Positions 1 through 64,000 of a stretch of 64,000 nucleotides of DNA are shown in pieces. This DNA comes from a virus. The position numbers and the translations under genes are program-made. Within the stretch, counting starts at the first letter, position 1, and the number at the start of each line of letters is the position of its first letter. Below the pieces are notes generated by a model that was not told the DNA's origin, did not search any database, and saw only the letters and a program-made list of their open reading frames with translations. The DNA lies in the IMG/VR virus record IMGVR_UViG_3300005731_000013, positions 1 through 64,000 of that record; one strand, 5' to 3'.

Positions 1-50
1 GGTTCTACAATATCATCTGGTTCTACAATATCATCTGGTTCTACAATATC
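1..50. repeat. 18-bp tandem repeat, at least 2.8 copies, encoding (DDIVEP)n on the minus strand
   Basis: ggttctacaatatcatct twice plus ggttctacaatatc, cut by the window edge. Confidence 0.9.
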
Positions 51-1286
51 TTGGATATTGCCTACATCATCTATATTTACATTATGCATGATTTCGGGTG
101 AGTTGTCAATGTGATCATTACGATTATGTAATAGACTTATTCCTGCCAATACTAACACCACTGCAAGTGGATCAAATACCAACACAATCAAAATAATAAC
201 AAACCGAACTGATTTTTCTAAAACATCATTGTCAGTGTTTCCATATACTAATTCAGCAATATATTTGACAGGACCTACTTCAACTTCAACTTTACGTAAT
301 TTGGTTTCAAATATATATTGTTCTTCATATAATTTGTCAATAGCAATATTTGCATTAGAAATGATTTCTTCTTGCTTTTCAATTTCATTTGAATTATCTT
401 TTGTTGTGATTGTGATCAATTGAGTTCTAAAAGCATCAATTGCCGTTTGTGCTTTTGCTATTTCTTCATTAGCCATAGTTTGCAACTCTTGAATTTTATC
501 ACGGGCAGCATCGACAGTTATATTGTCAGTTGCTTGTAATTGTGAAAGTTTAGCAGTAATATCTGCTTGTCTTGTTTCCAAATTAGTTTTATATAGTTCA
601 ATAGATCTACGAGTCTGTGGACCTAATACCCCATCAACAGTGACTCCTATTAGTGTCTGTAAGCCTCGTATATCATTTGCTCTTGACATTTGTTCAAACT
701 GCTCAGTTCGTTCTCTAATCAATGTCAGCTCGTCATCTAACGGTTGCAATAATTTTAATTCTTGATTAATAATATTATTTTGTGTTTGGATATCAGTTGC
801 CAATCGTTCTTCAATTGATGATATAATACGTTCTTGTGAATCAATCCTAGATTGAATATTTTCGTCTGTTTTTGAAACCGTTGTTTCAAAACCATCGATT
901 ATTGCTGTGGCACGGGTAATGATTTGTTTTTGTCGTATAATATTATCTTCAACTCGTTCAATTTTTGCTATCAAATCGCTGCCACCTGCACTTTGCTCAA
1001 TATATGCACGAGATAAAAATCCAAAAATGCCCATACTAGTGATAAACATCAAAATAATAGTGGCGATAGTCAAATATGACTTCATCAAAATCGATGCAGT
1101 ATCCCAATAACTATGCAACCAAATAGCAGTTGTTACTTTGGCGATCTCTAATGAAGAACCCATAATAATAACTGGAACCACCGCGGCTGCAAACAATGCT
1201 GTCAAACCGATAATACTATAATATGCTGCTACTACGCTTACCGTCAACGCAACAATTATTGTCCATATACCAAAAATAAATTTCAT
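1..1286 (-). CDS. Membrane protein with long coiled coil and an embedded peptidoglycan-binding-like motif (3' end outside window)
   Basis: Not in ORF track. Manual translation from ATG 1286 (ATGA overlap with upstream stop): MKFIFGIWTIIVALTVSVVAAYYSIIGLTALF..., several TM segments, coiled coil, GLQTLIGVTVDGVLGPQT, then EVGPVKYIAELVYG...VIILIVLVFDPLAVVLVLAG. Confidence 0.75.
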   Translation of the reverse strand, partial: MKFIFGIWTIIVALTVSVVAAYYSIIGLTALFAAAVVPVIIMGSSLEIAKVTTAIWLHSYWDTASILMKSYLTIATIILMFITSMGIFGFLSRAYIEQSAGGSDLIAKIERVEDNIIRQKQIITRATAIIDGFETTVSKTDENIQSRIDSQERIISSIEERLATDIQTQNNIINQELKLLQPLDDELTLIRERTEQFEQMSRANDIRGLQTLIGVTVDGVLGPQTRRSIELYKTNLETRQADITAKLSQLQATDNITVDAARDKIQELQTMANEEIAKAQTAIDAFRTQLITITTKDNSNEIEKQEEIISNANIAIDKLYEEQYIFETKLRKVEVEVGPVKYIAELVYGNTDNDVLEKSVRFVIILIVLVFDPLAVVLVLAGISLLHNRNDHIDNSPEIMHNVNIDDVGNIQDIVEPDDIVEPDDIVE

Positions 1287-1591
1287 GAGTTAAATTTTTT
1301 AGCAATACCTAGACCAACTAATTGATCGCATATATCAATCAAATTTCCGTCATCATCAATTTTGAAAACATGCCCTAGGACTCGCCCGACCTTTCCTCTT
1401 TTATTATAAACAGTCCGACAAACAAATTCCTTAGGAATATTTTTGACCAAAGCTGCCTTTGTTTCTTCTGTATCATTAATGCCAAATAGCCTGATTTTTT
1501 GTTTGATAACAATATTGAAGCCTAAATCAATATCAGCCTCAATAGTATTGCCATTGATAACTCGTATCAATTGACATGAATATTCATACAT
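1283..1591 (-). CDS. Thermonuclease (SNase)-like protein, probably catalytically degenerate
   Basis: RVINGNTIEADIDLGF...KIRLFGIND...GKVGRVLG follows the phage SNase pattern VxDGDT..DLGF..RL.GIDTPE..KYGR. Confidence 0.7.
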   Translation of the reverse strand: MYEYSCQLIRVINGNTIEADIDLGFNIVIKQKIRLFGINDTEETKAALVKNIPKEFVCRTVYNKRGKVGRVLGHVFKIDDDGNLIDICDQLVGLGIAKKFNS

Positions 1592-1687
1592 TTATGTAAA
1601 CCTTTTAATTATGTGTTATGTTAAATATTTATCCCGCCTACAAAGAATGCAGACGGGATCACAAGTTTACTTATTGTATTGAAATAT

Positions 1688-2254
1688 TTAGGGTTTATAG
1701 AACAAATGGGCACCTACCTTTGCACGTTTCACAAATTGTGCCGCCCAATTTGGTGTTACATATGCTGCATGATAATATGTGCTGCCATACGTGTTATCAT
1801 GATGATCAGTATACACGATTTTATGAGCGATTTGCATCGCATTTTCCCAGGACCGCTGTTCAGTAATATTTCCATTTTGTGCTGGAATATCACTTTTCCC
1901 ATCACAATAATAGCTAAATTGACATTTGTTGCGACGAATTGGCGAGCCATCCATCGGGCCTTGATGCACTACTCCACACAGAGTATTTGGAAATTTGGGC
2001 GAAATCTTGCGATTATATATCACATTGCCGACAGCTTGCATCCCAGCAATTGGTTGGTTCCGGCTTTCCCAATAAACGGCTTCAGCCAAACAATAAACAT
2101 CTTCAACAGTTTTTGGTCTAATGACAGGACGAATAATATTCGGTTCTTCATTGATTTCAGTAATTTCAATTGGAGATTCGTGTGGGGCATTAGGATATAT
2201 CACACCAATTGTTATAATAAACATAATTTGCAAAATAAAAAATGTTGTTCGCAT
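1688..2254 (-). CDS. Cell wall hydrolase, SleB/Hydrolase_2 family
   Basis: CLAEAVYWESRNQ..G..AVGNVIYNR...FPNTLCGVVHQ...CQFSYYCDGKSD...GSTYYHA.YV.PNWA...VGAHLFY; N-terminal hydrophobic anchor. Confidence 0.92.
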   Translation of the reverse strand: MRTTFFILQIMFIITIGVIYPNAPHESPIEITEINEEPNIIRPVIRPKTVEDVYCLAEAVYWESRNQPIAGMQAVGNVIYNRKISPKFPNTLCGVVHQGPMDGSPIRRNKCQFSYYCDGKSDIPAQNGNITEQRSWENAMQIAHKIVYTDHHDNTYGSTYYHAAYVTPNWAAQFVKRAKVGAHLFYKP

Positions 2255-2363
2255 AATTGTATCCTTGTTTGATTATTAGCTATTAAATGTATATTACAAA
2301 TAAAATGTATAATCAATCAATATGTATTGCTTTTATACTATGTGGCATATTTACAATACTATT

Positions 2364-2699
2364 TCAAATGTCATTCTTTCTAAAATTCAAATAATTGTTC
2401 AAGTAAGATTCAATATTATGTTTGCCAATTGGATTTTGTGAATGAACATAAAAGGTAAAATCATATGGAATTTGAAAATCAGTATCACCTCCCATATCCA
2501 AATCTACAATAAATTTTGCAATGTCATATCCTGTTATCTTTTCACAAGCCAAATCATGATCAAAACTAATATGCCCAGGCATGCCATGCAGCCTAATCAA
2601 CATCAATACATCTTCCCAATCACGAGCAATGACCCAATTTCGTCCATCATTCCTAGGTGGAGCTCGCTCGTCATCAATGAATAAACTATAACGTGTCAT
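2364..2699 (-). CDS. Cyclic-phosphate-processing receiver-like domain protein
   Basis: LFIDDERAP...ISFDHDL...TGYDIAK...VHSQNPIG motif set. Confidence 0.75.
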   Translation of the reverse strand: MTRYSLFIDDERAPPRNDGRNWVIARDWEDVLMLIRLHGMPGHISFDHDLACEKITGYDIAKFIVDLDMGGDTDFQIPYDFTFYVHSQNPIGKHNIESYLNNYLNFRKNDI

Positions 2700-2711
2700 G
2701 ATGATTCCTAA

Positions 2712-2912
2712 CTAATTATTCAAAACAACATCTTTCAATTTCTGAAATGTTTCGACATCATACCCTAACATTAATCGAAACATTTCCAATGCTTCTGTTG
2801 CAGTATTCCCACCATACACCGCGTCATCTGATTCAGCCCAGACAAGAAATGACATTATTGTAATTAACATATCAGACATTGCTGGCATTTGCTTAGCTTC
2901 AGAAGTATCCAT
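2712..2912 (-). CDS. Hypothetical protein
   Basis: 66-aa ORF coupled to the upstream ORF. Confidence 0.6.
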   Translation of the reverse strand: MDTSEAKQMPAMSDMLITIMSFLVWAESDDAVYGGNTATEALEMFRLMLGYDVETFQKLKDVVLNN

Positions 2913-3214
2913 CAGCTGTCTACTTCAGGGAACAACATTGTGACATGTTCAAATGCATTAGCAATTTGTTTTGGAGTCCAATATTCATTGACAATGTTTT
3001 CCGGCAACATATTGCCTTGCATAGCAACTGTATCCTTTGCTACATTGAATAGTTGGCGTTTATTAAGATTTTTGAAATCGGCCAATGAACGAGGAGCGGG
3101 TTTATGAAATTGTGGGTTTGCAAGAGCAAACATTGCAATTTCACGGACTCCCATTGGGACTACTACTTTGGCTAGAAGACGGCGATTACCGTCTTCACAT
3201 ACTGTTGAACGCAT
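2912..3214 (-). CDS. Hypothetical early protein
   Basis: Start moved to ATG 3214 (MRSTVC) after AAGGA; sigma70-like promoter upstream. Confidence 0.6.
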   Translation of the reverse strand: MRSTVCEDGNRRLLAKVVVPMGVREIAMFALANPQFHKPAPRSLADFKNLNKRQLFNVAKDTVAMQGNMLPENIVNEYWTPKQIANAFEHVTMLFPEVDS

Positions 3215-3258
3215 GGTCCATTCCTTATATAACTCATATTTACATTGTGTATAAGTTA

Positions 3259-3287
3259 TATATAAAGTAAAAACTACCACTTGTCAA
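3259..3287 (-). promoter_or_regulatory. Sigma70-like early promoter
   Basis: TTGACA-17 nt-TATATA on the minus strand. Confidence 0.55.
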
Positions 3288-3300
3288 CCATAAAATGTTA

Positions 3301-5007
3301 CTAGGCTTCAACAATATCCATAGATATATTCCAATTAACATCATGCCCATCATCGCCTTGTATTTGAATTCGAAATTCAGTATCGGCAACAACATCTAAT
3401 AAAATATCATAGTTTTCTGTTGCAACTGTATCATTAAATATAACCTTATTGTCGTCAGTTCCTAGAATAGATACTGTCCCATTATTATTACTAATTAATC
3501 CAGATACTGTTATAGCCGTAACATTATTTGAAACTACATTATTTGCAATACCTTTTATTGTAAAAAACCACGATTTGTTATTATCTGGTGTTTGGCGGGA
3601 ATCATTGAACATCACTTCGACTAAGGATGATGACGCCGTTTGAACGCTTTTTGTAAATTCAGTTGGCGCATTATTAATCGCATCATAATCAGAAAGTGTG
3701 CTTGTATCATTTCCATTATTAATATACATTATCTGTTGATCTGATCGCCAAACCATTTGTCCTTCTGTCGTATTCAACAATAATTGAGCGGCATCAGAAT
3801 CAACAATAATAGCAACTGCACCATCAACATTTGTAATATTAGTAACATCGTTAACAACTGTATTACTTGTGGCATTTTGTGCTTGGGTGACTGGATTCGT
3901 TGAAATACCTCCAGCATTATATCCTGGTTGATCAATTTCACCAGGAGTCGTTCCATTACTTGTTGTCTGTGCTTCTTGTGACACAACAGTTTGATATCCA
4001 ATTATTTCATTACAATAATTGTAAATAGGGACTTGTTCTGAAATTTCAGGTGTCGGGTCTGGTGTTCGACGTAGAATGCGAAGCAAATCTTCATCTACAA
4101 ATAATTCAAAAATATTATTATAAACTACACCATTGTTATCAACAACTTGATAACTACCTAATTGTTGGTAAGCAGACCATAATGCGCTACCATTTCTAGA
4201 AGCACCTTGAATTCCTTCATCATTTGAATTATATAACGTTCCAAGACCTGTATATGTGGTTCTTGGGGTTTCGGCCAATTCTGAGCCACCAGTATCATAT
4301 ACACTGACCACATTTGTTTCTCGGTCAATCAATGATTCAATATCTGTTACAATTTCATCAATTTGAATGGTAATTGATTCAATTACAATACTATTAAGTT
4401 GGCCTGCAACAATATCGTCATAATTTTCACAAATGGTTTTAAATAACCCTTCACTATATATCCCGCAGTTGAATTCGCCATCAATCAAGCAGCCACTTAT
4501 TTGATCAGGGATTATTGTGCCAATTTTATTAATAATGTCCATTCCAGCGCCTAGAAAACTCTCCATGGCACTTTCTAATACATTTGGAATTTGTACTGGA
4601 TCTATTGGGGCGGAACAAAAATTAATCATATTAGCTATATTCGTGATTTCACCTAGAATATTATTGATTCGCCCTAACACTTGATCCAATTTTAGATGAT
4701 CTAGAAATTGGTCAAAAGCATCATCAAGTTCTTGTAATTTATCATAAAGTGCATCTTGAAGCGTATTAATTTTTAATAATTCTTTGAGATTTAATGATAA
4801 ACAAATTTGTGTGTTTGGCAACATTAAACCGCGGCCTGCCATTAGACTACAAATAATTTCTTTTAAATTAAAATCAAGTTCAGCACTTACTACTAATCTA
4901 CTTATATCAGCAACAGATCCTGTCAATTGTGCATTGACTGAATTTTGTGATTGTAAATATTCGCTTGCATCTGACAAGCCGTTTGGAAAATCTGTAAAAT
5001 CTGTCAT
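3301..5007 (-). CDS. Probable virion (baseplate/tail-associated) protein
   Basis: 568-aa acidic ORF directly after the PAAR gene; beta-rich C-terminus. Confidence 0.5.
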   Translation of the reverse strand: MTDFTDFPNGLSDASEYLQSQNSVNAQLTGSVADISRLVVSAELDFNLKEIICSLMAGRGLMLPNTQICLSLNLKELLKINTLQDALYDKLQELDDAFDQFLDHLKLDQVLGRINNILGEITNIANMINFCSAPIDPVQIPNVLESAMESFLGAGMDIINKIGTIIPDQISGCLIDGEFNCGIYSEGLFKTICENYDDIVAGQLNSIVIESITIQIDEIVTDIESLIDRETNVVSVYDTGGSELAETPRTTYTGLGTLYNSNDEGIQGASRNGSALWSAYQQLGSYQVVDNNGVVYNNIFELFVDEDLLRILRRTPDPTPEISEQVPIYNYCNEIIGYQTVVSQEAQTTSNGTTPGEIDQPGYNAGGISTNPVTQAQNATSNTVVNDVTNITNVDGAVAIIVDSDAAQLLLNTTEGQMVWRSDQQIMYINNGNDTSTLSDYDAINNAPTEFTKSVQTASSSLVEVMFNDSRQTPDNNKSWFFTIKGIANNVVSNNVTAITVSGLISNNNGTVSILGTDDNKVIFNDTVATENYDILLDVVADTEFRIQIQGDDGHDVNWNISMDIVEA

Positions 5008-5008
5008 A

Positions 5009-5962
5009 TTATGAATTATTCGTTAAAATTCGACCAGCGTCGGCTGCTCGTTGTTGTGTCTCGCCACCTTGTATTCCAAGTTCATATCCTCTATAACGTT
5101 CATATGTACTAAATGCAACCGCAGCATCTGACGCAGTAGATGCATTTTGGAGATTATTATAGGCAGTGCTTTCACTGCCGCCGCCATAATCACCTGTCCC
5201 TCGCAATTCATGATCAACAAATGAAAGTTGGGTGTTAAAATCGCGATAATCAGTTCCTTGAGCGGCAGCATATCCTTGGAGATTCGTCAACCTATCCCTA
5301 TTCCATTGTGCTATACCTTCACTATCTCTGCCTAAACCAGCATCATTTGGATTTACGGCGGTCGGATCTAATGCACTTTCATTCACCAAATTACCAACAA
5401 TACCCGCAGCTTGCTCTGGAGTATAACCTTGTGAGATAAAATAATTATAAGCTTGCTGTTCACGATCTGTTACATCACCAGGGGCAGGGGTGATTTCACC
5501 CCCAGCGCTTGGATCAGCTGCTGCATTGGCTGCACGAACTGCGGCTTCTTCTTCTGACGCTGATGCAGATGATTGTGAATTTGGATCAGGATACAAATCA
5601 TCACCTGATGGATCTGATATCGTTTCGTCTGAACTCCCTGTCAGGCCGCCGCCGCCATTTCCCGCACCTCCTGCAAACACATTGCCTGACGCGCCAGATG
5701 CTACAGGGTTGCAATGCGGAGGGCCAATAACAGGACAAAGGAGATCTGGATCAGCAGAACTCCCTTTTAATACTACTTTCTTGCCATTAACATATATTGT
5801 TCCTGGATTGAGTGATGCATGTAATTTACCTTCACCATGCGTATTAGTATCACCTTCAACACTTATTAAAAGTCCATTTACATATACTGTGCCCTGCCCG
5901 ATGACAGTAGTTTGGGCACCACATGTTCTTAAATCTGTATTACGGTGGATTGGTAAATTCAT
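5009..5962 (-). CDS. PAAR-like spike-tip protein (gp5.4-like) fused to a phage tail lysozyme domain
   Basis: N-terminal HRNTDLRTCG..TVYVNG...THG...IYVNG...PPHCNP...SGNVFAG; G/S/D-rich linker; C-terminal AYNYF..GYTPEQAAGIVGNLVNES.LDP...GIAQW...R. Confidence 0.8.
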   Translation of the reverse strand: MNLPIHRNTDLRTCGAQTTVIGQGTVYVNGLLISVEGDTNTHGEGKLHASLNPGTIYVNGKKVVLKGSSADPDLLCPVIGPPHCNPVASGASGNVFAGGAGNGGGGLTGSSDETISDPSGDDLYPDPNSQSSASASEEEAAVRAANAAADPSAGGEITPAPGDVTDREQQAYNYFISQGYTPEQAAGIVGNLVNESALDPTAVNPNDAGLGRDSEGIAQWNRDRLTNLQGYAAAQGTDYRDFNTQLSFVDHELRGTGDYGGGSESTAYNNLQNASTASDAAVAFSTYERYRGYELGIQGGETQQRAADAGRILTNNS

Positions 5963-5986
5963 AACTACTCCTATACAAAGTATTTA

Positions 5987-6316
5987 TTAAGTAATCAATT
6001 TAGATGTCGATTGTTGAGATAGATCAACACCACTTATTTGTTTGACATAATAATCTGCAAATTTCTTACCTGTTTTGATTACAGTAACAACCGAGTGCAT
6101 TGCAAAAGAAATGTTGCCATCACCTTCATTAAGATATTCAACCGACATAATATAAGGTGCCAGGCCAATTGACCCTTCTCTGGTCGGCACAGGTACAAGT
6201 GGTTTTCGCAACACAATTGATGTCAAACTACTTTCTTTATAATATCCCATGATTTCTTCGCCAGTTGATAATTTTACCGTCACTACGTCATTTTCTTTAA
6301 ATTTTGATTCTAGCAT
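5987..6316 (-). CDS. Conserved phage protein, Sm-like beta-barrel
   Basis: VVTVKLSTGEEIMG...LRKP...GLAPY pattern common in T4-like phages. Confidence 0.55.
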   Translation of the reverse strand: MLESKFKENDVVTVKLSTGEEIMGYYKESSLTSIVLRKPLVPVPTREGSIGLAPYIMSVEYLNEGDGNISFAMHSVVTVIKTGKKFADYYVKQISGVDLSQQSTSKLIT

Positions 6317-6564
6317 TAATTTTTCCTTGATCCATTATATTGTTCACAAAATATTTCTAATTCATTATATCCACCAACATATTCACCGCGGACTAAAATC
6401 TGTGGTACTGTTTTGGCATCTGGGACAACTTCCAATAACTGTTCCTTTGACCATTCATCTGATGATAGATTTCGTTCCTCGAAAGCAATATCATTTTGTT
6501 TCAATAATTGTTTTGCCATATCACAATATGGACACCCGTTTTTACTCCAAACAACTGTATTCAT
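6316..6564 (-). CDS. Glutaredoxin
   Basis: CPYC active site, TVPQI, YVGGY; follows RNR. Confidence 0.95.
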   Translation of the reverse strand: MNTVVWSKNGCPYCDMAKQLLKQNDIAFEERNLSSDEWSKEQLLEVVPDAKTVPQILVRGEYVGGYNELEIFCEQYNGSRKN

Positions 6565-6650
6565 TATTTTCCTTAAATTTTATAAACAAAGATCTCGTAA
6601 TCTTTTGATATTTTTAATATAAGCAATAAGTCTGCTTATATTAAGTATAG

Positions 6651-6678
6651 GTATAGAGGAGGTAGACCTCCTCTATAC
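6651..6678. terminator. Hairpin after nrdJ
   Basis: gtatagaggagg-taga-cctcctctatac, 12-bp perfect stem. Confidence 0.7.
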
Positions 6679-6688
6679 TTGATTTAGA

Positions 6689-9600
6689 TTAAATTTCGCA
6701 TCCGCCGCCGGCACACGCAATTGCACCCATCGTATCAATATCAGTATATGATTTTTCTGCCAATCCTGAATTAAAATCTACTGGTTGCATATTCTGTTGA
6801 ATTTTTGACCACTTATGTAACAAATATACATCTTTTAAGCAATATTCTGCCATTTTCATATCACCATCAAAATAATTAGTAGCAAAATTCTTAAATCTAC
6901 GAATCCAATCTGCGCCCAGATCAGCCTGTTCGCCGCTTTGTGCTTCTTCGTGTTGTGATGTAAATGTTGCTGACCATAAGTCACTAAATCCTTTAGAACT
7001 TTCAACAATCAATCCACTTGCAAATAAGGCTGCGCGACCATATTTCTGAATCAATTCTTCTTCAGTCAATACTTCTATAAATGGTGCTTGATTAAAATCC
7101 TTATCTCCACTAGCAGAAATAAAGCTAATGCCTGCAAAATAAGATCGATTATCAAACAAATATTGTTCTACCTCATCCCAATTATCATCAGCAACTTGAA
7201 CAGTATTCGATACATTATGTCTTACTGTAGGGTCGACACATAACTCTTCATCAGTTCCAAATTCAATCCAAGAATTTTGAACCAATTTTACTTTTTCAAG
7301 CAATTTAACACCATACAATTCTGTTTTAAATAATGACCCTTTTGGTGCAATAACAGGGAAAGATACAACATAATCAGTCCCGTTTGTGCTCCAAACACTA
7401 TCTTCAACCATATAAGGGTTTGTTTTAGCAATCAAATGTGCAACTTCTTGCTCTTTATTCATTTGCACATTTCGCAAGTAACGTGGCGAGTGATCGCCAT
7501 GAATGCCGCTCGATGTTCCTAGTAGTACAGATGCGTTACCACTTGGTTTAACACATGTTGTTCGTGCCGCTGCATTGATGCCTAATAGTGCTGCAACTTG
7601 CTTGTTAACTTTCTTGACAAGCTCTGCACCTTCTTTAAGAATTGCTTCGTCAAACAATACATCTGGGCTATTCATCCAACCAGTGATTGAAACACCAATA
7701 AGAGCTTCACGATCAAAAATCTTTTTGCTAATATCGTCAAGGAATTTAAAATCAGTATATCCAGCTTGTAAGGTTCCTAGGATAGCACCGACACGACATG
7801 CTTTTAGGAATTCTTCACGGGTTGTGCATTTTGCACCATTCAATTCACTAAGATTACAACCTTGCCAACCTGAATGTTTTTTACCTTTTTCATCAATATG
7901 AACAGGATACTTGCCAATCTCCACACAAGGGTTGTAAGTGTGTTCAGTTGATTCAGTAAACACAAACCCAGGTTCGCCGAACTCTTTAATTGACTTCATG
8001 ATTTCTGAAAACTGATCTCTGTCTGCTTCGCCACGAACAATGACTGCTGAATTGTTTGAACGACCGCGCTGAGGATTAGTGTTATACCAATCGCCTGTTT
8101 TCGCTTTAACCATTTCATCATCAGTTGGGCTGAATAGGCAAATAGTTGCTGAGCGGCGGACGCCTCCTGATAGAACTGCGTCTGCGGCATGCATACAAAT
8201 GTCATAAACTTCAATTGGTTTGAGTTTATCTCGACCAGCTAAGACTGCACCTTGGATAAGATGTTCAATTTTATCTAGTGCTTTACGTAGAGGCTCCGGA
8301 CCAGGTGCTTTGAACCCTCCGGAGATCATTGCTCCTTTAGGTCGAACTTTATTTAAATCAAAGTAGACGCGTCGGCCTTCGTATTCAGGGCGTTGGCCGC
8401 CACCAACAAAGAAACTTGCCATTAGAACGTCAAGTGCTGTTGCCCAACCTTCAATGCTGTCTTCAACTTCGTGAATCTTCGCTTGTCCTTTACGTTGAGT
8501 GACTTTTGGTAATTTTGCGACATGATGTGTTTGGACAGAAAAGCCAGCACCTGCGCCACATAGAAGAACGTAAAATAGTTCTCCAAAAAATGCTGCACGG
8601 TCTGCATATGAGCTGGTGCAATTACCTGTTGGAATACCTTTTTCCATAACAAAAGCATGGTCATCTTCAACTTCAAGGCACCAAACTGTTTCAATTTCGT
8701 CAGGAACGATAGATTCAACTTTCCATGATGCTGCAAATTTAGAATCTGTTATTGAAGAAAAACCAAATCTAATTGTATAACCACGCTCACCATAATTTGT
8801 TTTCGTTCCAGTTAAATCGACCTCACGATTTGGGTATATACCTGCGATTGGAAAGGCATTTCTTATAAATTCTGCTGCTTCTACATTTGAAGTTTGAATT
8901 CCTCTAAATTGTCCATGATCAAATTCAGAAACAGTTTTTTCACCATCTGCATCTAAATAACCTCTAACAAATGCACGAATCAAACGAGGGTCATCTTTTT
9001 TTGGATCTGGCAAAGTCTTTTTATATTTTCCAGTATATGCGATGACATCTCCTTCCAGGGATAAACTTGATGATGTTTTGAATCCTAGTTCTTTGAACCG
9101 ATATTCATACCCAACATCTTTATTACATAGTCTAACCATACTATGTGTTTTATTTACAGTGCCGTCACCATATACATATCCATATGCCCAATACAATTTT
9201 TCATCTGTCTCAGCGTCATCAAATTTAAAATCGTTAAATGTATTTTTAGTATGCATTAACGAGTCGCCAACCATCAAATTAGTTGTAATAGATCCATCCT
9301 TCAACAACCAACGGTGATCTTCAGTGAATCTGACAGTATGTGGAATGCCGCCATTTCGTCGAAATGTAATTTTATTGAGCTGTTGTTTGCCATAAGATTT
9401 AACTGTTGCTGATTTCCAATTTCCTTGTGGTGTTTTGACTTTAACAACATCGCCATCATTAAAATCATTGAATGATTGCATTCCATTTGTGGTCAAGAAT
9501 GTTGTTTCTCTCCCGCCACAGTTATACATTCGCATTTGGTGTTTAAGTATTTGTTCACCACCAAATTGCAATGCACGTTGCGCACCCAATACATATTTCA

Positions 9601-9802
9601 ATTTGTATAAGGCTTCAGCTTCGTCAATTAGTAACGACAATTCATCATTCATTTTGTCTTTATAGAACTCACGGTGCATACCCATAACACGGGTGACACT
9701 TTCTTCCCATGTTTCATATCTACCAACTTTGTCATTCCAACGGCTATAGCCTTCGTAAAATTTTGCTTCACCCATAAGGGCTCTTGTGTCGATATCTTTC
9801 AT
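6689..9802 (-). CDS. nrdJ: Class II (B12-dependent) ribonucleotide reductase with a cis intein
   Basis: MYN|C junction, GGVRRSA, YNPCVEI, GCNLSE, TTCVKPSGNAS, C-terminal CAGGGCEI; start at ATG 9802 after AGGAG. Confidence 0.93.
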   Translation of the reverse strand: MKDIDTRALMGEAKFYEGYSRWNDKVGRYETWEESVTRVMGMHREFYKDKMNDELSLLIDEAEALYKLKYVLGAQRALQFGGEQILKHQMRMYNCGGRETTFLTTNGMQSFNDFNDGDVVKVKTPQGNWKSATVKSYGKQQLNKITFRRNGGIPHTVRFTEDHRWLLKDGSITTNLMVGDSLMHTKNTFNDFKFDDAETDEKLYWAYGYVYGDGTVNKTHSMVRLCNKDVGYEYRFKELGFKTSSSLSLEGDVIAYTGKYKKTLPDPKKDDPRLIRAFVRGYLDADGEKTVSEFDHGQFRGIQTSNVEAAEFIRNAFPIAGIYPNREVDLTGTKTNYGERGYTIRFGFSSITDSKFAASWKVESIVPDEIETVWCLEVEDDHAFVMEKGIPTGNCTSSYADRAAFFGELFYVLLCGAGAGFSVQTHHVAKLPKVTQRKGQAKIHEVEDSIEGWATALDVLMASFFVGGGQRPEYEGRRVYFDLNKVRPKGAMISGGFKAPGPEPLRKALDKIEHLIQGAVLAGRDKLKPIEVYDICMHAADAVLSGGVRRSATICLFSPTDDEMVKAKTGDWYNTNPQRGRSNNSAVIVRGEADRDQFSEIMKSIKEFGEPGFVFTESTEHTYNPCVEIGKYPVHIDEKGKKHSGWQGCNLSELNGAKCTTREEFLKACRVGAILGTLQAGYTDFKFLDDISKKIFDREALIGVSITGWMNSPDVLFDEAILKEGAELVKKVNKQVAALLGINAAARTTCVKPSGNASVLLGTSSGIHGDHSPRYLRNVQMNKEQEVAHLIAKTNPYMVEDSVWSTNGTDYVVSFPVIAPKGSLFKTELYGVKLLEKVKLVQNSWIEFGTDEELCVDPTVRHNVSNTVQVADDNWDEVEQYLFDNRSYFAGISFISASGDKDFNQAPFIEVLTEEELIQKYGRAALFASGLIVESSKGFSDLWSATFTSQHEEAQSGEQADLGADWIRRFKNFATNYFDGDMKMAEYCLKDVYLLHKWSKIQQNMQPVDFNSGLAEKSYTDIDTMGAIACAGGGCEI
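8621..9520 (-). mobile_element. 300-aa cis intein with LAGLIDADG endonuclease in NrdJ
   Basis: Starts CGGRETTFLT; block B FTEDHRW; AYGYVYGDG and FVRGYLDADG; ends VWCLEVEDDHAFVMEKGIPTGN followed by Cys+1. Confidence 0.93.
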
Positions 9803-9813
9803 TACGTCTCCTA

Positions 9814-10329
9814 TTAATATTGATTTTGATCTAGATACGCTCGGATGTCCCACGATTCTCGTATCTCTAAAAAGTCAACATCATTCAGATCTATGACATT
9901 ACGTTGCATTGAATTCAAAGCATATTTACCATCAAAATTAGCGATCATATATTCGTCGTTGTAAGTCAGATCACGGACGCGATCAAGTGTGATATTAACA
10001 CTATTATCCATATAATACATATTATACGCCATCGCGAGACCTCTACTATACTTACAACATTCGCCTGAATCAATGATCTCCCAGACTGTTGGCCATTGCT
10101 CAGAATTGAAAGGATCTATAGCAACATTGACTTCTGGTGCTTGTTGCCACCAAATGCTAATTGCCTCTAATGAAGATAGCAAAATATTTCTGTTGCATTT
10201 ACTACGATCATTACTATAATGATTATAGTGATCTTGCAGATCAATTCTAAAAGTTCTCCAACTTGCTAGGCGTTCGTCAGGCGACCGCAACCACAAATTT
10301 TGTAACTGATTTATGTTCAGCTGTTCCAA
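9814..10329 (-). CDS. Hypothetical protein
   Basis: 171-aa ORF, WPTVWEII..G.CC motif; directly upstream of nrdJ. Confidence 0.65.
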   Translation of the reverse strand: MEQLNINQLQNLWLRSPDERLASWRTFRIDLQDHYNHYSNDRSKCNRNILLSSLEAISIWWQQAPEVNVAIDPFNSEQWPTVWEIIDSGECCKYSRGLAMAYNMYYMDNSVNITLDRVRDLTYNDEYMIANFDGKYALNSMQRNVIDLNDVDFLEIRESWDIRAYLDQNQY

Positions 10330-10527
10330 AGTGTTGACTATTTTTGTTACAACGTATAGTGTCGCAGCGTGATCATATTAATATATGTTGCGTCTATCCC
10401 GTTTTTGTTACTGTGTATTTAGCATTTTGCTAAATGATTTAAACTATAATAGCATATAACCTATTGATTGTAAAGGATATTTTCTACTAAATATGGTGTC
10501 TGATCTGATCGCAAATACATGTAAACA

Positions 10528-11202
10528 TTATGTTTCATAATATTTTCCTACTCGATGGGCCCATTTTTCTGCATAAGCATCAAATTCATCATCCATAATT
10601 TCAAAAAGTTGAAATTCTGCATCTCTACTGCACATAAAAATGGCGACAGATTTTATGTTTGTTCCAAATAATGCATTGTGGGCTAATCCGTATGCTGTGG
10701 CCTGTAAAAGATAATCTTCAATCCACTCACGCTTTTTAGGTTTATTAGTTTGCTTAAAATCACAAATCGTATCTCTTTGTTTCCAAACACCTACTAAGTC
10801 TGTCGTGCCTGCATACAATCCTGGATAATATAGCCCAACTTCAGTTCCCCACATTTCACTTAAATGTGGGGATATATTTTCAATTACTGTATTTGCCATT
10901 CGACCTGCAACACGGTGAATAAGATTATCTTGACGAGTATACTCGTCATTTATAATCCATTTTTCTAAATACCCATGCATCAACGTTCCAACGTTTGCTG
11001 CTTCTTTAAGAATGCTGGCGGCTTGTTCATTGCCTACACGTTTTCGCCAGTTATTCAATGCATCACGGGTTTCTATTGGTTTAGTTTTATCTAGAATAGT
11101 TGTAACACTTGGCAATTTTTCACCAGATGGGGTCAAATATAATCGTTTGCCATTCTCTGAACTTCTAGATATTGATTGATAATTAAATTTTTCAGTTATC
11201 AT
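10528..11202 (-). CDS. PD-(D/E)xK exonuclease (phage exonuclease/Cas4-like)
   Basis: LPSVTTIL, GTLMH, E..LY, YAGTTDL, DFKQ, YLLQATAY. Confidence 0.88.
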   Translation of the reverse strand: MITEKFNYQSISRSSENGKRLYLTPSGEKLPSVTTILDKTKPIETRDALNNWRKRVGNEQAASILKEAANVGTLMHGYLEKWIINDEYTRQDNLIHRVAGRMANTVIENISPHLSEMWGTEVGLYYPGLYAGTTDLVGVWKQRDTICDFKQTNKPKKREWIEDYLLQATAYGLAHNALFGTNIKSVAIFMCSRDAEFQLFEIMDDEFDAYAEKWAHRVGKYYET

Positions 11203-11268
11203 AAATTTCTCTTTTTAAGCTGGTCTAAATGACCAATCAGTCTTCACATACCTTTAGTTATTAAATAG

Positions 11269-11302
11269 AAAAGAAGGAGATGATTTCATCTCCTTCTTTT
11301 TT
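11269..11302. terminator. Bidirectional intrinsic terminator
   Basis: aaaagaaggagatga-tt-tcatctccttctttttt. Confidence 0.8.
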
Positions 11303-11476
11303 GATTGTTTTAAATATATTTGGTGGTCATAAATTCATATTACACTGAACTCATTGATTTGTAAAGAACTTTTTAATATGCACTGTGACCTTTTCTATAA
11401 TTAATCATATTAAATTCACTAGATCGCAATATGTTAATGCACAATGCGGCTGACATCCCAGTCGGCATAATCTACA

Positions 11477-11716
11477 TTACATGTCTGATGCGTCAGGCGC
11501 TACTAATTCTTCAAAATCTTCGGCCAATCTATCAAAATAATTGTGCATCTCATAAACATGGTCTGCACCAATACCTAAATGGTTTGCTGATTCTTGAATT
11601 TTGCCATCAAGTGCGTGAATCATATTCACAATTTCAGCAACAGTCTGTTCCGGGGTTGATTGTGTCTCAGATACTTGCCCAATACCAGCAAGTGATTTCA
11701 TTCGTGTAATATCCAT
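11477..11716 (-). CDS. Small acidic protein with RxKxLAGI motif (probable head protein)
   Basis: MDITRMKSLAGI; AGGAG RBS. Confidence 0.6.
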   Translation of the reverse strand: MDITRMKSLAGIGQVSETQSTPEQTVAEIVNMIHALDGKIQESANHLGIGADHVYEMHNYFDRLAEDFEELVAPDASDM

Positions 11717-11910
11717 TATTGATCTCCTGTAATTGCTTGCAAACGCTGACCTAGCTTGGTTAAGTGGCGGGCCAAGTAACTTGCGTCATTTGACATATTT
11801 AGTTCATTTGCAATATCATAAATTTCTGATGTGATCGCCATCAGCTCGTTATCTGCTGCATTTGCTTCATCAATGCCAGCAAGAGATTTAATACGTTCTA
11901 AATCTTCCAT
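11716..11910 (-). CDS. Small acidic protein with RxKxLAGI motif (probable head protein)
   Basis: Start moved to ATG 11910 after AAGGA: MEDLERIKSLAGI. Confidence 0.6.
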   Translation of the reverse strand: MEDLERIKSLAGIDEANAADNELMAITSEIYDIANELNMSNDASYLARHLTKLGQRLQAITGDQ

Positions 11911-12012
11911 ATAATTATCCTTATCTTTATAACCATGCATTGCATGAAGTTCATTTGTTTCAGCTTCTTTATAAACATAGTTGTTATATTCCAGTCTGTC
12001 AACTGGTAATCA

Positions 12013-12639
12013 TCACCAATATAATTCCCATATAAATGTATTTTGTGTTACTGTATTCTTCTTCGCTACAATATTATAGCCTAGGCCTTGGAAATGGTTA
12101 ACTACTTGCGCAAATTCATATGCTTTTTTACGATCTTCTGTTTGGCCGTTCCATACATTATAATATGCAACTGATTCAGGATCTGTCGGGGTATATGTTC
12201 CTGCTGTTAACCCGATATCTGTTAACGCGGATCCGGACCCTTCTGCGATTGTAACGGCCCAATTTGATTGGGTTGTTTCATATGTCAATACAATATCTGT
12301 TTCGACTTGTCGAGCTCTCAGCCCTGAAACCAGAACATTATTAATATCTGCTACGACCTGTTTGACACCCGTTCCGTCAGTAGCATCGCCACCCAATACA
12401 ATAGTCTCTGATGCAATTATTACTGTGTCACCAGGTGTGAATGGAGCAAATCCTGTCCCTTCAATTGTGATTGATGGAGTGCTTTCTGTCATCAATGTTC
12501 CGTCGTCAACAGTGACATCTAACTCACCTGCGAGGGCAGCGGTATTGATTGCTCTGTGTATTGCATCAATTTCATCGTAAATGACCTGATCTGATGTTGT
12601 AATAATTCTAGCGGAGGCCGCTGTTAATCCATGTGTCAT
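12013..12639 (-). CDS. Probable virion structural protein
   Basis: 208 aa, T/G/D-rich; VADINN...GL.A...ALTDIGLTAGTY resembles sheath-type beta domains. Confidence 0.5.
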   Translation of the reverse strand: MTHGLTAASARIITTSDQVIYDEIDAIHRAINTAALAGELDVTVDDGTLMTESTPSITIEGTGFAPFTPGDTVIIASETIVLGGDATDGTGVKQVVADINNVLVSGLRARQVETDIVLTYETTQSNWAVTIAEGSGSALTDIGLTAGTYTPTDPESVAYYNVWNGQTEDRKKAYEFAQVVNHFQGLGYNIVAKKNTVTQNTFIWELYW

Positions 12640-12974
12640 AAATCACTTCCTATATCATCTGTTGCTTGTTTTGTTGCCATATTGTTGACATGATCCGCTT
12701 CTATTTCTTCTGCATCTCTACCAACCATCATATTAGTATCAGTAGTGGCTATTTGAATATTATCAGCATTGGCTGTCGAAACAATGTCAATATTGTCTAA
12801 TAGATCGAGCAAGGTTTGCTCATCAATTGCAAAACCTTGCTCTTCTAAGTCTATTAATAGACTCTGGGTGCTTACTTCGTCCAGACCTTCTGCACTTATA
12901 GCTGTTAATAACGTGATTACTTCTGAACGGAGATCATTACTATAATCACTATCAAACAGCTCTCTAAATCTCAT
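12636..12974 (-). CDS. Acidic hypothetical protein (probable virion)
   Basis: 112 aa in late operon; MRFRELF N-terminus. Confidence 0.55.
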   Translation of the reverse strand: MRFRELFDSDYSNDLRSEVITLLTAISAEGLDEVSTQSLLIDLEEQGFAIDEQTLLDLLDNIDIVSTANADNIQIATTDTNMMVGRDAEEIEADHVNNMATKQATDDIGSDL

Positions 12975-13669
12975 TAGATTTCGTCTTTCATCTCACGGCC
13001 AGTTGGCTCGTCGCCTCCAACTGTTGCGTCATCACCTGCAAATTCATCATCAATTTCCATAGATACGTCACCTTCATCTGACATGTCAGTGTCATCAAAA
13101 TCAGCATCCATTTCAAAATCATCCATATCAGTAGCAACGTCTTCACCTTGTGCAATTGCCAATGCACTGTCATATTCTTCCTTTGCTGACTTCAAAGCTT
13201 CAACTAAGTTTGCCAATGCTGCGTCAGCTTGTTGAGAAAAACTATCGCCTTCAGCTTGTCCAATTTCACTTTTCATTGCATCAACAATAGGAAGTAAGTC
13301 TTGAACTTGCATTTTGGCAGTATCTTCAATCATTGATTGAATCTTATCTGTAATTTCACGAGCAGCAAGAATAACTTTCGCTTCTTCAACTGAATCACCA
13401 TCAATACCTTCAGCAACCATATCAGTTAATTCAGTTTGAACATTAGCTTCCATCCAAAGGTCTAAGCTTTCTGCAATCATTTTGAACTTAATACGCTTGT
13501 TTATGTCATTATTTGACTCTGCAAGTTTTTTAGCCCTTTTACCCATGTTTGTGGCTTGTTTCATGGTCATATTTGACAAGTTCATGTCATAATCGTAATT
13601 CTCTGCTAGTGCTTGTGTCAATTTTTCTAACTTAGTTGCACTATGAGATGTGAATTCATTTAAAATCAT
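12974..13669 (-). CDS. Probable prohead scaffold/core protein
   Basis: 231 aa, helical, very acidic C-terminus; TAAATA and GGAG upstream. Confidence 0.45.
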   Translation of the reverse strand: MILNEFTSHSATKLEKLTQALAENYDYDMNLSNMTMKQATNMGKRAKKLAESNNDINKRIKFKMIAESLDLWMEANVQTELTDMVAEGIDGDSVEEAKVILAAREITDKIQSMIEDTAKMQVQDLLPIVDAMKSEIGQAEGDSFSQQADAALANLVEALKSAKEEYDSALAIAQGEDVATDMDDFEMDADFDDTDMSDEGDVSMEIDDEFAGDDATVGGDEPTGREMKDEI

Positions 13670-13712
13670 ATTAAATCTCCGTTGTTATATATTATTTATT
13701 AAGATCGCATAT

Positions 13713-14312
13713 TTATAAAGATTTCAGGAGGCGCAATTTAGCACTTGCCATTTTATCTTTACAATTTGAATATTTTGCCGACACTACGTCAAATTGTACT
13801 GAACTTTCATCCAGTCGTTGTAACCGTGTTTTGTGGCTATATGTTTCGAGCATTGCCCCAATATAGGCAGCATCTAATTCTAAGATGCGATCAATTTTAT
13901 GTTCATGCTTAGTATAAAGCATATGTTTTACAATTCCCATCGCACTTTCAAATAGGCCTAGATCTTCATATATCATGCTCTTAGTTTTATTATCATAAAT
14001 TGTGTAAAATGTTTTACGCAAGCTTTCATGTACGATCTTCTTTTCTGTGCGGATATCATAATATGAAATTGATACCCCTTCTTCAGTTTTTGTGGCCTGT
14101 AATGCCACACCTAAGTCTGGGGCTTTGCGACTTTCAGTAACCATGTCATGTGCTGATTGACTTGATGCTTTTTGTAACTTTTGCAAAACATCAGCCATTG
14201 CCTTTGTTTCATCTTGTGATGCTACAGTTTTGTCGACTTTGATGGACCCGTCAAGTTTCCCTAGGATATTCGCCATTGCATCAATTTGTGATTGTTCTGT
14301 CATCTTTTTCAT
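13713..14312 (-). CDS. Hypothetical protein (probable virion)
   Basis: 199-aa ORF with GAGG RBS in late cluster. Confidence 0.6.
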   Translation of the reverse strand: MKKMTEQSQIDAMANILGKLDGSIKVDKTVASQDETKAMADVLQKLQKASSQSAHDMVTESRKAPDLGVALQATKTEEGVSISYYDIRTEKKIVHESLRKTFYTIYDNKTKSMIYEDLGLFESAMGIVKHMLYTKHEHKIDRILELDAAYIGAMLETYSHKTRLQRLDESSVQFDVVSAKYSNCKDKMASAKLRLLKSL

Positions 14313-14478
14313 CCTCTAAATAATACATTTGATTCAACGCTTCTGATAATGCTAATGGATCAATATTACTTAGTCCTTCACACGGCGGGCAGGGTGACCC
14401 TACAATATCTGAACCTTCAAATTGTTGCCTACATTTTGGGCATATTTGTTGAACTGGTATCATATCAAGTTCTATCAC
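14281..14478 (-). CDS. Small zinc-ribbon protein
   Basis: CPKC...CPPC; fills the gap between neighbours. Confidence 0.45.
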   Translation of the reverse strand: MIELDMIPVQQICPKCRQQFEGSDIVGSPCPPCEGLSNIDPLALSEALNQMYYLEDEKDDRTITN

Positions 14479-14686
14479 CCCACTGTGGCGAATGGACGGT
14501 TGTGTCTTCTTTTTCTAATTCAGCTAAGATAAATTTTGCCATCTTACGTTCAAAACCATATGGCCATCTGTGATCTTTTTCTTGAGATACATAATTTGAA
14601 ATACCTTTACTAATTTTAGATAACGTTTCCTCACTTGTATCATTTTCACAAATTCCTGCCAGATCTTTTATTCTGTCTAAATCCAC
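14465..14686 (-). CDS. Small protein with RxKxLAGI motif
   Basis: MDLDRIKDLAGI. Confidence 0.6.
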   Translation of the reverse strand: MDLDRIKDLAGICENDTSEETLSKISKGISNYVSQEKDHRWPYGFERKMAKFILAELEKEDTTVHSPQWGDRT

Positions 14687-14904
14687 TAACTTATTCCTTT
14701 ATTTTGATTCTTCATATAGTAGATGCCTTTATCAGCATCATTAAACCTTTGAAGAATACCACGGCTGGTCAGCATCCGTGCTAATTCCGCTTGGCGCGCC
14801 GTTAACTCTGATTTGTACACAGACTCATTAATGCTTTCGACAAAATCGTATTCTGGCCCAGACACAAATGTTGGGATACCGCCTTTTGTCATAATTGAAC
14901 GCAT
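14686..14904 (-). CDS. Hypothetical protein
   Basis: 72 aa, coupled on both sides. Confidence 0.6.
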   Translation of the reverse strand: MRSIMTKGGIPTFVSGPEYDFVESINESVYKSELTARQAELARMLTSRGILQRFNDADKGIYYMKNQNKGIS

Positions 14905-16127
14905 TATTTTATTCCCGCTCTATGTTGTAACCACTTAGTCATTTCGGCAATGTTACTATTAAAACTAGCAATTAATGATCCATCATCAAACGATCCTGAT
15001 TTTCCTGAAGTATTTTTCCAAGCATTATCTGGCCAACTCATCCAATAAGCATCGCCATTATTAGTAGAATACTCAAGCCAACCATTCTTATCTTTATCAC
15101 CAGAATAAAAATAATTATGCTTGTTCATTAATGATTTAACTTCTTTTGGAGAAATATATTCTTTAGTTGATTCATACATGTCGTCATCTTTATAGCCTAA
15201 ATTACCGTTAAGCCTATCATATTCATCGTCACCGTATTGTAATCGTAAATTATATTCTTCTTGTTCGCTATCAGCATAATCGTTAATTTCTAGACGATTA
15301 ACGTCAACAAAGTCTATACCGCCATTATAATACGAAACTTGAATCTGTCCGTTTTCTTCACTGCCATAAATTTCACCTGTATTTCCTTGATCATCAATAA
15401 CTGGATCACCATATGCAAACTTAGATGTATCTTCTTCAATTGATGATTCATTAGTTGATGAATTATTTGGTAATTTTACAATACGATCGTTTGACCCTTC
15501 ATATTCTTCTGCTGCCCATTCTGCAACATCAGTAGTGTCAGTTCCAATATCTTTGCCAATTATCATAATCAAACTTCTATCAATTACAAATCCTTTGCCT
15601 TGCAACGCATTGCCTGAAAAGCGTTTAGCTAAACGGGCTGATGGAAAGTCAATTATCAATGCATGAGAAAAGCTTTCATTTGATTGGGTTTCTTCAATCG
15701 GTTCTTCTTGTTTCATTTCTGGTTCGTCCTCATTGTCAATATTTGTTGTCGATACGCCATTCTGAACACCGCCTGAATAATTGCTGGCTGGTTGTGTAGT
15801 TTGGGCGTTACTTGATTTAGTTTGTTTTTGTGCAGTTTGCCCGTTACCAGGCTGGGGGCGTTTGCTGGCTGCGCTTGTGGCCTGGCGGCCTCCTCCCATT
15901 GAATATTCATCTAATTTCAATAATGGATCAAGTATTATTTTAATCTCACTTTTATTATTAGCTTCGTAGGCAGAATCGATATCAAGTAAATCACTTAAAC
16001 TTAAATTATTTACAAGTTCATCGAGTACATCATCATCAACATCATCTTTATAAATATCGTTTATAATATGCTGTAATATTTCATGAATGGTTGCTCCCAT
16101 TTCCTCCATATTTTCAAATAATTTCAT
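14904..16127 (-). CDS. Acidic multi-segment protein, probable internal head protein
   Basis: MKLFEN start, low-complexity linkers, C-terminal WLQHRAGIK. Confidence 0.55.
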   Translation of the reverse strand: MKLFENMEEMGATIHEILQHIINDIYKDDVDDDVLDELVNNLSLSDLLDIDSAYEANNKSEIKIILDPLLKLDEYSMGGGRQATSAASKRPQPGNGQTAQKQTKSSNAQTTQPASNYSGGVQNGVSTTNIDNEDEPEMKQEEPIEETQSNESFSHALIIDFPSARLAKRFSGNALQGKGFVIDRSLIMIIGKDIGTDTTDVAEWAAEEYEGSNDRIVKLPNNSSTNESSIEEDTSKFAYGDPVIDDQGNTGEIYGSEENGQIQVSYYNGGIDFVDVNRLEINDYADSEQEEYNLRLQYGDDEYDRLNGNLGYKDDDMYESTKEYISPKEVKSLMNKHNYFYSGDKDKNGWLEYSTNNGDAYWMSWPDNAWKNTSGKSGSFDDGSLIASFNSNIAEMTKWLQHRAGIK

Positions 16128-16353
16128 CTGTTCAGTGCCTTATGTCATAAATGCGTTGTTCACGGAGCCCATCCTAACTACTCTATCATTACAAAGTAAA
16201 TAACAGCATATGAATATTTATCAACATTACACTTATTTGATAGTATAGTCAAATTTAGACATATAGTAATACGGAGTGCGGGCCAGTTTGCCACTATCAG
16301 ATTTCTAAATTACATAGTTTACTTCATCAAATTGCGTTAACGAAATAAATTGA

Positions 16354-16638
16354 TTATTTGTTGAGGGCGCGAACCATTTTGCTTGCAGGATTGGTGCGCT
16401 TGGTTCTTTGCGCTTTACGTGCCATCCTAGACCCTTTTTGTGCTTTTGTTTTACGAAGGGTAAACCGTTTTTTCATATTAACAGGTTTACTACATTGTGT
16501 AGGATTACTTACAATTCTGCCTTTACGCTTACCATAAGTGCAACGGAATTTTCGAGCAATGCTTTTACCTTTACGTGCCCAGACCATCTTTGTCTCAACC
16601 AAGTCTTCTACTTCATTCACAATATCTATTAATTTCAT
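16354..16638 (-). CDS. Small highly basic protein (probable nucleic-acid binding, virion)
   Basis: MKLIDIVNEVE then K/R-rich body with FRCTYGKRKGRIV...C. Confidence 0.65.
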   Translation of the reverse strand: MKLIDIVNEVEDLVETKMVWARKGKSIARKFRCTYGKRKGRIVSNPTQCSKPVNMKKRFTLRKTKAQKGSRMARKAQRTKRTNPASKMVRALNK

Positions 16639-16656
16639 TATTATTCCTTAAGGCCT

Positions 16657-16953
16657 TTACAAAAATGCAATCAAAATGACAATAATAGTGCTAAGTAATC
16701 CGCCTATTACTGTTGCGGCAGCACCGACAAATATTTTGTTAGTTCCTTGTGTATTTATTGCGTTTTCTTCACGTATTTGTGTCATATTTTCTGCATGTTC
16801 TTTACGAAATGTTGCCAATTCTAATATTAATGCATCCATACGTTCATCCAACGTCTCAACTTTTTCAGACAGAATATGATACCGTTGACGTGACATGTCA
16901 ACGTGAACTTCAAGATTTGTTTTTTCTAATTCACTATTGAACACACCACTCAT
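16657..16953 (-). CDS. Coiled-coil protein with C-terminal TM helix
   Basis: LEVHVD..RQRY coiled coil; IFVGAAATVIGGLLSTIIVILIAFL. Confidence 0.65.
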   Translation of the reverse strand: MSGVFNSELEKTNLEVHVDMSRQRYHILSEKVETLDERMDALILELATFRKEHAENMTQIREENAINTQGTNKIFVGAAATVIGGLLSTIIVILIAFL

Positions 16954-17008
16954 CCTAATTCCTTACTATGAATATTTATCGTAAATTAAGAAAAAATAAG
17001 AAAAAATA

Positions 17009-17425
17009 TCAACAATGTAATTCAAAATATAAATTTTTATGGTGTGATGTGTCGAAAATATCTACTAGAAAATCAACAGTATTATCTAAATCTGGAGTAA
17101 TAGCAATACCATTTGCATCATCATTTAATATTGCAAAATAATCATTACCATCATCCCAAATCGATTCAGGTTCAATATAAAATTCTAAAACCCAAACAGT
17201 CAAATCATCAGAATTATAAAAATCATGAAATCCATAATCTTTTGACGATACATTTTTTAAAACTTTAATTTTTGGTTCAAGCGGTTGAGTTCGCAGCCCA
17301 ATTGTCTGCAATAATACATTCAAATTTTGTTGTTGATGATATTCTTTTGTATTACTGTCACGAACTTTGGTTGTCCCAGTATCAGTGATATCAACCAATG
17401 TATACGCTTGAATTAAATCTGTCAT
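17009..17425 (-). CDS. Hypothetical protein
   Basis: YTLVDITDTG...QQQNLNVLLQTIGLRTQP; coupled to upstream gene. Confidence 0.65.
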   Translation of the reverse strand: MTDLIQAYTLVDITDTGTTKVRDSNTKEYHQQQNLNVLLQTIGLRTQPLEPKIKVLKNVSSKDYGFHDFYNSDDLTVWVLEFYIEPESIWDDGNDYFAILNDDANGIAITPDLDNTVDFLVDIFDTSHHKNLYFELHC

Positions 17426-18138
17426 ACCAAATTTTTACCAAGGTGATATCCGCCAGCAAACCCTGCGGCTGCGGCAGCACCTGCTGCGGCGGCAGTTTTC
17501 AATGTCGAATGTTCTGGATTAGTGGCTGATTGATCTACTAAATTTTGACTGTTTGCCAATGATGTCAACAAGTCATATATCTCTGATCGACGGGCATGGG
17601 CTTTATAAAAGAATAACATACGTGTCAAAATTGTTCGTTTCTGACTTGTTTGTAACGTTTGCCAACTTTGTGCCATCCGTCTAACAGATCGATAATTTGA
17701 ATTTTCAATATATAATGATTGTTCTAAACGCTGTAATGTTTGACGCGCCATTTCAGAAGTCAATCTATTGGCAGACGCTGTTCGTAAATATCTAATAACA
17801 TTATTGTTATTAAACGTCACTTTGTCAAGCAACACTGCGTCAGATTCTGATTGTAATAAATCAGTTCGATGCTCTTGAATCACATGCAAGTTCAGATATA
17901 AATCTGTGCTATTTTGTCGGAATTGATTAAAATTATTATATGTGCTTGTTCGGGATGCATATTTAATAGCATCCGCGGCATAATCAAATTCATTTATCAA
18001 AATCCAAATAGCTATCATATCCATAAACGCATGGTCGCAGATTTCACGAGATGTTTGATTTTTGAACGCTTGTTTACTACGATACATTTTACTCTCAGTA
18101 AAATCTGTCACCAATGATAATTCTAGTTTTTTGGTCAT
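17422..18138 (-). CDS. Hypothetical protein (probable virion)
   Basis: 238 aa with Ala/Gly-rich C-terminus; TAAATA upstream. Confidence 0.65.
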   Translation of the reverse strand: MTKKLELSLVTDFTESKMYRSKQAFKNQTSREICDHAFMDMIAIWILINEFDYAADAIKYASRTSTYNNFNQFRQNSTDLYLNLHVIQEHRTDLLQSESDAVLLDKVTFNNNNVIRYLRTASANRLTSEMARQTLQRLEQSLYIENSNYRSVRRMAQSWQTLQTSQKRTILTRMLFFYKAHARRSEIYDLLTSLANSQNLVDQSATNPEHSTLKTAAAAGAAAAAGFAGGYHLGKNLV

Positions 18139-18162
18139 GTTACTTACCTTATATCAAAGTAT

Positions 18163-19263
18163 TTAGCCCGGAGTCCAACGATGACGTGGAACCAATTTTA
18201 CTTTGTTTTTCAAACTAACATAACCTTCGCCACCTGCTTGCCCAGCTGTAGATGCTTTAATATCCGTATCTTCAGAATCTACTTGGTCGATGATCATGTT
18301 TTTCGCATCACCCACAGCTTTAAATAATTCAAACAACGCAGGAAATGCCGTTGGATTTTCTTCAGCAATCGCGGCTAATTTTGCCTGTTTATTTGCACTA
18401 ACTTTAGATGTAGCTAACCATTTGAAAAATCCCTCAACATTTACTTTGCTCAAATCACCACCACGGACTGTTTGATTGTTAAAAGTATACAATATATTTG
18501 ATATATCACTCAATCCTTTGCGGCGTTCGATCAATGCATCTACAATAGGTCCTGATTTTTTCGCCAATATTTCTAATTTTTTCAATGCACCGTCATCTAA
18601 TTTTGGCGTTTTTGGCGCATATGTCTGACCCATGGCCAATACTTCATTTGAATTCAATGTTTTTACAGTAGCATCTAATACCACTGCTTTGTTTGGACTA
18701 TTCCATCCATCAAATCGTTGGTGCAATGCGATGCCGACATGTGTTTCGGCTACACGCTTTCCTATAGCGGTTTTTGGGTTTGCAGTATATGTTACTTTAT
18801 TAGGTGTAAACACAATACCATCAGATGTTGATGTTTTTGGAGATAACACTGGAGAATAAATTAAATCACCCATGACAAATCCTTTAAATCCTAGAGGGAC
18901 AGAACGTTCAAGCATAGGGTAAATTTGATAAAAATCTTCGGCCATTACTGCTCGCCAATCTTCACCCTTGCCTGCGGTTTTGATATAGTCACGTATTTGT
19001 TCTGGTGATTGCATTGGTTCATTCTTATGCCAATTACCTTTAGTCCCCATCCCAAAATCGCCGTTTTCATCACGGCCATAAAATAATGCTGCAATTCCAT
19101 CCCATTTTAAACTAATGTCATGATTATCACTAGTTAAATTATGCAAAATTTCAATTGCTTCGGCTGCGCCTTCACTTCCATAAAAAAGAACTAAATCTTC
19201 TAAATGATTAAGGTCACGGCCCATTTTTCTTCGTTCGGCTTCAGTTATCTGTCGTAATCTCAT
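18163..19263 (-). CDS. Ligase-fold (RNA ligase-like) protein
   Basis: HLEDL, ISLKWDG (motif I KxDG), GDLIY, GEGYV, VKLV.R. Confidence 0.6.
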   Translation of the reverse strand: MRLRQITEAERRKMGRDLNHLEDLVLFYGSEGAAEAIEILHNLTSDNHDISLKWDGIAALFYGRDENGDFGMGTKGNWHKNEPMQSPEQIRDYIKTAGKGEDWRAVMAEDFYQIYPMLERSVPLGFKGFVMGDLIYSPVLSPKTSTSDGIVFTPNKVTYTANPKTAIGKRVAETHVGIALHQRFDGWNSPNKAVVLDATVKTLNSNEVLAMGQTYAPKTPKLDDGALKKLEILAKKSGPIVDALIERRKGLSDISNILYTFNNQTVRGGDLSKVNVEGFFKWLATSKVSANKQAKLAAIAEENPTAFPALFELFKAVGDAKNMIIDQVDSEDTDIKASTAGQAGGEGYVSLKNKVKLVPRHRWTPG

Positions 19264-20171
19264 AAATATTTCTCAATTTCATCTGGAACACCTAATTGTT
19301 GGATTGAATAATCTTTAGACAAATCATGTGCTACTTTGGCAGCTATATCCTGACCATGATTTTGTTCGATCGCTGCAAAAACTGTTTCAAAGCTATCTAG
19401 AACATCAGCGCCCCCTAAACCAAGTTTGTTAGCAATTTCTTTGCCCGTCTTCCAAGGACCGCCGATAATTTCATTATGGTGTTGTTTTGTATATCCGTCG
19501 CCACGTTTCTTAGGGACAGGTGTTCGGCGAATTCGAACCAGGCCTTTCTTACTAGAAAACATATAACGTTCTACCCATTCAGGACGACCATCTGGTATTT
19601 TTTCATCAGATTCATTTCTATCAACATATTGGCTCAGCGCACCTATAACAATGTTACGATGTGCCCCTTTATATTTGCTATCATCTTGATGCGGTGCATG
19701 ATAGAACGTTTTAAGCCAATTCGGATCCTCGTCAATCATAAAATCTACTTGCACATATCCAGTGCGGGGGCGATCTGTTTCTAAATCTGGATTATAATTT
19801 TGTATTTCAACACGTGATATAACCACCAATACACTTTGACGAGCATCTTCAACAATAGAACTTTTGTTCACTCGCTCAATAAATGCAGGTATTTGATCAT
19901 CTGGCATTTTTAATGCAACATCAATATCGCCACTGAATTCTTTCTTACCAACAGACCCCAATGTATTATCACGTAAATTGACCCCTAAATCTTTCTCCAA
20001 ACGTGCAATTGTAGGCCCAATTTCACTGATATGGATTGCGCCTACACCTTCCATCGCACCGCCTTCATGCAATTCAATAGGGACTAGATCAACCCCATGT
20101 CGTCGCGTAACCCGTGGGCCACGGTTGTTATGCCGTTTACTACTGCCACTAAGAACGTCTGTTATTTTCAT
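19260..20171 (-). CDS. Pol beta-superfamily nucleotidyltransferase
   Basis: LGSVGKKEFSGDIDVAL and YVQVDFM. Confidence 0.75.
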   Translation of the reverse strand: MKITDVLSGSSKRHNNRGPRVTRRHGVDLVPIELHEGGAMEGVGAIHISEIGPTIARLEKDLGVNLRDNTLGSVGKKEFSGDIDVALKMPDDQIPAFIERVNKSSIVEDARQSVLVVISRVEIQNYNPDLETDRPRTGYVQVDFMIDEDPNWLKTFYHAPHQDDSKYKGAHRNIVIGALSQYVDRNESDEKIPDGRPEWVERYMFSSKKGLVRIRRTPVPKKRGDGYTKQHHNEIIGGPWKTGKEIANKLGLGGADVLDSFETVFAAIEQNHGQDIAAKVAHDLSKDYSIQQLGVPDEIEKYL

Positions 20172-20409
20172 TGACTTTCCTTATACCCCGTTCAAACTTT
20201 TTTGGATCTTGTGTTCTGATCGCATTAAGCAATCGTTTAGTTAAGTCTTGTGCAACTTCTGCATCATAAGATTCATTTATTAAATTCAATAAATTTTCGG
20301 TGCCAGCAATAACATTGCGTGCTCGACTCTCAATAAAATGTTCTTTATCCTTATTACGATCAATACGGCTAATTTCTTCCATAATGCTGCGAGTTCGTTT
20401 CTTTACCAC
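20149..20409 (-). CDS. Hypothetical protein
   Basis: 86 aa, GTG start after AAGGA and TAAATA. Confidence 0.65.
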   Translation of the reverse strand: MVKKRTRSIMEEISRIDRNKDKEHFIESRARNVIAGTENLLNLINESYDAEVAQDLTKRLLNAIRTQDPKKFERGIRKVNENNRRS

Positions 20410-20440
20410 AATAAGATCCTTTATATTAAATATTTATCAA

Positions 20441-21820
20441 TTATTCGCTTCTACGCAAAATTTGTTTTAATCTGTCGCCATTAGTAATCGCTTCCGCTGT
20501 TTGATTGGCCATTGACGGGGCATTATTATTTGACTTCTTGGATAATTTGTCATAAAGCCCATTTGCAGTATGTGTTTCTGCATCATCTTCATCTTCTTCT
20601 AAATCTCGTATTCTCAAACTATCAACATCGAATGCCAAGTCAACCTTTTGACCAACACCACTTGAGCTACGTGTTTTCATAAATTGAATTTGAACACGAC
20701 CGCGCTCGCGCATAGCCATGCTTGAAAAGATACCAATCACATTGTCTGCTGTTTGAATTTTAGATAGACCACCTGAAATATGACTGTGATCAAACTCGAC
20801 TTCATCAACAGCGCCCCTGTTCAACTGTGATGCAGTAGCAAAAAGATAGTTGCCTTCCATTGAAAAATTGCGCAATTCTTCTGATACATGTTTATCTTTT
20901 AAGAATACGTTATCTGCACTTACTTTTGCCTTTGCGGGCATCATCAAATCTAAATAATCTACCAAGATTGCATCTACAGTTATATCATTTTGAATTTGAT
21001 ATTCTTTGATATAAGATCTTAGGTCATTGACATTAATACCATTCGGCAATTGAACAATTTGTAAATTACCAGATTTTTTACCTTTCATTGCAATCTTAAG
21101 TGCAACATCATCTTTATTTTTAAAAAGTTGTTTTGTGCTATATCCAGTGAGCATACTATCTAATCGCATGCCACATAAATCTTCACTCAATTCAAGACTT
21201 ACATATACAACATTAAACCCTTTTTCGACCCAATTGAGTGCTAGATTTTGTAGGAATAATGACTTTCCTGCACCAGACCCGCCAGCAAATATATTCAATT
21301 CACCTCTATTGAATCCACCATACAATTGCTTGTCTACTGCTTCCCATCCAGTGCTGGTGCCGCCTTTACTTTCCATAATCCGTTGTAAACGTTCTACAGG
21401 ATTTTCCCAATAATTTGTTCCAAGTTCCTTTGCCAAGCCAATTTGGACTGCCTCTTTAATCAGTTGTTCAACAGCCCCATATTCTTGTCGTTCCAATTTA
21501 TCTGTTGATTTAAGAATTGCTGCTTCAAGTGCTTTATGTCTACAGAATTTTTCAAAATCATCTAAGAACCATTTTCTATGTTCTTCACCAGCTTTGCCTA
21601 AAACTTGAAGTTCCAGACCAGTCTTAGCTTTAATCTGGACATTTTCTGGCACTGAACCATAATCATCAACATATTCACGAACAAATTTTACACTTTCACG
21701 AAGTGATCTATGAAAATATGTTTCATTTAAAATACTATTACATCTTACGAACAATTCATGATCACTAGTCAAAAATTCCAAATACAATTTTTGTAATTCG
21801 ACATTATATTCTTCTGCCAC
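20441..21820 (-). CDS. Replicative DnaB-family helicase (T4 gp41-like)
   Basis: GGSGAGKS, VSLELSE, ILVDYLDLM, TASQLNR, KTRSS. Confidence 0.93.
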   Translation of the reverse strand: MAEEYNVELQKLYLEFLTSDHELFVRCNSILNETYFHRSLRESVKFVREYVDDYGSVPENVQIKAKTGLELQVLGKAGEEHRKWFLDDFEKFCRHKALEAAILKSTDKLERQEYGAVEQLIKEAVQIGLAKELGTNYWENPVERLQRIMESKGGTSTGWEAVDKQLYGGFNRGELNIFAGGSGAGKSLFLQNLALNWVEKGFNVVYVSLELSEDLCGMRLDSMLTGYSTKQLFKNKDDVALKIAMKGKKSGNLQIVQLPNGINVNDLRSYIKEYQIQNDITVDAILVDYLDLMMPAKAKVSADNVFLKDKHVSEELRNFSMEGNYLFATASQLNRGAVDEVEFDHSHISGGLSKIQTADNVIGIFSSMAMRERGRVQIQFMKTRSSSGVGQKVDLAFDVDSLRIRDLEEDEDDAETHTANGLYDKLSKKSNNNAPSMANQTAEAITNGDRLKQILRRSE

Positions 21821-21867
21821 TCACATCTCCTCAACATAAGTTACCCTATGTATAATTATTATTATTC

Positions 21868-22881
21868 TCAATCTTTGAGAAATTTTTTAGCCAATACTCT
21901 GATTTTTGTTGGATTATCAACAATTGCAGCCAACGTAGATTGCAAAACAAAACTGCGACCATATCGTTGTGTAGCTGCATTGGCATCTTTAAATTCTAGC
22001 ATCCATTCAGGAAATGCAACTCCCCATCCTTGCTTGATTGCTGGCTCAATCAAGCCATTACCAGCTTTATCTGCATCAGGCAACAATACTGTTCGTTTAC
22101 CAAATTGATTTATTAAACTGGCCTGCTCATCACTGAGTGAATTGCTGCCTAATGCAACAGCATCGATACTTATGGCGTCAAAGTCTCCTTCGACCACAAT
22201 TAATGTATTTCGTTCAGATGATTGATTGTCTAGATTAAATACAAAATGTTCAGGCTTTTTGACCAAATATTTAGGAGTTGTACTATCAGGAAGTTCACCA
22301 ATAAATCTAGAATTATATCCGACAATTTTATTTTGATACCTATATGGTAATATCATTCTGCGCCTGAACTTAAAATCCTGGCTTGTGTAATACCAATCAG
22401 TCCAATGCAATAACTTTCTATCATTTAGCATACCAATGCCTTTGACGAAATTTGTATTAGAATCTGTGTCTACGCTCAAAATATCTGTTGCCCCATCAGG
22501 CAATTCTATAATTGGCCAATTTGGCTTAAACAATGGCTGTGCTGTTGGTATTGGATTTAATAAACGGGCAGTTTCTTCTTCTCGCAATAATTCTAAACTA
22601 GCTCGTTGAATTTCTGCTTCATCACATCCAAAATATTTTAGTAACTTTTTTGTTCGCCATGACATATTTTCGCCTGGAGCCCACCCAGCATTATAATGAC
22701 AATTGAAACAATTGTATCTCCAACTGTCATTCTCAAATAGGAATCCTCCACGCTGTTTTTTATCTGGTCGCGGCTCGCCATTTTCAACACACATGGGACA
22801 ATTTCCAGATATCCAACCTGTGCTGTTCTGTTTCCAATTTGATGGTATACGTTTACGAATAAAATCTATAAAAAAATGCAT
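21868..22881 (-). CDS. DNA primase (Zn finger + Toprim, gp61-like)
   Basis: CPMC...CFNC, VVEGDFDA, LPDADKAG, KDAN; adjacent to helicase. Confidence 0.88.
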   Translation of the reverse strand: MHFFIDFIRKRIPSNWKQNSTGWISGNCPMCVENGEPRPDKKQRGGFLFENDSWRYNCFNCHYNAGWAPGENMSWRTKKLLKYFGCDEAEIQRASLELLREEETARLLNPIPTAQPLFKPNWPIIELPDGATDILSVDTDSNTNFVKGIGMLNDRKLLHWTDWYYTSQDFKFRRRMILPYRYQNKIVGYNSRFIGELPDSTTPKYLVKKPEHFVFNLDNQSSERNTLIVVEGDFDAISIDAVALGSNSLSDEQASLINQFGKRTVLLPDADKAGNGLIEPAIKQGWGVAFPEWMLEFKDANAATQRYGRSFVLQSTLAAIVDNPTKIRVLAKKFLKD

Positions 22882-22917
22882 TAATATCAGTATATTACAT
22901 TATTAGTGCGATGTCTA

Positions 22918-23355
22918 TCAGATGTTTAAAGAAAGTGTAGTCTTATCAAGCACTTCAACAACAAACCTATTTAAGCTTTGAGATGTATTAGCAATGAGTG
23001 TGCGGCCTCTATCATCGTCATATTCAATAATAAGACTATACAACCCTGGCAAAAATGCGCTGGTAGTTACACTGTTGATAATTAATTGTGCTGCCCCGTC
23101 TGTTAATACATCACTTACCATTTCGCCTGACCATACTTCAACATTTTCCATATTATACAGCCGCCCAAGAACAGAACGACCATGCACATGAAATGGTCGT
23201 TGTAAATGATTACGAAAAGCAAAATATAATACCGCATCCCATCCTTTATTGATCTGTATAGGATCAGGGGTATTACTTCCAATACGATAGGTTCCTGCCC
23301 GTCTATCATTTATTGGGCTGGCAATATACGGCGTGTGATATGCAAAAACAGTCAT
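22918..23355 (-). CDS. Hypothetical protein
   Basis: 145 aa, beta-rich; TAAATA and AGGAG upstream. Confidence 0.6.
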   Translation of the reverse strand: MTVFAYHTPYIASPINDRRAGTYRIGSNTPDPIQINKGWDAVLYFAFRNHLQRPFHVHGRSVLGRLYNMENVEVWSGEMVSDVLTDGAAQLIINSVTTSAFLPGLYSLIIEYDDDRGRTLIANTSQSLNRFVVEVLDKTTLSLNI

Positions 23356-23402
23356 GTTAATCTCCTACCAATATTTATCAGAGTAAAGAAGAATATTTAA
23401 CA

Positions 23403-23410
23403 TATAAATA
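23403..23410 (+). promoter_or_regulatory. T4-type late promoter TATAAATA, back-to-back with a minus-strand TAAATA near 23373-23378
   Basis: Exact T4 late consensus 5 nt before ATG 23416. Confidence 0.7.
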
Positions 23411-23415
23411 GATGC

Positions 23416-23790
23416 ATGGATGATAATTTAAATAACTTACTTGACGAATATCCGTTCTTAACTGTTGCAGTTTACGGTAATAATGAATATATTGGTATAA
23501 TTCAAAATCAAGATGCTAATATTATTAGTATGTATGTTTTTGAAGATATCAAAGAACCTGACTTGAAATCAATTTTCCTTGAATTTGGAGCAGAATGGTG
23601 GTGGGAAACCAATCGGCTGATACCTATCAATATTATATTAGGCAGTAAATTTCATCCGTTCAGACATTGTTTGCGCACATTCAACATCAAAGATTTTGAA
23701 ATCAAATACGGCCCAAGTGTTTGTTTAAAAAATATTATACAAAAAAGAGTCAAACGGAAAAATGTACAACTCATTCGAAAAACAGACTAA
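23416..23790 (+). CDS. Hypothetical protein
   Basis: YPFL...EYIGIIQN...GAEWWWETNRLIPINI; isolated plus-strand gene with its own promoter. Confidence 0.75.
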   Translation: MDDNLNNLLDEYPFLTVAVYGNNEYIGIIQNQDANIISMYVFEDIKEPDLKSIFLEFGAEWWWETNRLIPINIILGSKFHPFRHCLRTFNIKDFEIKYGPSVCLKNIIQKRVKRKNVQLIRKTD

Positions 23791-23791
23791 G

Positions 23792-24376
23792 TTATATTTG
23801 TTGTATTTGTTCTACTAGAAGATTCATATGAGTTCGCACTGCAACAGCATATGATATAGAATGGGCTTTTTTGAAATAGTATGCATTATCTGAAGGCCGT
23901 TGCCAGACCTCCTCTAGCACCTGATCCCAGCTCTTGCCTATTAGATGGCGCTTAGATGGGCGGATCATAGCTAATACAGCCGCTAATTGCAAATTGTCCT
24001 TAGGTTGCATACACTTACAAATATCATGATGATTGCGCATATGAAACACCATATCACAGAAATCTTTTTCTTGCAATAATTCCCAAATTGGTTCTTGTTC
24101 TATTAATTTATTTAAATGTGCTTCATCCCTGATGTCTTTATAGATAGACACATTCAATACGTCAATTTTAAAATATCCTAATTCTTCTGCTGCTTGATAA
24201 TCTAAACTACATCTGCCAGTAAACGGATCTTCTGGCACTTTGTGGAAGTATACCCCAGTATTGTGTTGTCTAGGTTTGTTCTTACTATGATTGCTTGCAA
24301 TTGTATGCCTGAATAACTGCAACACTTTGTCGCGATCAGGAACATCAATATCAATATCAGTCACAACTGGTATCAT
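23792..24376 (-). CDS. Minimal DNA polymerase III alpha (family C)-like catalytic core
   Basis: TDIDID, HNTGVY, GYFKIDVL, LAMIRP, YFKKAHSISYA, all in DnaE order. Confidence 0.8.
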   Translation of the reverse strand: MIPVVTDIDIDVPDRDKVLQLFRHTIASNHSKNKPRQHNTGVYFHKVPEDPFTGRCSLDYQAAEELGYFKIDVLNVSIYKDIRDEAHLNKLIEQEPIWELLQEKDFCDMVFHMRNHHDICKCMQPKDNLQLAAVLAMIRPSKRHLIGKSWDQVLEEVWQRPSDNAYYFKKAHSISYAVAVRTHMNLLVEQIQQI

Positions 24377-24615
24377 TTTACTCTGTCATCCATTTCAATA
24401 ATTGCAATTTTTGCTTTGTCTCTATACATCTTACTTTCAGCCCATGCTCCTCCAGAATTCTTACTACCTAAAGTTTGGGCTTTCTTGAAATTTGTATCAA
24501 TATAAGATTGTAATTCCCCAATTGTCATATTATTACATTGTGCTATTACTCTATTGGCTAGCTTTTCATCCAATCCAATAATATATACTCGTTTACTTGA
24601 TTTAATAAACATCAA
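24373..24615 (-). CDS. Hypothetical protein
   Basis: 80 aa overlapping the start of the DnaE-like gene. Confidence 0.5.
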   Translation of the reverse strand: MMFIKSSKRVYIIGLDEKLANRVIAQCNNMTIGELQSYIDTNFKKAQTLGSKNSGGAWAESKMYRDKAKIAIIEMDDRVK

Positions 24616-24642
24616 TCATTCCATTTCTATATCTTTAAAATA

Positions 24643-25305
24643 TTAATTTAACATTTCTTGTATCCACTCTACTGTTTGTTTATTGAGATCTAATTTGCGA
24701 TTCCAATATTCCAAGTCTAGTGTTTCTGCAATTTCATTCAACACTCCATCAGGAAATTCTTCAAGAACACTCCGCGCTGGCGGATATCCTAAAATTATCC
24801 AAGGAGAAATCTTTCCCATCTTGATATCAAATAATATTCGATTCTGGCCTGCACATTCCCAATATTCTGTCCAATGCCTGCCTGATTTCTCAGACCATTT
24901 ATCAGCATGTAATACAAAACGTTCGAGGGCGCGCTCGACAGTTTCTTTTTTAGTATGTTCTGCCAGATAACGGTTGTAGATAGAGTCTTTACACCATGCG
25001 TCCACAGATGTTTGCTCTTTGATTAACCATTCCAAATATCGTTCTGGCGCCAATACTCGAGTTTCCAATACATATAATCCGAATCGGACAAACGCACTGT
25101 AATATTGACTTTTCATAAATGTGATATAATTCTTAGGAGATGATTGTCCCATTGCAATACGATACCAATCATTAAAGAATTTAAGCCCTAACTTCACATG
25201 TTGCTCATCACGTTGCAAAAATCGTTTTTTATTACGACACATATGCGCCGCAAGCGTTCGTTCACGTTTGAATGTCTTATTGCAATATTCACATTTAAAT
25301 GTCAT
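24643..25305 (-). CDS. Zinc-finger protein in the replication module
   Basis: FKCEYCNKTFKRERTLAAHMC; C-terminal GKISPW. Confidence 0.7.
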   Translation of the reverse strand: MTFKCEYCNKTFKRERTLAAHMCRNKKRFLQRDEQHVKLGLKFFNDWYRIAMGQSSPKNYITFMKSQYYSAFVRFGLYVLETRVLAPERYLEWLIKEQTSVDAWCKDSIYNRYLAEHTKKETVERALERFVLHADKWSEKSGRHWTEYWECAGQNRILFDIKMGKISPWIILGYPPARSVLEEFPDGVLNEIAETLDLEYWNRKLDLNKQTVEWIQEMLN

Positions 25306-25523
25306 CAGCTAACCAAAATCACCTTAGTTAAATCTTCAGGTTCAAACTCGTCAATATCTTCGTCTGCAATAAGGTCTGTGTCACAAATGTATGCTACTTG
25401 AACATAATATGACTGCTCAACTGTTTGACCATGATCAGCATACACATATACTGGCAAATCACCATGTTCTTTACGCAATTCACTAATTTGTTCATATAAG
25501 TCGTTACAAGTCAATCCGCTCAT
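25305..25523 (-). CDS. Hypothetical protein
   Basis: 72 aa, coupled on both sides. Confidence 0.6.
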   Translation of the reverse strand: MSGLTCNDLYEQISELRKEHGDLPVYVYADHGQTVEQSYYVQVAYICDTDLIADEDIDEFEPEDLTKVILVS

Positions 25524-25993
25524 TTAAAATAATCCTTCACTCTTTCTTTTGGTATTCCTGCTTCTTCAAGCATATCTTTTATTTCATCTTTAGACATTGC
25601 ATCCAATGCAATCACGATTTCATCATCCTTGAGATGTGGAAATAACGTAGTGTAAAAATCTTGTAACTTAGCATTACCTTGTTTTGATTTCTTTCTCTTT
25701 CCTGGAGCAATCCAAGGATGAAATTGATTTGAACCGATTCCTGCTAATTGTAACAACCGATGTTGTAATTTTGGATGTTTTGCAAATTGACTAAAGTGAA
25801 CATTGACTGCATCATTCACAGTTGTTAAATAATGTTCGTTAATTTCATGAACATTACTGCCAGTCGAACTAGTATACCGCATCAATACATATAAGCTAAG
25901 TTTTTTGCGTTCTTCTTCAGTTAATGAATCATACCAATCAAAATCTCGTTGATCAATGACTCGCATTTCTTCTTTAATTGAAAGTTTTGACAT
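25520..25993 (-). CDS. Possible clamp-loader small subunit (gp62-like)
   Basis: YDSLTEEERKKLSLYVLMRY...VN......KHPKLQ..LL...FHPWI resembles gp62-type proteins; replication context. Confidence 0.45.
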   Translation of the reverse strand: MSKLSIKEEMRVIDQRDFDWYDSLTEEERKKLSLYVLMRYTSSTGSNVHEINEHYLTTVNDAVNVHFSQFAKHPKLQHRLLQLAGIGSNQFHPWIAPGKRKKSKQGNAKLQDFYTTLFPHLKDDEIVIALDAMSKDEIKDMLEEAGIPKERVKDYFK

Positions 25994-26242
25994 TTCTTTT
26001 CCTTAAATTGAATTAACCATATCCATGATAACATTTTATGTGTCCAAAAGCTATAGCTAATATTGCCGCAAAATGTTTCACTATATCCCGGGAATTGTGA
26101 GGCTCGTAAATTGATCTGCGGTGTTATTTCTATTGGATCTGTCATAATGAATGGTTGTGTTTTGGTGACAATAGGGAACAATTCCAGAAGTAATTAACCG
26201 TTGTCTGTTTATAAATCCCCCTAGATAGCTACCATCTCTAGA

Positions 26243-26743
26243 TTACCAAAGTTGTGCTATATCCATTACATCAGGAATTTTACTTGTCTCTTTTACAAAA
26301 AAAGCACATTCTGATTTGTCGTCATCACCTAATGGAACAGCTAATAAATGCCCTTGTTTGAGTTTTGGAAAATGCCATTTAACTTCGTTATAAACATTTA
26401 CAATTTCAATTGGTTGATAGCTAGGCATATAACTGCTAATAGGATTAATAGTAAATGCTGTGAATCCTCTATCATTCAAAGAAGTGATTGGTATTACTTC
26501 CGGTTCACCTATTTCACTATCACAAATTACCAAACTCCAATCAATTGGCATTTTAAAAGTATGATTGCCAATTCGTAATACGGCAGCTGGTGCATTGAAG
26601 ATTTCTAAAAACACCAAAGGCATAAAATAATAATCAGCATTTGTTTTATCACTATAATCCAATACACAATAACGTATATCGTCAATTTCTTCTGGGACCA
26701 AATCTAGATTATATGTTTGGTTCTCGCTTGTTAGAATTTTAAT
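26243..26743 (-). CDS. Conserved phage protein next to uvsW, probable ATT start
   Basis: Frame open upstream of TTG 26701 to ATT 26743, which lies 7 nt after AGGAG: (M)KILTSENQTYNLDLVPEEIDDIRYCVLD. Confidence 0.7.
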   Translation of the reverse strand: MKILTSENQTYNLDLVPEEIDDIRYCVLDYSDKTNADYYFMPLVFLEIFNAPAAVLRIGNHTFKMPIDWSLVICDSEIGEPEVIPITSLNDRGFTAFTINPISSYMPSYQPIEIVNVYNEVKWHFPKLKQGHLLAVPLGDDDKSECAFFVKETSKIPDVMDIAQLW

Positions 26744-26746
26744 TTT

Positions 26747-28471
26747 CTATCTCCTGTTTAATATCCATTTTGAATGACCACAATCCCAAACTCGACTTAA
26801 ACCGAGACCTGTCATTATTTGTTTTTCTGATTGCGTAGGATCAAATCCTTCAGCGACCAATTTTTCTTTTTGTACATTCATACGATTTATTCGTTCACTA
26901 AAATTATATCTGTCTATATAAAAATATCCTGGATTTCCTCTAGAAACTAATTCAAATCCAATTTTATTATAAAAATCAGTATAACCCCAACAATTATTAG
27001 AAAATGTGATTATAACGGCAGGATCAACATCTTTAATAAATCTTGACAACAGTTTACTCGCACCACCGACAATATTTACACCTACACTGGAAGCAAACCG
27101 CACAATCTCCCATTCATTGCCATTTTTGAATCTATTCTTAGAAAATGTCATTACTGCCAGTAATTTGTCATTTTCGAATAAACCATATTTTAATTTTGAA
27201 TTGGCATACCCATCTAAATGATTAATGTCTAAAAAATCTCGGGCTTGTTGAACTGTCAATTCTTGTATTGTTGTATTACGTGCATAGATATTTATATTTT
27301 TTGATGTTATTGATTTAAGTCTAGACTTTACAATATCTTTATTTTTGTCCCATTCATCAGAAAAAATTTGTATTAACTTAACATTTTTTTCATTAGCGAG
27401 CTTTGTTTTATTATAATGGTAGAACTTATCTTTATCACATTCTTCAACATGCCAATAAAGCCCGTTTACTTCAATACCCAAATTTAACGTCGGAACATAT
27501 ATATCAATTTCTTTACCATCTAATATTTTACGATCTGAGCGTTGTATTTCAAAGCCTAGGCTTTCGATATATTCGCCAATTTCAAATTCAATATTGCTAT
27601 ATTTTAATGGTTTGCAAACAATACATCTAGATATTTGTCCATTTAAAATACGAGCTTGATAACTATTTCCACATTTCAAACATGTTACATTGTTATAAGT
27701 TGATGGGACATAATTTTCATCTATTTGAATATTATACTTTTCCTTATACCTCTGGACAAATGTTTTCTTTAAATTATTTGAAATCTTTTTTCTGACTACT
27801 GCATTTTTGGCAGGATTTTCATTTCCATATTTTTTTAAATTTGTTTTTTTAATTTGTTCAATATTGCAATAATTCTGATTTCCATATTTTTCTTGCTTTG
27901 TCTTCATACCACGTGTTGCAGCTAAATCATAATTGCGGTCTGCATGATTTTTTTCAATTATATCTGAATGCTGCATTACATTATCCACACCATAACGAGT
28001 TTGCACTGTTAATTTTGCTTTTTGTTTGATGCTGATATCTTGCATTGGATTCTCAACACCATAACGGTCTAAATTGGTCTGAGTTATTTTTTCTTTTACA
28101 GAATCATTTTGAAAAACATTCTCATTACCATACCGTTCTAGATTAGTGTCGGCTCTTTTTTTATTAATTGCGGCCTGTTCTTCTTGGGTATATTGTGCTT
28201 TTGTTTTTTTGACAGCCAATGATACTCTTTTAACATGACATGGACAATTTCTTTGACAAGCTCTGTAGCCGACACTGAATGAAATAAACCTGCTTTTGTC
28301 ACAATCCATTATTTTTTCTGGATAAACTAAATCAAATAATTCTTGTCCTGTCATTTTAAAGGAAAATAATGTTTCAATTTCTTTTAAACTTTTTCTAGAA
28401 CCCCACTGTCTAATCTGATTAAGATTTTTTCCAATCCACTTTTGTAACTTTGTAGGGATAATTTGATTCAC
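26747..28471 (-). CDS. Hef/Vsr-like homing endonuclease with TNLxxYG repeats and C-terminal GNAT-like domain
   Basis: TNLERYGNENV repeats, CxxC pairs, EIDIYVPTLNLGIEVNGLYWH, ARDFLDINHLDG..WEIVRF..GGASKL..RVWDCG; overlaps uvsW 3' end by 53 nt. Confidence 0.85.
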   Translation of the reverse strand: MNQIIPTKLQKWIGKNLNQIRQWGSRKSLKEIETLFSFKMTGQELFDLVYPEKIMDCDKSRFISFSVGYRACQRNCPCHVKRVSLAVKKTKAQYTQEEQAAINKKRADTNLERYGNENVFQNDSVKEKITQTNLDRYGVENPMQDISIKQKAKLTVQTRYGVDNVMQHSDIIEKNHADRNYDLAATRGMKTKQEKYGNQNYCNIEQIKKTNLKKYGNENPAKNAVVRKKISNNLKKTFVQRYKEKYNIQIDENYVPSTYNNVTCLKCGNSYQARILNGQISRCIVCKPLKYSNIEFEIGEYIESLGFEIQRSDRKILDGKEIDIYVPTLNLGIEVNGLYWHVEECDKDKFYHYNKTKLANEKNVKLIQIFSDEWDKNKDIVKSRLKSITSKNINIYARNTTIQELTVQQARDFLDINHLDGYANSKLKYGLFENDKLLAVMTFSKNRFKNGNEWEIVRFASSVGVNIVGGASKLLSRFIKDVDPAVIITFSNNCWGYTDFYNKIGFELVSRGNPGYFYIDRYNFSERINRMNVQKEKLVAEGFDPTQSEKQIMTGLGLSRVWDCGHSKWILNRR

Positions 28472-29279
28472 GATAATATTTCTTTCGTTCTGTTAAATGA
28501 CGTTTTGAATATTTTGCTGAGCTGCATAAATCATAAATTTCAACATGATCTTTATCAAACCCTTTTCTTAGTCCGCGGCCAATACTCTGGATTACTCTTA
28601 CAAAACTTTTTCCTGGTTCCAATAATACCATGTTATTTATACGAATAATATTGATACCTGTAGATGCAACTCCAAACGTTGCGATAACAATTTTACCATC
28701 ACCATCTTTAAATTTATCGTATTCTGATTTTCTATCTTTACTATCCATTTTACCTGATACAAAAATAATATCGTCTATACCTAATTCATTCAATGCTTCA
28801 ACAATCATTTCTCCAGTTTTGATATTATTAACCAACACCAAAGTATTTGAATTATTAGAAATATTGTCAATAAATGAGGACAGCCAAACCATACGTTCTT
28901 TATTTGATGTCAAATATTTCATTTCTGAATGATAATTGTCATAAACAATATCATCTTTCAATTGTATAACATTAATATCACAGCTACTCAAAATTCCTTT
29001 ATCTTGTAATACGCTAGATTGTAATGATCCAACTGTTGGTCCTATGCCAACAGCAATCGACATCTCGAAATGTTTTTCTTTTGGAATTGTTCCTGTCAAC
29101 CCCCACCTAATAGGAACATTTGCAAATGGTCCGGTCAATAGTTTTTTCAAAACATCTGCTTTACCTAAATGGCAGTTTTTTACCACAGCATTATTAGCTA
29201 TATAATTATGATCATTTTCAACATGTAAATTATATACGGTGTCAGGCTTTGTTATTTTTGTTTTTTTTATAAGTTTCAT
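28419..29279 (-). CDS. uvsW: UvsW helicase C-terminal fragment preceded by a split-intein C-part
   Basis: 35-aa IntC, then CHLGKAD..WGLTGT..ATFGVASTGINI..IQSIGRGLR (SF2 motifs II-VI). Confidence 0.9.
   Translation of the reverse strand: MKLIKKTKITKPDTVYNLHVENDHNYIANNAVVKNCHLGKADVLKKLLTGPFANVPIRWGLTGTIPKEKHFEMSIAVGIGPTVGSLQSSVLQDKGILSSCDINVIQLKDDIVYDNYHSEMKYLTSNKERMVWLSSFIDNISNNSNTLVLVNNIKTGEMIVEALNELGIDDIIFVSGKMDSKDRKSEYDKFKDGDGKIVIATFGVASTGINIIRINNMVLLEPGKSFVRVIQSIGRGLRKGFDKDHVEIYDLCSSAKYSKRHLTERKKYYRESNYPYKVTKVDWKKS
29175..29279 (-). mobile_element. Split intein IntC (35 aa) of UvsW
   Basis: MKLIKKTKITKPDTVYNLHVENDHNYIANNAVVKN|C: blocks F/G, terminal Asn, Cys+1. Confidence 0.9.
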
Positions 29280-29342
29280 AAAAATGTTCTACTTTTTTCT
29301 TTGTATTTGTATCAAAATATTCAATTCGATAAATTAATCACA

Positions 29343-30425
29343 TTACCTTTTGGCATATGTATGTATGTCAATAATTTCCATTTCATTGGTAATTTGATCT
29401 GCTCTGACCCAACCAATGTTTTCTACTAGAAACTCATGATTTGCTGTGACACGTATTTTACTATTATCATCAAACTCTAATTCAAGCATATCTTCAGATT
29501 CTGATTTGGTTAAATTATTATGCACTTTAACAATAGTATCTTCTTTATATGTTAACGTTTTTTCATCTAAATTAATAATTTTATCACCAGGTTGTAAGTT
29601 TGATATCTTTTTCTCGCCATCTGGTGTTAAAATTAATGTGTCGCCATCAAGACACTCATCTACAATTACAGCATACACTCCTTCGATAAATTCTTCCAAA
29701 GATAGCTCACTTTTGCCTTCTTGGAAATTTTTGCGCATGACTTCTAAACTTTGCCACGTACATATCGTATGAGTTTTGCCTACATCTTTTCTATCACCAT
29801 AATAAACACCAACATCAAGTCCAAGGTTAATGTAGTCTTCTTCAGTTTGCGTTACAAGATCTTTATTCGGAACAATGACTATTGTCCTTGCGCCCGCACG
29901 ACCTGACGTTATTTTCTGCATCACCTCATCTTCAGGAGTGATACTTTTTTCGACCAAATCACTTAACGCAGCCGTGACGATTGTCTTACCAGCACCAGTA
30001 CCAACAACTTGGACTGCTTTTTCATTAGTAATGAAATTATTGATAACATCAAGCTGATAATCACGTAAAATGACAGGTTGGCCTGCCACTGGATGACCCT
30101 CTGGCCAAAGTCTGTCTTTGAAATGATCAATTGTGATAGGTTTTAAGTCAATTTTATAACGTTCACGACAATCATCTAATGAAACTTCGTATCCTTCTGC
30201 AATCAGAATAGGCAAAATTTCTTCAAGCAAGTTGATAAATGTTTTGCCACCTAATTGGAAGAACTGCACTTTACCATCCCACCGCCCCATTTTATAGGCA
30301 GGGACATGGTAAGCATGTGGTAACATGAAAGAAAATTTGTCATATAATTTTCTTCGCGTAGAGGTGTCTAAGTTATGAATTTTACAGTTTGTTTCATCCA
30401 GTAATTCAATTTTTGCTGTTTTCAT
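29343..30425 (-). CDS. uvsW: UvsW helicase N-terminal fragment followed by a split-intein N-part
   Basis: GRWDGK, LRDYQ, GTGAGKT, VIVDE, then intein sequence to the stop. Confidence 0.9.
   Translation of the reverse strand: MKTAKIELLDETNCKIHNLDTSTRRKLYDKFSFMLPHAYHVPAYKMGRWDGKVQFFQLGGKTFINLLEEILPILIAEGYEVSLDDCRERYKIDLKPITIDHFKDRLWPEGHPVAGQPVILRDYQLDVINNFITNEKAVQVVGTGAGKTIVTAALSDLVEKSITPEDEVMQKITSGRAGARTIVIVPNKDLVTQTEEDYINLGLDVGVYYGDRKDVGKTHTICTWQSLEVMRKNFQEGKSELSLEEFIEGVYAVIVDECLDGDTLILTPDGEKKISNLQPGDKIINLDEKTLTYKEDTIVKVHNNLTKSESEDMLELEFDDNSKIRVTANHEFLVENIGWVRADQITNEMEIIDIHTYAKR
29346..29654 (-). mobile_element. Split intein IntN (103 aa) of UvsW
   Basis: CLDGDTLILTPDG (block A) ... IRVTANHEFLV (block B) ... 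GWVRADQI, stop. Confidence 0.9.
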
Positions 30426-30508
30426 TTATTTCCTTACAGTTGTTTCTGAGCCATATTATATAATTCTATCATCGGCATATCTTATGAAATTCATCTAACA
30501 TATTGATA

Positions 30509-30537
30509 AATATACACTTTTTATGTAATGATGTCAA
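30509..30537 (-). promoter_or_regulatory. Sigma70-like promoter upstream of uvsW-N
   Basis: TTGACA-17 nt-TATATT. Confidence 0.65.
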
Positions 30538-30552
30538 GTAATTAGTCAAATG

Positions 30553-30581
30553 AAAAGGACAGGCATAAAGCCTGTCCTTTT
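30553..30581. terminator. Intrinsic terminator
   Basis: aaaaggacaggc-ataaa-gcctgtcctttt. Confidence 0.8.
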
Positions 30582-30644
30582 ATTAATGTTAACTTGTAGT
30601 TACATTAAGCTATTTAATGTCATAATGATTTAACATTATATGTC

Positions 30645-30923
30645 TTAGAATACCATTTTTGCTATCACAAACGCTTCTTTATTTAAAATTCCAAGTTCAT
30701 ATGAACAGCGAAAACCCACACATCTAGACGGATCGATGTCAGTCACTGATACGCCATGCTCTGATAAAATTTGCAACATTTTAATCATAATTTCAGCATC
30801 TGTAAACATATTTAATCCTAATCCATACAATTGTATGGAGAAGCCGTCCGGCTTTTCAGAATCACCATGCACATAATATGTAGAGCTCACTTGAACTCCC
30901 ATAAATTTAAATTCATCAGACAT
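30645..30923 (-). CDS. Hypothetical protein
   Basis: 92 aa in early operon. Confidence 0.55.
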   Translation of the reverse strand: MSDEFKFMGVQVSSTYYVHGDSEKPDGFSIQLYGLGLNMFTDAEIMIKMLQILSEHGVSVTDIDPSRCVGFRCSYELGILNKEAFVIAKMVF

Positions 30924-30925
30924 GA

Positions 30926-31246
30926 TTATGTCCAGTGTGTAAAAACTATAATTTGAAATTGCGTAGGTTTAATAAACGGAAAACGTTCTGCAACAGCCGT
31001 TGCAATTGCAGTCTTGTCAAGATCAGCGTAAGGCCGGGCGAGCTCTACAACAGGAAAGCCTTCAAACTCATCTGACTCCGCTATAATCTTGCCTGCAAAA
31101 ACATAGTTGCCGCTCATGCCATCATACACCATGTCAAATGGTGCGCCGTCTAATCCTTCAATCACGTCTTCATTGTCATCATAGTCAACCTTATCGTATC
31201 CGATATTGACTGCCCACATTACATAGTCACGTCTACTTGTACTCAT
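30926..31246 (-). CDS. Hypothetical protein
   Basis: 106 aa with YDGMSGNY..AGKI motif. Confidence 0.65.
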   Translation of the reverse strand: MSTSRRDYVMWAVNIGYDKVDYDDNEDVIEGLDGAPFDMVYDGMSGNYVFAGKIIAESDEFEGFPVVELARPYADLDKTAIATAVAERFPFIKPTQFQIIVFTHWT

Positions 31247-31465
31247 TTATATCTCCCAACTGTTATCATGGTGTGTGCCGCGCACATCAACTTTGTAGCG
31301 ACGTCCGTCGCTCACGCTCACGCCTTGTTCAATAAGCCCGCGCAAAAAGACTGATGCTTCCATATCTGCTACTCTGATAGCTTGCTCTGCTGTTTCACAA
31401 AGAGCCATAGTTTGCTCTTTGCAGTCACGGACACGATATTTCCAACGGGGGTTTAGTTTCCACAT
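31247..31465 (-). CDS. Hypothetical protein
   Basis: 72 aa abutting both neighbours. Confidence 0.55.
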   Translation of the reverse strand: MWKLNPRWKYRVRDCKEQTMALCETAEQAIRVADMEASVFLRGLIEQGVSVSDGRRYKVDVRGTHHDNSWEI

Positions 31466-31466
31466 A

Positions 31467-32492
31467 TTATTTCCCTTTCATACATGTTGCCGCAGCATAC
31501 ATCTGCCAATTGTGTGGCGCCATTTTTGCAAGATCTGCAATTTTTTTCACACAACGAAGACTTAGTTCACGAAGTTCATGCTTATGCTCATCAATATAAT
31601 CAATGATCATTGCTTCGTCATATGAAGTAAAATTATAATCAGACAACATACCATCACGAATAATTTGTTTGCAACGCAAAAACTTTTCATGTGTGCTATG
31701 AATTCCCATATCCAAATAATGGCAACGACTTACAATCGCTTGCAAATGAAGCCCAATTCTTCCACGTGCTTTTTCAAAATCCAAATTAGTGATGAACATG
31801 ATTGCTCCCTCAAATTCAAACATATCAGGAATGCCACGTTCTTCAAGAATTTTGCTTTCAGTCCGCCAAGTTAACCGGCGGTGCTTACCACTGTCAGTTG
31901 CCGCTTTCAACATGTTCAATGCTGCTTCATCATAAAGAATAGAATCACTGTCATCCAACACAAGCACACTACCTGGATTACGATATTCCCATAGCAGTTG
32001 ATACAATCCCAACGGACTAGCACTTGACACTTTTTCAATGCCAAGCTTGGCATCAATGTTGGTAACACCTTCATGCAATTCCATTTTGGCCATCACGTCC
32101 ATGGATTCAATGATTGTCTCAACACCAAAACTTTTCCCAACGCCTGGAGGACCTGTTACAATAATTGCATTAACATTGCCTTCAATCGCTGCCAAAGTCA
32201 TTGCATCCAAAACTTGAAATTTTTGACGCAGACGTTGCATGATCTCTTTATCAGTTTCAACAACTTCATCCGCAACCATTGGCTCTTGTGGTTCTTGCAA
32301 ATTATCAGTTGGAACAACATGATTTTCATTTTCAATAAGAACACGAATGTTACGTTTTTGGCCTAGAGGGCCGCCATCTACAGTTACATACAACCCCTTC
32401 TTTCCCTTGCGGGGAGTAAGGTGCATATTGAATTTTTGATGTTCAATTGTTTTGGAACCATATGTTCCTTTTTTGATAACAACTTCAGTCAT
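31467..32492 (-). CDS. AAA+-type P-loop ATPase
   Basis: GPPGVGKS, VLVLDDSD, FITN, SRC. Confidence 0.85.
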   Translation of the reverse strand: MTEVVIKKGTYGSKTIEHQKFNMHLTPRKGKKGLYVTVDGGPLGQKRNIRVLIENENHVVPTDNLQEPQEPMVADEVVETDKEIMQRLRQKFQVLDAMTLAAIEGNVNAIIVTGPPGVGKSFGVETIIESMDVMAKMELHEGVTNIDAKLGIEKVSSASPLGLYQLLWEYRNPGSVLVLDDSDSILYDEAALNMLKAATDSGKHRRLTWRTESKILEERGIPDMFEFEGAIMFITNLDFEKARGRIGLHLQAIVSRCHYLDMGIHSTHEKFLRCKQIIRDGMLSDYNFTSYDEAMIIDYIDEHKHELRELSLRCVKKIADLAKMAPHNWQMYAAATCMKGK

Positions 32493-32574
32493 ATTATCCT
32501 CTGCGTTTAGATCATACTTTAGGTATATAATATAATAGGAGAGTTGTCAACCATTCAGATGGATTTAAATCAGA

Positions 32575-32605
32575 ATAAGTGCAAGGATTCCTTGCACTTA
32601 TTTTT
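32575..32605. terminator. Intrinsic terminator
   Basis: aataagtgcaagg-att-ccttgcacttattttt. Confidence 0.8.
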
Positions 32606-33372
32606 TACTCTTCGATTTTTACACGATTAAACATAGTTTCTTGACACTTGGAATATTCATTGACAGAATGTTTTTTCACCGTGCCTTTGATTTCAATGCT
32701 TTTACCATCAATGTTTTTTGCAAGTGTTTCTTGATTATTGTTCAAGAAAAATCTTCCAATTTTATTATCTTGTGTCGTAAATGTTACAAGATGAACGCTA
32801 TGACGGGGGATATATTTGACATCCAAAATATTGGCTGTCATATTCATGCGCTGCTTCAATTCACCAATATATCCATTCAATGGATTTTCGGCATAAAATC
32901 TTTCGATAGCTTCACGTTTATGTGCAATGCGAAAACTATTCGGCAAGCTAGCAACCATTGCCATTTCCACATTGATATCTACATTGCCTGAATTAAAAAT
33001 ATGATACAGATCATCATTGTAGGTATTCATGGTGCCGTCTTTATGACGTTTAATCAATGAATCTGAAATTTTCTCCATCATCAACAATTGATCAAAGTAA
33101 TCATAAATTTCACGGGCCTTAATATGATCTTCATCAATAATTTCAATTGCAAAATCGTCCAGCAACGTATCTTGCTTTCCATTCATGTGACGAATTTTAT
33201 GAAGAATAATTGTCCGGTTATCATGAATATGGGTTTGGCTTTCAATATCATATGACTTTTGTTTGCTAGTCACAAAGCCTTGTTTACGATCAACTGCGAC
33301 GGCCAATTGCAACACTTCCATAATAGGATATTGCTCGTTGGCACGTTTGCGTTTATTGTAGGTATAATACAT
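32605..33372 (-). CDS. Hypothetical protein with OB-fold-like C-terminus
   Basis: YIG.LKQR...IKGTVKKH......ETMFNRVK. Confidence 0.6.
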   Translation of the reverse strand: MYYTYNKRKRANEQYPIMEVLQLAVAVDRKQGFVTSKQKSYDIESQTHIHDNRTIILHKIRHMNGKQDTLLDDFAIEIIDEDHIKAREIYDYFDQLLMMEKISDSLIKRHKDGTMNTYNDDLYHIFNSGNVDINVEMAMVASLPNSFRIAHKREAIERFYAENPLNGYIGELKQRMNMTANILDVKYIPRHSVHLVTFTTQDNKIGRFFLNNNQETLAKNIDGKSIEIKGTVKKHSVNEYSKCQETMFNRVKIEE

Positions 33373-33659
33373 TATACAATCTCCAGCAACGATGCATCAA
33401 CATTCCATACACCTGTTGGGGTTTTCACTTTAATTTTCTTCGGGTTTACTTTTTGTACTGTGCCAGTAATGACACCGCCGCGACGGGGGCCAACATCAAA
33501 TTTAACTTTTTGGCCAAGAACAAAACTCATTGTTGCTTGGCGGGAAACACAATCACTTTGTGTTTTGATCATTTTGAATGCTAGATCCAAATCTTCACGA
33601 GTTGTACAAGTTGCAATTGCTTCACTCAGTTTACGAATTTGTGCATTTGTAAGGGCCAT
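33372..33659 (-). CDS. Small SH3/KOW-like protein
   Basis: GQKVKF......TGTVQKVNPKKIKV....WNVDASLL. Confidence 0.65.
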   Translation of the reverse strand: MALTNAQIRKLSEAIATCTTREDLDLAFKMIKTQSDCVSRQATMSFVLGQKVKFDVGPRRGGVITGTVQKVNPKKIKVKTPTGVWNVDASLLEIV

Positions 33660-33690
33660 GTATCACCTATTTTGTCTAATTTACTAATTC

Positions 33691-33719
33691 AACATACATT
33701 GAATATTCTGTGTTGTCAA
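33691..33719 (-). promoter_or_regulatory. Sigma70-like promoter
   Basis: TTGACA-17 nt-TATGTT. Confidence 0.55.
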
Positions 33720-33726
33720 CTGGTTT

Positions 33727-33840
33727 TTAGCCAACCAGGTTATATTCTGGACGCCAATGTGCGCCGCGCTTCAGGGCATACAGATAACCTACTGCGACAG
33801 GCATGGCGGCAGAAGCGAGAATTACGAGTGCATACGACAT
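33727..33840 (-). CDS. 37-aa membrane peptide
   Basis: Below the ORF-track cutoff; AAGGA RBS; MSYALVILASAAMPVAVGYLYALKRGAHWRPEYNLVG. Confidence 0.55.
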   Translation of the reverse strand: MSYALVILASAAMPVAVGYLYALKRGAHWRPEYNLVG

Positions 33841-33855
33841 TTGATTTCCTTTCAG

Positions 33856-34149
33856 TTAGTCGTTAATCAACAAAAGTGTTAGGTCGGAATGTTCAGCGCT
33901 CAAGCTACGGTAGCGAGCACCAAAAATTTCACCTTCAGCATCTACGTCATATTTGACAAACTTGAAGGTGACAAGGTTTCCGTTGTCATAGTTTTTGATC
34001 ATGATGGACGACGGAAAGCCAGCAAACGAACCGTAAAATCCTAAGCTTGACAGCTCTGCGGAAAGCAGGCGCTGATCTTGGGTGTAGGTGAAAAATTCGA
34101 GATCATGATGAACATGCAACGGATTCCAGTTACGTTCTGCAATAGCCAT
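33856..34149 (-). CDS. Hypothetical early protein
   Basis: Start moved to MAIAERN at 34149; ends LLLIND. Confidence 0.6.
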   Translation of the reverse strand: MAIAERNWNPLHVHHDLEFFTYTQDQRLLSAELSSLGFYGSFAGFPSSIMIKNYDNGNLVTFKFVKYDVDAEGEIFGARYRSLSAEHSDLTLLLIND

Positions 34150-34150
34150 A

Positions 34151-34318
34151 TTATACTTCCACCACACGAAGATCGGAAAATTTTGCAGCTAGTTCTTCTG
34201 CACTAGCTTCACATTGTGCTTTGGAACCAACCATGACTTCAACACGATCAGAGCCACCGTTGAACTGCGGGAACATAGTTTCTCGTGTCAATTTGTGTGT
34301 TACAGCATATTTAGGCAT
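34151..34318 (-). CDS. 55-aa hypothetical early protein
   Basis: Below cutoff; AAGGAG RBS; MPKYAVTHKLTRETMFPQFNGGSDRVEV... Confidence 0.6.
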   Translation of the reverse strand: MPKYAVTHKLTRETMFPQFNGGSDRVEVMVGSKAQCEASAEELAAKFSDLRVVEV

Positions 34319-34343
34319 TTATATCTCCTTTGCTTACAATACC

Positions 34344-34372
34344 AATATAAGCAAAAGGCATTGGTAAGTCAA
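34344..34372 (-). promoter_or_regulatory. Sigma70-like early promoter
   Basis: TTGACT-17 nt-TATATT with TTTGCT before the -10. Confidence 0.7.
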
Positions 34373-34373
34373 C

Positions 34374-34401
34374 AAAAAAGGTGGGATTAACCCACCTTTT
34401 T
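34374..34401. terminator. Intrinsic terminator after uvsY
   Basis: aaaaaaggtggg-attaa-cccaccttttt. Confidence 0.8.
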
Positions 34402-34463
34402 CTTCTTACAACTCAATATGTTACATTTTTTTTAGAAAATCATTAAACCCGCATTGGCCAGCG

Positions 34464-34961
34464 TTAATCTAGTGAAATATCTTCCATGCCCGCTGTTCGT
34501 AGTTTGGTAATATTATTAATTTGAAATTGTTTTGCATCCAATCCTTTCATTAATGCCAAATAACGATTACGAATCAAAGCGAACTCATTTACAATATGTT
34601 CCATATCGATATATTCTTGTTCGCCTTCAGCAAATTTTTCAGCGTCACGACTACTTAATGTTCTGTTGTAATGTTCTAAATATTTTCGATAATGTTTACG
34701 TAAAATTGTTCGTAATTCAATATTCAAATGTTCCAAAATTGCATCAACTTCTTGAAGCTGAGAGAAACGGTGTTCTACAATTCCTGGAATGTCTCTACTG
34801 ATGCGCTCTAAATGTCCATGAATGAATGTTTCATTGCGGGCAGCATTTAATTCATTATCATAATAAATGATAGCATCAACAACATTTGCCGTATTTGCTT
34901 TAACTTTATTATACCAACCGGCCATCTTTAATCCTTGTTTGTTAAATGTCAATTTCTTCAA
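34464..34961 (-). CDS. uvsY: Recombination mediator UvsY-like (start probably at MAGWY)
   Basis: KYLEHYNRTLSSRDAEKFAEGE...KGLDAKQFQINNITKLRTAGMED; downstream of uvsX. Confidence 0.8.
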   Translation of the reverse strand: MKKLTFNKQGLKMAGWYNKVKANTANVVDAIIYYDNELNAARNETFIHGHLERISRDIPGIVEHRFSQLQEVDAILEHLNIELRTILRKHYRKYLEHYNRTLSSRDAEKFAEGEQEYIDMEHIVNEFALIRNRYLALMKGLDAKQFQINNITKLRTAGMEDISLD

Positions 34962-34991
34962 TAGATGGCTGGCACCTATTGAAGAAATATA

Positions 34992-35246
34992 TTAATCCCA
35001 TTCATTGAATGATGACTCTGTATCGTCTAAGAGATTTTCCTGACAATATGCCTTTAATGCCTTATCGAATACATCACAAATTCCATAAAGTTCATAACTT
35101 ACAATAGATAAATCTACCAATCCAGAGTCATCAACCATAGCAAGAAATTGTTCTGCTGCTGGTCGCCTATCTTTGGCAGGCACATAATTTTTAATGCCTG
35201 CCCAAATTTCAACTAATGCAGTTGCGTCAGTTGCATGTAATGTCAT
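34992..35246 (-). CDS. Hypothetical protein
   Basis: 84 aa between uvsX and uvsY; GAGG RBS. Confidence 0.65.
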   Translation of the reverse strand: MTLHATDATALVEIWAGIKNYVPAKDRRPAAEQFLAMVDDSGLVDLSIVSYELYGICDVFDKALKAYCQENLLDDTESSFNEWD

Positions 35247-35259
35247 ATTTTACCTCGTA

Positions 35260-36372
35260 TTATTCTTCAGAAGAATCGTCTTCAAGGCTATTTAGTTCCT
35301 CGTCTGATCCAATTGGTTGACCTAATTTTTCTAGAACATCATAATTATCAAATTCGTTCATAATTAGATCTAGACAGCCATTGGCATTGCCTTCCCAATA
35401 TTTGCGGAATTCTTTAATTATTTCGCCAGTCTCCCAGCTAGTATATTCAAGTTTGTTGCCAACTTTAGTCAAGACTCCAATAGCTTCAAAATATTCAACC
35501 AAACCACTATATGGGTTCATACCTGAGTCCCAAGGAATTTTAATTTGTACAGATTCAAATGGTTTGCTATAACGGGTTTTCATTACCTTACATGCTGCAC
35601 GAATACCATGCACTTGTGAAGTCTTATTGCCATCTGCATCTTCTTTTAGTTTAAGCTTTTTAATAGCAACCACAATACTTGATGCATATACCATACCTGA
35701 TCCGCCAGAAATTTTATCATCTGGATCAAACATATCTTGACTTGCATATGTGTGGTTAGTTGCCACCAAACCAATGTTTAAATCACCAAACATATTGACA
35801 CAATTTGTGACTAAAGCTTTAAGTTGTTTTGCTTTACGTCCCATGTCACCTTTCATATCACCCTTTTCAAATTGAGCGATTTCTGTAGGACTCATAAGCA
35901 TACCTAGCGAATCAACAACAAATAAAACTTTTGGACGATTTTCTTCATCTTCACTTCCATATTCAGTTCGATAATTTTTAACAAAATCGTTAACAACTTT
36001 AGCAACATCATCAATCATTGCCATATTGAGTTTTAACAATTTTTCTTCATCAGTGTCTACTCCAAGGGCATGAAGCCATGATTCATCCAACGCATTTTCA
36101 CTATCGATCAACACAACATAAATGCCTTGTTCTTGCGCATTACGGACCAGGTTTCCTGACGCAATAAATGATTTCCCAGCACCACTTTCGCCAGCAAACA
36201 TTGTTACTTTTCCTAATGGCACACCTTTATCAAACTCACCTGATATCAGTTTATTCAATGTGTAATTACCTGTTGACACCCAAGTATCAGGATCACGAAA
36301 TCCGACAGATAACCCATTTACACTTTTTGTAATCGACTTGCGAAATTTTGAAACATCAAAAGCACGACTCAT
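35260..36372 (-). CDS. uvsX: RecA-like recombinase UvsX
   Basis: AGESGAGKS, IDSENA, VVDSLGML, TNHTY, SGGSG, KTR. Confidence 0.92.
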   Translation of the reverse strand: MSRAFDVSKFRKSITKSVNGLSVGFRDPDTWVSTGNYTLNKLISGEFDKGVPLGKVTMFAGESGAGKSFIASGNLVRNAQEQGIYVVLIDSENALDESWLHALGVDTDEEKLLKLNMAMIDDVAKVVNDFVKNYRTEYGSEDEENRPKVLFVVDSLGMLMSPTEIAQFEKGDMKGDMGRKAKQLKALVTNCVNMFGDLNIGLVATNHTYASQDMFDPDDKISGGSGMVYASSIVVAIKKLKLKEDADGNKTSQVHGIRAACKVMKTRYSKPFESVQIKIPWDSGMNPYSGLVEYFEAIGVLTKVGNKLEYTSWETGEIIKEFRKYWEGNANGCLDLIMNEFDNYDVLEKLGQPIGSDEELNSLEDDSSEE

Positions 36373-36476
36373 ATTATTTTCCTTTATGTAAATATGGGCA
36401 TTATATTCAATTGATCAATTTTCATCAGAAAACATCAAGAATATTCCCAATCATTTTAATATATCCTATTAAAATG

Positions 36477-36501
36477 ATCACAGGGCCTAAGGCCCTGTGA
36501 T
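36477..36501. terminator. Hairpin after the gp32-like gene
   Basis: atcacagggcc-taa-ggccctgtgat. Confidence 0.7.
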
Positions 36502-36520
36502 ATATTATTGTGTGTTTTTA

Positions 36521-37486
36521 TCAGCTATTTTTACTGCGCTGTTGGATTTTTGCTAGAATATCCTTAGCGTCAGTAACTGGACGTGAATTTTGTGTTTCAC
36601 TTGCGTCTGGCTGATTGACAGGCGCAGTAGGTGTGATTGGCGCTTCAGCTTTTGGTGTTACATTAGCTGCACGATCACTTGAGTCTTTCTTCGGTGCTTC
36701 CATACCGTATGGACGATAATAATCTGCAAACCGTTCTGGATCATATAACTCACCATCTACGCTTGCTTCAAACATATTGAAGATAACTTGCAATTCTTCA
36801 GCATTTGGCTTTTTAGGTAAGAAATCATTCAAATCATACAGCCCATGCGTTGCAATAATGTCACGTTCTTCTTGATTCAACGAGCGTTCTTTACGAGCCC
36901 AATTACTTGTTGTATAATCCGCATATTGACCTTTTTTGGTTTTGGTAATACGGAAATCAACACCTTGATCATAATCTGTTGGCAAATATTCACCAAAATC
37001 TGGATCCATCAATGCACTTTTAATGATGTTATTAATTTGTGTATTGATGATCAAACGACGAATTGGATTCTCTGGTGTTTCTTCTTCAGTAAATGCACTG
37101 TTTACAACTAATGCCTGATAAATGAAGCTACGCTTTTTCCAATATTTACGAGCCATGTCTTCCATGCTCGGATCCTTGAACCAAGGACGAATTTCGTCAT
37201 GAATAGGGCATTTCATACCATCCCACATTTCTACACATGGAACCTTAATAGTAACAGGTTTATTTTCGTCACCACCTTTAATCCCACTAAATGTGATATT
37301 AATCATTTGACGCTCACGCCAAAAGAAATCATTGTTCGTATTACCGTCTGGTAGGAAACGAACTACAGATGTTTCATTTTCAGGAGTATTCCAATGTGGG
37401 TAAATTGCGTTATCTGAACTGCCTTTTACGCCTTTTTGCTTCTCTTGTGCTAGAAGCTTTTCTCTAATTTCAGCTAGTGTTGCCAT
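36521..37486 (-). CDS. Single-stranded DNA-binding protein (T4 gp32-like)
   Basis: VRFLPD..N.FFW, PC.EM....CPI, KYWKKRS, G.DF.I.KT.KGQYADY..S. Confidence 0.88.
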   Translation of the reverse strand: MATLAEIREKLLAQEKQKGVKGSSDNAIYPHWNTPENETSVVRFLPDGNTNNDFFWRERQMINITFSGIKGGDENKPVTIKVPCVEMWDGMKCPIHDEIRPWFKDPSMEDMARKYWKKRSFIYQALVVNSAFTEEETPENPIRRLIINTQINNIIKSALMDPDFGEYLPTDYDQGVDFRITKTKKGQYADYTTSNWARKERSLNQEERDIIATHGLYDLNDFLPKKPNAEELQVIFNMFEASVDGELYDPERFADYYRPYGMEAPKKDSSDRAANVTPKAEAPITPTAPVNQPDASETQNSRPVTDAKDILAKIQQRSKNS

Positions 37487-37567
37487 TTTTATTTTTCCTA
37501 TGTTAGTAACCGGTTATCCGGCTCATGTTGGTTGTTAGACAAGCATGTTATCTATTGTAACATCTTG

Positions 37568-37596
37568 AATTTACAGTATTTTTCGGCGTCTGTCAA
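37568..37596 (-). promoter_or_regulatory. Sigma70-like promoter for the gp32-like gene
   Basis: TTGACA-17 nt-TAAATT. Confidence 0.55.
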
Positions 37597-37608
37597 GTAA
37601 GTTCTTGA

Positions 37609-39204
37609 TTATACGCCGAAAATTTTCTGTACGTTATATTTATCGAATGCCTCAGTAATTTTCTCCATTTCTTCAAGATCAATAGCATTTTTTTCACTAC
37701 CAATCGTGTTTACTTCTGAAACGATTGCTTTTTGCCCTATCACATTCAATGCTGTTAGTGCTATTTTAATATGTGCATTGCCTACTTCAAATACAGTATC
37801 TGACAATTGCATCATTTTATTTGCTAGCTCGTCATCTTTAATTTTTGGAGCAAGGTATGTTACCATTGCTGAAATCTTAGCCGCAGGATCTTTGAACTGT
37901 CGATTTGCAGGATTTTCAGGATCATCATCATCAATTGACGAACTAATTGTAATGTTATCACCCATATTCATCACAAGCTTTGCAAAGTCCATAATTTCTT
38001 TTTCTTTCTCTTTACGAGTGCGAAAACCTTCAATTATCTTAGCCACATATGGCAGACTATCTGCAATGCTTTCATCAAAATATCTGATTGTGACATTATC
38101 TTTTAATTCATCTAATTTTTCAGGTGCAACATTATGCTGTTCTTTAGTAAAGTTTTCATAATGATGGTTATATCCTTTTGGGCCTGACATTTGCTTCAAA
38201 TTCTTACGAATTGACTCAATGCGCAATCCAATCTCTTCAGTAATAGCAACATCTTCAAAAAAGTTATTGCGTTTGTTTTTACGATTAAATTTCTTAAGGT
38301 GATCTAATTCAGCCATGCATTCATATATGTGCTGCCCAAAATCGTCATGTGGCGCGCCGCCTTCTTGAACATGGCGCAACATTGCTTTCGCTGCGGTCAA
38401 ATTCTTGCTTGGAAATTTAAAACGTTCGCCTTCTGCATTCTCAACAAAAATGCTTTCAATTTGGCGTGTTCTTGCCCCGCGTTTTGTTTCATCAACTGAA
38501 CGCTTATGTCTGACAACCAAACGAGCATCTCCTAGTTCATTCATGCTTTTACGAGCAGAACCATGCCATCCACTGAAGCCTTCTTTTAAGGCTGCTCTAG
38601 CTTGGGTATATCCTGGAAACTTTTTTGAAGGATATTTTGCTGCCCATTTTCTTTTTAATTGACGTTGCATAATGTATTCAGAGTCTGATTGGGCAATATC
38701 ATTTGATCTGGCAGATTTTGACATACCTTGACCTAGCACACGCCCAGAATTTGAGTTGTCTGTCTCTGTTTCTTCTAGTTTTCCATAATCACCGCCGCAT
38801 TGCGGGCATTCATCTACATTTTTAGTTGCATCACAAAATTCACATTGTTCATTCATTTCCGATTCCTTGACTGTTCTGGCTTGATATGCAAAATCCTTAG
38901 GTGAAATTGATTTACCATATGTCTTGACAGTAAACTCAACAATGTACCTATTTGCTAAATTTCGCAAACTTGTAATTAATGGTTTAATTTCATCAATCAC
39001 TACATCTTTTGATAAATTGATGATAATTTCTGATTTCGAATCACTGACTTCGAAATTAATCATCACCTTTATGTCTTTTATATAAAATCGTCGAGCCTGT
39101 TCAGGGTCAACTGTTTTTTTGCCGTCCTCCGTAAAAAGAACGATATTATGACCGAATCCTTTGACGATCTTAAAAATTTGTTCTGCAATTTGTTCTGTAG
39201 CCAT
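37609..39204 (-). CDS. Conserved late (probable virion/head) protein
   Basis: 531 aa; RLVVRHK..VDE..RGARTRQIESIFVENAEGERFKFP; TAAATA 5 nt before ATG. Confidence 0.65.
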   Translation of the reverse strand: MATEQIAEQIFKIVKGFGHNIVLFTEDGKKTVDPEQARRFYIKDIKVMINFEVSDSKSEIIINLSKDVVIDEIKPLITSLRNLANRYIVEFTVKTYGKSISPKDFAYQARTVKESEMNEQCEFCDATKNVDECPQCGGDYGKLEETETDNSNSGRVLGQGMSKSARSNDIAQSDSEYIMQRQLKRKWAAKYPSKKFPGYTQARAALKEGFSGWHGSARKSMNELGDARLVVRHKRSVDETKRGARTRQIESIFVENAEGERFKFPSKNLTAAKAMLRHVQEGGAPHDDFGQHIYECMAELDHLKKFNRKNKRNNFFEDVAITEEIGLRIESIRKNLKQMSGPKGYNHHYENFTKEQHNVAPEKLDELKDNVTIRYFDESIADSLPYVAKIIEGFRTRKEKEKEIMDFAKLVMNMGDNITISSSIDDDDPENPANRQFKDPAAKISAMVTYLAPKIKDDELANKMMQLSDTVFEVGNAHIKIALTALNVIGQKAIVSEVNTIGSEKNAIDLEEMEKITEAFDKYNVQKIFGV

Positions 39205-39369
39205 GTTAATATTTATCCGGATCTCTTATTTCAATGTCTTAATTTTCTTGTTTTAACATATGACAGGTTAAATGTTTCTGTCCTAATTTGCCATGAGAGC
39301 TGCTATGTAACTCTTTACCAGGCATTGACTTTAATTGGAGTTTTGACTCAATTAAATTACGATAATGCA

Positions 39370-40458
39370 TCACAAAACTCCAATTGGCATAGGACGACGA
39401 AGATCACTATCATCAAAACTATCTTTCAAATCATCAAATGCTTCTGGATCGTATTTTGCAACTTGCATCGCCATTCTAACAGCCAACAATGTTGACATAA
39501 CCAAATCATCTGTTTCGCCTTCTTTTGCTGCATAGCTATTGCCTTTTGCAACAAATGTTTTAAGTTCACGAGTTAAATTCTTACTACGGATTTTCATGGT
39601 ATCTTCTTCAACCCATCGCTTTAACTTTGCACATGCAGCTAGTTTTGAAGAATGTGTTGTGTTGAATCCTTTACGGTAACGTTTAACATTACCCCGCCGT
39701 TTCGGCTCGCTTAAGAACACACCTGGAATGTTTTCTTCGCCCATCTCCTCAATAGAGACTAGTGCTGCCTCGCCTAACGTATTGTTTTCAACTGAATAAT
39801 AGATTTCACTATTGGGTGCTGACTCTTCTAACTCTTCTAAAATGCCACGCATGATTTTAATTTGACTTTGCACTGTTGTTTTGTTATGCTGCCATTCACC
39901 AATTTGTTTCATCCCAGGGATTGCATAAATTTGAATGGCAGATGGGTCGCCACCTGTACCTAAACTAGGGTCAAGTGACACGATGTAAGTCTGTCCATCT
40001 TTGATTGTGTCATACCAACGCACCTGTCCTGAACGACGCATTGGTTCCATACCTAAATCCATATCAGTCAGGAATAAGGCGCTAATAAGTGTTTCATCAA
40101 ACGCAATAAATTCGCAGTTTGAAACTAAAATATCATTGCCATAAAATCTATTTCCGCCGTCAACACCAATTAAGTCATATACTGCTTCGATTCGACCAGT
40201 ATATTTTGCTGCTGTCACTATTAATGGATCACCCAAAGCTGATACTTTATCACCAACTTTAAATAAATCAGCGGATCGTTTGTTCCCGTCAACATCATAA
40301 ATTTCATGATTATCAGTGCATTCAATAAATTGACCATTATCAAAATCAAGACGGTATATGGGCTTATCACCCATATATGATATTCCTTTGAAATGTTGAT
40401 AACCATTATGGGTTAAAATTTTTAACCCTTTTGTGTTTTCTTTAAAAATCTGAGTCAT
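39370..40458 (-). CDS. terL: Terminase large subunit C-terminal (nuclease) fragment preceded by a split-intein C-part
   Basis: 114-aa IntC then CEFIAFDE..SLDPSLGTGGD..SVENN..ETDDLVM; start set at ATG 40458. Confidence 0.9.
   Translation of the reverse strand: MTQIFKENTKGLKILTHNGYQHFKGISYMGDKPIYRLDFDNGQFIECTDNHEIYDVDGNKRSADLFKVGDKVSALGDPLIVTAAKYTGRIEAVYDLIGVDGGNRFYGNDILVSNCEFIAFDETLISALFLTDMDLGMEPMRRSGQVRWYDTIKDGQTYIVSLDPSLGTGGDPSAIQIYAIPGMKQIGEWQHNKTTVQSQIKIMRGILEELEESAPNSEIYYSVENNTLGEAALVSIEEMGEENIPGVFLSEPKRRGNVKRYRKGFNTTHSSKLAACAKLKRWVEEDTMKIRSKNLTRELKTFVAKGNSYAAKEGETDDLVMSTLLAVRMAMQVAKYDPEAFDDLKDSFDDSDLRRPMPIGVL
40117..40458 (-). mobile_element. Atypical split intein IntC (114 aa) of TerL
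   Basis: MTQIFKENTKGLKILTHNGYQHFKGI...IECTDNHEI (block B)...VYDLIGVDGGNRFYGNDILVSN|C. Confidence 0.9.
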
Positions 40459-40466
40459 GCATATAT

Positions 40467-42029
40467 TTATGCATGCCATACCCATTTGATTTTTCCTGAA
40501 TCCCAGGTACGTAAAATGCCAGCATTGTTAGTCATTTGAAATTCTGTTAAATCATCTGAATAATATTCAGGCAATTTGTTTTTAATTCCTTTACGTGTGA
40601 AATAACTACAATGTCTCCATTTATTATCATACAAGTATCTATATGTTGGGCGTTGTTCTTCAATTTTTGTAAACCCTGTTTTTTCATATAAGTCACCAGT
40701 AAACCAATCATTCATTGAAAATGATACTACTTTATCGAATTTCAATTCGTTCTGTGCAAATTTAAAAGTTTTACTGAATAGACCTGGATGTGTATATTCA
40801 TCTGTCACCCACCGTTTTAATTCAAAATGTTGATTGCGTGACATACCAAATGACATTACACCTATTATTCGATGCATTGCATCAAATGCCGCAAAATGCG
40901 TTCCTGCTACATATCCTTGAAGGTGATATTTATTTAAAAAAAGTTTGGCAGCCTTACCTGAAATTTTATCAATTGTTGCTTTTCTAGCAGGGACGCCACG
41001 ATTCTTTAAATTCAATGAAGATTGGATCATTCTTTTGAATTTATCTTTATTATTATTCCAATCTGTCTCCCAAATCTGAATTAATCTTATTCCTTGATTG
41101 CGGGCTGAGTTCCATTTGTCTTGATGATATTTTTTATCTCTTTTTAAATCACTATGCCAATAATCGCCATTCATTTCAATTGCAAGATTATGACTTGGCA
41201 TGTAGAAATCCAATTCATAAGGAGGTATAATAGTTCTTATATTTTGATCAAATGTCACATTACAGTCATTCAAAAATGTTGCCATTTCCTGTTCTAAATA
41301 TGATGTTTTTAAAAATTCTGTTAAATTATGTTCGTGAATTTTTCGAATGATTGTAGATTTATTAACGCCAATTTCTTGAGCTAACTCACGGATAGATTTA
41401 GTTGTCAGTTCATGTTTTAGATTTGATTTATCTGATAAAATTAATTGGTATTTTGTCTCAATATGCTTATTATTGAAATGTGAATTTCCATATCTATCGT
41501 AATTAGTCTGAATTTTTTTATGCTGTATCGCTGCACTTAAAGATGGATTTTCAACACCATAGTTTTTTATTAAAGTCTCTGTTTTTCTTTGTTTTATAAT
41601 ATCACATTGTGACGGATTTTCAACACCATATTTGGACAAATTAGTTTGAAGTCTAATTTGTTGACCATGTTCAGTTTGTGAATGATATTTGACTCCAAAA
41701 TTTTGTAATGAGGTTTGCTCTTTTTTCAGCTTGACTTCAGAAGAATTATTACTGCATTTTGAACTACAATAACTTCTATAATTACCTCGTTCAGTCTGAT
41801 AGTGCGGGTTAACCACATTGTCCCATTTAACAGGTTGATTACAAGCAGAATTCATACAAGTCAACACACTATTATGTCCAGACATCAAATGCCAAACAAT
41901 TTGTTTGGGTGTAGCATTTATCTGTATTTCTTCATCTAATACTGATAGATCGTATGATTTTAATAATGAACGAGCAATCCTTTTTTGAGCATATAACTTT
42001 TGTAATTCAGACTGATTCATAATAATCAT
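40467..42029 (-). CDS. Free-standing Hef/Vsr-like homing endonuclease between the two terL halves
   Basis: C.NSAC, YCSSKC, TNLSKYGVENP repeats, HTH, ELDFYMPSHNLAIEMNGDYWHS, GNAT-like C-terminus. Confidence 0.88.
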   Translation of the reverse strand: MIIMNQSELQKLYAQKRIARSLLKSYDLSVLDEEIQINATPKQIVWHLMSGHNSVLTCMNSACNQPVKWDNVVNPHYQTERGNYRSYCSSKCSNNSSEVKLKKEQTSLQNFGVKYHSQTEHGQQIRLQTNLSKYGVENPSQCDIIKQRKTETLIKNYGVENPSLSAAIQHKKIQTNYDRYGNSHFNNKHIETKYQLILSDKSNLKHELTTKSIRELAQEIGVNKSTIIRKIHEHNLTEFLKTSYLEQEMATFLNDCNVTFDQNIRTIIPPYELDFYMPSHNLAIEMNGDYWHSDLKRDKKYHQDKWNSARNQGIRLIQIWETDWNNNKDKFKRMIQSSLNLKNRGVPARKATIDKISGKAAKLFLNKYHLQGYVAGTHFAAFDAMHRIIGVMSFGMSRNQHFELKRWVTDEYTHPGLFSKTFKFAQNELKFDKVVSFSMNDWFTGDLYEKTGFTKIEEQRPTYRYLYDNKWRHCSYFTRKGIKNKLPEYYSDDLTEFQMTNNAGILRTWDSGKIKWVWHA

Positions 42030-42045
42030 ATTACTATCATTTTAG

Positions 42046-42948
42046 TTATTTGTCAATGGTTTCAAACAGATCACCAATTGTCTGATCATATTCGCCATTT
42101 TCATCCATTAATTTCAATAGTGTATTGTATGTCAAACAAAGGTGTTCACGACGGAATCTCTCATCACCAATCTTTTGTTGTTCTTCATCTGCCCATGCCT
42201 GGTCTCGATCTGGGTGCTCTTCCCACGTAACAATATATGGACGGAATCCATTTGTTCCGACTTCTGTTTCATTACCATAATCATCAAGGCGTTTATTAGC
42301 CTGCTTCCAAATTTGAGCAAATTGGTCATCATCTTGGTTAGGCGTAGAAGTGATAATACATTTACCACCTGTAGATAGAGTTGGTGAAATAGAGGTCCAA
42401 AATTCCTGCGCAACACGAGGTGGTACAAACGCAAATTCGTCCAAGTAAACTAGCGAAAGTGACAAACCTCGGCCTGTGTTTTCTGTAGTAGCCTGTGCAA
42501 TAATCTTGCTACCGTTGTCAAATTCAATGCTACCTTTATTATATGCAGTAACACCTGCACGAATATGATCTGGGCAACTTTCATACATGTAACGCAATCG
42601 TGTCATGATTTCATTTGCACCATCACGTTTATGTGCAGCCACAAGAATTGTTTTATCAGACTGAAACATTGCAAACCAAAGTAAGTATGCAGCCGCACAT
42701 GTTGATTTACCAGTTTGCCTAGAGAGCAAACTGATTGAATATCTGTAATCGTTATAGGAATTAATCAATCCTACTTGATAATCATATAACTCGAATGGCA
42801 TACGACCTTTAGTAGGATGTTGAATATAACAATAGTTACGGATAAAGTGCAACGGATTGATTGAACATAATGCCAATTCTTTAAGTTGATGTTGACTGAC
42901 CGTTTCTTCTTGGTATGGTTTTTTGATTAAGTCTGTATTGACAGCCAT
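42046..42948 (-). CDS. terL: Terminase large subunit N-terminal (ATPase) fragment followed by a short split-intein N-part
   Basis: LYDYQ, SRQTGKST, GRGLS, YLDEFAFV, ITSTPN, FRREHL, then 30-aa IntN. Confidence 0.92.
   Translation of the reverse strand: MAVNTDLIKKPYQEETVSQHQLKELALCSINPLHFIRNYCYIQHPTKGRMPFELYDYQVGLINSYNDYRYSISLLSRQTGKSTCAAAYLLWFAMFQSDKTILVAAHKRDGANEIMTRLRYMYESCPDHIRAGVTAYNKGSIEFDNGSKIIAQATTENTGRGLSLSLVYLDEFAFVPPRVAQEFWTSISPTLSTGGKCIITSTPNQDDDQFAQIWKQANKRLDDYGNETEVGTNGFRPYIVTWEEHPDRDQAWADEEQQKIGDERFRREHLCLTYNTLLKLMDENGEYDQTIGDLFETIDK
42049..42138 (-). mobile_element. Atypical split intein IntN (30 aa) of TerL
   Basis: CLTYNTLLKLMDENGEYDQTIGDLFETIDK then stop: block A only. Confidence 0.88.
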
Positions 42949-43770
42949 TTATTTGCCTAGATTCGAATCTTCTTTAAACGCATTATATTCATTCAACATT
43001 GATTCATCAGTGTGGCTTTCTTGAACAGATACTTTCATTGCCTCTGCATTCAAATAACGACGCAATGAATTATCAATTGTTTCACCATCTGGTTGTTCTT
43101 GATAATTACCACGATCTTCAACATCACCAGCTACTGAGTTTGACCATTCACGCATTTGACCTTGTTCCGTTCGGATATTCATTCCGCCATTCATAGTTGT
43201 ATAACCTGGTTCGATCTGTGGTTTCATACCTTTTTCTGCATATTTTTGCATCAAATATTCTGCTCGTTGATCTGCTTCTTCTTTTGTTCGTCCCAAAGCC
43301 ATAGCAGTAGCTCTGGATCCTTCAGGCTTGTTATGCGTAGCACGCCATTTATCATGTCCAATAAAAGTAACCTTTCGCATATAATTTGCAGCATGAACTC
43401 CAATAGATTTACTTGGGTCAAAATCAACAGTTTCTTCTGATACCTCATCTTTGTCTATGCGTTCGTTATGCTTTTTCATATCAGTATCAAATTGTTCATC
43501 TAGATCATAATGTAACATCATTAAATCATTAATAAGTGCTTTAATTTGATCTGTTGGCAATCTGTTTACTTGGTCTTTTAAATATGATTCTGAATCAGAT
43601 GTTAAATAATTATCTATGATTTGATCGAATTCAGCTCTGTCTTCTTGATTCACAGATATATCTAACTCTTCAACATATTCGCCTGCTGTTTGACCATCAA
43701 TATCATATGATTCAGTAATCAACGTCGGGACACCTGCTAGCTGGCGCAATCTATTTAATTCAGTTGTCAT
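42949..43770 (-). CDS. Acidic probable head protein with RLRQLAGV motif
   Basis: MTTELNRLRQLAGVPTLITES. Confidence 0.6.
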   Translation of the reverse strand: MTTELNRLRQLAGVPTLITESYDIDGQTAGEYVEELDISVNQEDRAEFDQIIDNYLTSDSESYLKDQVNRLPTDQIKALINDLMMLHYDLDEQFDTDMKKHNERIDKDEVSEETVDFDPSKSIGVHAANYMRKVTFIGHDKWRATHNKPEGSRATAMALGRTKEEADQRAEYLMQKYAEKGMKPQIEPGYTTMNGGMNIRTEQGQMREWSNSVAGDVEDRGNYQEQPDGETIDNSLRRYLNAEAMKVSVQESHTDESMLNEYNAFKEDSNLGK

Positions 43771-44285
43771 TTGCTTTCCTTATACTCAGTATTATGTGTT
43801 TTCTGTTCTTTAGTAAGTTCGTTAATAAAGGTTGATTTAAATTCTTCACCATAGAAATCTGTAGCTGTTGGATTTTCTACATCAGTATATGCGTCATCAG
43901 TTAGTCGGACTGAGTATTTTTCATCCGGAAGTTCTTCTGATTCATCTTCAACATGCAACGGTTCCATTTTATTACGAACAATCATAAAGCGTTCATGAAT
44001 TCCCATCTTTTGTGTTAACTCTGCTAGTAATTGTAAAGGTGCGGCAGGTTGACGTGTTTTGAAATCAATCATATATATTTCTGCTGCATCAATACTACGG
44101 AAATCACGTGGGTTACGTTGGATAATTGTTTTCTTCGGCGTTGTAATATCAAAGCCGTCATATTTACGTAGGTGCAACTCCAAGGCGTCGAGTTGCTCAT
44201 CTGTGGCGTCACAAGCAATTTTAAGACGGAATTCATGCACCGTTTCACTTTCTGCCAAATATTGACTTAAATCTTTTCTCATCAA
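43767..44285 (-). CDS. Hypothetical late protein
   Basis: MRKDLSQYLAESE..HEFRLKIA; TAAATA and AGGAG upstream. Confidence 0.65.
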   Translation of the reverse strand: MMRKDLSQYLAESETVHEFRLKIACDATDEQLDALELHLRKYDGFDITTPKKTIIQRNPRDFRSIDAAEIYMIDFKTRQPAAPLQLLAELTQKMGIHERFMIVRNKMEPLHVEDESEELPDEKYSVRLTDDAYTDVENPTATDFYGEEFKSTFINELTKEQKTHNTEYKESK

Positions 44286-44339
44286 GAGTCTCCTATTATT
44301 ATATATTTATGCGGTATGTTCCAAATACATCATATCAAC

Positions 44340-44873
44340 TTATGACTCTTCATCTCGTTTGATTCCAGCCAAGATATCATCTAATATATCATTTCGAGTT
44401 GCAATTACACGGCCTTCTGTTTCTTCAACAGTATCTCCATCATCATTATTTTTAAGGTGGCGTTTTTTCAAATAGTCCAATTTCTCGTTTTCATGTTCAA
44501 GTTTGGCCTTTTGTATTTGCAATTTTACCATCTCTAATTTTTTTTGAGCTTTATTGGTTTTTGCATTCAATGCATTTGACATCATATTGCTAGCTGCATT
44601 AAAAATATCAGCTGCATGACGATCTTCGACATTTTTACCTAAATCTACTAATTCATCAAATGTATCCATAGCTTTTTGTGCATAGTTATCATAATCAACA
44701 TCAACATTTTGCAGGCCTCCGACTTGTGGTAATGCTGCATCGATCTTATCTGCCCGTTCCATTATGGCATGCATTTCGTCTTCATTATAGACTTCGACTT
44801 CATGCACCTCTTCTTCAATCTTATTCATTGCAGGAAGGTCAAATGTCTCTTCTAATTTTGTTCTAGATGCCAT
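44340..44873 (-). CDS. Possible terminase small subunit
   Basis: Helical/coiled-coil 177 aa near terL; LVDLG.NVE..HA..IF..A; TRNDIL C-terminus. Confidence 0.45.
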   Translation of the reverse strand: MASRTKLEETFDLPAMNKIEEEVHEVEVYNEDEMHAIMERADKIDAALPQVGGLQNVDVDYDNYAQKAMDTFDELVDLGKNVEDRHAADIFNAASNMMSNALNAKTNKAQKKLEMVKLQIQKAKLEHENEKLDYLKKRHLKNNDDGDTVEETEGRVIATRNDILDDILAGIKRDEES

Positions 44874-44890
44874 GACGGCTACTCCTTATT

Positions 44891-45445
44891 TTAGAAATTA
44901 AGTGGTGTTACTTGTATTGCAGGGTTATTAATTGTATATATATTATTTTGAGGATTAAACATTCCATCTATTCGGATAATTTTATTCCATCCAGTTACAA
45001 ATGAATTAATATCCACTGCCATTGCTATTTCAATTTGCCAATTACGAATTTCTTCAAATTTCATTATATTATATAATCGGACAAGATGACTTGGGTTGAC
45101 TTCTTCTTGGCTTTGAACCTCTATATTATAATCAGTCAACAAATACCAAAAATCATCGTTTGTTTTATTAATATAATCTAGAAACTTAACAGCTTTATTT
45201 GTTGTTATTAGCTTATCCGTGGCTTCTCTAGAATTTACTAAGGTTAACTTCGATGGATCAATTGAAATAATTTTGCTACCGTACGATTTGGCTACATTTA
45301 TGTCAGGACTGAAATAAATGCCAACTCCTTCTAGATTATTACTTGTATCATGAATCATCCATCTTATATCTAAGTGTTTGGTCCCAAAATCATCTCCATG
45401 ATATAATAGTTGGGGATTTTCTAATAAATGTTGATATCTCATCAT
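44891..45445 (-). CDS. ADP-ribosyltransferase-fold protein
   Basis: LLYHG...EGVGIYFSPDINVAKSYG. Confidence 0.6.
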   Translation of the reverse strand: MMRYQHLLENPQLLYHGDDFGTKHLDIRWMIHDTSNNLEGVGIYFSPDINVAKSYGSKIISIDPSKLTLVNSREATDKLITTNKAVKFLDYINKTNDDFWYLLTDYNIEVQSQEEVNPSHLVRLYNIMKFEEIRNWQIEIAMAVDINSFVTGWNKIIRIDGMFNPQNNIYTINNPAIQVTPLNF

Positions 45446-46269
45446 ACTCTCCTAACATCAAACATATCGCGAATATCACTGTGCCAAAATTTCCCTTTAC
45501 TTGGGGCTTTTAGCCATCGTTTAAAGGTGTTAGGCAATACATTGTGAATACGATATTGCCGTCCATTGTTTAATGTCATCATAACAGAGTTATCTTCATA
45601 AGTTAAATCTGCAATCCAACTTGACATAACCTCAACTTCTTCTATCTTTTGTGTTTCGCCCAAGGTTTTTGTTACTGTGACCATCTCCAATGCATTAGCA
45701 TATTTTTGTTGATGATTTTTGCTACGTGAAATCATTTGTTTAATATCTTCTTCACTTCCTAAATGCACTTTCTTTTGTCTGTCAGTTTCAATCTTAACAA
45801 ACTTTTCTCTAGGTTTGTGCCAAAAATAACCACGGTGCAGCATAAAGATTCTCTTCTCTGCATTATCAATAAAATTTTGCTGTTGAATCATAACTTGCTC
45901 CATTTTATCGTATGTATTTTGATCTACTTCAATACGCTTAACTGTTGTTAACGGAATTGGGCCTTTTGCGATTTCCTCACTTTCCCAACGAGCCTTATTT
46001 CCTGTTAGTGTGTCATCAGTATTAGATCCTGCTGCTACACGCTGATCAGCATATGGTGTTAATTTGTGTCGTTGCTTCAGTTCATCGCGATCAAACACAA
46101 GTCTTACTTTGTCATGTCCTGGTCCGCCACCTGGTGCGTGGTGATAATTTTTGTCTCGCGTAAGGGAGACACGTTGACCTTTGCCAACTTGGCCATCGTC
46201 AATTATACCTAGCAATCCATAAACGTCTGTGTTGTGATATAGCTCTGTGGCAAAATCGCCAAGTCTCAT
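45442..46269 (-). CDS. ART-like domain fused to a C-terminal KTSC domain
   Basis: ELYHNT..VSLTRD..RLVFD..WESEE; VMSSWIADLTYE....MTLNNGRQYRIHNV....FKRWLKAPSKGKFWHSDIR. Confidence 0.65.
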   Translation of the reverse strand: MRLGDFATELYHNTDVYGLLGIIDDGQVGKGQRVSLTRDKNYHHAPGGGPGHDKVRLVFDRDELKQRHKLTPYADQRVAAGSNTDDTLTGNKARWESEEIAKGPIPLTTVKRIEVDQNTYDKMEQVMIQQQNFIDNAEKRIFMLHRGYFWHKPREKFVKIETDRQKKVHLGSEEDIKQMISRSKNHQQKYANALEMVTVTKTLGETQKIEEVEVMSSWIADLTYEDNSVMMTLNNGRQYRIHNVLPNTFKRWLKAPSKGKFWHSDIRDMFDVRRV

Positions 46270-46742
46270 TTCTTTTTCCTCTTAGTGCCTTTGCGCGGAC
46301 CGCGACGGGCGGTTGGTTTCTGTGGATTATTGAAGATATCATGTTCAGTAACAATACGGAATCCTATTCCTTGTTGTTTACAAAATTGACGTGCATAATT
46401 CCATTTTGCTTCATTTACAACTGCTTGTGCTTTATCATATTGTCCTTTGGCTTCGCCCATCACCTGACTGCTTGGCTTAACTTCAATCATTTCAGCGTGT
46501 CGTTGGCCATTTTTATCATCATATATGACAAAAAAATCAGGAATGTAATTTGACCGTTTTCCAGTAATAGGATGGATATATGGGATACGGTGGCTTTCGC
46601 TTGCCCATCCTATAATATTTGGATGATTATCAAATAGTCTCATCATAGTCAATTCCCATCCGCTTCTATATGTAGGCAAATGTTTCCCTAAATATTTTTC
46701 TGTATTAATTGGTTGATAAGATCCTTGTTGATAATTTCCCAT
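46266..46742 (-). CDS. Head completion nuclease (T4 gp4-like, TnsA fold)
   Basis: YRSGWE, WASE..RIPY, YIPDF, IEVKP, VNEAKW, FRIVTE. Confidence 0.9.
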   Translation of the reverse strand: MGNYQQGSYQPINTEKYLGKHLPTYRSGWELTMMRLFDNHPNIIGWASESHRIPYIHPITGKRSNYIPDFFVIYDDKNGQRHAEMIEVKPSSQVMGEAKGQYDKAQAVVNEAKWNYARQFCKQQGIGFRIVTEHDIFNNPQKPTARRGPRKGTKRKKK

Positions 46743-46743
46743 A

Positions 46744-47388
46744 TTATTCGTCTCTATATGTATACACTGTCACATCATCTGAAAAATCACCGTCGTAATA
46801 AACTTGCACCTTTTCAGGTTGAAATGTTACTGTTAGCATTGCAGGATTACTATCACTATAATCTAACGTATCACCTACAATGTCAGTTATTAAAGGATTT
46901 TTCAAAACAGTAGTTCTAATAAAATCATTATGTCCAGGCTGGACTATTCTAATATCTGTAAAAAAATTACGATCACTTGTCGGTGTATATCCGGCATCAG
47001 ATGACAATACATCATTAATAGTAGATACGCCCACATGTAAGTCTGTCTGCTCTATCCCTAAATTGTCATTATAATAATGCTTGATATATCTACGTAAAAT
47101 TCTGAACCATTCACTATCATATGTGTCATAAAATGAAATAGTAATCGGACTATAATTCATTTTTGTTTGCACTACTCGCTTATTATTATATTGATTTGCA
47201 ATCATAGTATCGAAATTGAAACTCGGTGTTGTGACAGATGCCACACGATCAATTATCGTATATGTGCCGTCATAAATTGAAAACCCCAAAGTAAATTGGA
47301 ATTTTTGACGTGGCACTCTTACTTGCTCTGCATCACTACGATATGTTTCTTGTGCAAAATTACGAATAGCCATATATATCTCCTTCAT
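46744..47388 (-). CDS. Tail tube-like protein (gp19/gp48/gp54 fold)
   Basis: PRQKFQF, PSFNF....NQYN, YSPITISFYD, LDYSDS....TVTFQPE. Confidence 0.7.
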   Translation of the reverse strand: MKEIYMAIRNFAQETYRSDAEQVRVPRQKFQFTLGFSIYDGTYTIIDRVASVTTPSFNFDTMIANQYNNKRVVQTKMNYSPITISFYDTYDSEWFRILRRYIKHYYNDNLGIEQTDLHVGVSTINDVLSSDAGYTPTSDRNFFTDIRIVQPGHNDFIRTTVLKNPLITDIVGDTLDYSDSNPAMLTVTFQPEKVQVYYDGDFSDDVTVYTYRDE

Positions 47389-47402
47389 ATATTTAGTCAG
47401 AA

Positions 47403-47431
47403 AAGAACCGTAGCAAAATCTACGGTTCTTT
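47403..47431. terminator. Terminator after the tail tube gene
   Basis: aagaaccgtag-caaaat-ctacggttcttt. Confidence 0.75.
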
Positions 47432-47438
47432 TAATATA

Positions 47439-48044
47439 TTAAACTGTTGAGCCTGATTGTGTATTGGTATCAACATTAAATGTTGGGTCACTCAATGTAT
47501 CTAAGCTTCCAACATAATGTGCAGCGTTATCATAACGCAATTGAACTGAGATAGATTGATATTCACCACCACTTGCATAGTTTGTTTCATTGTATGCTAA
47601 ATTCGAAATATAACAGCCACTTAGAACCCATGTATCCAATACCGTTGGATTCGGATTAGCACCATTAAGGTTTTCAATAGCTATTTCAAATTTATAGCTA
47701 GTTCCTGCTTGTGGTGAGCTTTGGTTTGCCATATCAATTTGTTTTGCAACTTGTTGATCAAGCAATGTGCTGGTTGCTGATGTAATGTCATCACGCAACT
47801 CAATTGTCACTGGGTCCCAGGTATGTTTTCCTGCCAAATAAATTCGTGAGTTGTATGTGTCTACAAGAACTTCATCATGAGTCATATTTGGGCGGGTGAC
47901 ACTTATAACGTTGTTTGTTGCAACTTTTGTATCGCCTGAACCCATGTTGATAAAGTTAACGCGGAAACGGTATTGTAGTTTAGGCATAAGTGTTCCGCTT
48001 GACTCTCCATTAACTGGAACACTCAATTTATCTAATACGGCCAT
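47439..48044 (-). CDS. Tail tube protein (gp19-like)
   Basis: PKLQYRFRV, YLAGKHTWDPVTIELRDD, WVLSGCY, LRYDNA. Confidence 0.88.
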   Translation of the reverse strand: MAVLDKLSVPVNGESSGTLMPKLQYRFRVNFINMGSGDTKVATNNVISVTRPNMTHDEVLVDTYNSRIYLAGKHTWDPVTIELRDDITSATSTLLDQQVAKQIDMANQSSPQAGTSYKFEIAIENLNGANPNPTVLDTWVLSGCYISNLAYNETNYASGGEYQSISVQLRYDNAAHYVGSLDTLSDPTFNVDTNTQSGSTV

Positions 48045-48077
48045 AATGATTATCTCCTAGTAAATATTTCATATAAG

Positions 48078-48085
48078 TATTTATA
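48078..48085 (-). promoter_or_regulatory. Late promoter TATAAATA for the tail tube gene
   Basis: Exact T4 late consensus on the minus strand. Confidence 0.7.
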
Positions 48086-48089
48086 AGAA

Positions 48090-48118
48090 TTGACAAAAAA
48101 ATCATTCTAGTTTAAAAT
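48090..48118 (+). promoter_or_regulatory. Sigma70-like promoter for endonuclease 48126
   Basis: TTGACA-17 nt-TAAAAT, ending 7 nt before ATG. Confidence 0.65.
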
Positions 48119-48125
48119 CAAAGGT

Positions 48126-49643
48126 ATGAAAATAATGAGAACACCTAAACGATTATTCTGGATTCACGTTAAAGACCTTGACTTATCTAATATAGACCCA
48201 AACATCGTTGCATCTAAAAATGCAGCTCGTGTAAAATGGCACTTAGATAATGAAATTGCATCTACTCCGCATTGCATCAATCAAAATTGTAATAATGAAG
48301 TTAAATGGAAGGCAGGGCATGGTTACCAAACATTTTGCAGTCGTAAATGTAGTGCGCAAAATGAATCAATCAAACAACAAAAGAAAAATACATGTGAACA
48401 AAAATATGGTGTGTCAAATCCGAGCAAAAACACAGAAATTAAACAAAAAATAAAAGATACAACGAATAAACGATTTGGTGTTGACCATCCGTTGCAAAAT
48501 GACGATATTATGACTAAAACCAAGAATACGAATATAGCCAAATATGGTGTGTCGTCATACTCACAAACTGCTAAATTCAAAGAATTGGTCTCAGGTGACA
48601 GTAATCCGAATCGTCAACGGTTTTCACAAGACACATTAGATATCTTGAATAGTAAATCAAAATTTAATAGTTTGGCTGATGGTAAATCGATTTATGAGTT
48701 AAGTGACGCTTTAGAAAAGTTTGATATATCTACTTTACGAAAGTATATTCATCAATATGACAGTAATGTATTATTGCGACGGTCACAATTAGAACATGAA
48801 ATGGCTGATTTTTTGAATGATTTAGATGTTAAATTTATTCAAAATGAACGCAATATTATATCTCCACAAGAACTAGATTTTTATTTACCTGATCATAATA
48901 TTGCTATCGAAATGAATGGTATCTACTGGCATTCCGAAAAGTTTATTTCTGATAAATTTTACCATTATAATAAATGGAAATCATGTCATGATAACGATAT
49001 CCACCTGATATCTATTTTTGAAGATTTATGGATAAATCATCCAACTAAAGTCAAACAAGCATTAATATCATTATTGGGATTGCGACATAGTCCAGTAATT
49101 GGGGCGCGAAAGTTGCAAATCATGCAAATAAATGCAACCATTGCACGGCCATTTTTAAACAAATACCATTTACAAAATTTTGTGAATGGAACACATTTTG
49201 CTGCATTCAACTATCAAATGCAACCAATGGCAATCATGACATTTGGAATGTCACGAAATCAACATTTTGAACTTAAACGGTTTTCTACAAATGGCGGGAA
49301 TTTTCCAGGTGTGGCCTCTAAATTATTCAAATATGCACGCCAACAATTAGCATTTGATAAGGTTGTCAGTTTTAGTGATAATACATGGTTTACAGGCAAG
49401 ATGTATGAACATTTAGGTTTTGATTTTGAAAATGTAATTCAACCGTCATATAAATATTTTTATAAAGGAAATTTAGTTCATTGCTCGACTTTTACAAAAC
49501 AAAATATAGTTAGGAAATTTCCATATATGAAAGAAGCAATAGATAACGGAATGACTGAAAAAATTGCCATGCAGCAACTTGACATACCACGTGTATGGGA
49601 TTGTGGCAAGAAAAAATGGTTATGGACTGATAGAAACGGTTGA
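48126..49643 (+). CDS. Hef/Vsr-like homing endonuclease with GNAT-like C-terminus
   Basis: C.NQNC, FCSRKC, KYGVSNP repeats, ELDFYLPDHNIAIEMNGIYWHS, ARPFLNKYHLQ..FELKRF..VVSFSDN..RVWDCG. Confidence 0.87.
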   Translation: MKIMRTPKRLFWIHVKDLDLSNIDPNIVASKNAARVKWHLDNEIASTPHCINQNCNNEVKWKAGHGYQTFCSRKCSAQNESIKQQKKNTCEQKYGVSNPSKNTEIKQKIKDTTNKRFGVDHPLQNDDIMTKTKNTNIAKYGVSSYSQTAKFKELVSGDSNPNRQRFSQDTLDILNSKSKFNSLADGKSIYELSDALEKFDISTLRKYIHQYDSNVLLRRSQLEHEMADFLNDLDVKFIQNERNIISPQELDFYLPDHNIAIEMNGIYWHSEKFISDKFYHYNKWKSCHDNDIHLISIFEDLWINHPTKVKQALISLLGLRHSPVIGARKLQIMQINATIARPFLNKYHLQNFVNGTHFAAFNYQMQPMAIMTFGMSRNQHFELKRFSTNGGNFPGVASKLFKYARQQLAFDKVVSFSDNTWFTGKMYEHLGFDFENVIQPSYKYFYKGNLVHCSTFTKQNIVRKFPYMKEAIDNGMTEKIAMQQLDIPRVWDCGKKKWLWTDRNG

Positions 49644-49668
49644 CAACCAAAATGTTTTACGTTATATT
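49640..49668 (+). promoter_or_regulatory. Sigma70-like promoter
   Basis: TTGACA-17 nt-TATATT, overlapping the endonuclease stop. Confidence 0.65.
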
Positions 49669-49724
49669 GATAATATAATTAATGCAACAAACTGTTGCCA
49701 ATGCTGTTTATTAGGAGACAAGCA

Positions 49725-49865
49725 ATGATGAACCCTATTTTCTTCGTATTTAATATTGCAATCATGTGTGCAATGCTGACGTTCCTCCCCCAGATTGCAT
49801 TTGCGTTTGCAAATACCACTTCTGCATCTGGCCGCATGTTTTGGCCAATCTTGACTCAATTTTAA
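49725..49865 (+). CDS. 46-aa hydrophobic peptide
   Basis: Below cutoff; AGGAG RBS; MMNPIFFVFNIAIMCAMLTFLPQIAFAFANTTSASGRMFWPILTQF. Confidence 0.6.
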   Translation: MMNPIFFVFNIAIMCAMLTFLPQIAFAFANTTSASGRMFWPILTQF

Positions 49866-49892
49866 TATATAAGTTGATTTGCAAAGTTAGAT

Positions 49893-49924
49893 AATGGGAC
49901 TAGAAATCTAGTCCCATTTTTTTT
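49893..49924 (+). terminator. Intrinsic terminator
   Basis: aatgggactaga-aa-tctagtcccatt followed by a T run. Confidence 0.85.
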
Positions 49925-49930
49925 GAGTAA

Positions 49931-50359
49931 TTAATCTTTATTTACAGTGTTTGTCAAGGGTTTCCATTCATTCAATGATAACCCGTCAGCATAATTGTCA
50001 TCAAATGATAATTGAACTTCATCACCATTTTGTATTTTAGCACCTGCATCATTCATCTTCTCCATCATTTCCCTATTATATGCAAATTCATATAATTTAT
50101 GATATTCTTGATCATCAATTAACCAAATTAAGATCATGTTGTCTGAAGTCACAATGTGATGTATGTAAACAAAATTGCCTTCAGGCACTGATTTGATCGG
50201 TGTTCCCAATAATTGTTGATATGTTGTAAATGCAACTGTTCCTAATAACAGCATACCAATAAGAATTAATGATTTGAATATATCATTCATATTTGAAAAA
50301 TATGATGTATATGCCATCAAAATTGCAACTGCCACTCCGCATACAATTAATATTGTCAT
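49931..50359 (-). CDS. Membrane protein (2 TM + soluble domain)
   Basis: Two N-terminal hydrophobic helices; third gene of the ExbB/ExbD-like operon. Confidence 0.65.
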   Translation of the reverse strand: MTILIVCGVAVAILMAYTSYFSNMNDIFKSLILIGMLLLGTVAFTTYQQLLGTPIKSVPEGNFVYIHHIVTSDNMILIWLIDDQEYHKLYEFAYNREMMEKMNDAGAKIQNGDEVQLSFDDNYADGLSLNEWKPLTNTVNKD

Positions 50360-50970
50360 CTAGATCTCCCTTGCGAATTTCCATTAAATACAATATTTCG
50401 TCGAAATGGCATTTGAATATCTGTACGCATGTCACCAATATCTCCATTTTCATTGACTTCAAATGATGCAACTGTCAATTCTTTATCAGGTGTTAATGTT
50501 ATACTGTCTACAAATTTAATCGCAAAAGGATCAATTTGTGTTACTGTTATTGTCGAATCAACTGCATCGCCAGCAGGAGTATAATAATGAACGTTTATAA
50601 AATATTCTCCGGCCGGTAAAGTTGTAAAAGATATTACTTCATAATTTCGAGCAATAATTTCTTCTTCACCATTTACTATAATAGTATCATTTGATACACC
50701 GCGGTCATCTCTTTCTAAATTGAAATATTTTCCATCCATTTTAGAAAATCCAACCCACGTCTGATCATAACCTCTTACCCATAAATCCATATCTTCAGTC
50801 AATGCAGGATCCCATTCTAATGTGATTAATAGCCGAACAGGAGGATCAATTGTTCCTAATGTTTCTGGAGGATTAATCATTAGAAAAGAAATGATAAACA
50901 TCATCGATATACCAAGTAATAAATTGAACAATAAATCAATGAATGCTAATATTGCTGATGTTCGTTTCAT
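50356..50970 (-). CDS. ExbD/MotB-like anchor fused to a YfaP/DUF2135-like domain
   Basis: AFIDLLFNLLLG TM with Asp; LEWD....DMDLWV...LERDDRG...NYEVI....PAGEYFINVHYY. Confidence 0.6.
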   Translation of the reverse strand: MKRTSAILAFIDLLFNLLLGISMMFIISFLMINPPETLGTIDPPVRLLITLEWDPALTEDMDLWVRGYDQTWVGFSKMDGKYFNLERDDRGVSNDTIIVNGEEEIIARNYEVISFTTLPAGEYFINVHYYTPAGDAVDSTITVTQIDPFAIKFVDSITLTPDKELTVASFEVNENGDIGDMRTDIQMPFRRNIVFNGNSQGRSR

Positions 50971-51416
50971 GATTCAAGCACCACAATTTGTAAATTGATG
51001 ATAACACTTGCAACAATTCCTGATAACGATGTGATAAGAGCAGCACTCATTCCTTGTGCCATCATTGCCAAGGCCGTCGTCATTGCCAATGTATCTGATG
51101 GGTCTAGAATTACGCCCGGACCAAATACTGCCCACAAGACTATCATAAACCCACTTAACGTGCCTATCAGCCCTATAGATATTACGCTCTCACTCATAAA
51201 ATATAACATATCGTTATTAGTATATTGTTTGGTATAATATTTCCATCCGAGCAATATATGAGATGACACCAGAATTCCTATGTTTACAAATGTCAACATT
51301 GTTTGATCATAAATTTGAATAAATTCAAATAAACCAAAATAAAAGTGACCAGTTGCTAATACAAATACCATTAGGACTAAAATTGTCCAGAATTTCCAAA
51401 ATTTAATTTTTTCCAT
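50967..51416 (-). CDS. MotA/TolQ/ExbB-like membrane protein
   Basis: IGLIGTLSGF...GMSAALITSLSGIVAS; start set at MEKIK 51416. Confidence 0.7.
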   Translation of the reverse strand: MEKIKFWKFWTILVLMVFVLATGHFYFGLFEFIQIYDQTMLTFVNIGILVSSHILLGWKYYTKQYTNNDMLYFMSESVISIGLIGTLSGFMIVLWAVFGPGVILDPSDTLAMTTALAMMAQGMSAALITSLSGIVASVIINLQIVVLES

Positions 51417-53040
51417 TATTTTTCCAAATATATTTTGCATTTCCACAATCCCAAATTCGAAGCCAGCCATTATTTGTCATATTATCATATTGACTTTGCG
51501 TGTTGTCATAATGCTTTAAAAGTGTAGTTAAATTTGATCTTACTGCTTTGTTTCGTGATATTACGTCATATGTTCCTCTTCCTGTTTGCTTGGCATACAT
51601 ATAGCCTGGTTTTGAAAATGACACAAATTCAAACCCGTAACGGCTATAAACATTATCAGCATTGCCAAATCTAAGATTGGCGTATGTCAATAATGATTCA
51701 AAATCTTCTTCCTTGCATGAGTTGACCAACAATTTACTGAACCCGCCAGGAATATGATATCCATTTTTGATAGCAAATCTTGCAATTTCAAAAGTATCAG
51801 GGCCTTTGTTAAATCTGTCATGAATGAATGAAATCGCTGCTACTAATTCACCAGATGAAGTTTTCAACCCATAATTTATTTTTGTTTTGACATCACCCAT
51901 CAAATGATTTTCATTCATAAACACTTGCTTGTCAGAATGTTGAAGTTTGACAAACTTCAATTTCCTAGCATATATCTTTGTTTCATATTTGCCCAAACAA
52001 TGACTGATCATGCCTGTTACTAAATCAAATTTATTTTCAATCTCATGTTCAAAAAACGTCAACAATCTGATATTCTTATCTGAACACATTTTGAACTTAT
52101 CTTTCGAAGTATGTTTATTACGAGGATCAATTAAATCTGAATGCCAATAAATTCCATTCAATTCAATAGCAAGATTATATTCTGGTATCCAAATATCCAA
52201 TTCACGTTCTATTACATCTCTGTTATTTGTTTCAAAATACACATTTTGTGATATCAAATAATCTGCAATATAACTTTCTATTTTTGATACAGGTTTACGT
52301 GTTATTTTTAAATCATGCTTTCGAATATAACTCAGCAATGTTTTTGGTGTTATTTGAAGGTCGTCAGCATATTGTGTAAATGTCTTAGATTTGTCATCAC
52401 AAATTTGTTTACAAAACTCTACATTTGATAATTTTTCTAATAGTGATTCAGACATATGTTGCTGCGTATAATATTTGTTTCCAAACATTTTATTATGTGA
52501 ATCTCTGATTTTATCTATTACGAGTTGTGATTTTGCAGGATTATCATAACCATAACGTTCAATATTGGTCTGCTTAATCTTTTCTCGAATTTCAGGCGAG
52601 CTCGCTGGAGTTTTGGTCCCATAACGTTTTAAATTAGTCTGTTCACGAATAGTCTTTGTATGATTAAATGTATGCGTATCTCCATACTTATTTAAATTTG
52701 TTTGTTTGATTTTTTCAAATTTTGTTGATTTTGGATCATTTGAACATTTATTCGAACAAAACTTACGAAACTCTTTTTTGACCGTATCTAATGTGGTCTG
52801 TTTCCCACAAATCATACAATGATTAGTAATGGCTATATCATTGATGATAATCATAATCACGGCAGATAATTTATAATTTTGTAAGTTGTGCTTCTTGACA
52901 AATGGACTAACTATTGTTATGATATCGTCATAATGCTTCGAAGTTGTTCGAACAGTATTGGCATTGACCCTTCCTTTTGAATCAATTATCTTTGGAATTT
53001 TTAATAGTTCTGCCTTCGTCATTACAATACCTTTTAGCAT
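51403..53040 (-). CDS. Hef/Vsr-like homing endonuclease with GNAT-like C-terminus
   Basis: CMIC, FCSNKC, TNL.KYG repeats, ELDIWIPEYNLAIELNGIYWHS, FEIARF, GGFSKL, RIWDCG; TATAAATA directly upstream, true start probably MTKAE at 53022. Confidence 0.87.
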   Translation of the reverse strand: MLKGIVMTKAELLKIPKIIDSKGRVNANTVRTTSKHYDDIITIVSPFVKKHNLQNYKLSAVIMIIINDIAITNHCMICGKQTTLDTVKKEFRKFCSNKCSNDPKSTKFEKIKQTNLNKYGDTHTFNHTKTIREQTNLKRYGTKTPASSPEIREKIKQTNIERYGYDNPAKSQLVIDKIRDSHNKMFGNKYYTQQHMSESLLEKLSNVEFCKQICDDKSKTFTQYADDLQITPKTLLSYIRKHDLKITRKPVSKIESYIADYLISQNVYFETNNRDVIERELDIWIPEYNLAIELNGIYWHSDLIDPRNKHTSKDKFKMCSDKNIRLLTFFEHEIENKFDLVTGMISHCLGKYETKIYARKLKFVKLQHSDKQVFMNENHLMGDVKTKINYGLKTSSGELVAAISFIHDRFNKGPDTFEIARFAIKNGYHIPGGFSKLLVNSCKEEDFESLLTYANLRFGNADNVYSRYGFEFVSFSKPGYMYAKQTGRGTYDVISRNKAVRSNLTTLLKHYDNTQSQYDNMTNNGWLRIWDCGNAKYIWKNNGKN

Positions 53041-53063
53041 TATTTATACAGGTATTCAGACTG

Positions 53064-53090
53064 AATGCCAAGCAAAAAATGCTTGGCATT
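53064..53090. terminator. Hairpin after the tail sheath gene
   Basis: aatgccaagca-aaaaa-tgcttggcatt. Confidence 0.7.
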
Positions 53091-53117
53091 CTATTTTAAT
53101 TTAAATGTGCGCTATTA

Positions 53118-55589
53118 TTACAGCGAACCAGTGTTTACAATCCTAATAGGTATGTATATAAATTCAACACTTTTTGTTGGTGCAATTGCGATATCGATAT
53201 ATAGTTCGTTACGGTCAATTCGCAATGATGTGTTATTGCTTTCGTCACAGACAACTGCGAAATCTGACAATGCTCGTTTTGTCAAAAGATCACTTAAGAA
53301 CGAGTCAAACAATTGTTTTGCACGGTCACGAGTCAATTTATCATTTTGTTCAAACAATAATGGTCTTGCAATTTCATCAAATCGCTCACGTAGATATGCA
53401 ACAAGGCGTGCCACGTTAACTCGGTCCAAAGCACTTGATGTAGGGTGCAATGTTTTTTGTCCAAATACAACCACACCTTCTAATGGGAATTGTGCGATTG
53501 GGTTCATATTATTCAAATACATTGCATCACGTTGGCCTTGGCTCAATGATACAGTTTTAAATTCATTTTCAGTTGTAATATATCCAACTGCTGAACCATT
53601 TTGAACTACACCACGAGTCAAGCCAGCAGGCGCGAACCATGGATATGAAATATTATCATTATAAGCATATGTATACAATACAACATGACTTGCTGGGACT
53701 GTAACTGTGTCTCCTGCAGGTGTAGTTGAACGTGCAGATGGATAATAAACAGCACTATATGTATTTTTGGTAACTAGACCATCTTCACCATTTTCAGATG
53801 CTGATGTTCCTAATACCCATTCAGTTGCTTCTGCAGGAGTTTTGCGCATAGGTGCATCAATAATAATAAATCCTGTTTCGCCACGGTCACTATTAAGTGT
53901 TACTAATTCGTCAGTTAATTCTGGGAAATTAGGTGCAGCAAGCAATGTAAATTCACGATACGGATCACGAAGATCATCATTTCCTGCTACTGCTGCTTGC
54001 ATTGATGTTGCGATGATTTTATGTTGTGCCAATCTGCCAAATACACCAGATCCATCAACATTATTTCCTGCGCCATTAACCCAGGCATCAACAGTAGATG
54101 CGCCATCATTTACTGAAATATTTTCTTCCCATACACGAACAGTATTGCTACTAAATGCCATGTTTACAGCCAACATATCAGTTGGATAAATTGCAGCTTG
54201 AGGAGCATCATCAAATAAGTTTGCGCCTGTTACAGCACCACTTGCTAATGTAGTTCTGTCAGTCGATGTAAAATCAGAAAACAAAACGCCGCGTTCGGTG
54301 CTTTGATCAGTATTATCATAAAGCAACCATTGTGTTGATGCAGAATCATATCTATATAATTTTGGATAAGCACTATCTTCAGCACTTGTGTCTACCCAAA
54401 TATCATTATCACTAAGTGAACCAGTCGGCTCAGTAACTGAATAAGTGATATCAGCTGCTGCAACCCGTGTCCAATCACTTCCGTCATGAATCAAGATATC
54501 CAAATCATCTACAGAATCATCATACCAATAAGTTCCTGCAACTGCGGTTCCTGTTGGTTCATCATCTTGTGCATAAATCACTGAATCAATTGCAGATGCA
54601 GTAGTGTCTACTTGTTCTAATGCGATTCCTGCGGCTGTAGATGCCATTACTGCTAATGCTAGATTTGTATCTGTCATTGTTGCAGTAATATTAGTTGCAC
54701 TCAATCCATCTTGTGCCACATAAATTGATCCACCTTCTGTTAATGTTACACCTTCAACAGTCAATAAATCAAACACGCCTGAAGAATTTGACTGATAAGC
54801 AACAAGGTTTATACCATTGCCAGGCTGGGTTGTTTTGATCCATACATCATTATCAGCTGGAGAGCTAGGTGTATTATAATGAGGATTAAATGTAACGGTT
54901 TGTGTTTGTGCAGTTTGCCACGCATCATTTAATGCTGTCCATGTTCCGTCTTCATTTACAAAATAACCTAATGAAACACCTGTTGTGCCATCACTAAGAA
55001 TTGCAACTAGAAAATTTTGATCATCTGGCGATGATGCTGCTGTTGTGGTTGGTGAATATGTGCTTGGATTGGCAATTTCACCAGCACTTGCACTGAGGTC
55101 AACCTCGACAGTTACAGATTGTAATACCCAAGATGCACTTGACGCAACCCATTTATGAACACCATAAGAACTGGCATCTGTATCAAACCAAATTTGATTT
55201 GCATTTGCTGGACCTGTTGGCGCAGTGTCTGTCGCTTCAAGTTGATCTAAATCAATTGCAGCACGGACAACATATGCTTGAGAACCTTGACCTAAATAGC
55301 TATATGCAGCCAACAAACCATACTCACTTGTCTCTGCTGCCTCAATGCTTGAAAATGTCGGATCTCCGAAATATTGTGTTAACTCACGCTGACTTGTTAC
55401 TGGAACAACCTGCCCTGCATAGGCAGCTTTCGTATATTTGGCAATTCCATCTGTCTCTGTTCCTGTTGGATCTGTTTTGTCTTGCGCCGTAGCAAGAATG
55501 ATTAGAGGAATTGTCCCAGCACCTGGGCTGGCATAGGCGCTTTCGTCTACAACTGTTACGTCGACACCTGGGGATACTAATGTAGCCAT
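53118..55589 (-). CDS. Contractile tail sheath protein (gp18-like)
   Basis: LVSPGVDVTVVDES, PWFAPAGLTRG, FGQKTL, DRVNVARL, VVCDESNNT, IAPTKSVEFIYIP. Confidence 0.96.
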   Translation of the reverse strand: MATLVSPGVDVTVVDESAYASPGAGTIPLIILATAQDKTDPTGTETDGIAKYTKAAYAGQVVPVTSQRELTQYFGDPTFSSIEAAETSEYGLLAAYSYLGQGSQAYVVRAAIDLDQLEATDTAPTGPANANQIWFDTDASSYGVHKWVASSASWVLQSVTVEVDLSASAGEIANPSTYSPTTTAASSPDDQNFLVAILSDGTTGVSLGYFVNEDGTWTALNDAWQTAQTQTVTFNPHYNTPSSPADNDVWIKTTQPGNGINLVAYQSNSSGVFDLLTVEGVTLTEGGSIYVAQDGLSATNITATMTDTNLALAVMASTAAGIALEQVDTTASAIDSVIYAQDDEPTGTAVAGTYWYDDSVDDLDILIHDGSDWTRVAAADITYSVTEPTGSLSDNDIWVDTSAEDSAYPKLYRYDSASTQWLLYDNTDQSTERGVLFSDFTSTDRTTLASGAVTGANLFDDAPQAAIYPTDMLAVNMAFSSNTVRVWEENISVNDGASTVDAWVNGAGNNVDGSGVFGRLAQHKIIATSMQAAVAGNDDLRDPYREFTLLAAPNFPELTDELVTLNSDRGETGFIIIDAPMRKTPAEATEWVLGTSASENGEDGLVTKNTYSAVYYPSARSTTPAGDTVTVPASHVVLYTYAYNDNISYPWFAPAGLTRGVVQNGSAVGYITTENEFKTVSLSQGQRDAMYLNNMNPIAQFPLEGVVVFGQKTLHPTSSALDRVNVARLVAYLRERFDEIARPLLFEQNDKLTRDRAKQLFDSFLSDLLTKRALSDFAVVCDESNNTSLRIDRNELYIDIAIAPTKSVEFIYIPIRIVNTGSL

Positions 55590-55694
55590 ATTTGACTCCT
55601 TTTGCTAATATTGTTATATCAATATTTAGCAATCCCATACTTATTATAGCACAAAACAGAATAAACTACGTATGAAATAACAAATTACAAAAAA

Positions 55695-55901
55695 TCAGTG
55701 ATATTGACTTAGTTTGTTAAAAATGATTTTTTGAATTTTTTGGTCATAATAATCGTGTAGTTCTATCAATTTCGCAATAGTTGTTTCATGCATAATAAGT
55801 TGTTCTTCATAATATTGGTCCATTTGATCTATTGGTTGCAGAGCTATGAAATCACAAAATTTACTCATCGTTTCATTTCGTTGTTGTTCAATATTCAACA
55901 T
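55695..55901 (-). CDS. Hypothetical protein
   Basis: 68 aa overlapping the end of the dNMP kinase. Confidence 0.5.
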   Translation of the reverse strand: MLNIEQQRNETMSKFCDFIALQPIDQMDQYYEEQLIMHETTIAKLIELHDYYDQKIQKIIFNKLSQYH

Positions 55902-56530
55902 TTATCTATCATTTGCCGTTGTATCTGTTGTGCTAAATCTTCAATAGTTCCCTCATTATGAATTGTTTTATCAAATTCCGTCGGATGATCAATCCATCGC
56001 CATTCACTTTCATGAATGTCAGGATGATATTCATGCATCCAATCCGTATCATACCGATTGTCGTTAATGGCATTATTAATCCATTCTGGATCTGGACCCT
56101 TTTTAATACGCCACACTTGACCATTCATGTTACGCACCAATTCACGCTCATTAAAAAATCTAATGTCAGGTATTACAAAATTAGTATTCGGATTTTCAAT
56201 CAATTCTTTCTTAACAAATAAAATCCATATTTGATCATCCAATCCTTTTCGCATACAATCAGTTCCGACCCGCTGCAATATAGACCTCGGCGTGACATCA
56301 TATCCTAATTCATTTGTCCAAAATTCATCTGGCTTTTCACGCCATTTTCGACTATGTGGTGTTTGACCTTCAATCATATCACGATCCCAATCAAACATTG
56401 TCGCAATAGTATCTTTCAATCGATCAGCATAGCTAAGTTTTTTAAAATTGTAATTGTCAACGAGAATATCACCGACAGTGTCTTTACCACTGCCGATGAA
56501 TCCTGCTAGCCCTATAATGTGTCGTTTCAT
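55895..56530 (-). CDS. Deoxynucleoside monophosphate kinase (T4 gp1-like)
   Basis: IIGLAGFIGSGKDT, SYADRLKD, TPRSILQRVGTD, PDIRFFNE, HESE. Confidence 0.92.
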   Translation of the reverse strand: MKRHIIGLAGFIGSGKDTVGDILVDNYNFKKLSYADRLKDTIATMFDWDRDMIEGQTPHSRKWREKPDEFWTNELGYDVTPRSILQRVGTDCMRKGLDDQIWILFVKKELIENPNTNFVIPDIRFFNERELVRNMNGQVWRIKKGPDPEWINNAINDNRYDTDWMHEYHPDIHESEWRWIDHPTEFDKTIHNEGTIEDLAQQIQRQMIDKC

Positions 56531-56581
56531 ATAATCTCCTATGCGTAAATTATAGCATAAAAGTTAAATGAAATCAAGTAG

Positions 56582-56815
56582 TTACTGTGACATTTTTTTA
56601 AATAACGCATTCTGATTTTGAATATCTAAATCAGCCATTAATTTATCAATTTCATCCTCAGTGCCACAAAGGATGTCTCGTTTTAACCCCCACAAAATGA
56701 CACTGTCATGTTTGTTCATAGAACTAAGATACCAATCTTTAAACTTGTTCAACTTGTCCAACGCATCAGAACGTTTTGAAATCAAACGGCGGGCGGCGAT
56801 AGCTTTGCCCGTCAT
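56582..56815 (-). CDS. Hypothetical early protein
   Basis: 77 aa, overlap-coupled. Confidence 0.55.
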   Translation of the reverse strand: MTGKAIAARRLISKRSDALDKLNKFKDWYLSSMNKHDSVILWGLKRDILCGTEDEIDKLMADLDIQNQNALFKKMSQ

Positions 56816-57090
56816 TTATCTTTAAGCCTGTTCATAAATTCTTCTTGTCCAAGTGCATCTACAGTCTTGCGGATCTCTTCCAAAATATGTTCAGGGAGGT
56901 TGCTATCTTCAGGAACCTCAGCAATCAATGCTGTGATAAAGTATCGCCAAGATCCAATCATATGAGAATAGAATTTTCCACGATTGATTGAATTTATGCT
57001 TTTGTTTTCTTCGCTACGTTCAAGTGACCTGACAAGATTTGAATAGTCTTTAAGTAATGGTTCAAGTTGGGATGCAATTTCTTTGTTCAT
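56812..57090 (-). CDS. Hypothetical early protein
   Basis: 92 aa, overlap-coupled. Confidence 0.55.
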   Translation of the reverse strand: MNKEIASQLEPLLKDYSNLVRSLERSEENKSINSINRGKFYSHMIGSWRYFITALIAEVPEDSNLPEHILEEIRKTVDALGQEEFMNRLKDK

Positions 57091-57461
57091 GTCATGAGCT
57101 TTTTAATTACAATGGCTTCTTCAGCAAATTTAATATCTTGGTCTGGAACAAACTCGTTACACGCATGAACGCTTGAAGATGGGCCGCGGCTTCGACCACG
57201 AACATTGTGTTCTTTCGGACACATTGATGATTTCATCCAATTATAACAATTTCCACATTTGCGACGGCGGGCCAATTCTTGCAGCGAAGCCAATGAATTG
57301 GATTTAATCAAATTATCAATTTGACGTTGTTTAAAATCGTCACTCATCAAATTTTCCTTTATGCTTTCGTTTACGAGGAATAATTTTTTCCTTGCACTTC
57401 TTAGAAGGCACTGCCTTAGGACGATATGGTCCGTTCGGATCACGGACCAACATAGCGGCAT
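57087..57461 (-). CDS. Cys-containing hypothetical protein (start probably at MSDDFK)
   Basis: KCGNCYNWMKSSMCPKE...C; AAGGA before the internal Met. Confidence 0.55.
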   Translation of the reverse strand: MPLCWSVIRTDHIVLRQCLLRSARKKLFLVNESIKENLMSDDFKQRQIDNLIKSNSLASLQELARRRKCGNCYNWMKSSMCPKEHNVRGRSRGPSSSVHACNEFVPDQDIKFAEEAIVIKKLMT

Positions 57462-57481
57462 AATTGCGCTCTTTTGGGATT

Positions 57482-57706
57482 TTAGGTTTCTTCGCCATAA
57501 TTCTCAAGCTTCACAAAAGTATTGCGGACAATCACTTCATTTTCATCAACCCGTCCTGGGCGGTTGTGTTTGACCACTTTAACAAACATAGATTTGGCTG
57601 TAAAACGAGTTACAACACAAACGCGGGATTCTGCATAGCGGCCTGTTGTACTATAAAAGATATAGTCGCCAACGTCAACGCTTTTACCAATAAAATCAGT
57701 TTTCAT
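57482..57706 (-). CDS. Small SH3-like hypothetical protein
   Basis: DFIGKSVDVGDYIFY...VVTRFTAK. Confidence 0.6.
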   Translation of the reverse strand: MKTDFIGKSVDVGDYIFYSTTGRYAESRVCVVTRFTAKSMFVKVVKHNRPGRVDENEVIVRNTFVKLENYGEET

Positions 57707-57721
57707 TTTTTACCTTTTGTA

Positions 57722-58015
57722 TCATTCAAGCACTGTCGCAATATCTGCAACATAGGATGCGAAGTTACAATAAAACTCGCCATTCAAGTCTTCTGGGGCA
57801 AACTCATCTAGATCAACTTCATAAAATTCAAGCAATGAGCCATCAAGATTTACAACTACTGCAACACTTACAGGACAAGCGCCATATGTGTAACTGAAGC
57901 CGTAAGGCTGTTCAACTAAATCTTCTACAACGTTCATCAATGATGGCGCTTGGTTTACGATTTGGTAAATAAACTTATTTACATTTTCTTTTTGCATTAC
58001 ATTGCTCCAGTCCAA
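57722..58015 (-). CDS. Hypothetical protein
   Basis: About 90-97 aa in early operon. Confidence 0.5.
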   Translation of the reverse strand: MDWSNVMQKENVNKFIYQIVNQAPSLMNVVEDLVEQPYGFSYTYGACPVSVAVVVNLDGSLLEFYEVDLDEFAPEDLNGEFYCNFASYVADIATVLE

Positions 58016-58389
58016 TGGACTTTATAATTACCTTCAAGTATATTGCCACGTGCAAAATTACGAGCAGGTGCGTTCCAGCCTGCTGCTTTCAAAATATCAC
58101 CGCGACGGAATTGTTTGTCATTTTCGCCAATAATAATGAAGCCCCAAACGCTGCCGTTGGAGACAATTTTGATATATTTGCGGCCAGCTATAACTTCAAT
58201 ACTGTTATTAAACTCTGCAATCATCTGTTTACGGAGTTCAGTGTATCCGCCGCGGGAAAAAGTAGCATAATCTGCTTTGATCTTTTCAATCAAAGTGTCA
58301 ACACCTTCTCCGAATTTATTGGCGTCAGCTGACATTTGTTTAATATCCATCAAATCATTTCCTGTGCTTACAATATCAATATAAAGCAA
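57997..58389 (-). CDS. Conserved phage hypothetical protein (start probably at MDIKQ)
   Basis: GRKYIKIV...SVWGFI......F..GDILKAAGWNAPARNFARGNI. Confidence 0.7.
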   Translation of the reverse strand: MLYIDIVSTGNDLMDIKQMSADANKFGEGVDTLIEKIKADYATFSRGGYTELRKQMIAEFNNSIEVIAGRKYIKIVSNGSVWGFIIIGENDKQFRRGDILKAAGWNAPARNFARGNILEGNYKVHWTGAM

Positions 58390-58406
58390 AGCCTATTGCT
58401 AGTCAA
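58378..58406 (-). promoter_or_regulatory. Sigma70-like early promoter
   Basis: TTGACT-17 nt-TATATT. Confidence 0.7.
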
Positions 58407-58426
58407 CCAATAATTTAAATATTGTG

Positions 58427-58792
58427 TTAAAAATCTAAGTTTTGTTCAAGTTTTGCTTTCATTATTGATTCATTAGCTGTATTGTATCCATCAATGATAT
58501 GTTTCAATTCATAAATGTCATAACAATTATGAATTTCTAAGAATTGAGGATATGACATTGCTTCTGACAGAATATCATAGTCTTGACTATGTGGCGATGT
58601 CCAGCGCAAATTATCAACAAATGCAGCCCAAGCTAATTCTCTATATTCAACAACAACTTTCATATAATCGTTGTAAAGTTTTTCAATATTTTGTTTAGAC
58701 ATGATGTTTGTTCGCACAAATTGGGCCAAGACCAGTTTCAATTGATTCAGGTGCAGTAAGTAGACGGCCGCAGGCGCCACATTTGTTGGCAT
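58427..58792 (-). CDS. Hypothetical protein (start probably at MSKQN)
   Basis: ORF following the zinc-finger gene. Confidence 0.5.
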   Translation of the reverse strand: MPTNVAPAAVYLLHLNQLKLVLAQFVRTNIMSKQNIEKLYNDYMKVVVEYRELAWAAFVDNLRWTSPHSQDYDILSEAMSYPQFLEIHNCYDIYELKHIIDGYNTANESIMKAKLEQNLDF

Positions 58793-59147
58793 GATAAAAT
58801 TCGAGTTGTTCAGGATTTCTGCCTAGGTGAATATTACCAACAAGCCAATCGATTGCTTTGAACCCAACTAAATTTGGTGATCCTTTTTTACCAGCATACA
58901 TCATGCCTTTATGATCTGTTAGCAAATATCCCAAATAAGTATAATTTGTTTCATTGTCTGGGCCTGTCAACATTTTAACAAAACGCACAGAAGATGTGTC
59001 ATTCATATTATGCATTTTAGTCACTCGATACGTAAACCGTTTCGACGTCTTATTACTAACAATAGTAAATGTTGCGTTGCCTGCATATATAAACCGTTCA
59101 ATAGATTTTGGGTCGATAATTTGATATTTAAAAACTTCACATGACAT
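58695..59147 (-). CDS. Hypothetical protein with C-terminal zinc finger (DUF6011-like)
   Basis: AGNATFTI.S.KT..RFTY; LTGPDNE..Y.YLG; CGACGRLLTAPESI..GLGPIC. Confidence 0.75.
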   Translation of the reverse strand: MSCEVFKYQIIDPKSIERFIYAGNATFTIVSNKTSKRFTYRVTKMHNMNDTSSVRFVKMLTGPDNETNYTYLGYLLTDHKGMMYAGKKGSPNLVGFKAIDWLVGNIHLGRNPEQLEFYHANKCGACGRLLTAPESIETGLGPICANKHHV

Positions 59148-59188
59148 TGTCGAATCCTGATATGAACATTTGTTGGTGTTTACATATC

Positions 59189-59217
59189 AATATAAAGCAA
59201 AGTAGATTACTTGTCAA
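59189..59217 (-). promoter_or_regulatory. Sigma70-like early promoter
   Basis: TTGACA-17 nt-TATATT. Confidence 0.7.
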
Positions 59218-59230
59218 TCATTTTTAAAAA

Positions 59231-59968
59231 TTATCCAATTAATATTCCTAAGCCTGCGCTTCCATCTTTGTATAGTTTGATATCTTCTTCCAATTGATTC
59301 ATTATTTCAATTGCCTCAGCTTTAAGTTGGTCACCATTCAATGTTGTGCCGCCTTGAGGGCCTGCCAACGTTGCAAATTTACTTCTTGCTTCTCCTAGCA
59401 TCATTTTACTCATAGCAAGGGCATATTCTTTAATCCAAGGCAATGCATAATGATCTGCAAACAAATCATCTTCCTCACGATATTGATAAACATGTGCATA
59501 GATATCTTTTTTATATGTTGGTCGACGATGAATACGAAGTTGATGTTGTGTTCGATTCCAAGTATAGGTATATTCAGCACCAAATAATCGACCTAATAAT
59601 TCATGATGCTGTGCTAAGAAATCATACATAGCCAAACTACCAGATCCACTACCATTACCATATCCACGTAAAAATGTATTCCAATAATTGGCTTCAAATG
59701 GTTCAAAATCCACGCCATTGCTTGAACCTGCAACTGATCCATAAAGATCTCTTACGTCTATTATATTATGCGGCATAGTGTATACATCTTTATATGGTTC
59801 AATTTCAAAATGATAAAAATTTTCTTCAACCGCATTTTCACTGCGCTGTCGGAATTTTTCCAAGGCTTTGTCAATTGCCAATTGAAAATGTTCTGGGTCA
59901 AGTTCTACATCGACCATCTGCCCACCTAGTCGTAATTCAATTTCTTTTGTTATTTTTGCACGATTCAT
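59231..59968 (-). CDS. Neck protein (gp13-like)
   Basis: LRLGGQMVDVEL, WIKEYALA..K..LGEARSKF...GPQGGTTLNG. Confidence 0.85.
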   Translation of the reverse strand: MNRAKITKEIELRLGGQMVDVELDPEHFQLAIDKALEKFRQRSENAVEENFYHFEIEPYKDVYTMPHNIIDVRDLYGSVAGSSNGVDFEPFEANYWNTFLRGYGNGSGSGSLAMYDFLAQHHELLGRLFGAEYTYTWNRTQHQLRIHRRPTYKKDIYAHVYQYREEDDLFADHYALPWIKEYALAMSKMMLGEARSKFATLAGPQGGTTLNGDQLKAEAIEIMNQLEEDIKLYKDGSAGLGILIG

Positions 59969-60024
59969 TTAATCATCTCCGCTTCTAAAATATTTATCAT
60001 AATACAATAAATACTATAAAGGAT

Positions 60025-60717
60025 ATGTTTATGCGGTTACATCAGTTGACAGAAAATAAAGACTATAATGATGCTAAAAAAATAAAACCATTATTGTCAC
60101 GAGATGCAGAACGCGCCCTTAATAGTTGGGAATTTTCAAATTGGGATTCAGGCGAATTATCAAACCACTTTGAAAACAACACTGCTATCGCACAAGAACT
60201 TATTACTGCTTTCGAACCTGTTCGTAACAATATGCGTAAACGATATGGCAACACAATCAAATTATATCGAGGAATCGATGAATATGCAACAGGAGTTCGT
60301 GATGACAGATTACTTTTCTCTTGGACAATTGACCCTGCAATAGCCAAGGAGTTTGCAGGGCAAAATCGTAATAAACAAAAGGCAGCTTTGAAAAAAGTGC
60401 CTGATGACACTGCGGTCAATGCTGCAATTGAAAGATTTCACAAGACAGGGTTCACATCATTCTTAGGATACAAATATATTTTAAATAAAAATAATCCTAA
60501 ATATTATGACATTTATAGAGGTAAAAGTTACCAAACAGATGGAGATAATATTGAACGCGAATTATTTCGACAACGTGATTACATGAAACAACGTACTAAA
60601 GATTATAGTAATATCCCAGGTCAGGTTATTGAAAAAAATATTCCAATTGATGATATAATTTGGGTTTTGATGGGCGGCAATGCTCAAGAATATATTGTAA
60701 AAGGTCATGCTGAATGA
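60025..60717 (+). CDS. R-S-E type ADP-ribosyltransferase-like protein
   Basis: IKLYRGI...FSWTIDPAIAKEFA...AQEYIV; MRLHQLTE N-terminus. Confidence 0.6.
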   Translation: MFMRLHQLTENKDYNDAKKIKPLLSRDAERALNSWEFSNWDSGELSNHFENNTAIAQELITAFEPVRNNMRKRYGNTIKLYRGIDEYATGVRDDRLLFSWTIDPAIAKEFAGQNRNKQKAALKKVPDDTAVNAAIERFHKTGFTSFLGYKYILNKNNPKYYDIYRGKSYQTDGDNIERELFRQRDYMKQRTKDYSNIPGQVIEKNIPIDDIIWVLMGGNAQEYIVKGHAE

Positions 60718-60744
60718 TCAATATTATAGATAAAGGAATAGCCA

Positions 60745-61800
60745 ATGCCACGACTTAGTATGTGGAGTCCTAATAAGACAAATGATTATAAATTCCATGA
60801 CAGGCAAATTCGTGAGCAATTTCATGTTGGCGGGACAGGAGCCATCATTCACAAATATCTTGGTCCTGAAGATGGAACAATCACTGATGATCCAACTAGA
60901 CCAGATTATCAAAATGACAGTCAAATCAATGAAACCTCAATACAAGATTTATTACTGCTTGAAAATAGAGATCGTAAATATGACAAAGATTTGTATGAAT
61001 TGCGGGGTGTCTATAATGTAAGTGATAATGATTTTGATCTAACACAATTTGGTTTATTTCTTACAAACGATGTGCTTTATATAACATTCCATATGAATGA
61101 AATGGTTGAAATCTTGGGTCGAAAATTAATGAATGGTGATGTAATTGAATTACCTCACCTGATAGACGATATTGGTTTAGATGCAGATACACCTCCTATT
61201 CCAAAATTTTATGTAGTTGAAGATGGAAATAAAGGTGGCGAAGGGTTCAGCGCAACCTGGTGGTCACATATTTGGAGATGTAAAATAGCACCAATTACTG
61301 ATAGTCAAGAATATGACGACATATTAGGAACCGCCGTTGATGATGAATCACTTAAAAATATTTTCAGCACATTTAGTGCAGAATTGGATATCACTAATGC
61401 TGTAGTTGAAAGTGCAAGTAATCATGATCCCATTGGGGGCGGAACACAATTAGTAGATCATTTATACAATTATGTTAATGACCAAGGGTATGAGTGGAAT
61501 CCTGGTGAAACTATCGATCAAGGTGACAATTTCCCATCAAATCCAAATCAAGGTGATTTTTTTATCCGAACTGATTTTCAACCAAATAGACTGTTTTCCT
61601 TTAATGATAATAAATGGATTCGCATGTATGACAATATAGATGACCAATTATGGAGTGACCGAACATTTAATGCTTCAACGTTTGTTAATAACAAAGAAGA
61701 AGATGTTGCGAAAGGTCAACGTTACGATTCCAGACAAAGTATTACTGATGCAATCTTACCTCGTAACGATTTTGATGATGATACTGGTCTTGATAATTAA
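60745..61800 (+). CDS. Neck protein (gp14-like)
   Basis: IQDLLLLENRDRKYD, DFDLTQFGLFL, GDVIELPH; lies between gp13-like and gp15-like genes. Confidence 0.7.
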   Translation: MPRLSMWSPNKTNDYKFHDRQIREQFHVGGTGAIIHKYLGPEDGTITDDPTRPDYQNDSQINETSIQDLLLLENRDRKYDKDLYELRGVYNVSDNDFDLTQFGLFLTNDVLYITFHMNEMVEILGRKLMNGDVIELPHLIDDIGLDADTPPIPKFYVVEDGNKGGEGFSATWWSHIWRCKIAPITDSQEYDDILGTAVDDESLKNIFSTFSAELDITNAVVESASNHDPIGGGTQLVDHLYNYVNDQGYEWNPGETIDQGDNFPSNPNQGDFFIRTDFQPNRLFSFNDNKWIRMYDNIDDQLWSDRTFNASTFVNNKEEDVAKGQRYDSRQSITDAILPRNDFDDDTGLDN

Positions 61801-61855
61801 CCATCATAAAAATATATGTCGAAACCACGATAAATAATATTAAAGGATTTACTTT

Positions 61856-63208
61856 ATGCAGCATTTTTATGATGAATCTATTAGACGATACTTATTGCAA
61901 TTTGTCAGAATCTTTGGTTCATTCACTGTCCAAAAAGGCAAGGATGTCCAAGGAAATCCAGTTTATGAATCTGTGCCTGCACGATATGGTGACATGAGCC
62001 GCAATGTAGGTCACATTTTGAAAAACAATAGTGAAAATACATTGAATGCTGTTCCTTTTATTAGCTGTTATGTTAACAATTTAGAAATGAATGCTGATTT
62101 ACGACGCTACCCACAATTTCAAGAAACATTACAGGTGATTGAAAAGGAATTTGATGAAAATCAACACAAATATGTTGATGAACCTGGTCAGAGTTATGAT
62201 GTGACACGTTACCAACCTGTGCCATATATGTTAACTATGACTGTCGATATATGGACAAGCAACACTGATCAGAAGTTACAACTATTAGAACAGATCCTCG
62301 TATTATTTAACCCAGGCATAAATTTACACACTAATCAAAATACACTTGATTGGACAAGTTTAACATATTGTGAATTGACCAGCACTAATTGGTCAAGTAG
62401 AACTATGCCATCAGGGACTGACACTGTGATTGATGTCGCAACATTAACTTTTGAAATTCCAATCTTTATCAATCCACCAGTGCGTGTCCAACGAATGAAT
62501 ATTATCCAAACAATATTAACTAAAATGCATACATTGGATTTAGTTGATTTTGAGACATGGTCAATCGACGACCTTACCCCTGACTCACCAAATTTTGTCA
62601 TTACAACATTAGAAGATTTTTGGCTTAAATTTGAAGATGGAGATGCATTGTTATTAAAATCTGATGGATCTGACCAAGGCGGGGATGGTTCTATTCTGAA
62701 TTGGAACGATGATGTGTTTACAGCATATGGCGAGCTACGCCCAGGAATCAGCCAGATACGCTTACGACAAGGCGGTGACGTTACTGATCCAACAAATGAT
62801 GTTATAGGGACTATCGACTATCACCCTACCAATACACAAATGTTATCTGTTACTATTGATACTGATACTTTACCTTCTAACACACAAACTGCTATCAATG
62901 CAATCATTAATCCTCAATCAAATTATCCTGGTGATGGAACATTAGATGCTGCAATTAGTGGCCAACGATATTTGATATTAGATGAAATTCCAACAGGCGG
63001 GGCTTGGGGGAATATAATCGCTAATACCAATGATATAATTGAATATAATGGATCAAATTGGGTCGTAAGCTTTGACGCCAAAGCCAATAATGATACAGAA
63101 TATGTGACCAATCTTGCTACGTCAGATCAATTTGAATGGTCTGGTTCCTATTGGCAAAACAGTTATGAAGGCATATACAGAGAAGGCTGGTGGCGCTTAT
63201 ACATTTAA
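61856..63208 (+). CDS. Tail sheath stabilizer/completion protein (gp15-like)
   Basis: HFYDESIRRYLLQF.RIF, PVPYML...VDIWT, QLLEQILVLFNP. Confidence 0.82.
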   Translation: MQHFYDESIRRYLLQFVRIFGSFTVQKGKDVQGNPVYESVPARYGDMSRNVGHILKNNSENTLNAVPFISCYVNNLEMNADLRRYPQFQETLQVIEKEFDENQHKYVDEPGQSYDVTRYQPVPYMLTMTVDIWTSNTDQKLQLLEQILVLFNPGINLHTNQNTLDWTSLTYCELTSTNWSSRTMPSGTDTVIDVATLTFEIPIFINPPVRVQRMNIIQTILTKMHTLDLVDFETWSIDDLTPDSPNFVITTLEDFWLKFEDGDALLLKSDGSDQGGDGSILNWNDDVFTAYGELRPGISQIRLRQGGDVTDPTNDVIGTIDYHPTNTQMLSVTIDTDTLPSNTQTAINAIINPQSNYPGDGTLDAAISGQRYLILDEIPTGGAWGNIIANTNDIIEYNGSNWVVSFDAKANNDTEYVTNLATSDQFEWSGSYWQNSYEGIYREGWWRLYI

Positions 63209-63219
63209 TAAATAAATGT

Positions 63220-64000
63220 ATGAAGACACTACATGAATTATATCATAAACGATCATTGCGTATGAGTGAAATATCTCATTTAGATCTTACGTTATTGCCA
63301 CCAAATATCACTAATTTAAAATCTGCCAGACAAATCGTATGGCATTTATATCATCAAATATATAATATTCCGTCTTGCAAACACCCTAATTGTTCTGAAA
63401 ATGCAAAATGGCATCGATCGTATTATGGTAAATTCTGTTCTAAAAAATGTTCAGCATCTGACCCATCTACTATTACAAAAGCACAAACTACAATTATTAA
63501 TAGATATGGAAGTCACAAGCCATTAATTGAAAAAAGTGCAGCAAAACGGAAACAAACAAATTTAGAGAGATATGGTGTTGAAAATCCTTGGGGTAACAAG
63601 TCTGTCAGAGAAAAAATCACAGCGACAAACTTAGAACGTTACGATGTTGAAAATGCTGGCGGCACAGAAATATCACAATTGAAGGCGCAGCATACTAAAC
63701 AAGAGAAGTATGGCGATAAATTTTACAACAACCGACATCAAGCAAAAAAGACAAATTTAGAGAGATATGGAACTGAACATGCGTCACAATGTGATCGTGT
63801 AAAAGAAAAAACTGCAAATACATTTAATACAAAACATGATGGAATATTTCATAATTCGCCATCGATTTCTGAAAAAATTAAAAATACAAAATTAGAAAAA
63901 TATAATGATGAATCATATTCTAATCGTGAGAAAGCTATACAAACTAATTTAGAAAAATATGGTCATTCTAATGTTATGAATTGTCCTGCAATAAAACTAT
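63220..64000 (+). CDS. Fifth Hef-like endonuclease paralogue (partial, runs off window)
   Basis: Manual translation MKTLHELY...ARQIVWHL...CKHPNC...FCSKKC...TNLERYGVENP repeats; N-terminus matches the paralogues at 40467 and 48126. Confidence 0.8.
   Translation, partial: MKTLHELYHKRSLRMSEISHLDLTLLPPNITNLKSARQIVWHLYHQIYNIPSCKHPNCSENAKWHRSYYGKFCSKKCSASDPSTITKAQTTIINRYGSHKPLIEKSAAKRKQTNLERYGVENPWGNKSVREKITATNLERYDVENAGGTEISQLKAQHTKQEKYGDKFYNNRHQAKKTNLERYGTEHASQCDRVKEKTANTFNTKHDGIFHNSPSISEKIKNTKLEKYNDESYSNREKAIQTNLEKYGHSNVMNCPAIKL

Follow-up and report, generated by a model that had tools for sequence, protein, structure and literature searches.

We analysed a 64-kb window of a 168-kb, metagenome-assembled contig from an uncultured jumbo T4-like phage and found inteins in three genes, nrdJ, terL and uvsW, all of which lie on the minus strand. 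Since the window is part of a contig with a CheckV completeness of 46%, three inteins are a minimum for this genome. The nrdJ locus contains the following features.

6689-9853, minus strand: nrdJ, encoding a class II ribonucleotide reductase similar to L. leichmannii RTPR and carrying a cis intein (Pfam RNR_Alpha, RNR-II_ins_dom and barrel domain)
8621-9520, minus strand: NrdJ cis intein, 300 aa, with Cys1, TEDH in block B and two LAGLIDADG motifs, ending in GN
9155-9196 and 8936-8980, minus strand: the two LAGLIDADG motifs, containing YGDG and DADG

The probable true start of nrdJ is the ATG at 9802; matches in relatives begin near residue 16-20. The NrdJ protein of a relative that lacks the intein aligns to PDB 1L1L (E 4e-31). 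The insertion is exact, with 78 of 80 relatives uninterrupted at the same codon and 2 carrying an intein. At the junction, GN/C (slash, splice site), the +1 Cys is encoded at 8618-8620, and all 78 empty alleles read CTS here. This residue is the equivalent of L. leichmannii RTPR C119, and the intein is inserted before this active-site Cys. The intein scores above the cut-off for TIGR01443 (23.1 bits), whereas the LAGLIDADG profile PF14528 reaches 17.9-20.4 against a cut-off of 22.5 and is thus below it by sequence alone. An AF2 model of the intein (pLDDT 91.6) gave TliVMA, PI-SceI and PI-PfuI inteins as best Foldseek matches (E 1.9e-10 to 3e-7), and its two parts matched I-DmoI and mini-inteins. 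The model points to a HINT domain interrupted by a two-motif LAGLIDADG endonuclease, as in a PI-SceI-like cis intein.

The terL gene is broken into two open reading frames, with a further gene between them.

42046-42948, minus strand: TerL-N ORF, with the 30-aa IntN at its 3' end
42139-42948, minus strand: TerL N-extein, ATPase part, 270 aa (Pfam Terminase_6N, E 4.6e-20)
42049-42138, minus strand: TerL IntN, 30 aa, starting CLTYN, net charge -5 (stop codon at 42046-42048)
40467-42029, minus strand: free-standing homing endonuclease gene between the TerL halves, 520 aa (Pfam DUF7487, MTES_1575 REase and HTH)
40464-40470, minus strand: ATAAATA, a late-promoter-like core that overlaps the endonuclease stop codon and lies 5 nt upstream of the TerL-C Met10 ATG
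39370-40485, minus strand: TerL-C ORF, opening with IntC, junction VSN/CEF
40117-40458, minus strand: TerL IntC, 114 aa from Met10, with ECTDNH in block B, ending ILVSN
39370-40116, minus strand: TerL C-extein, nuclease part, starting CEF, 49% identical to Atu_ph07 TerL from C342

The N-extein is collinear with Atu_ph07 TerL up to EHE/CEF, and both exteins also run collinear with the uninterrupted TerL of 24 relatives. This insertion is also exact: 24 of 25 relatives are uninterrupted at the same codon and one is fractured, and CEF is found in all 24 empty alleles. We count IntC as 114 aa from Met10 (40458), the start used by 18 homologues; from the first ATG (40485) it would be 123 aa. When these 18 homologous TerL-C halves (~362 aa each) were included, T57, H60, S122, N123 and C124 were invariant in 19/19 sequences. 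IntC matches PDB 6DSL_B 'CatC' by phmmer (E 5.7e-12, residues 12-125), and the CatC chain ends in CE at the position aligned to the TerL CEF junction. The general Pfam and TIGR profiles for inteins score the TerL intein below cut-off, so we base its assignment on the CatC match, the homologue alignment and a model of the complex. In this model, IntN and IntC are predicted to bind each other with an ipSAE of 0.85 (best control, 0.00). Of 80 solved complexes, 58 reach the mark that this value passes, as do 2 of 110 mismatched pairs; at least 88% of contacts agree between runs, and the partner pLDDT is at least 77. This pass may reflect likeness to 6DSL. Site, split and homology place the TerL intein in the atypically split GOS-TerL/AceL-TerL/Cat family. 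The halves would be made separately, the short acidic IntN would dock into the large IntC, and trans-splicing would rebuild REHL-CEF.

The intervening endonuclease consists of DUF7487 repeats, an HTH, a Vsr-like/EDxHD nuclease domain and a C-terminal domain of ~190 aa. The nuclease domain matches PDB 3R3P_A (I-Bth0305I; E 3.9e-4), and the Pfam MTES_1575 match (E 7.9e-6) is, at 26.3 bits, below the 38.2-bit cut-off. We found at least 8 paralogues on the 168-kb contig, one of which matches Pfam Vsr (E 1.7e-3), and the motif ELDFY..IEMNGDYWH is visible. These data support a Vsr-like PD-(D/E)xK fold with E..D..E.NG.YWH motifs, belonging to the I-Bth0305I family.

The uvsW gene is also split, as follows.

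30509-30581, minus strand: terminator with a 12-bp stem followed by a sigma70-like promoter, upstream of UvsW-N
29343-30425, minus strand: UvsW-N ORF, ending in VIVDE plus the 103-aa IntN
29655-30425, minus strand: UvsW N-extein, 257 aa, ending in VIVDE of helicase motif II
29346-29654, minus strand: UvsW IntN, 103 aa, starting CLDGDT, with TANH in block B, net charge -10
29280-29345, minus strand: stop codon and 63-nt spacer between the halves
29175-29279, minus strand: UvsW IntC, 35 aa, net charge +3, ending VVKN
28419-29279, minus strand: UvsW-C ORF, opening with the 35-aa IntC, junction VKN/CH
28419-29174, minus strand: UvsW C-extein, starting with CH of DECH (Pfam Helicase_C)
26747-28471, minus strand: free-standing endonuclease gene directly after UvsW-C and before the next gene, a full-length paralogue of the TerL endonuclease

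Both pieces of the UvsW intein score above cut-off (IntN: PF14890, 54 bits against 35.8, and TIGR01445, 45.9 bits; IntC: TIGR01443, 26.1 bits). We compared this site in 80 relatives, in which 65 alleles are uninterrupted at the same codon, 3 carry a continuous cis mini-intein (L032-L034), 11 are fractured with an endonuclease gene and one (L044) is split without a gene. Since the alleles of L032-L034 are continuous, the two UvsW halves form one HINT domain. The gene in the 11 fractured relatives encodes a TnsA-like endonuclease of the PM2 type, unlike the TerL one. The split between blocks B and F is at a DnaE/gp41-1-like site, as in a class 1, canonically split intein; trans-splicing would rebuild DE-CH. 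The spacer holds no gene but three in-frame stops, and the two halves share one reading frame. It looks like the scar of an endonuclease gene, which would have been lost to leave these 63 nt. Among related phages, this one codon thus covers the proposed gene-breaking pathway in its four stages, from the empty site through a cis mini-intein and an allele fractured by an endonuclease gene to a split allele that lacks this gene.

The initial annotation had described three inteins in three structural states, namely a cis NrdJ intein with LAGLIDADG, a split TerL intein with an endonuclease gene and a split UvsW intein with nothing between its halves, and our analysis confirmed this description; the paralogue directly after UvsW-C had been omitted. 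All three inteins have Cys1, TxxH, a terminal Asn and a +1 Cys, and we infer from these sequences that all three splice. The +1 Cys had been considered a native conserved residue at every site. This holds for NrdJ and TerL but not for UvsW, where the empty alleles read DEVH (55), DEAH (8) or DECH (2) and all 15 intein-bearing alleles read DECH. As had been noted, the penultimate residues at the junctions are G (NrdJ), S (TerL) and K (UvsW), so the penultimate His that aids Asn cyclisation, which is common but not universal in inteins, is absent from all three. Its absence appears to be a family trait rather than decay, since Ser is invariant in the 19 TerL IntC sequences, and in 12 UvsW inteins the position is free to vary (K, S, A, E, Q, H).

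The TerL and UvsW inteins are only 26% identical. Crossing their halves would combine either 30 and 35 aa, without block B, or 103 and 114 aa, with block B twice. Because of this low identity and the topologically non-complementary halves, the two pairs very probably do not cross-react. The proposal that the split points (30/114 and 103/35) keep the pairs orthogonal is therefore topologically sound, but orthogonality is the default and not a special requirement: of 16 split inteins tested, 15 were mutually orthogonal (PMC7090010), and Cat (atypical, TerL-type) and Cfa (canonical) are already used as a non-cross-reacting pair (PMC11185735). Within one intein family, it is plausible that halves from co-infecting phages are joined. 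The phage adds natural members to two useful classes of split intein, the TerL type with a conserved penultimate Ser and the UvsW motif II intein, and since both occur in one virus they could serve as a pair of orthogonal tools.

Splicing had also been proposed to act as a timing or AND-gate step. The promoter observations behind this idea were reproduced: the sigma70-like promoter before UvsW-N (30537-30509, TTGACA-17-TATATT) matches in 11 of 12 positions, and the late element before TerL-C recurs in relative L005, ~19 nt before TerL-C, where the intervening endonuclease differs. ATAAATA is enriched before gene starts (21 of 51 occurrences, compared to 6% for heptamers of the same composition). 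The idea itself is unsupported because neither pair has its halves in different temporal classes. A single sigma70-like promoter precedes the two UvsW halves, and we found nothing promoter- or terminator-like in the 63-nt spacer. At TerL, a promoter-like ATAAATA at 44304 lies upstream of the TerL-N operon, and the element before TerL-C would give the same temporal class, so both halves are probably late. Its own promoter-like element might still allow some separate control of TerL-C.

We consider it about 85% probable that these are three unrelated selfish inteins, separately acquired in three core genes and each at a different stage of the intein/homing-endonuclease life cycle, and that their coexistence reflects a heavy load of mobile elements (at least 8 endonuclease paralogues per 168 kb) rather than a regulatory function. 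The closest relatives carry different subsets, with only the TerL intein in G001, only the NrdJ intein in G002 and none in G003. This sporadic distribution fits independent selfish invasions and not a designed circuit. A selected device that joins early and late expression through split points evolved for orthogonality could draw on the strong promoter before UvsW-N and on an ATAAATA that precedes TerL-C both here and in L005 despite differing endonucleases. It is nevertheless very improbable, given the shared temporal classes, the default orthogonality of unrelated split inteins, close relatives that work with uninterrupted genes and carry or lack each intein independently, and split points that are family traits common to relatives in other phages instead of mutual adaptations. 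The parts are all selfish mobile elements of known kinds; the phage is a tidy example of these and reveals no new mechanism, regulatory principle or device.

In the laboratory, T4 can do without UvsW, and residues 28-165 of its C-extein here (28680-29093) form an unusually divergent tract of 138 aa. Together with the missing penultimate His, this could indicate that at least one interrupted gene is dead or decaying, with an inactive intein and a function that is lost or supplied otherwise. We regard this as improbable, since catalytic residues and extein motifs are all intact and there are no frameshifts. The SN/C junction is invariant in 19 TerL-C halves, and TerL is essential for packaging, with no second copy among the ORFs of the contig (46% of the genome). 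Moreover, the inteins are under purifying selection, with dN well below dS (dN/dS 0.06-0.32 overall and 0.06-0.13 for NrdJ; dS near saturation). There is hardly any likelihood that the co-occurrence is an artefact in which closely related strains with one intein each were assembled into a chimera. The contig is metagenome-assembled and close relatives with single inteins do exist, but these are only 70-89% identical in protein and too distant for co-assembly. In addition, the loci are 10-20 kb apart in one collinear block of T4-like core genes with uniform composition, and the cultured phage PM2 is itself a multi-intein genome (split UvsW and split UvsX).

The UvsW split intein, which has no endonuclease gene of its own, might be kept mobile in trans by the free-standing Vsr-like gene that is inserted at the 3' end of uvsW, ~0.7 kb downstream. 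The encoded endonuclease is 26% identical to the TerL-locus enzyme over its full length (E 1e-39). In G001, G003 and G004 no such gene lies here, and uvsW borders directly on the downstream gene. The divergent tract just after the intein would then be a co-conversion scar. Such collaborative homing has, to our knowledge, been described so far for group I introns in phages, and we consider it unlikely here. If true, the UvsW locus would show how a split intein can persist after its own endonuclease is lost, and the phage would be a natural source of two co-evolved, mutually orthogonal split inteins, one atypical and one canonical.

In comparison to the GOS-TerL/AceL-TerL/Cat family (Dassa 2009; Thiel 2014; Bachmann & Mootz 2015; Stevens 2018; PDB 6DSL), the TerL intein shares the host protein, the CEF junction and the combination of a short IntN (block A only) with a long IntC (blocks B, F and G). 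Its 30/114 split compares with published IntN lengths of 25-37 aa and IntC lengths of 104-122 aa (PMC11766414, PMC2677866). Cys1 and Cys+1 are shared with AceL-TerL and an endonuclease gene between the halves with GOS-TerL. It differs in its jumbo-phage host, in an IntC ~10 aa longer than those of AceL or Cat, and in the Ser, invariant in its 19-member subfamily, in place of the penultimate His of the Cat construct. Fractured genes have been described, among them a terminase whose IntC is 122 aa long, as has the family of Vsr-like endonucleases (Dassa et al. 2009, PMC2677866; Taylor et al. 2011, PMC3239194). The TerL locus resembles these in its order of N-half, endonuclease gene and C-half on one strand, in its short or overlapping junctions and in the promoter-like element at the endonuclease 3' end. 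The UvsW locus lacks the intervening same-strand gene, as does Dassa's gp41-7 locus. Members of the Vsr-like family also occur free-standing between genes, but the endonucleases found here are larger, at 505-646 aa, and modular in that they contain DUF7487 repeats and an additional C-terminal domain, and their number has grown to at least 8 on one contig.

Allelic UvsW inteins number 15 in viral contigs, and there is one in Proteus phage PM2 (MF001355), which has the same DE/CH site and split point. Its IntN and IntC are 57% and 54% identical to those of this phage, compared to 25-26% for the exteins, which argues for horizontal spread of the intein. Like this phage, PM2 has two different split inteins in its genome, but it keeps a 291-aa TnsA-like endonuclease gene between its UvsW halves, has the penultimate His, and carries its other split intein in UvsX (+1 Thr) and not in TerL. 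The PM2 record annotates the intein pieces only as 'DNA helicase' and 'hypothetical protein'. Liu and Yang reportedly found in 2003 that dnaE of Trichodesmium erythraeum combines cis inteins and a split intein in one gene; this genome would likewise hold both cis and split inteins, but it is cellular, with a single split pair whose halves are at distant loci.

The contig totals 167,976 bp at 46% completeness (CheckV), and the window is its first 64 kb. By TerL and UvsW, its nearest cultured relatives are the jumbo phages Atu_ph07, PA5oct-like phages and SCTP-2 (46-50% identity). We observed inteins in NrdJ, TerL and UvsW; these and their associated genes all lie on the minus strand, and a T4-like core block including gp32, UvsX, TerL, tail sheath and others surrounds the intein genes. 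The three elements add new members to known families, and the jumbo phage that carries them is rich in mobile elements. The observation in the initial annotation was largely correct except for the UvsW +1 Cys (the first residue after the intein), and its regulatory reading was unsupported. Neither split locus gave a Megablast match among 50,697 phage records; relatives of both were recovered by tblastn.

6689-9853, minus strand: NrdJ ORF, RNR class II domains
8621-9520, minus strand: NrdJ intein (residues 112-411), an exact insertion relative to related contigs
26747-28471, minus strand: full-length paralogue of the TerL-locus endonuclease (E 1e-39), directly after UvsW-C
39370-40485, minus strand: TerL-C, ..ILVSN then CEF
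40467-42029, minus strand: endonuclease between the TerL halves, with DUF7487 repeats, HTH and Vsr-like nuclease
42046-42948, minus strand: TerL-N, Terminase_6N, ..RREHL then 30 residues from CLTYN

The NrdJ site is continuous (..MYN/CTS..) in 78 of 80 related viral contigs, and the 300-aa element is shared by the other two (L110 and L111), with 75-76% identity in the element and 84-89% in the exteins. The element has an N-terminal Cys, TEDH, two LAGLIDADG motifs with acidic residues and a terminal GN before Cys. In profile searches TIGR01443 exceeded its cut-off (23.1 bits) and LAGLIDADG_3 fell under its own; these sequence profiles were weak. A sequence search of the PDB returned no meaningful match, so folds were compared. 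An AlphaFold model from 25 homologues (pLDDT 91.6) matched the TliVMA, PI-SceI and PI-PfuI inteins (E 1.9e-10 to 3e-7). The exact insertion, both motifs and the fold match to PI-SceI-type inteins bear out the cis intein with internal LAGLIDADG that had been annotated. In alignment its +1 Cys falls on C119 of L. leichmannii RTPR (PDB 1L1L). That residue is one of the redox-active cysteines.

[quoted passage not shown] Against Atu_ph07 TerL the exteins abut exactly (..EHE/CEF), with zero residues missing; of 25 related contigs, 24 have an uninterrupted gene and only L005 (IMGVR_UViG_3300022689_000130) has the same split. IntC matches PDB 6DSL_B (E 5.7e-12), which is 'Cat', an engineered consensus of atypical split inteins of the AceL-TerL/GOS-TerL type. 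A 5.8-billion-protein collection held 18 further TerL-C halves of ~362 aa each, in which block B T57 and H60 and S122-N123-C124 are invariant. This length supports Met10 (40458) as the TerL-C start and agrees with the 114-aa IntC assigned earlier; a 123-aa form from the first ATG (40485) is possible, because AGGA lies 7 nt before it. IntN and IntC were predicted to bind (ipSAE 0.85, a mark attained by 58/80 solved complexes and 2/110 mismatched pairs; best control 0.00), with at least 88% contact agreement between runs and partner pLDDT of at least 77. This prediction shows likeness and not proof, 6DSL being a solved complex of the same kind. PF14890, TIGR01445, PF13403 and PF07591 left the TerL intein undetected in the genome scan, and its score in a direct Pfam scan was just 17.6 bits. 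A terminase with a 122-aa IntC fractured in this layout, with the Vsr-like endonuclease family, is already known from Dassa et al. 2009 (PMC2677866). Sizes and rates are tabulated in PMC11766414 for GOS-TerL (37/115), AceL-TerL (25/104) and Cat (30/104).

UvsW-N ends in VIVDE followed by a 103-aa IntN (CLDGDT.., TANH), and UvsW-C starts with a 35-aa IntC (..VVKN) followed by CH... The intein exceeds cut-off in Pfam and TIGR profiles. The half ORFs share a frame, and the 63-nt spacer between them contains three in-frame stops, confirming a split intein with nothing between its halves. We surveyed 80 related contigs and found cis, split and empty (uninterrupted) alleles at this DE/xH site. It is empty in 65 and holds a continuous 142-aa mini-intein in 3 (L032-L034; e.g. 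L032:812-1234); the 12 split alleles comprise 11 whose halves enclose a 291-aa TnsA-like endonuclease gene and one (L044) with nothing between them. Between them, the empty, mini-intein, fractured and endonuclease-less split alleles at the DE/CH codon cover every stage of the proposed gene-breaking pathway. The form with endonuclease also occurs in cultured Proteus phage PM2, whose intein is 54-57% identical to the one here and whose exteins are only 25-26% identical, which indicates horizontal transfer. Literature searches returned no paper naming a UvsW intein.

A divergent tract of 138 aa was seen in the UvsW C-extein (residues 28-165; 28680-29093, minus strand), beginning ~25 residues past the intein site. 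It shows 37-49% identity to the four closest relatives, themselves 73-90% identical there, and beyond it identity is back at baseline, over the final ~90 residues and through the next gene (84-92%). Co-conversion from an unsampled donor may account for the tract; among 85 loci no donor was identified (best match 49% identity).

The +1 Cys had been taken as native and conserved at all three sites. This held for TerL (24/24) and NrdJ (78/78 empty alleles) but not for UvsW, where the residue after DE is Val in 55, Ala in 8 and Cys in 2 empty alleles and Cys in 15/15 intein-bearing ones. The UvsW +1 Cys is therefore not a conserved native residue; it either travels with the intein or is a precondition for it. 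The usual penultimate His is indeed absent throughout (NrdJ GN, TerL ..VSN, UvsW ..VVKN). Since the penultimate residue is always Ser in the TerL subfamily and can be K, S, A, E, Q or H among 12 UvsW inteins, the missing His is a family trait.

Catalytic residues are complete in all three inteins, and intein dN/dS was 0.06-0.32 where dS was measurable, saturation in several comparisons leaving some values not computable. The inteins are present or absent independently among the closest relatives: G001 has only the TerL split intein, G002 only the NrdJ intein, and in G003 all three sites are empty. HMMs of the TerL-IntC and UvsW-intein families, run in six frames over the 168-kb contig (46% complete), found no further members and gave weak cross-matches only among the three known loci, although divergent inteins could escape such a scan.

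Different split points had been proposed to keep the two split pairs orthogonal. Topology and sequence (26% identity) do appear to separate the TerL and UvsW pairs; however, orthogonality is the rule among unrelated split inteins. Mutual orthogonality was found for 15/16 split inteins tested (PMC7090010), and Cat and canonical Cfa have been used together as a non-cross-reacting pair (PMC11185735). Charge polarity fails to separate the pairs, since both combine an acidic IntN (net charge -5 and -10) with a basic partner segment (+3, +3).

Splicing had also been suggested to act as a timing or AND-gate step, on the basis of a sigma70 promoter before UvsW-N and a late motif before TerL-C. Both signals are real. 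The sigma70-like promoter is the best match of its region (11/12), placed after a terminator. By raw count neither TATAAATA (8 found, 9 expected) nor ATAAATA (27 versus 38) is enriched, and the information lies only in where they stand with respect to gene starts. Across the whole contig ATAAATA lies 0-40 nt before a same-strand start in 21/51 occurrences, versus 6% for same-composition heptamers, with a modal distance of 16-23 nt. Examples in the window are:

5981, 13693, 16973, 20431, 23372, 44304, 48078 and 59991, minus strand: ATAAATA

ATAAATA is credible as a late-type core: it probably forms the core of the phage's late promoters, and it is shorter than the T4 late promoter TATAAATA. Before TerL-C it lies 5 nt from Met10 here and ~19 nt away in L005. 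The gate was not supported: the one sigma70-like promoter serves both UvsW halves, and TerL-N sits in an operon behind the ATAAATA at 44304, so both TerL halves are late. The simpler reading of the TerL-C ATAAATA is an internal promoter offsetting polarity from the inserted gene, as proposed by Dassa et al. (PMC2677866).

The Vsr-like nuclease at the TerL locus matches I-Bth0305I (3R3P; E 3.9e-4) and belongs to a family with at least eight copies on the contig, an unusually heavy load:

26747-28471, 40467-42029, 48126-49643, 51403-53040 and 63190-65130: copies in the window
65574-67145, 80692-82293 and 83372-84916: copies in the rest of the contig

The paralogues are modular proteins of 505-646 aa with DUF7487 repeats, a Vsr-like nuclease and a C-terminal domain faintly matching the Mom family (E 0.08). 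The copy after UvsW-C is a separate insertion, since its downstream gene directly follows UvsW in the closest relatives. Six copies outside the intein loci are placed between core genes, including tail tube and tail sheath; from their N-termini, we read the other neighbours as baseplate, capsid, gp46/gp47 and gp55 genes. In L005 a different endonuclease lies between the TerL halves (L005:4974-6053), of 359 aa, without the C-terminal domain and only 23% identical across the repeat region. This suggests endonuclease turnover inside a stable split intein.

Two split inteins per phage genome are not unique, as PM2 (UvsW and UvsX) and the 25.6-kb contig G008 (two fractured loci, one being uvsW) show. 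A phage with several split inteins was not discussed in any paper found by literature searches. PM2 uvsX (L194, MF001355: 5535-8083; also L004) is fractured by a split intein (..MTGG/CVVAGT.., ..VVTHN/TG), whose halves flank two ORFs, and a 'Hef-like homing endonuclease' lies downstream; the GenBank annotation marks neither PM2 intein as such. The second fractured gene of G008 (L195, G008:C1:19000-25631, about 1688-4490) comprises a 401-aa ORF with an IntN-like tail, two small ORFs and a 183-aa ORF with an IntC-like start, and is preceded by a DUF7487-type endonuclease.

Atu_ph07 TerL (L002, MF403008) is annotated as two CDS (81368-81739 and 79548-81356) 11 nt apart. The break between the pieces seems to fall at the Walker A motif (..GRQLGK and ..NGILSHN/TTVAAAYLLW), and the N piece has ~42 additional residues and the C piece ~148. 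This could represent a further atypically split intein, at another site in TerL.

Follow-up and report, generated by a model that had tools for sequence, protein, structure and literature searches.

Fractured genes in which a split intein is accompanied by a free-standing homing endonuclease have been described for gp41-1 to -8, NrdJ-1, IMPDH-1, NrdA, DnaE, ligase, and TerL (PMC2677866). The systems of Dassa et al. 2009 (PMC2677866) are phage genes of DNA metabolism that are interrupted at the endonuclease-insertion loop of the intein; the two parts are neighbours on one strand, and an acidic IntN of about 100 residues is paired with a basic IntC of about 35–40 residues. The locus described here shares these features. 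The exact layout of the published systems, in which an endonuclease ORF separates the halves, is found in the nearest relatives of the locus, whereas the locus itself has only 63 nt at this position and lacks the intervening endonuclease gene that marks a fractured gene. A UvsW-type SF2 helicase with a DE/CH insertion site is absent from the eight hosts of Dassa et al. 2009 (PMC2677866), and the endonuclease of the relatives belongs to the NUMOD3 and TnsA-like PD-(D/E)xK type, whereas that study names GIY-YIG and 'Vsr-like' enzymes.

The split DnaE inteins of cyanobacteria (Npu and Ssp) resemble the locus in their canonical split site, half lengths of about 102 and 36 residues, Cys1 and Cys+1, a penultimate residue other than His, and the absence of an endonuclease. 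However, the DnaE halves are encoded at separate loci of cellular genomes, whereas those described here lie 63 nt apart in a phage, and position 4 of block F is Asp in DnaE and Asn in the locus.

The analysed stretch of DNA, hereafter the window, comprises 64,000 nucleotides (positions 1 to 64,000 of IMG/VR record IMGVR_UViG_3300005731_000013). With a probability of about 85%, the locus encodes a split intein at the DE/CH site of UvsW from an uncultured jumbo phage, which is predicted to trans-splice and represents the endonuclease-less state of a widespread fractured-uvsW element. Because uvsW is broken inside its ATPase motif and each of the two genes carries half an intein, the helicase would have to be rejoined after translation. 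UvsW, interrupted at its Walker B site DE/CH, would thereby join the hosts of natural split inteins.

Organization of the split uvsW locus

The two parts of uvsW are encoded on the minus strand. ORF A (30425-29343) codes for 360 residues, of which the first 257 form the N-extein (29655..30425), which is UvsW_N-like and contains helicase motifs Q, I (GTGAGKT), and Ia, and ends in VIVDE, the first half of motif II. Residues 258–360 constitute the 103-residue IntN (29346..29654, minus strand), which begins with Cys1 (CLDGDT), contains the block B motif T-x-x-H (VTANH), and is directly followed by the stop codon at 29343-29345. The in-frame spacer of 63 nt (29280..29342, minus strand) carries two further stops. 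ORF B (29279-28419) codes for 286 residues and starts with the 35-residue IntC (29175..29279, minus strand), which has a Lys-rich N-terminus MKLIKKTKITKP, block F VYNLHVENDHNY, and block G AVVKN, the last residue of which is Asn. The C-extein of 251 residues plus stop (28419..29174, minus strand) begins with CHLGK at residue 36 of ORF B. Its Cys+1 and His finish motif II (DE-CH) and precede motifs III (GLTGT), V, and VI (QSIGRGLR). The joined exteins amount to 257 + 251 = 508 residues.

This arrangement of exteins and intein halves agrees in every detail, including the coordinates, with the original prediction made from the nucleotide sequence. The stops between the halves, counted with that of ORF A, are TAA, TAA, and TAG (Q361, Q364, and Q379 in a read-through translation), so that the predicted two additional stops in the spacer are present. 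The proposed charge complementarity is likewise borne out, as the net charge of IntN is −10 and that of IntC is +3, with +5 in the first 12 residues of IntC.

A promoter-like site upstream of ORF A (30509..30537, minus strand; TTGACA, 17 nt, TATATT), which matches 11 of 12 positions in a consensus scan, may drive both ORFs. There is no convincing terminator-like site between ORF A and ORF B; the lone minus-strand match is a weak hairpin that lies within the part of ORF A coding for IntN. A crude test found no clear Shine-Dalgarno core in the spacer ahead of the IntC start, and by the same test the core is missing from 22 of the 50 long ORFs of the window. A recA/uvsX-type gene is located about 5 kb upstream of uvsW, and this synteny is conserved. 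The 168-kb contig contains a single uvsW and a single intein. Since the contig covers about 46% of the genome as estimated by CheckV, a second, intact uvsW may exist elsewhere in the genome. A megablast search with the locus gave no match among GenBank phages, and the phage therefore has no close cultured relative.

The helicase and the intein domain

Judging by sequence comparison, the host protein is an SF2 helicase of the UvsW type, which serves in recombination and repair, and its closest characterised relative is UvsW. ORF A has ResIII/DEAD matches above the Pfam cut-off and a UvsW_N match of 24.7 bits, just below the cut-off of 25.3, and Helicase_C is matched above the cut-off in ORF B. 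The best PDB match of the C-extein is T4 UvsW (2OCA, residues 234–476, E 2.9e-20), and the N-extein has a weak match to the N-terminal fragment of T4 UvsW (1RIF, 4e-4). The joined exteins are colinear with intact 520-residue homologues, with zero indels at the junction and an identity of 66.7% to one of them (P0017). In the alignment, DE-CH lies opposite DEAH of the intact proteins and all helicase motifs are kept.

The Pfam family Intein_splicing is matched in both ORFs, at model positions 2–89 in ORF A and 125–155 in ORF B, and IntN also matches Pfam Hint. Each intein half is by itself under the gathering score of Intein_splicing. When the stops are read through, the intein reaches 54 bits and exceeds the cut-off, which is 35.8. 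A profile of the family recognizes the solved structure of the Spl DnaX intein (4.5e-19), as well as those of the Npu and Ssp DnaB, NrdJ-1, gp41-1, and DnaE inteins. The read-through intein was modeled by AlphaFold with a pLDDT of 90.1 and a pTM of 0.84; pLDDT exceeds 90 over IntN and is 97–98 over IntC, and only the artificial linker is disordered. The top Foldseek matches of the model, with a probability of 1.00, are without exception inteins or HINT domains, and the target-normalised TM-scores of the closest chains are 0.78–0.85 (0.82 for Npu DnaE).

The nucleophile at position 1 is Cys258 of ORF A, positioned right after VIVDE and kept in all aligned IntN sequences, in which Thr and His of block B are also invariant. 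The terminal Asn is followed by Cys+1 (VVKN/CHLGK), and both are kept in all aligned IntC sequences. Cys1, T-x-x-H, His of DHN(Y/F), the terminal Asn, and Cys+1 are invariant in every aligned sequence that covers them. The penultimate residue is Lys and not His, as had been noted in the prediction. A penultimate His is frequent but not universal in class 1 inteins and is also missing from Npu DnaE. The same position is occupied by S, A, H, K, Q, or E within the family, and because of this variation the Lys is no anomaly. One real deviation had been overlooked: position F:4 of block F is Asn (VYNLH) and not Asp. In the HMMER alignment, Spl DnaX has VYDIE at this place. Asp at this position is also present in the DnaB, gp41-1, and DnaE inteins, is usual in class-1 inteins, and helps to couple the splicing steps in characterised ones. 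The split point separates block B from block F, at a place that is taken up by a short linker in the contiguous relatives. The sequence matches and the structure model support the assignment of the element as a natural, canonically split class-1-type intein broken at the usual endonuclease-insertion loop.

The Asn in block F, the Lys in place of the penultimate His, the lack of a clear ribosome-binding site in front of the IntC ORF, the missing endonuclease, and a stop inside IntN of a related locus (L020) would fit intein halves that have decayed and no longer splice. In that case, uvsW would be a pseudogene, or its product would work only as two pieces kept together non-covalently by the intein halves, comparable to NrdA of phage Aeh1, whose split parts assemble without being spliced. 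In the homing-cycle model, endonuclease loss is a late, decaying stage. We consider a splicing-dead remnant unlikely, since both ORFs are intact and neither the nucleophiles, T-x-x-H, and the terminal Asn nor any helicase motif has been lost. In addition, F:4 is Asn in most of the family, including the inteins of the cultured phages S16 and PM2, with Thr in L016 and L019 and Asp in the distant P0266. The Asn is therefore a family trait and not a sign of decay. Furthermore, a HINT domain of 138 residues that stayed in the Walker B box would presumably block the ATPase.

Trans-splicing of the pair is probable. ORF A and ORF B would be translated separately from what is probably a common transcript, and IntN, which is acidic, and the basic N-terminal stretch of IntC would associate and fold into one HINT domain. 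An N-S acyl shift at Cys1 would generate a thioester, which would pass to Cys+1. Cyclisation of the terminal Asn and an S-N shift would then yield the 508-residue helicase with an intact DECH box.

Related inteins at the same UvsW site

Homologous inteins occupy the identical DE/CH site of UvsW in two viable cultured phages, S16 of Salmonella (NC_020416) and PM2 of Proteus (NC_055727). Most of the 119 best metagenome clusters also have the intein at this site, and the same element is present in hundreds of other phages. The UvsW intein proteins form two PHROG families. S16 and PM2 are T4-type Straboviridae, in which the split uvsW is represented by gp114, gp114.1, and gp115 and by gp180–182, respectively, with a 291-residue endonuclease-like ORF between the halves. 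The two records annotate 'DNA helicase' twice and a hypothetical protein, and the element is previously unremarked in them. Such triplets of 'DNA helicase', 'hypothetical protein', and 'DNA helicase' are predicted to correspond to one spliced UvsW. Domain matches, the HINT-fold model, extein colinearity, and the many homologous split loci bear out the proposal of a split intein in UvsW. Its suggested novelty holds in part: in a literature from which subscription journals were mostly out of reach, no account of a split intein in UvsW came to light, and the split-intein papers name other hosts, but the S16 and PM2 records already contained this element at the identical position.

The IntN of the window is 55–57% identical to those of PM2 and S16, and IntC is 54% identical to theirs and 54–80% identical to those of related loci. 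The nearest relative is only 69% identical. The exteins of S16 and PM2 are about 25% identical to those of the window. For PM2, identities of 57/54% in the intein halves are accompanied by 24.5/25.6% in the exteins, and this decoupling points to horizontal spread of the intein.

A search with a profile from an IntN-only alignment identified 68 related loci in IMG/VR. The usual state of the element is a fractured gene with an endonuclease gene of about 300 codons, NUMOD3/TnsA-like, between the halves, as found in 45 of the 68 loci. Fifteen loci have the endonuclease-less split form with a short spacer, which falls into at least seven spacer classes. Contiguous mini-inteins also exist at the UvsW site (P0036, P0076, P0098, P0105, and P0113, and loci L007–L009). 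The first five are homologous to the intein of the window, are inserted at the same point, and are 55–63% identical to it, but each is encoded in one ORF, unlike the two of the window. In some contiguous forms, the linker still contains the Met of IntC (..NYMKLIKR..), suggesting that split and fused states interconvert.

The existence of contiguous forms and the in-frame spacer would also fit a cis-splicing mini-intein that only appears to be split, because of an assembly or sequencing error or a reassigned stop codon. This explanation is highly unlikely: the halves are separated by three stops of two kinds within 22 codons, the read-through linker is 10–20 residues longer than in contiguous forms, the split layout with several stops recurs in independent loci from other samples, such as L019, and there are 15 short-spacer loci. 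Stop-codon reassignment was rejected, as the stop types are mixed and translation table 11 gives long, normal ORFs in the window; ORF A and ORF B each end in TAA.

The family includes intein-free alleles, contiguous mini-inteins, IntN-endonuclease fusions, fractured genes with endonuclease, and endonuclease-less split pairs. This range of states within one intein family offers a natural series well suited to studying the origin and decay of split inteins. Because the family is large, is spread across phage lineages with helicases of only about 25% identity, and has the unusual Asn at F:4, it could supply new orthogonal Cys-dependent trans-splicing pairs.

The spacer and the neighbouring endonuclease-like gene

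The nearest relatives of the locus (P0004, P0008, and P0006) carry the NUMOD3/TnsA-like gene between the intein halves, and its loss from the window, leaving the 63-nt spacer, would be the most economical history. The spacer contains no endonuclease gene, and no resemblance between it and those of the relatives was detected. A search for a deletion scar gave no significant match of the spacer to L094, L095, or L005, and the sole match, 28 nt to L019, falls in the IntC coding start. The endonuclease may have been lost in the window, or may never have been present there.

It is conceivable, but quite unlikely, that the adjacent endonuclease-less split is a device retained for post-translational control of UvsW and not a mere stage of decay. 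Such a device could, for example, delay or set the dose of the helicase, which converts origin-dependent into recombination-dependent replication. The redox state of Cys1 and Cys+1 could govern ligation, the Asn in block F might tune the reaction, and the seven or more short-spacer classes would reflect selection instead of repeated decay.

A free-standing homing-endonuclease-like gene (26747..28471, minus strand), which codes for 574 residues from a GTG start or 535 residues from the ATG at 28354, sits between the C-terminal part of uvsW and a conserved gene of 166 codons, and is missing from the syntenic locus L095. Its product matches homing or HNH endonucleases (phrog_3339/phrog_559), DUF7487, and, weakly, Vsr. 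The possibility that it is the displaced endonuclease of the intein was rejected, because it has no similarity to the ORF within the PM2 intein and has at least eight paralogues in the 168-kb contig; it is therefore regarded as an unrelated free-standing element. The gene lies outside the intein and is a second selfish element at the uvsW locus.

A split intein in the helicase motif II of UvsW

The two parts of the uvsW gene are encoded on the minus strand. ORF A (positions 30425–29343, minus strand, 360 aa) contains helicase motifs Q, I, and Ia, and its extein ends with VIVDE; the intein sequence that follows begins with CLDGDT and later includes VTANH, up to a TAA stop codon. ORF B (positions 29279–28419, minus strand, 286 aa) starts with MKLIKKTKITKP...VYNLHVENDHNYIANNAVVKN, followed by CHLGK and helicase motifs III–VI. 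The ORF ends, motifs, and coordinates bear out the layout in the original prediction, in which the two ORFs carry the N- and C-terminal halves of an intein (IntN and IntC). The ORFs are separated by 63 nt, and the stop codon of ORF A together with this spacer forms 22 in-frame codons with the stops TAA, TAA, and TAG. Since there are three in-frame stops within 22 codons, a single sequencing error is insufficient as an explanation, in agreement with the original prediction. The exteins of 257 and 251 residues add up to the expected 508 aa, and the proposed acidic IntN and lysine-rich start of IntC correspond to a net charge of −10 for IntN versus +5 for the first 12 residues of IntC.

The Pfam profile Intein_splicing matches the end of ORF A with its positions 2–89 and the beginning of ORF B with its positions 125–155, and the adjoining helicase parts match ResIII/DEAD/UvsW_N and Helicase_C, with UvsW_N scoring slightly below the Pfam cut-off. 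Either intein half by itself is below the gathering score. The read-through intein reached 54 bits, exceeding the cut-off of 35.8, in a six-frame search of the 168-kb contig with stops ignored, which identified it as the sole intein of the record. A profile built from 35 members of the intein family matches the solved inteins Spl DnaX (4.5e-19), Npu and Ssp DnaB, NrdJ-1, gp41-1, RecA, and DnaE. The structure of the read-through form (IntN, the 22-residue spacer, IntC, and Cys+1), predicted using the 35-member alignment, has a mean pLDDT of 90.1 and a pTM of 0.84, and is disordered only in the artificial linker. All of its top Foldseek matches in the PDB are inteins or HINT domains, with target-normalised TM-scores of 0.85 for a bacterial intein-like domain, 0.83 for gp41-1, 0.82 for Npu DnaE, and 0.78 for NrdJ-1.

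Cys1, T-x-x-H, the histidine of DHN(Y/F), the terminal asparagine, and Cys+1 are invariant in all aligned sequences. The intein departs from the class-1 pattern in two positions. The penultimate residue is lysine, as originally noted, and the position varies across the family (S, A, H, K, Q, E). Block F contains asparagine (VYNLH), whereas the profile alignment places aspartate there in DnaX; the DnaB, gp41-1, and DnaE inteins have aspartate as well. The asparagine occurs in most of the family, the cultured phages included, and is therefore a family trait rather than local decay. The ORF A and ORF B pair is a real natural split intein, the halves of which are predicted, very probably, to trans-splice and rebuild UvsW.

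The best solved relative of the C-extein is T4 UvsW (PDB: 2OCA, residues 234–476, E 2.9e-20), the N-terminal fragment of which gives a weak match to the N-extein. Intact homologues without the intein, about 520 aa long, align with the joined exteins over the full length and show no gap where the two halves meet; one of them, P0017, is 66.7% identical. The restored Walker B/DExH motif proposed originally is evident from this alignment, in which VIVDE-CH lies opposite VIVDEAH of the intact homologues, DECQ of phage 121Q, and MNDECH of Proteus phage PM2. A related metagenomic contig shares the gene order of the locus, which runs from a recA/uvsX-type gene through small genes, an AAA ATPase gene, and uvsW to a conserved 166-aa gene.

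Expression of the split gene

A strong promoter-like site is located upstream of ORF A, and there is no convincing terminator-like site between ORF A and ORF B. We infer that the two ORFs are co-transcribed. The start of IntC has no Shine-Dalgarno-like core, nor do 22 of 50 long ORFs of the window according to the same crude test.

Just upstream of the promoter-like site is a strong palindromic hairpin (positions 30553–30581) with a 12-bp stem and a T-run, which is terminator-like on the plus strand and may act in both directions. Three small ORFs of 92, 106, and 72 aa (positions 30645–31465, minus strand) are found in the stretch that separates the AAA ATPase gene from uvsW-N, and have no tblastn match to the genes of the syntenic relative L095.

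Distribution and arrangement of the element

ORF A and ORF B, including the intein halves, are covered over their full lengths by the PHROG families phrog_16259 and phrog_9690. In GenBank phages, tblastn identified homologues of IntN (55–57% identity) together with IntC at the same site, between Glu and Cys of motif II (DE|CH), in PM2 and the group of Salmonella phage S16. The host gene in these phages is a true UvsW, a 291-aa ORF separates the intein halves, and the records name the pieces only “DNA helicase” and “hypothetical protein”. Among the best 119 clusters from a collection of 5.8 billion proteins, sorted by a motif script, about 81–87 are N-fragments ending in IntN (336–364 aa), 5 are contiguous mini-intein forms (619–626 aa), and 26 lack the intein. 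A phmmer search of the 1.8-billion representative set gave 1302 matches at E ≤ 0.001, many of which stop directly past IntN.

No published description of a UvsW split intein was found in the literature searched. Dassa et al. 2009 (PMC2677866) list gp41, IMPDH, DnaE, NrdA, NrdJ, ligase, and terminase as split-intein hosts, and further intein surveys name hosts other than UvsW. The element thus appears undescribed, as the original prediction supposed, but it is not new to sequencing, since PM2 and the S16 group carry it at the same site.

The intein halves of the window and PM2 are 57% and 54% identical, whereas the exteins share 24.5% and 25.6%; relative to the related locus L010, the values are 66/80% for the intein and 48/51% for the exteins. 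The GC content is 27% in the intein region, compared with 35.5% in the window. This decoupling of intein and extein identity is consistent with homing between distant phage lineages.

Arrangements were counted, without de-duplication, in the 68 of 72 IMG/VR loci fetched by the IntN profile in which both halves could be placed. The halves are separated by an insert of about 900 nt in 45 loci, and its ORF of about 300 aa contains NUMOD3 and a TnsA-like PD-(D/E)xK domain. Short-spacer splits occur in 15 loci and form at least seven classes (a 14-nt overlap and gaps of 15, 51, 54, 82, 101, and 140 nt). Eight loci were classified by the script as contiguous, one of them (L167) spuriously. The locus in the window is the endonuclease-less state of this widespread element. 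All three of its nearest relatives (64–69% identity) have the endonuclease ORF, and loss of the endonuclease gene is therefore the simplest history of its layout. The 63-nt spacer contains no recognisable deletion scar of that gene, so that we infer the direction of change. The IntC methionine is retained within the linker of some contiguous forms, which hints that split and fused forms may interconvert.

In the split loci L112 and L152, the stop of IntN follows the start codon of IntC by 14 nt, and the halves overlap in different frames. In proteins P0128, P0171, and P0129, IntN apparently continues in frame, with no intervening stop, into the NUMOD3/TnsA-like endonuclease; these appear to add another state, one that falls between bifunctional inteins and fractured genes. 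The related fractured locus L020 has an in-frame stop within its IntN region (4724–5044), and may therefore be a decaying copy. The 510-aa metagenome protein P0063 is a uvsW N-fragment with two inteins: a contiguous one interrupts the Walker A loop (ATGAGK|C...HHN|T), and the other is the IntN half of the split intein at DE|C.

Free-standing homing-endonuclease-like genes around uvsW

Directly downstream of uvsW-C is a homing-endonuclease-like gene (positions 26747–28471, minus strand, 574 aa; phrog_3339/559) with DUF7487 repeats and a weak Vsr/PD-(D/E)xK match, which overlaps the end of uvsW-C if a GTG start is used. It separates uvsW-C from the conserved 166-aa gene, and L095 has no gene at this position. 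It was considered as kin of the intra-intein endonuclease, and rejected as unrelated on comparison with that of PM2. At least eight large copies of its family (about 510–650 aa) are scattered over the 168-kb contig, with paralogues at contig positions 40476–41753, 48354–49625, 51424–52719, 63529–65115, 65577–66959, 80731–82059, and 83384–84259. The 574-aa gene is a second selfish element at the uvsW locus. The free-standing endonuclease SegE of T4 adjoins and cuts uvsW (PMC2988022), which makes uvsW a known target region for such enzymes. In S16, the annotated homing endonuclease gp113 (locus L004, 2176–2811) is located between inh and uvsW-N, in the position of segE in T4, and is additional to the endonuclease-like ORF within the S16 split intein.
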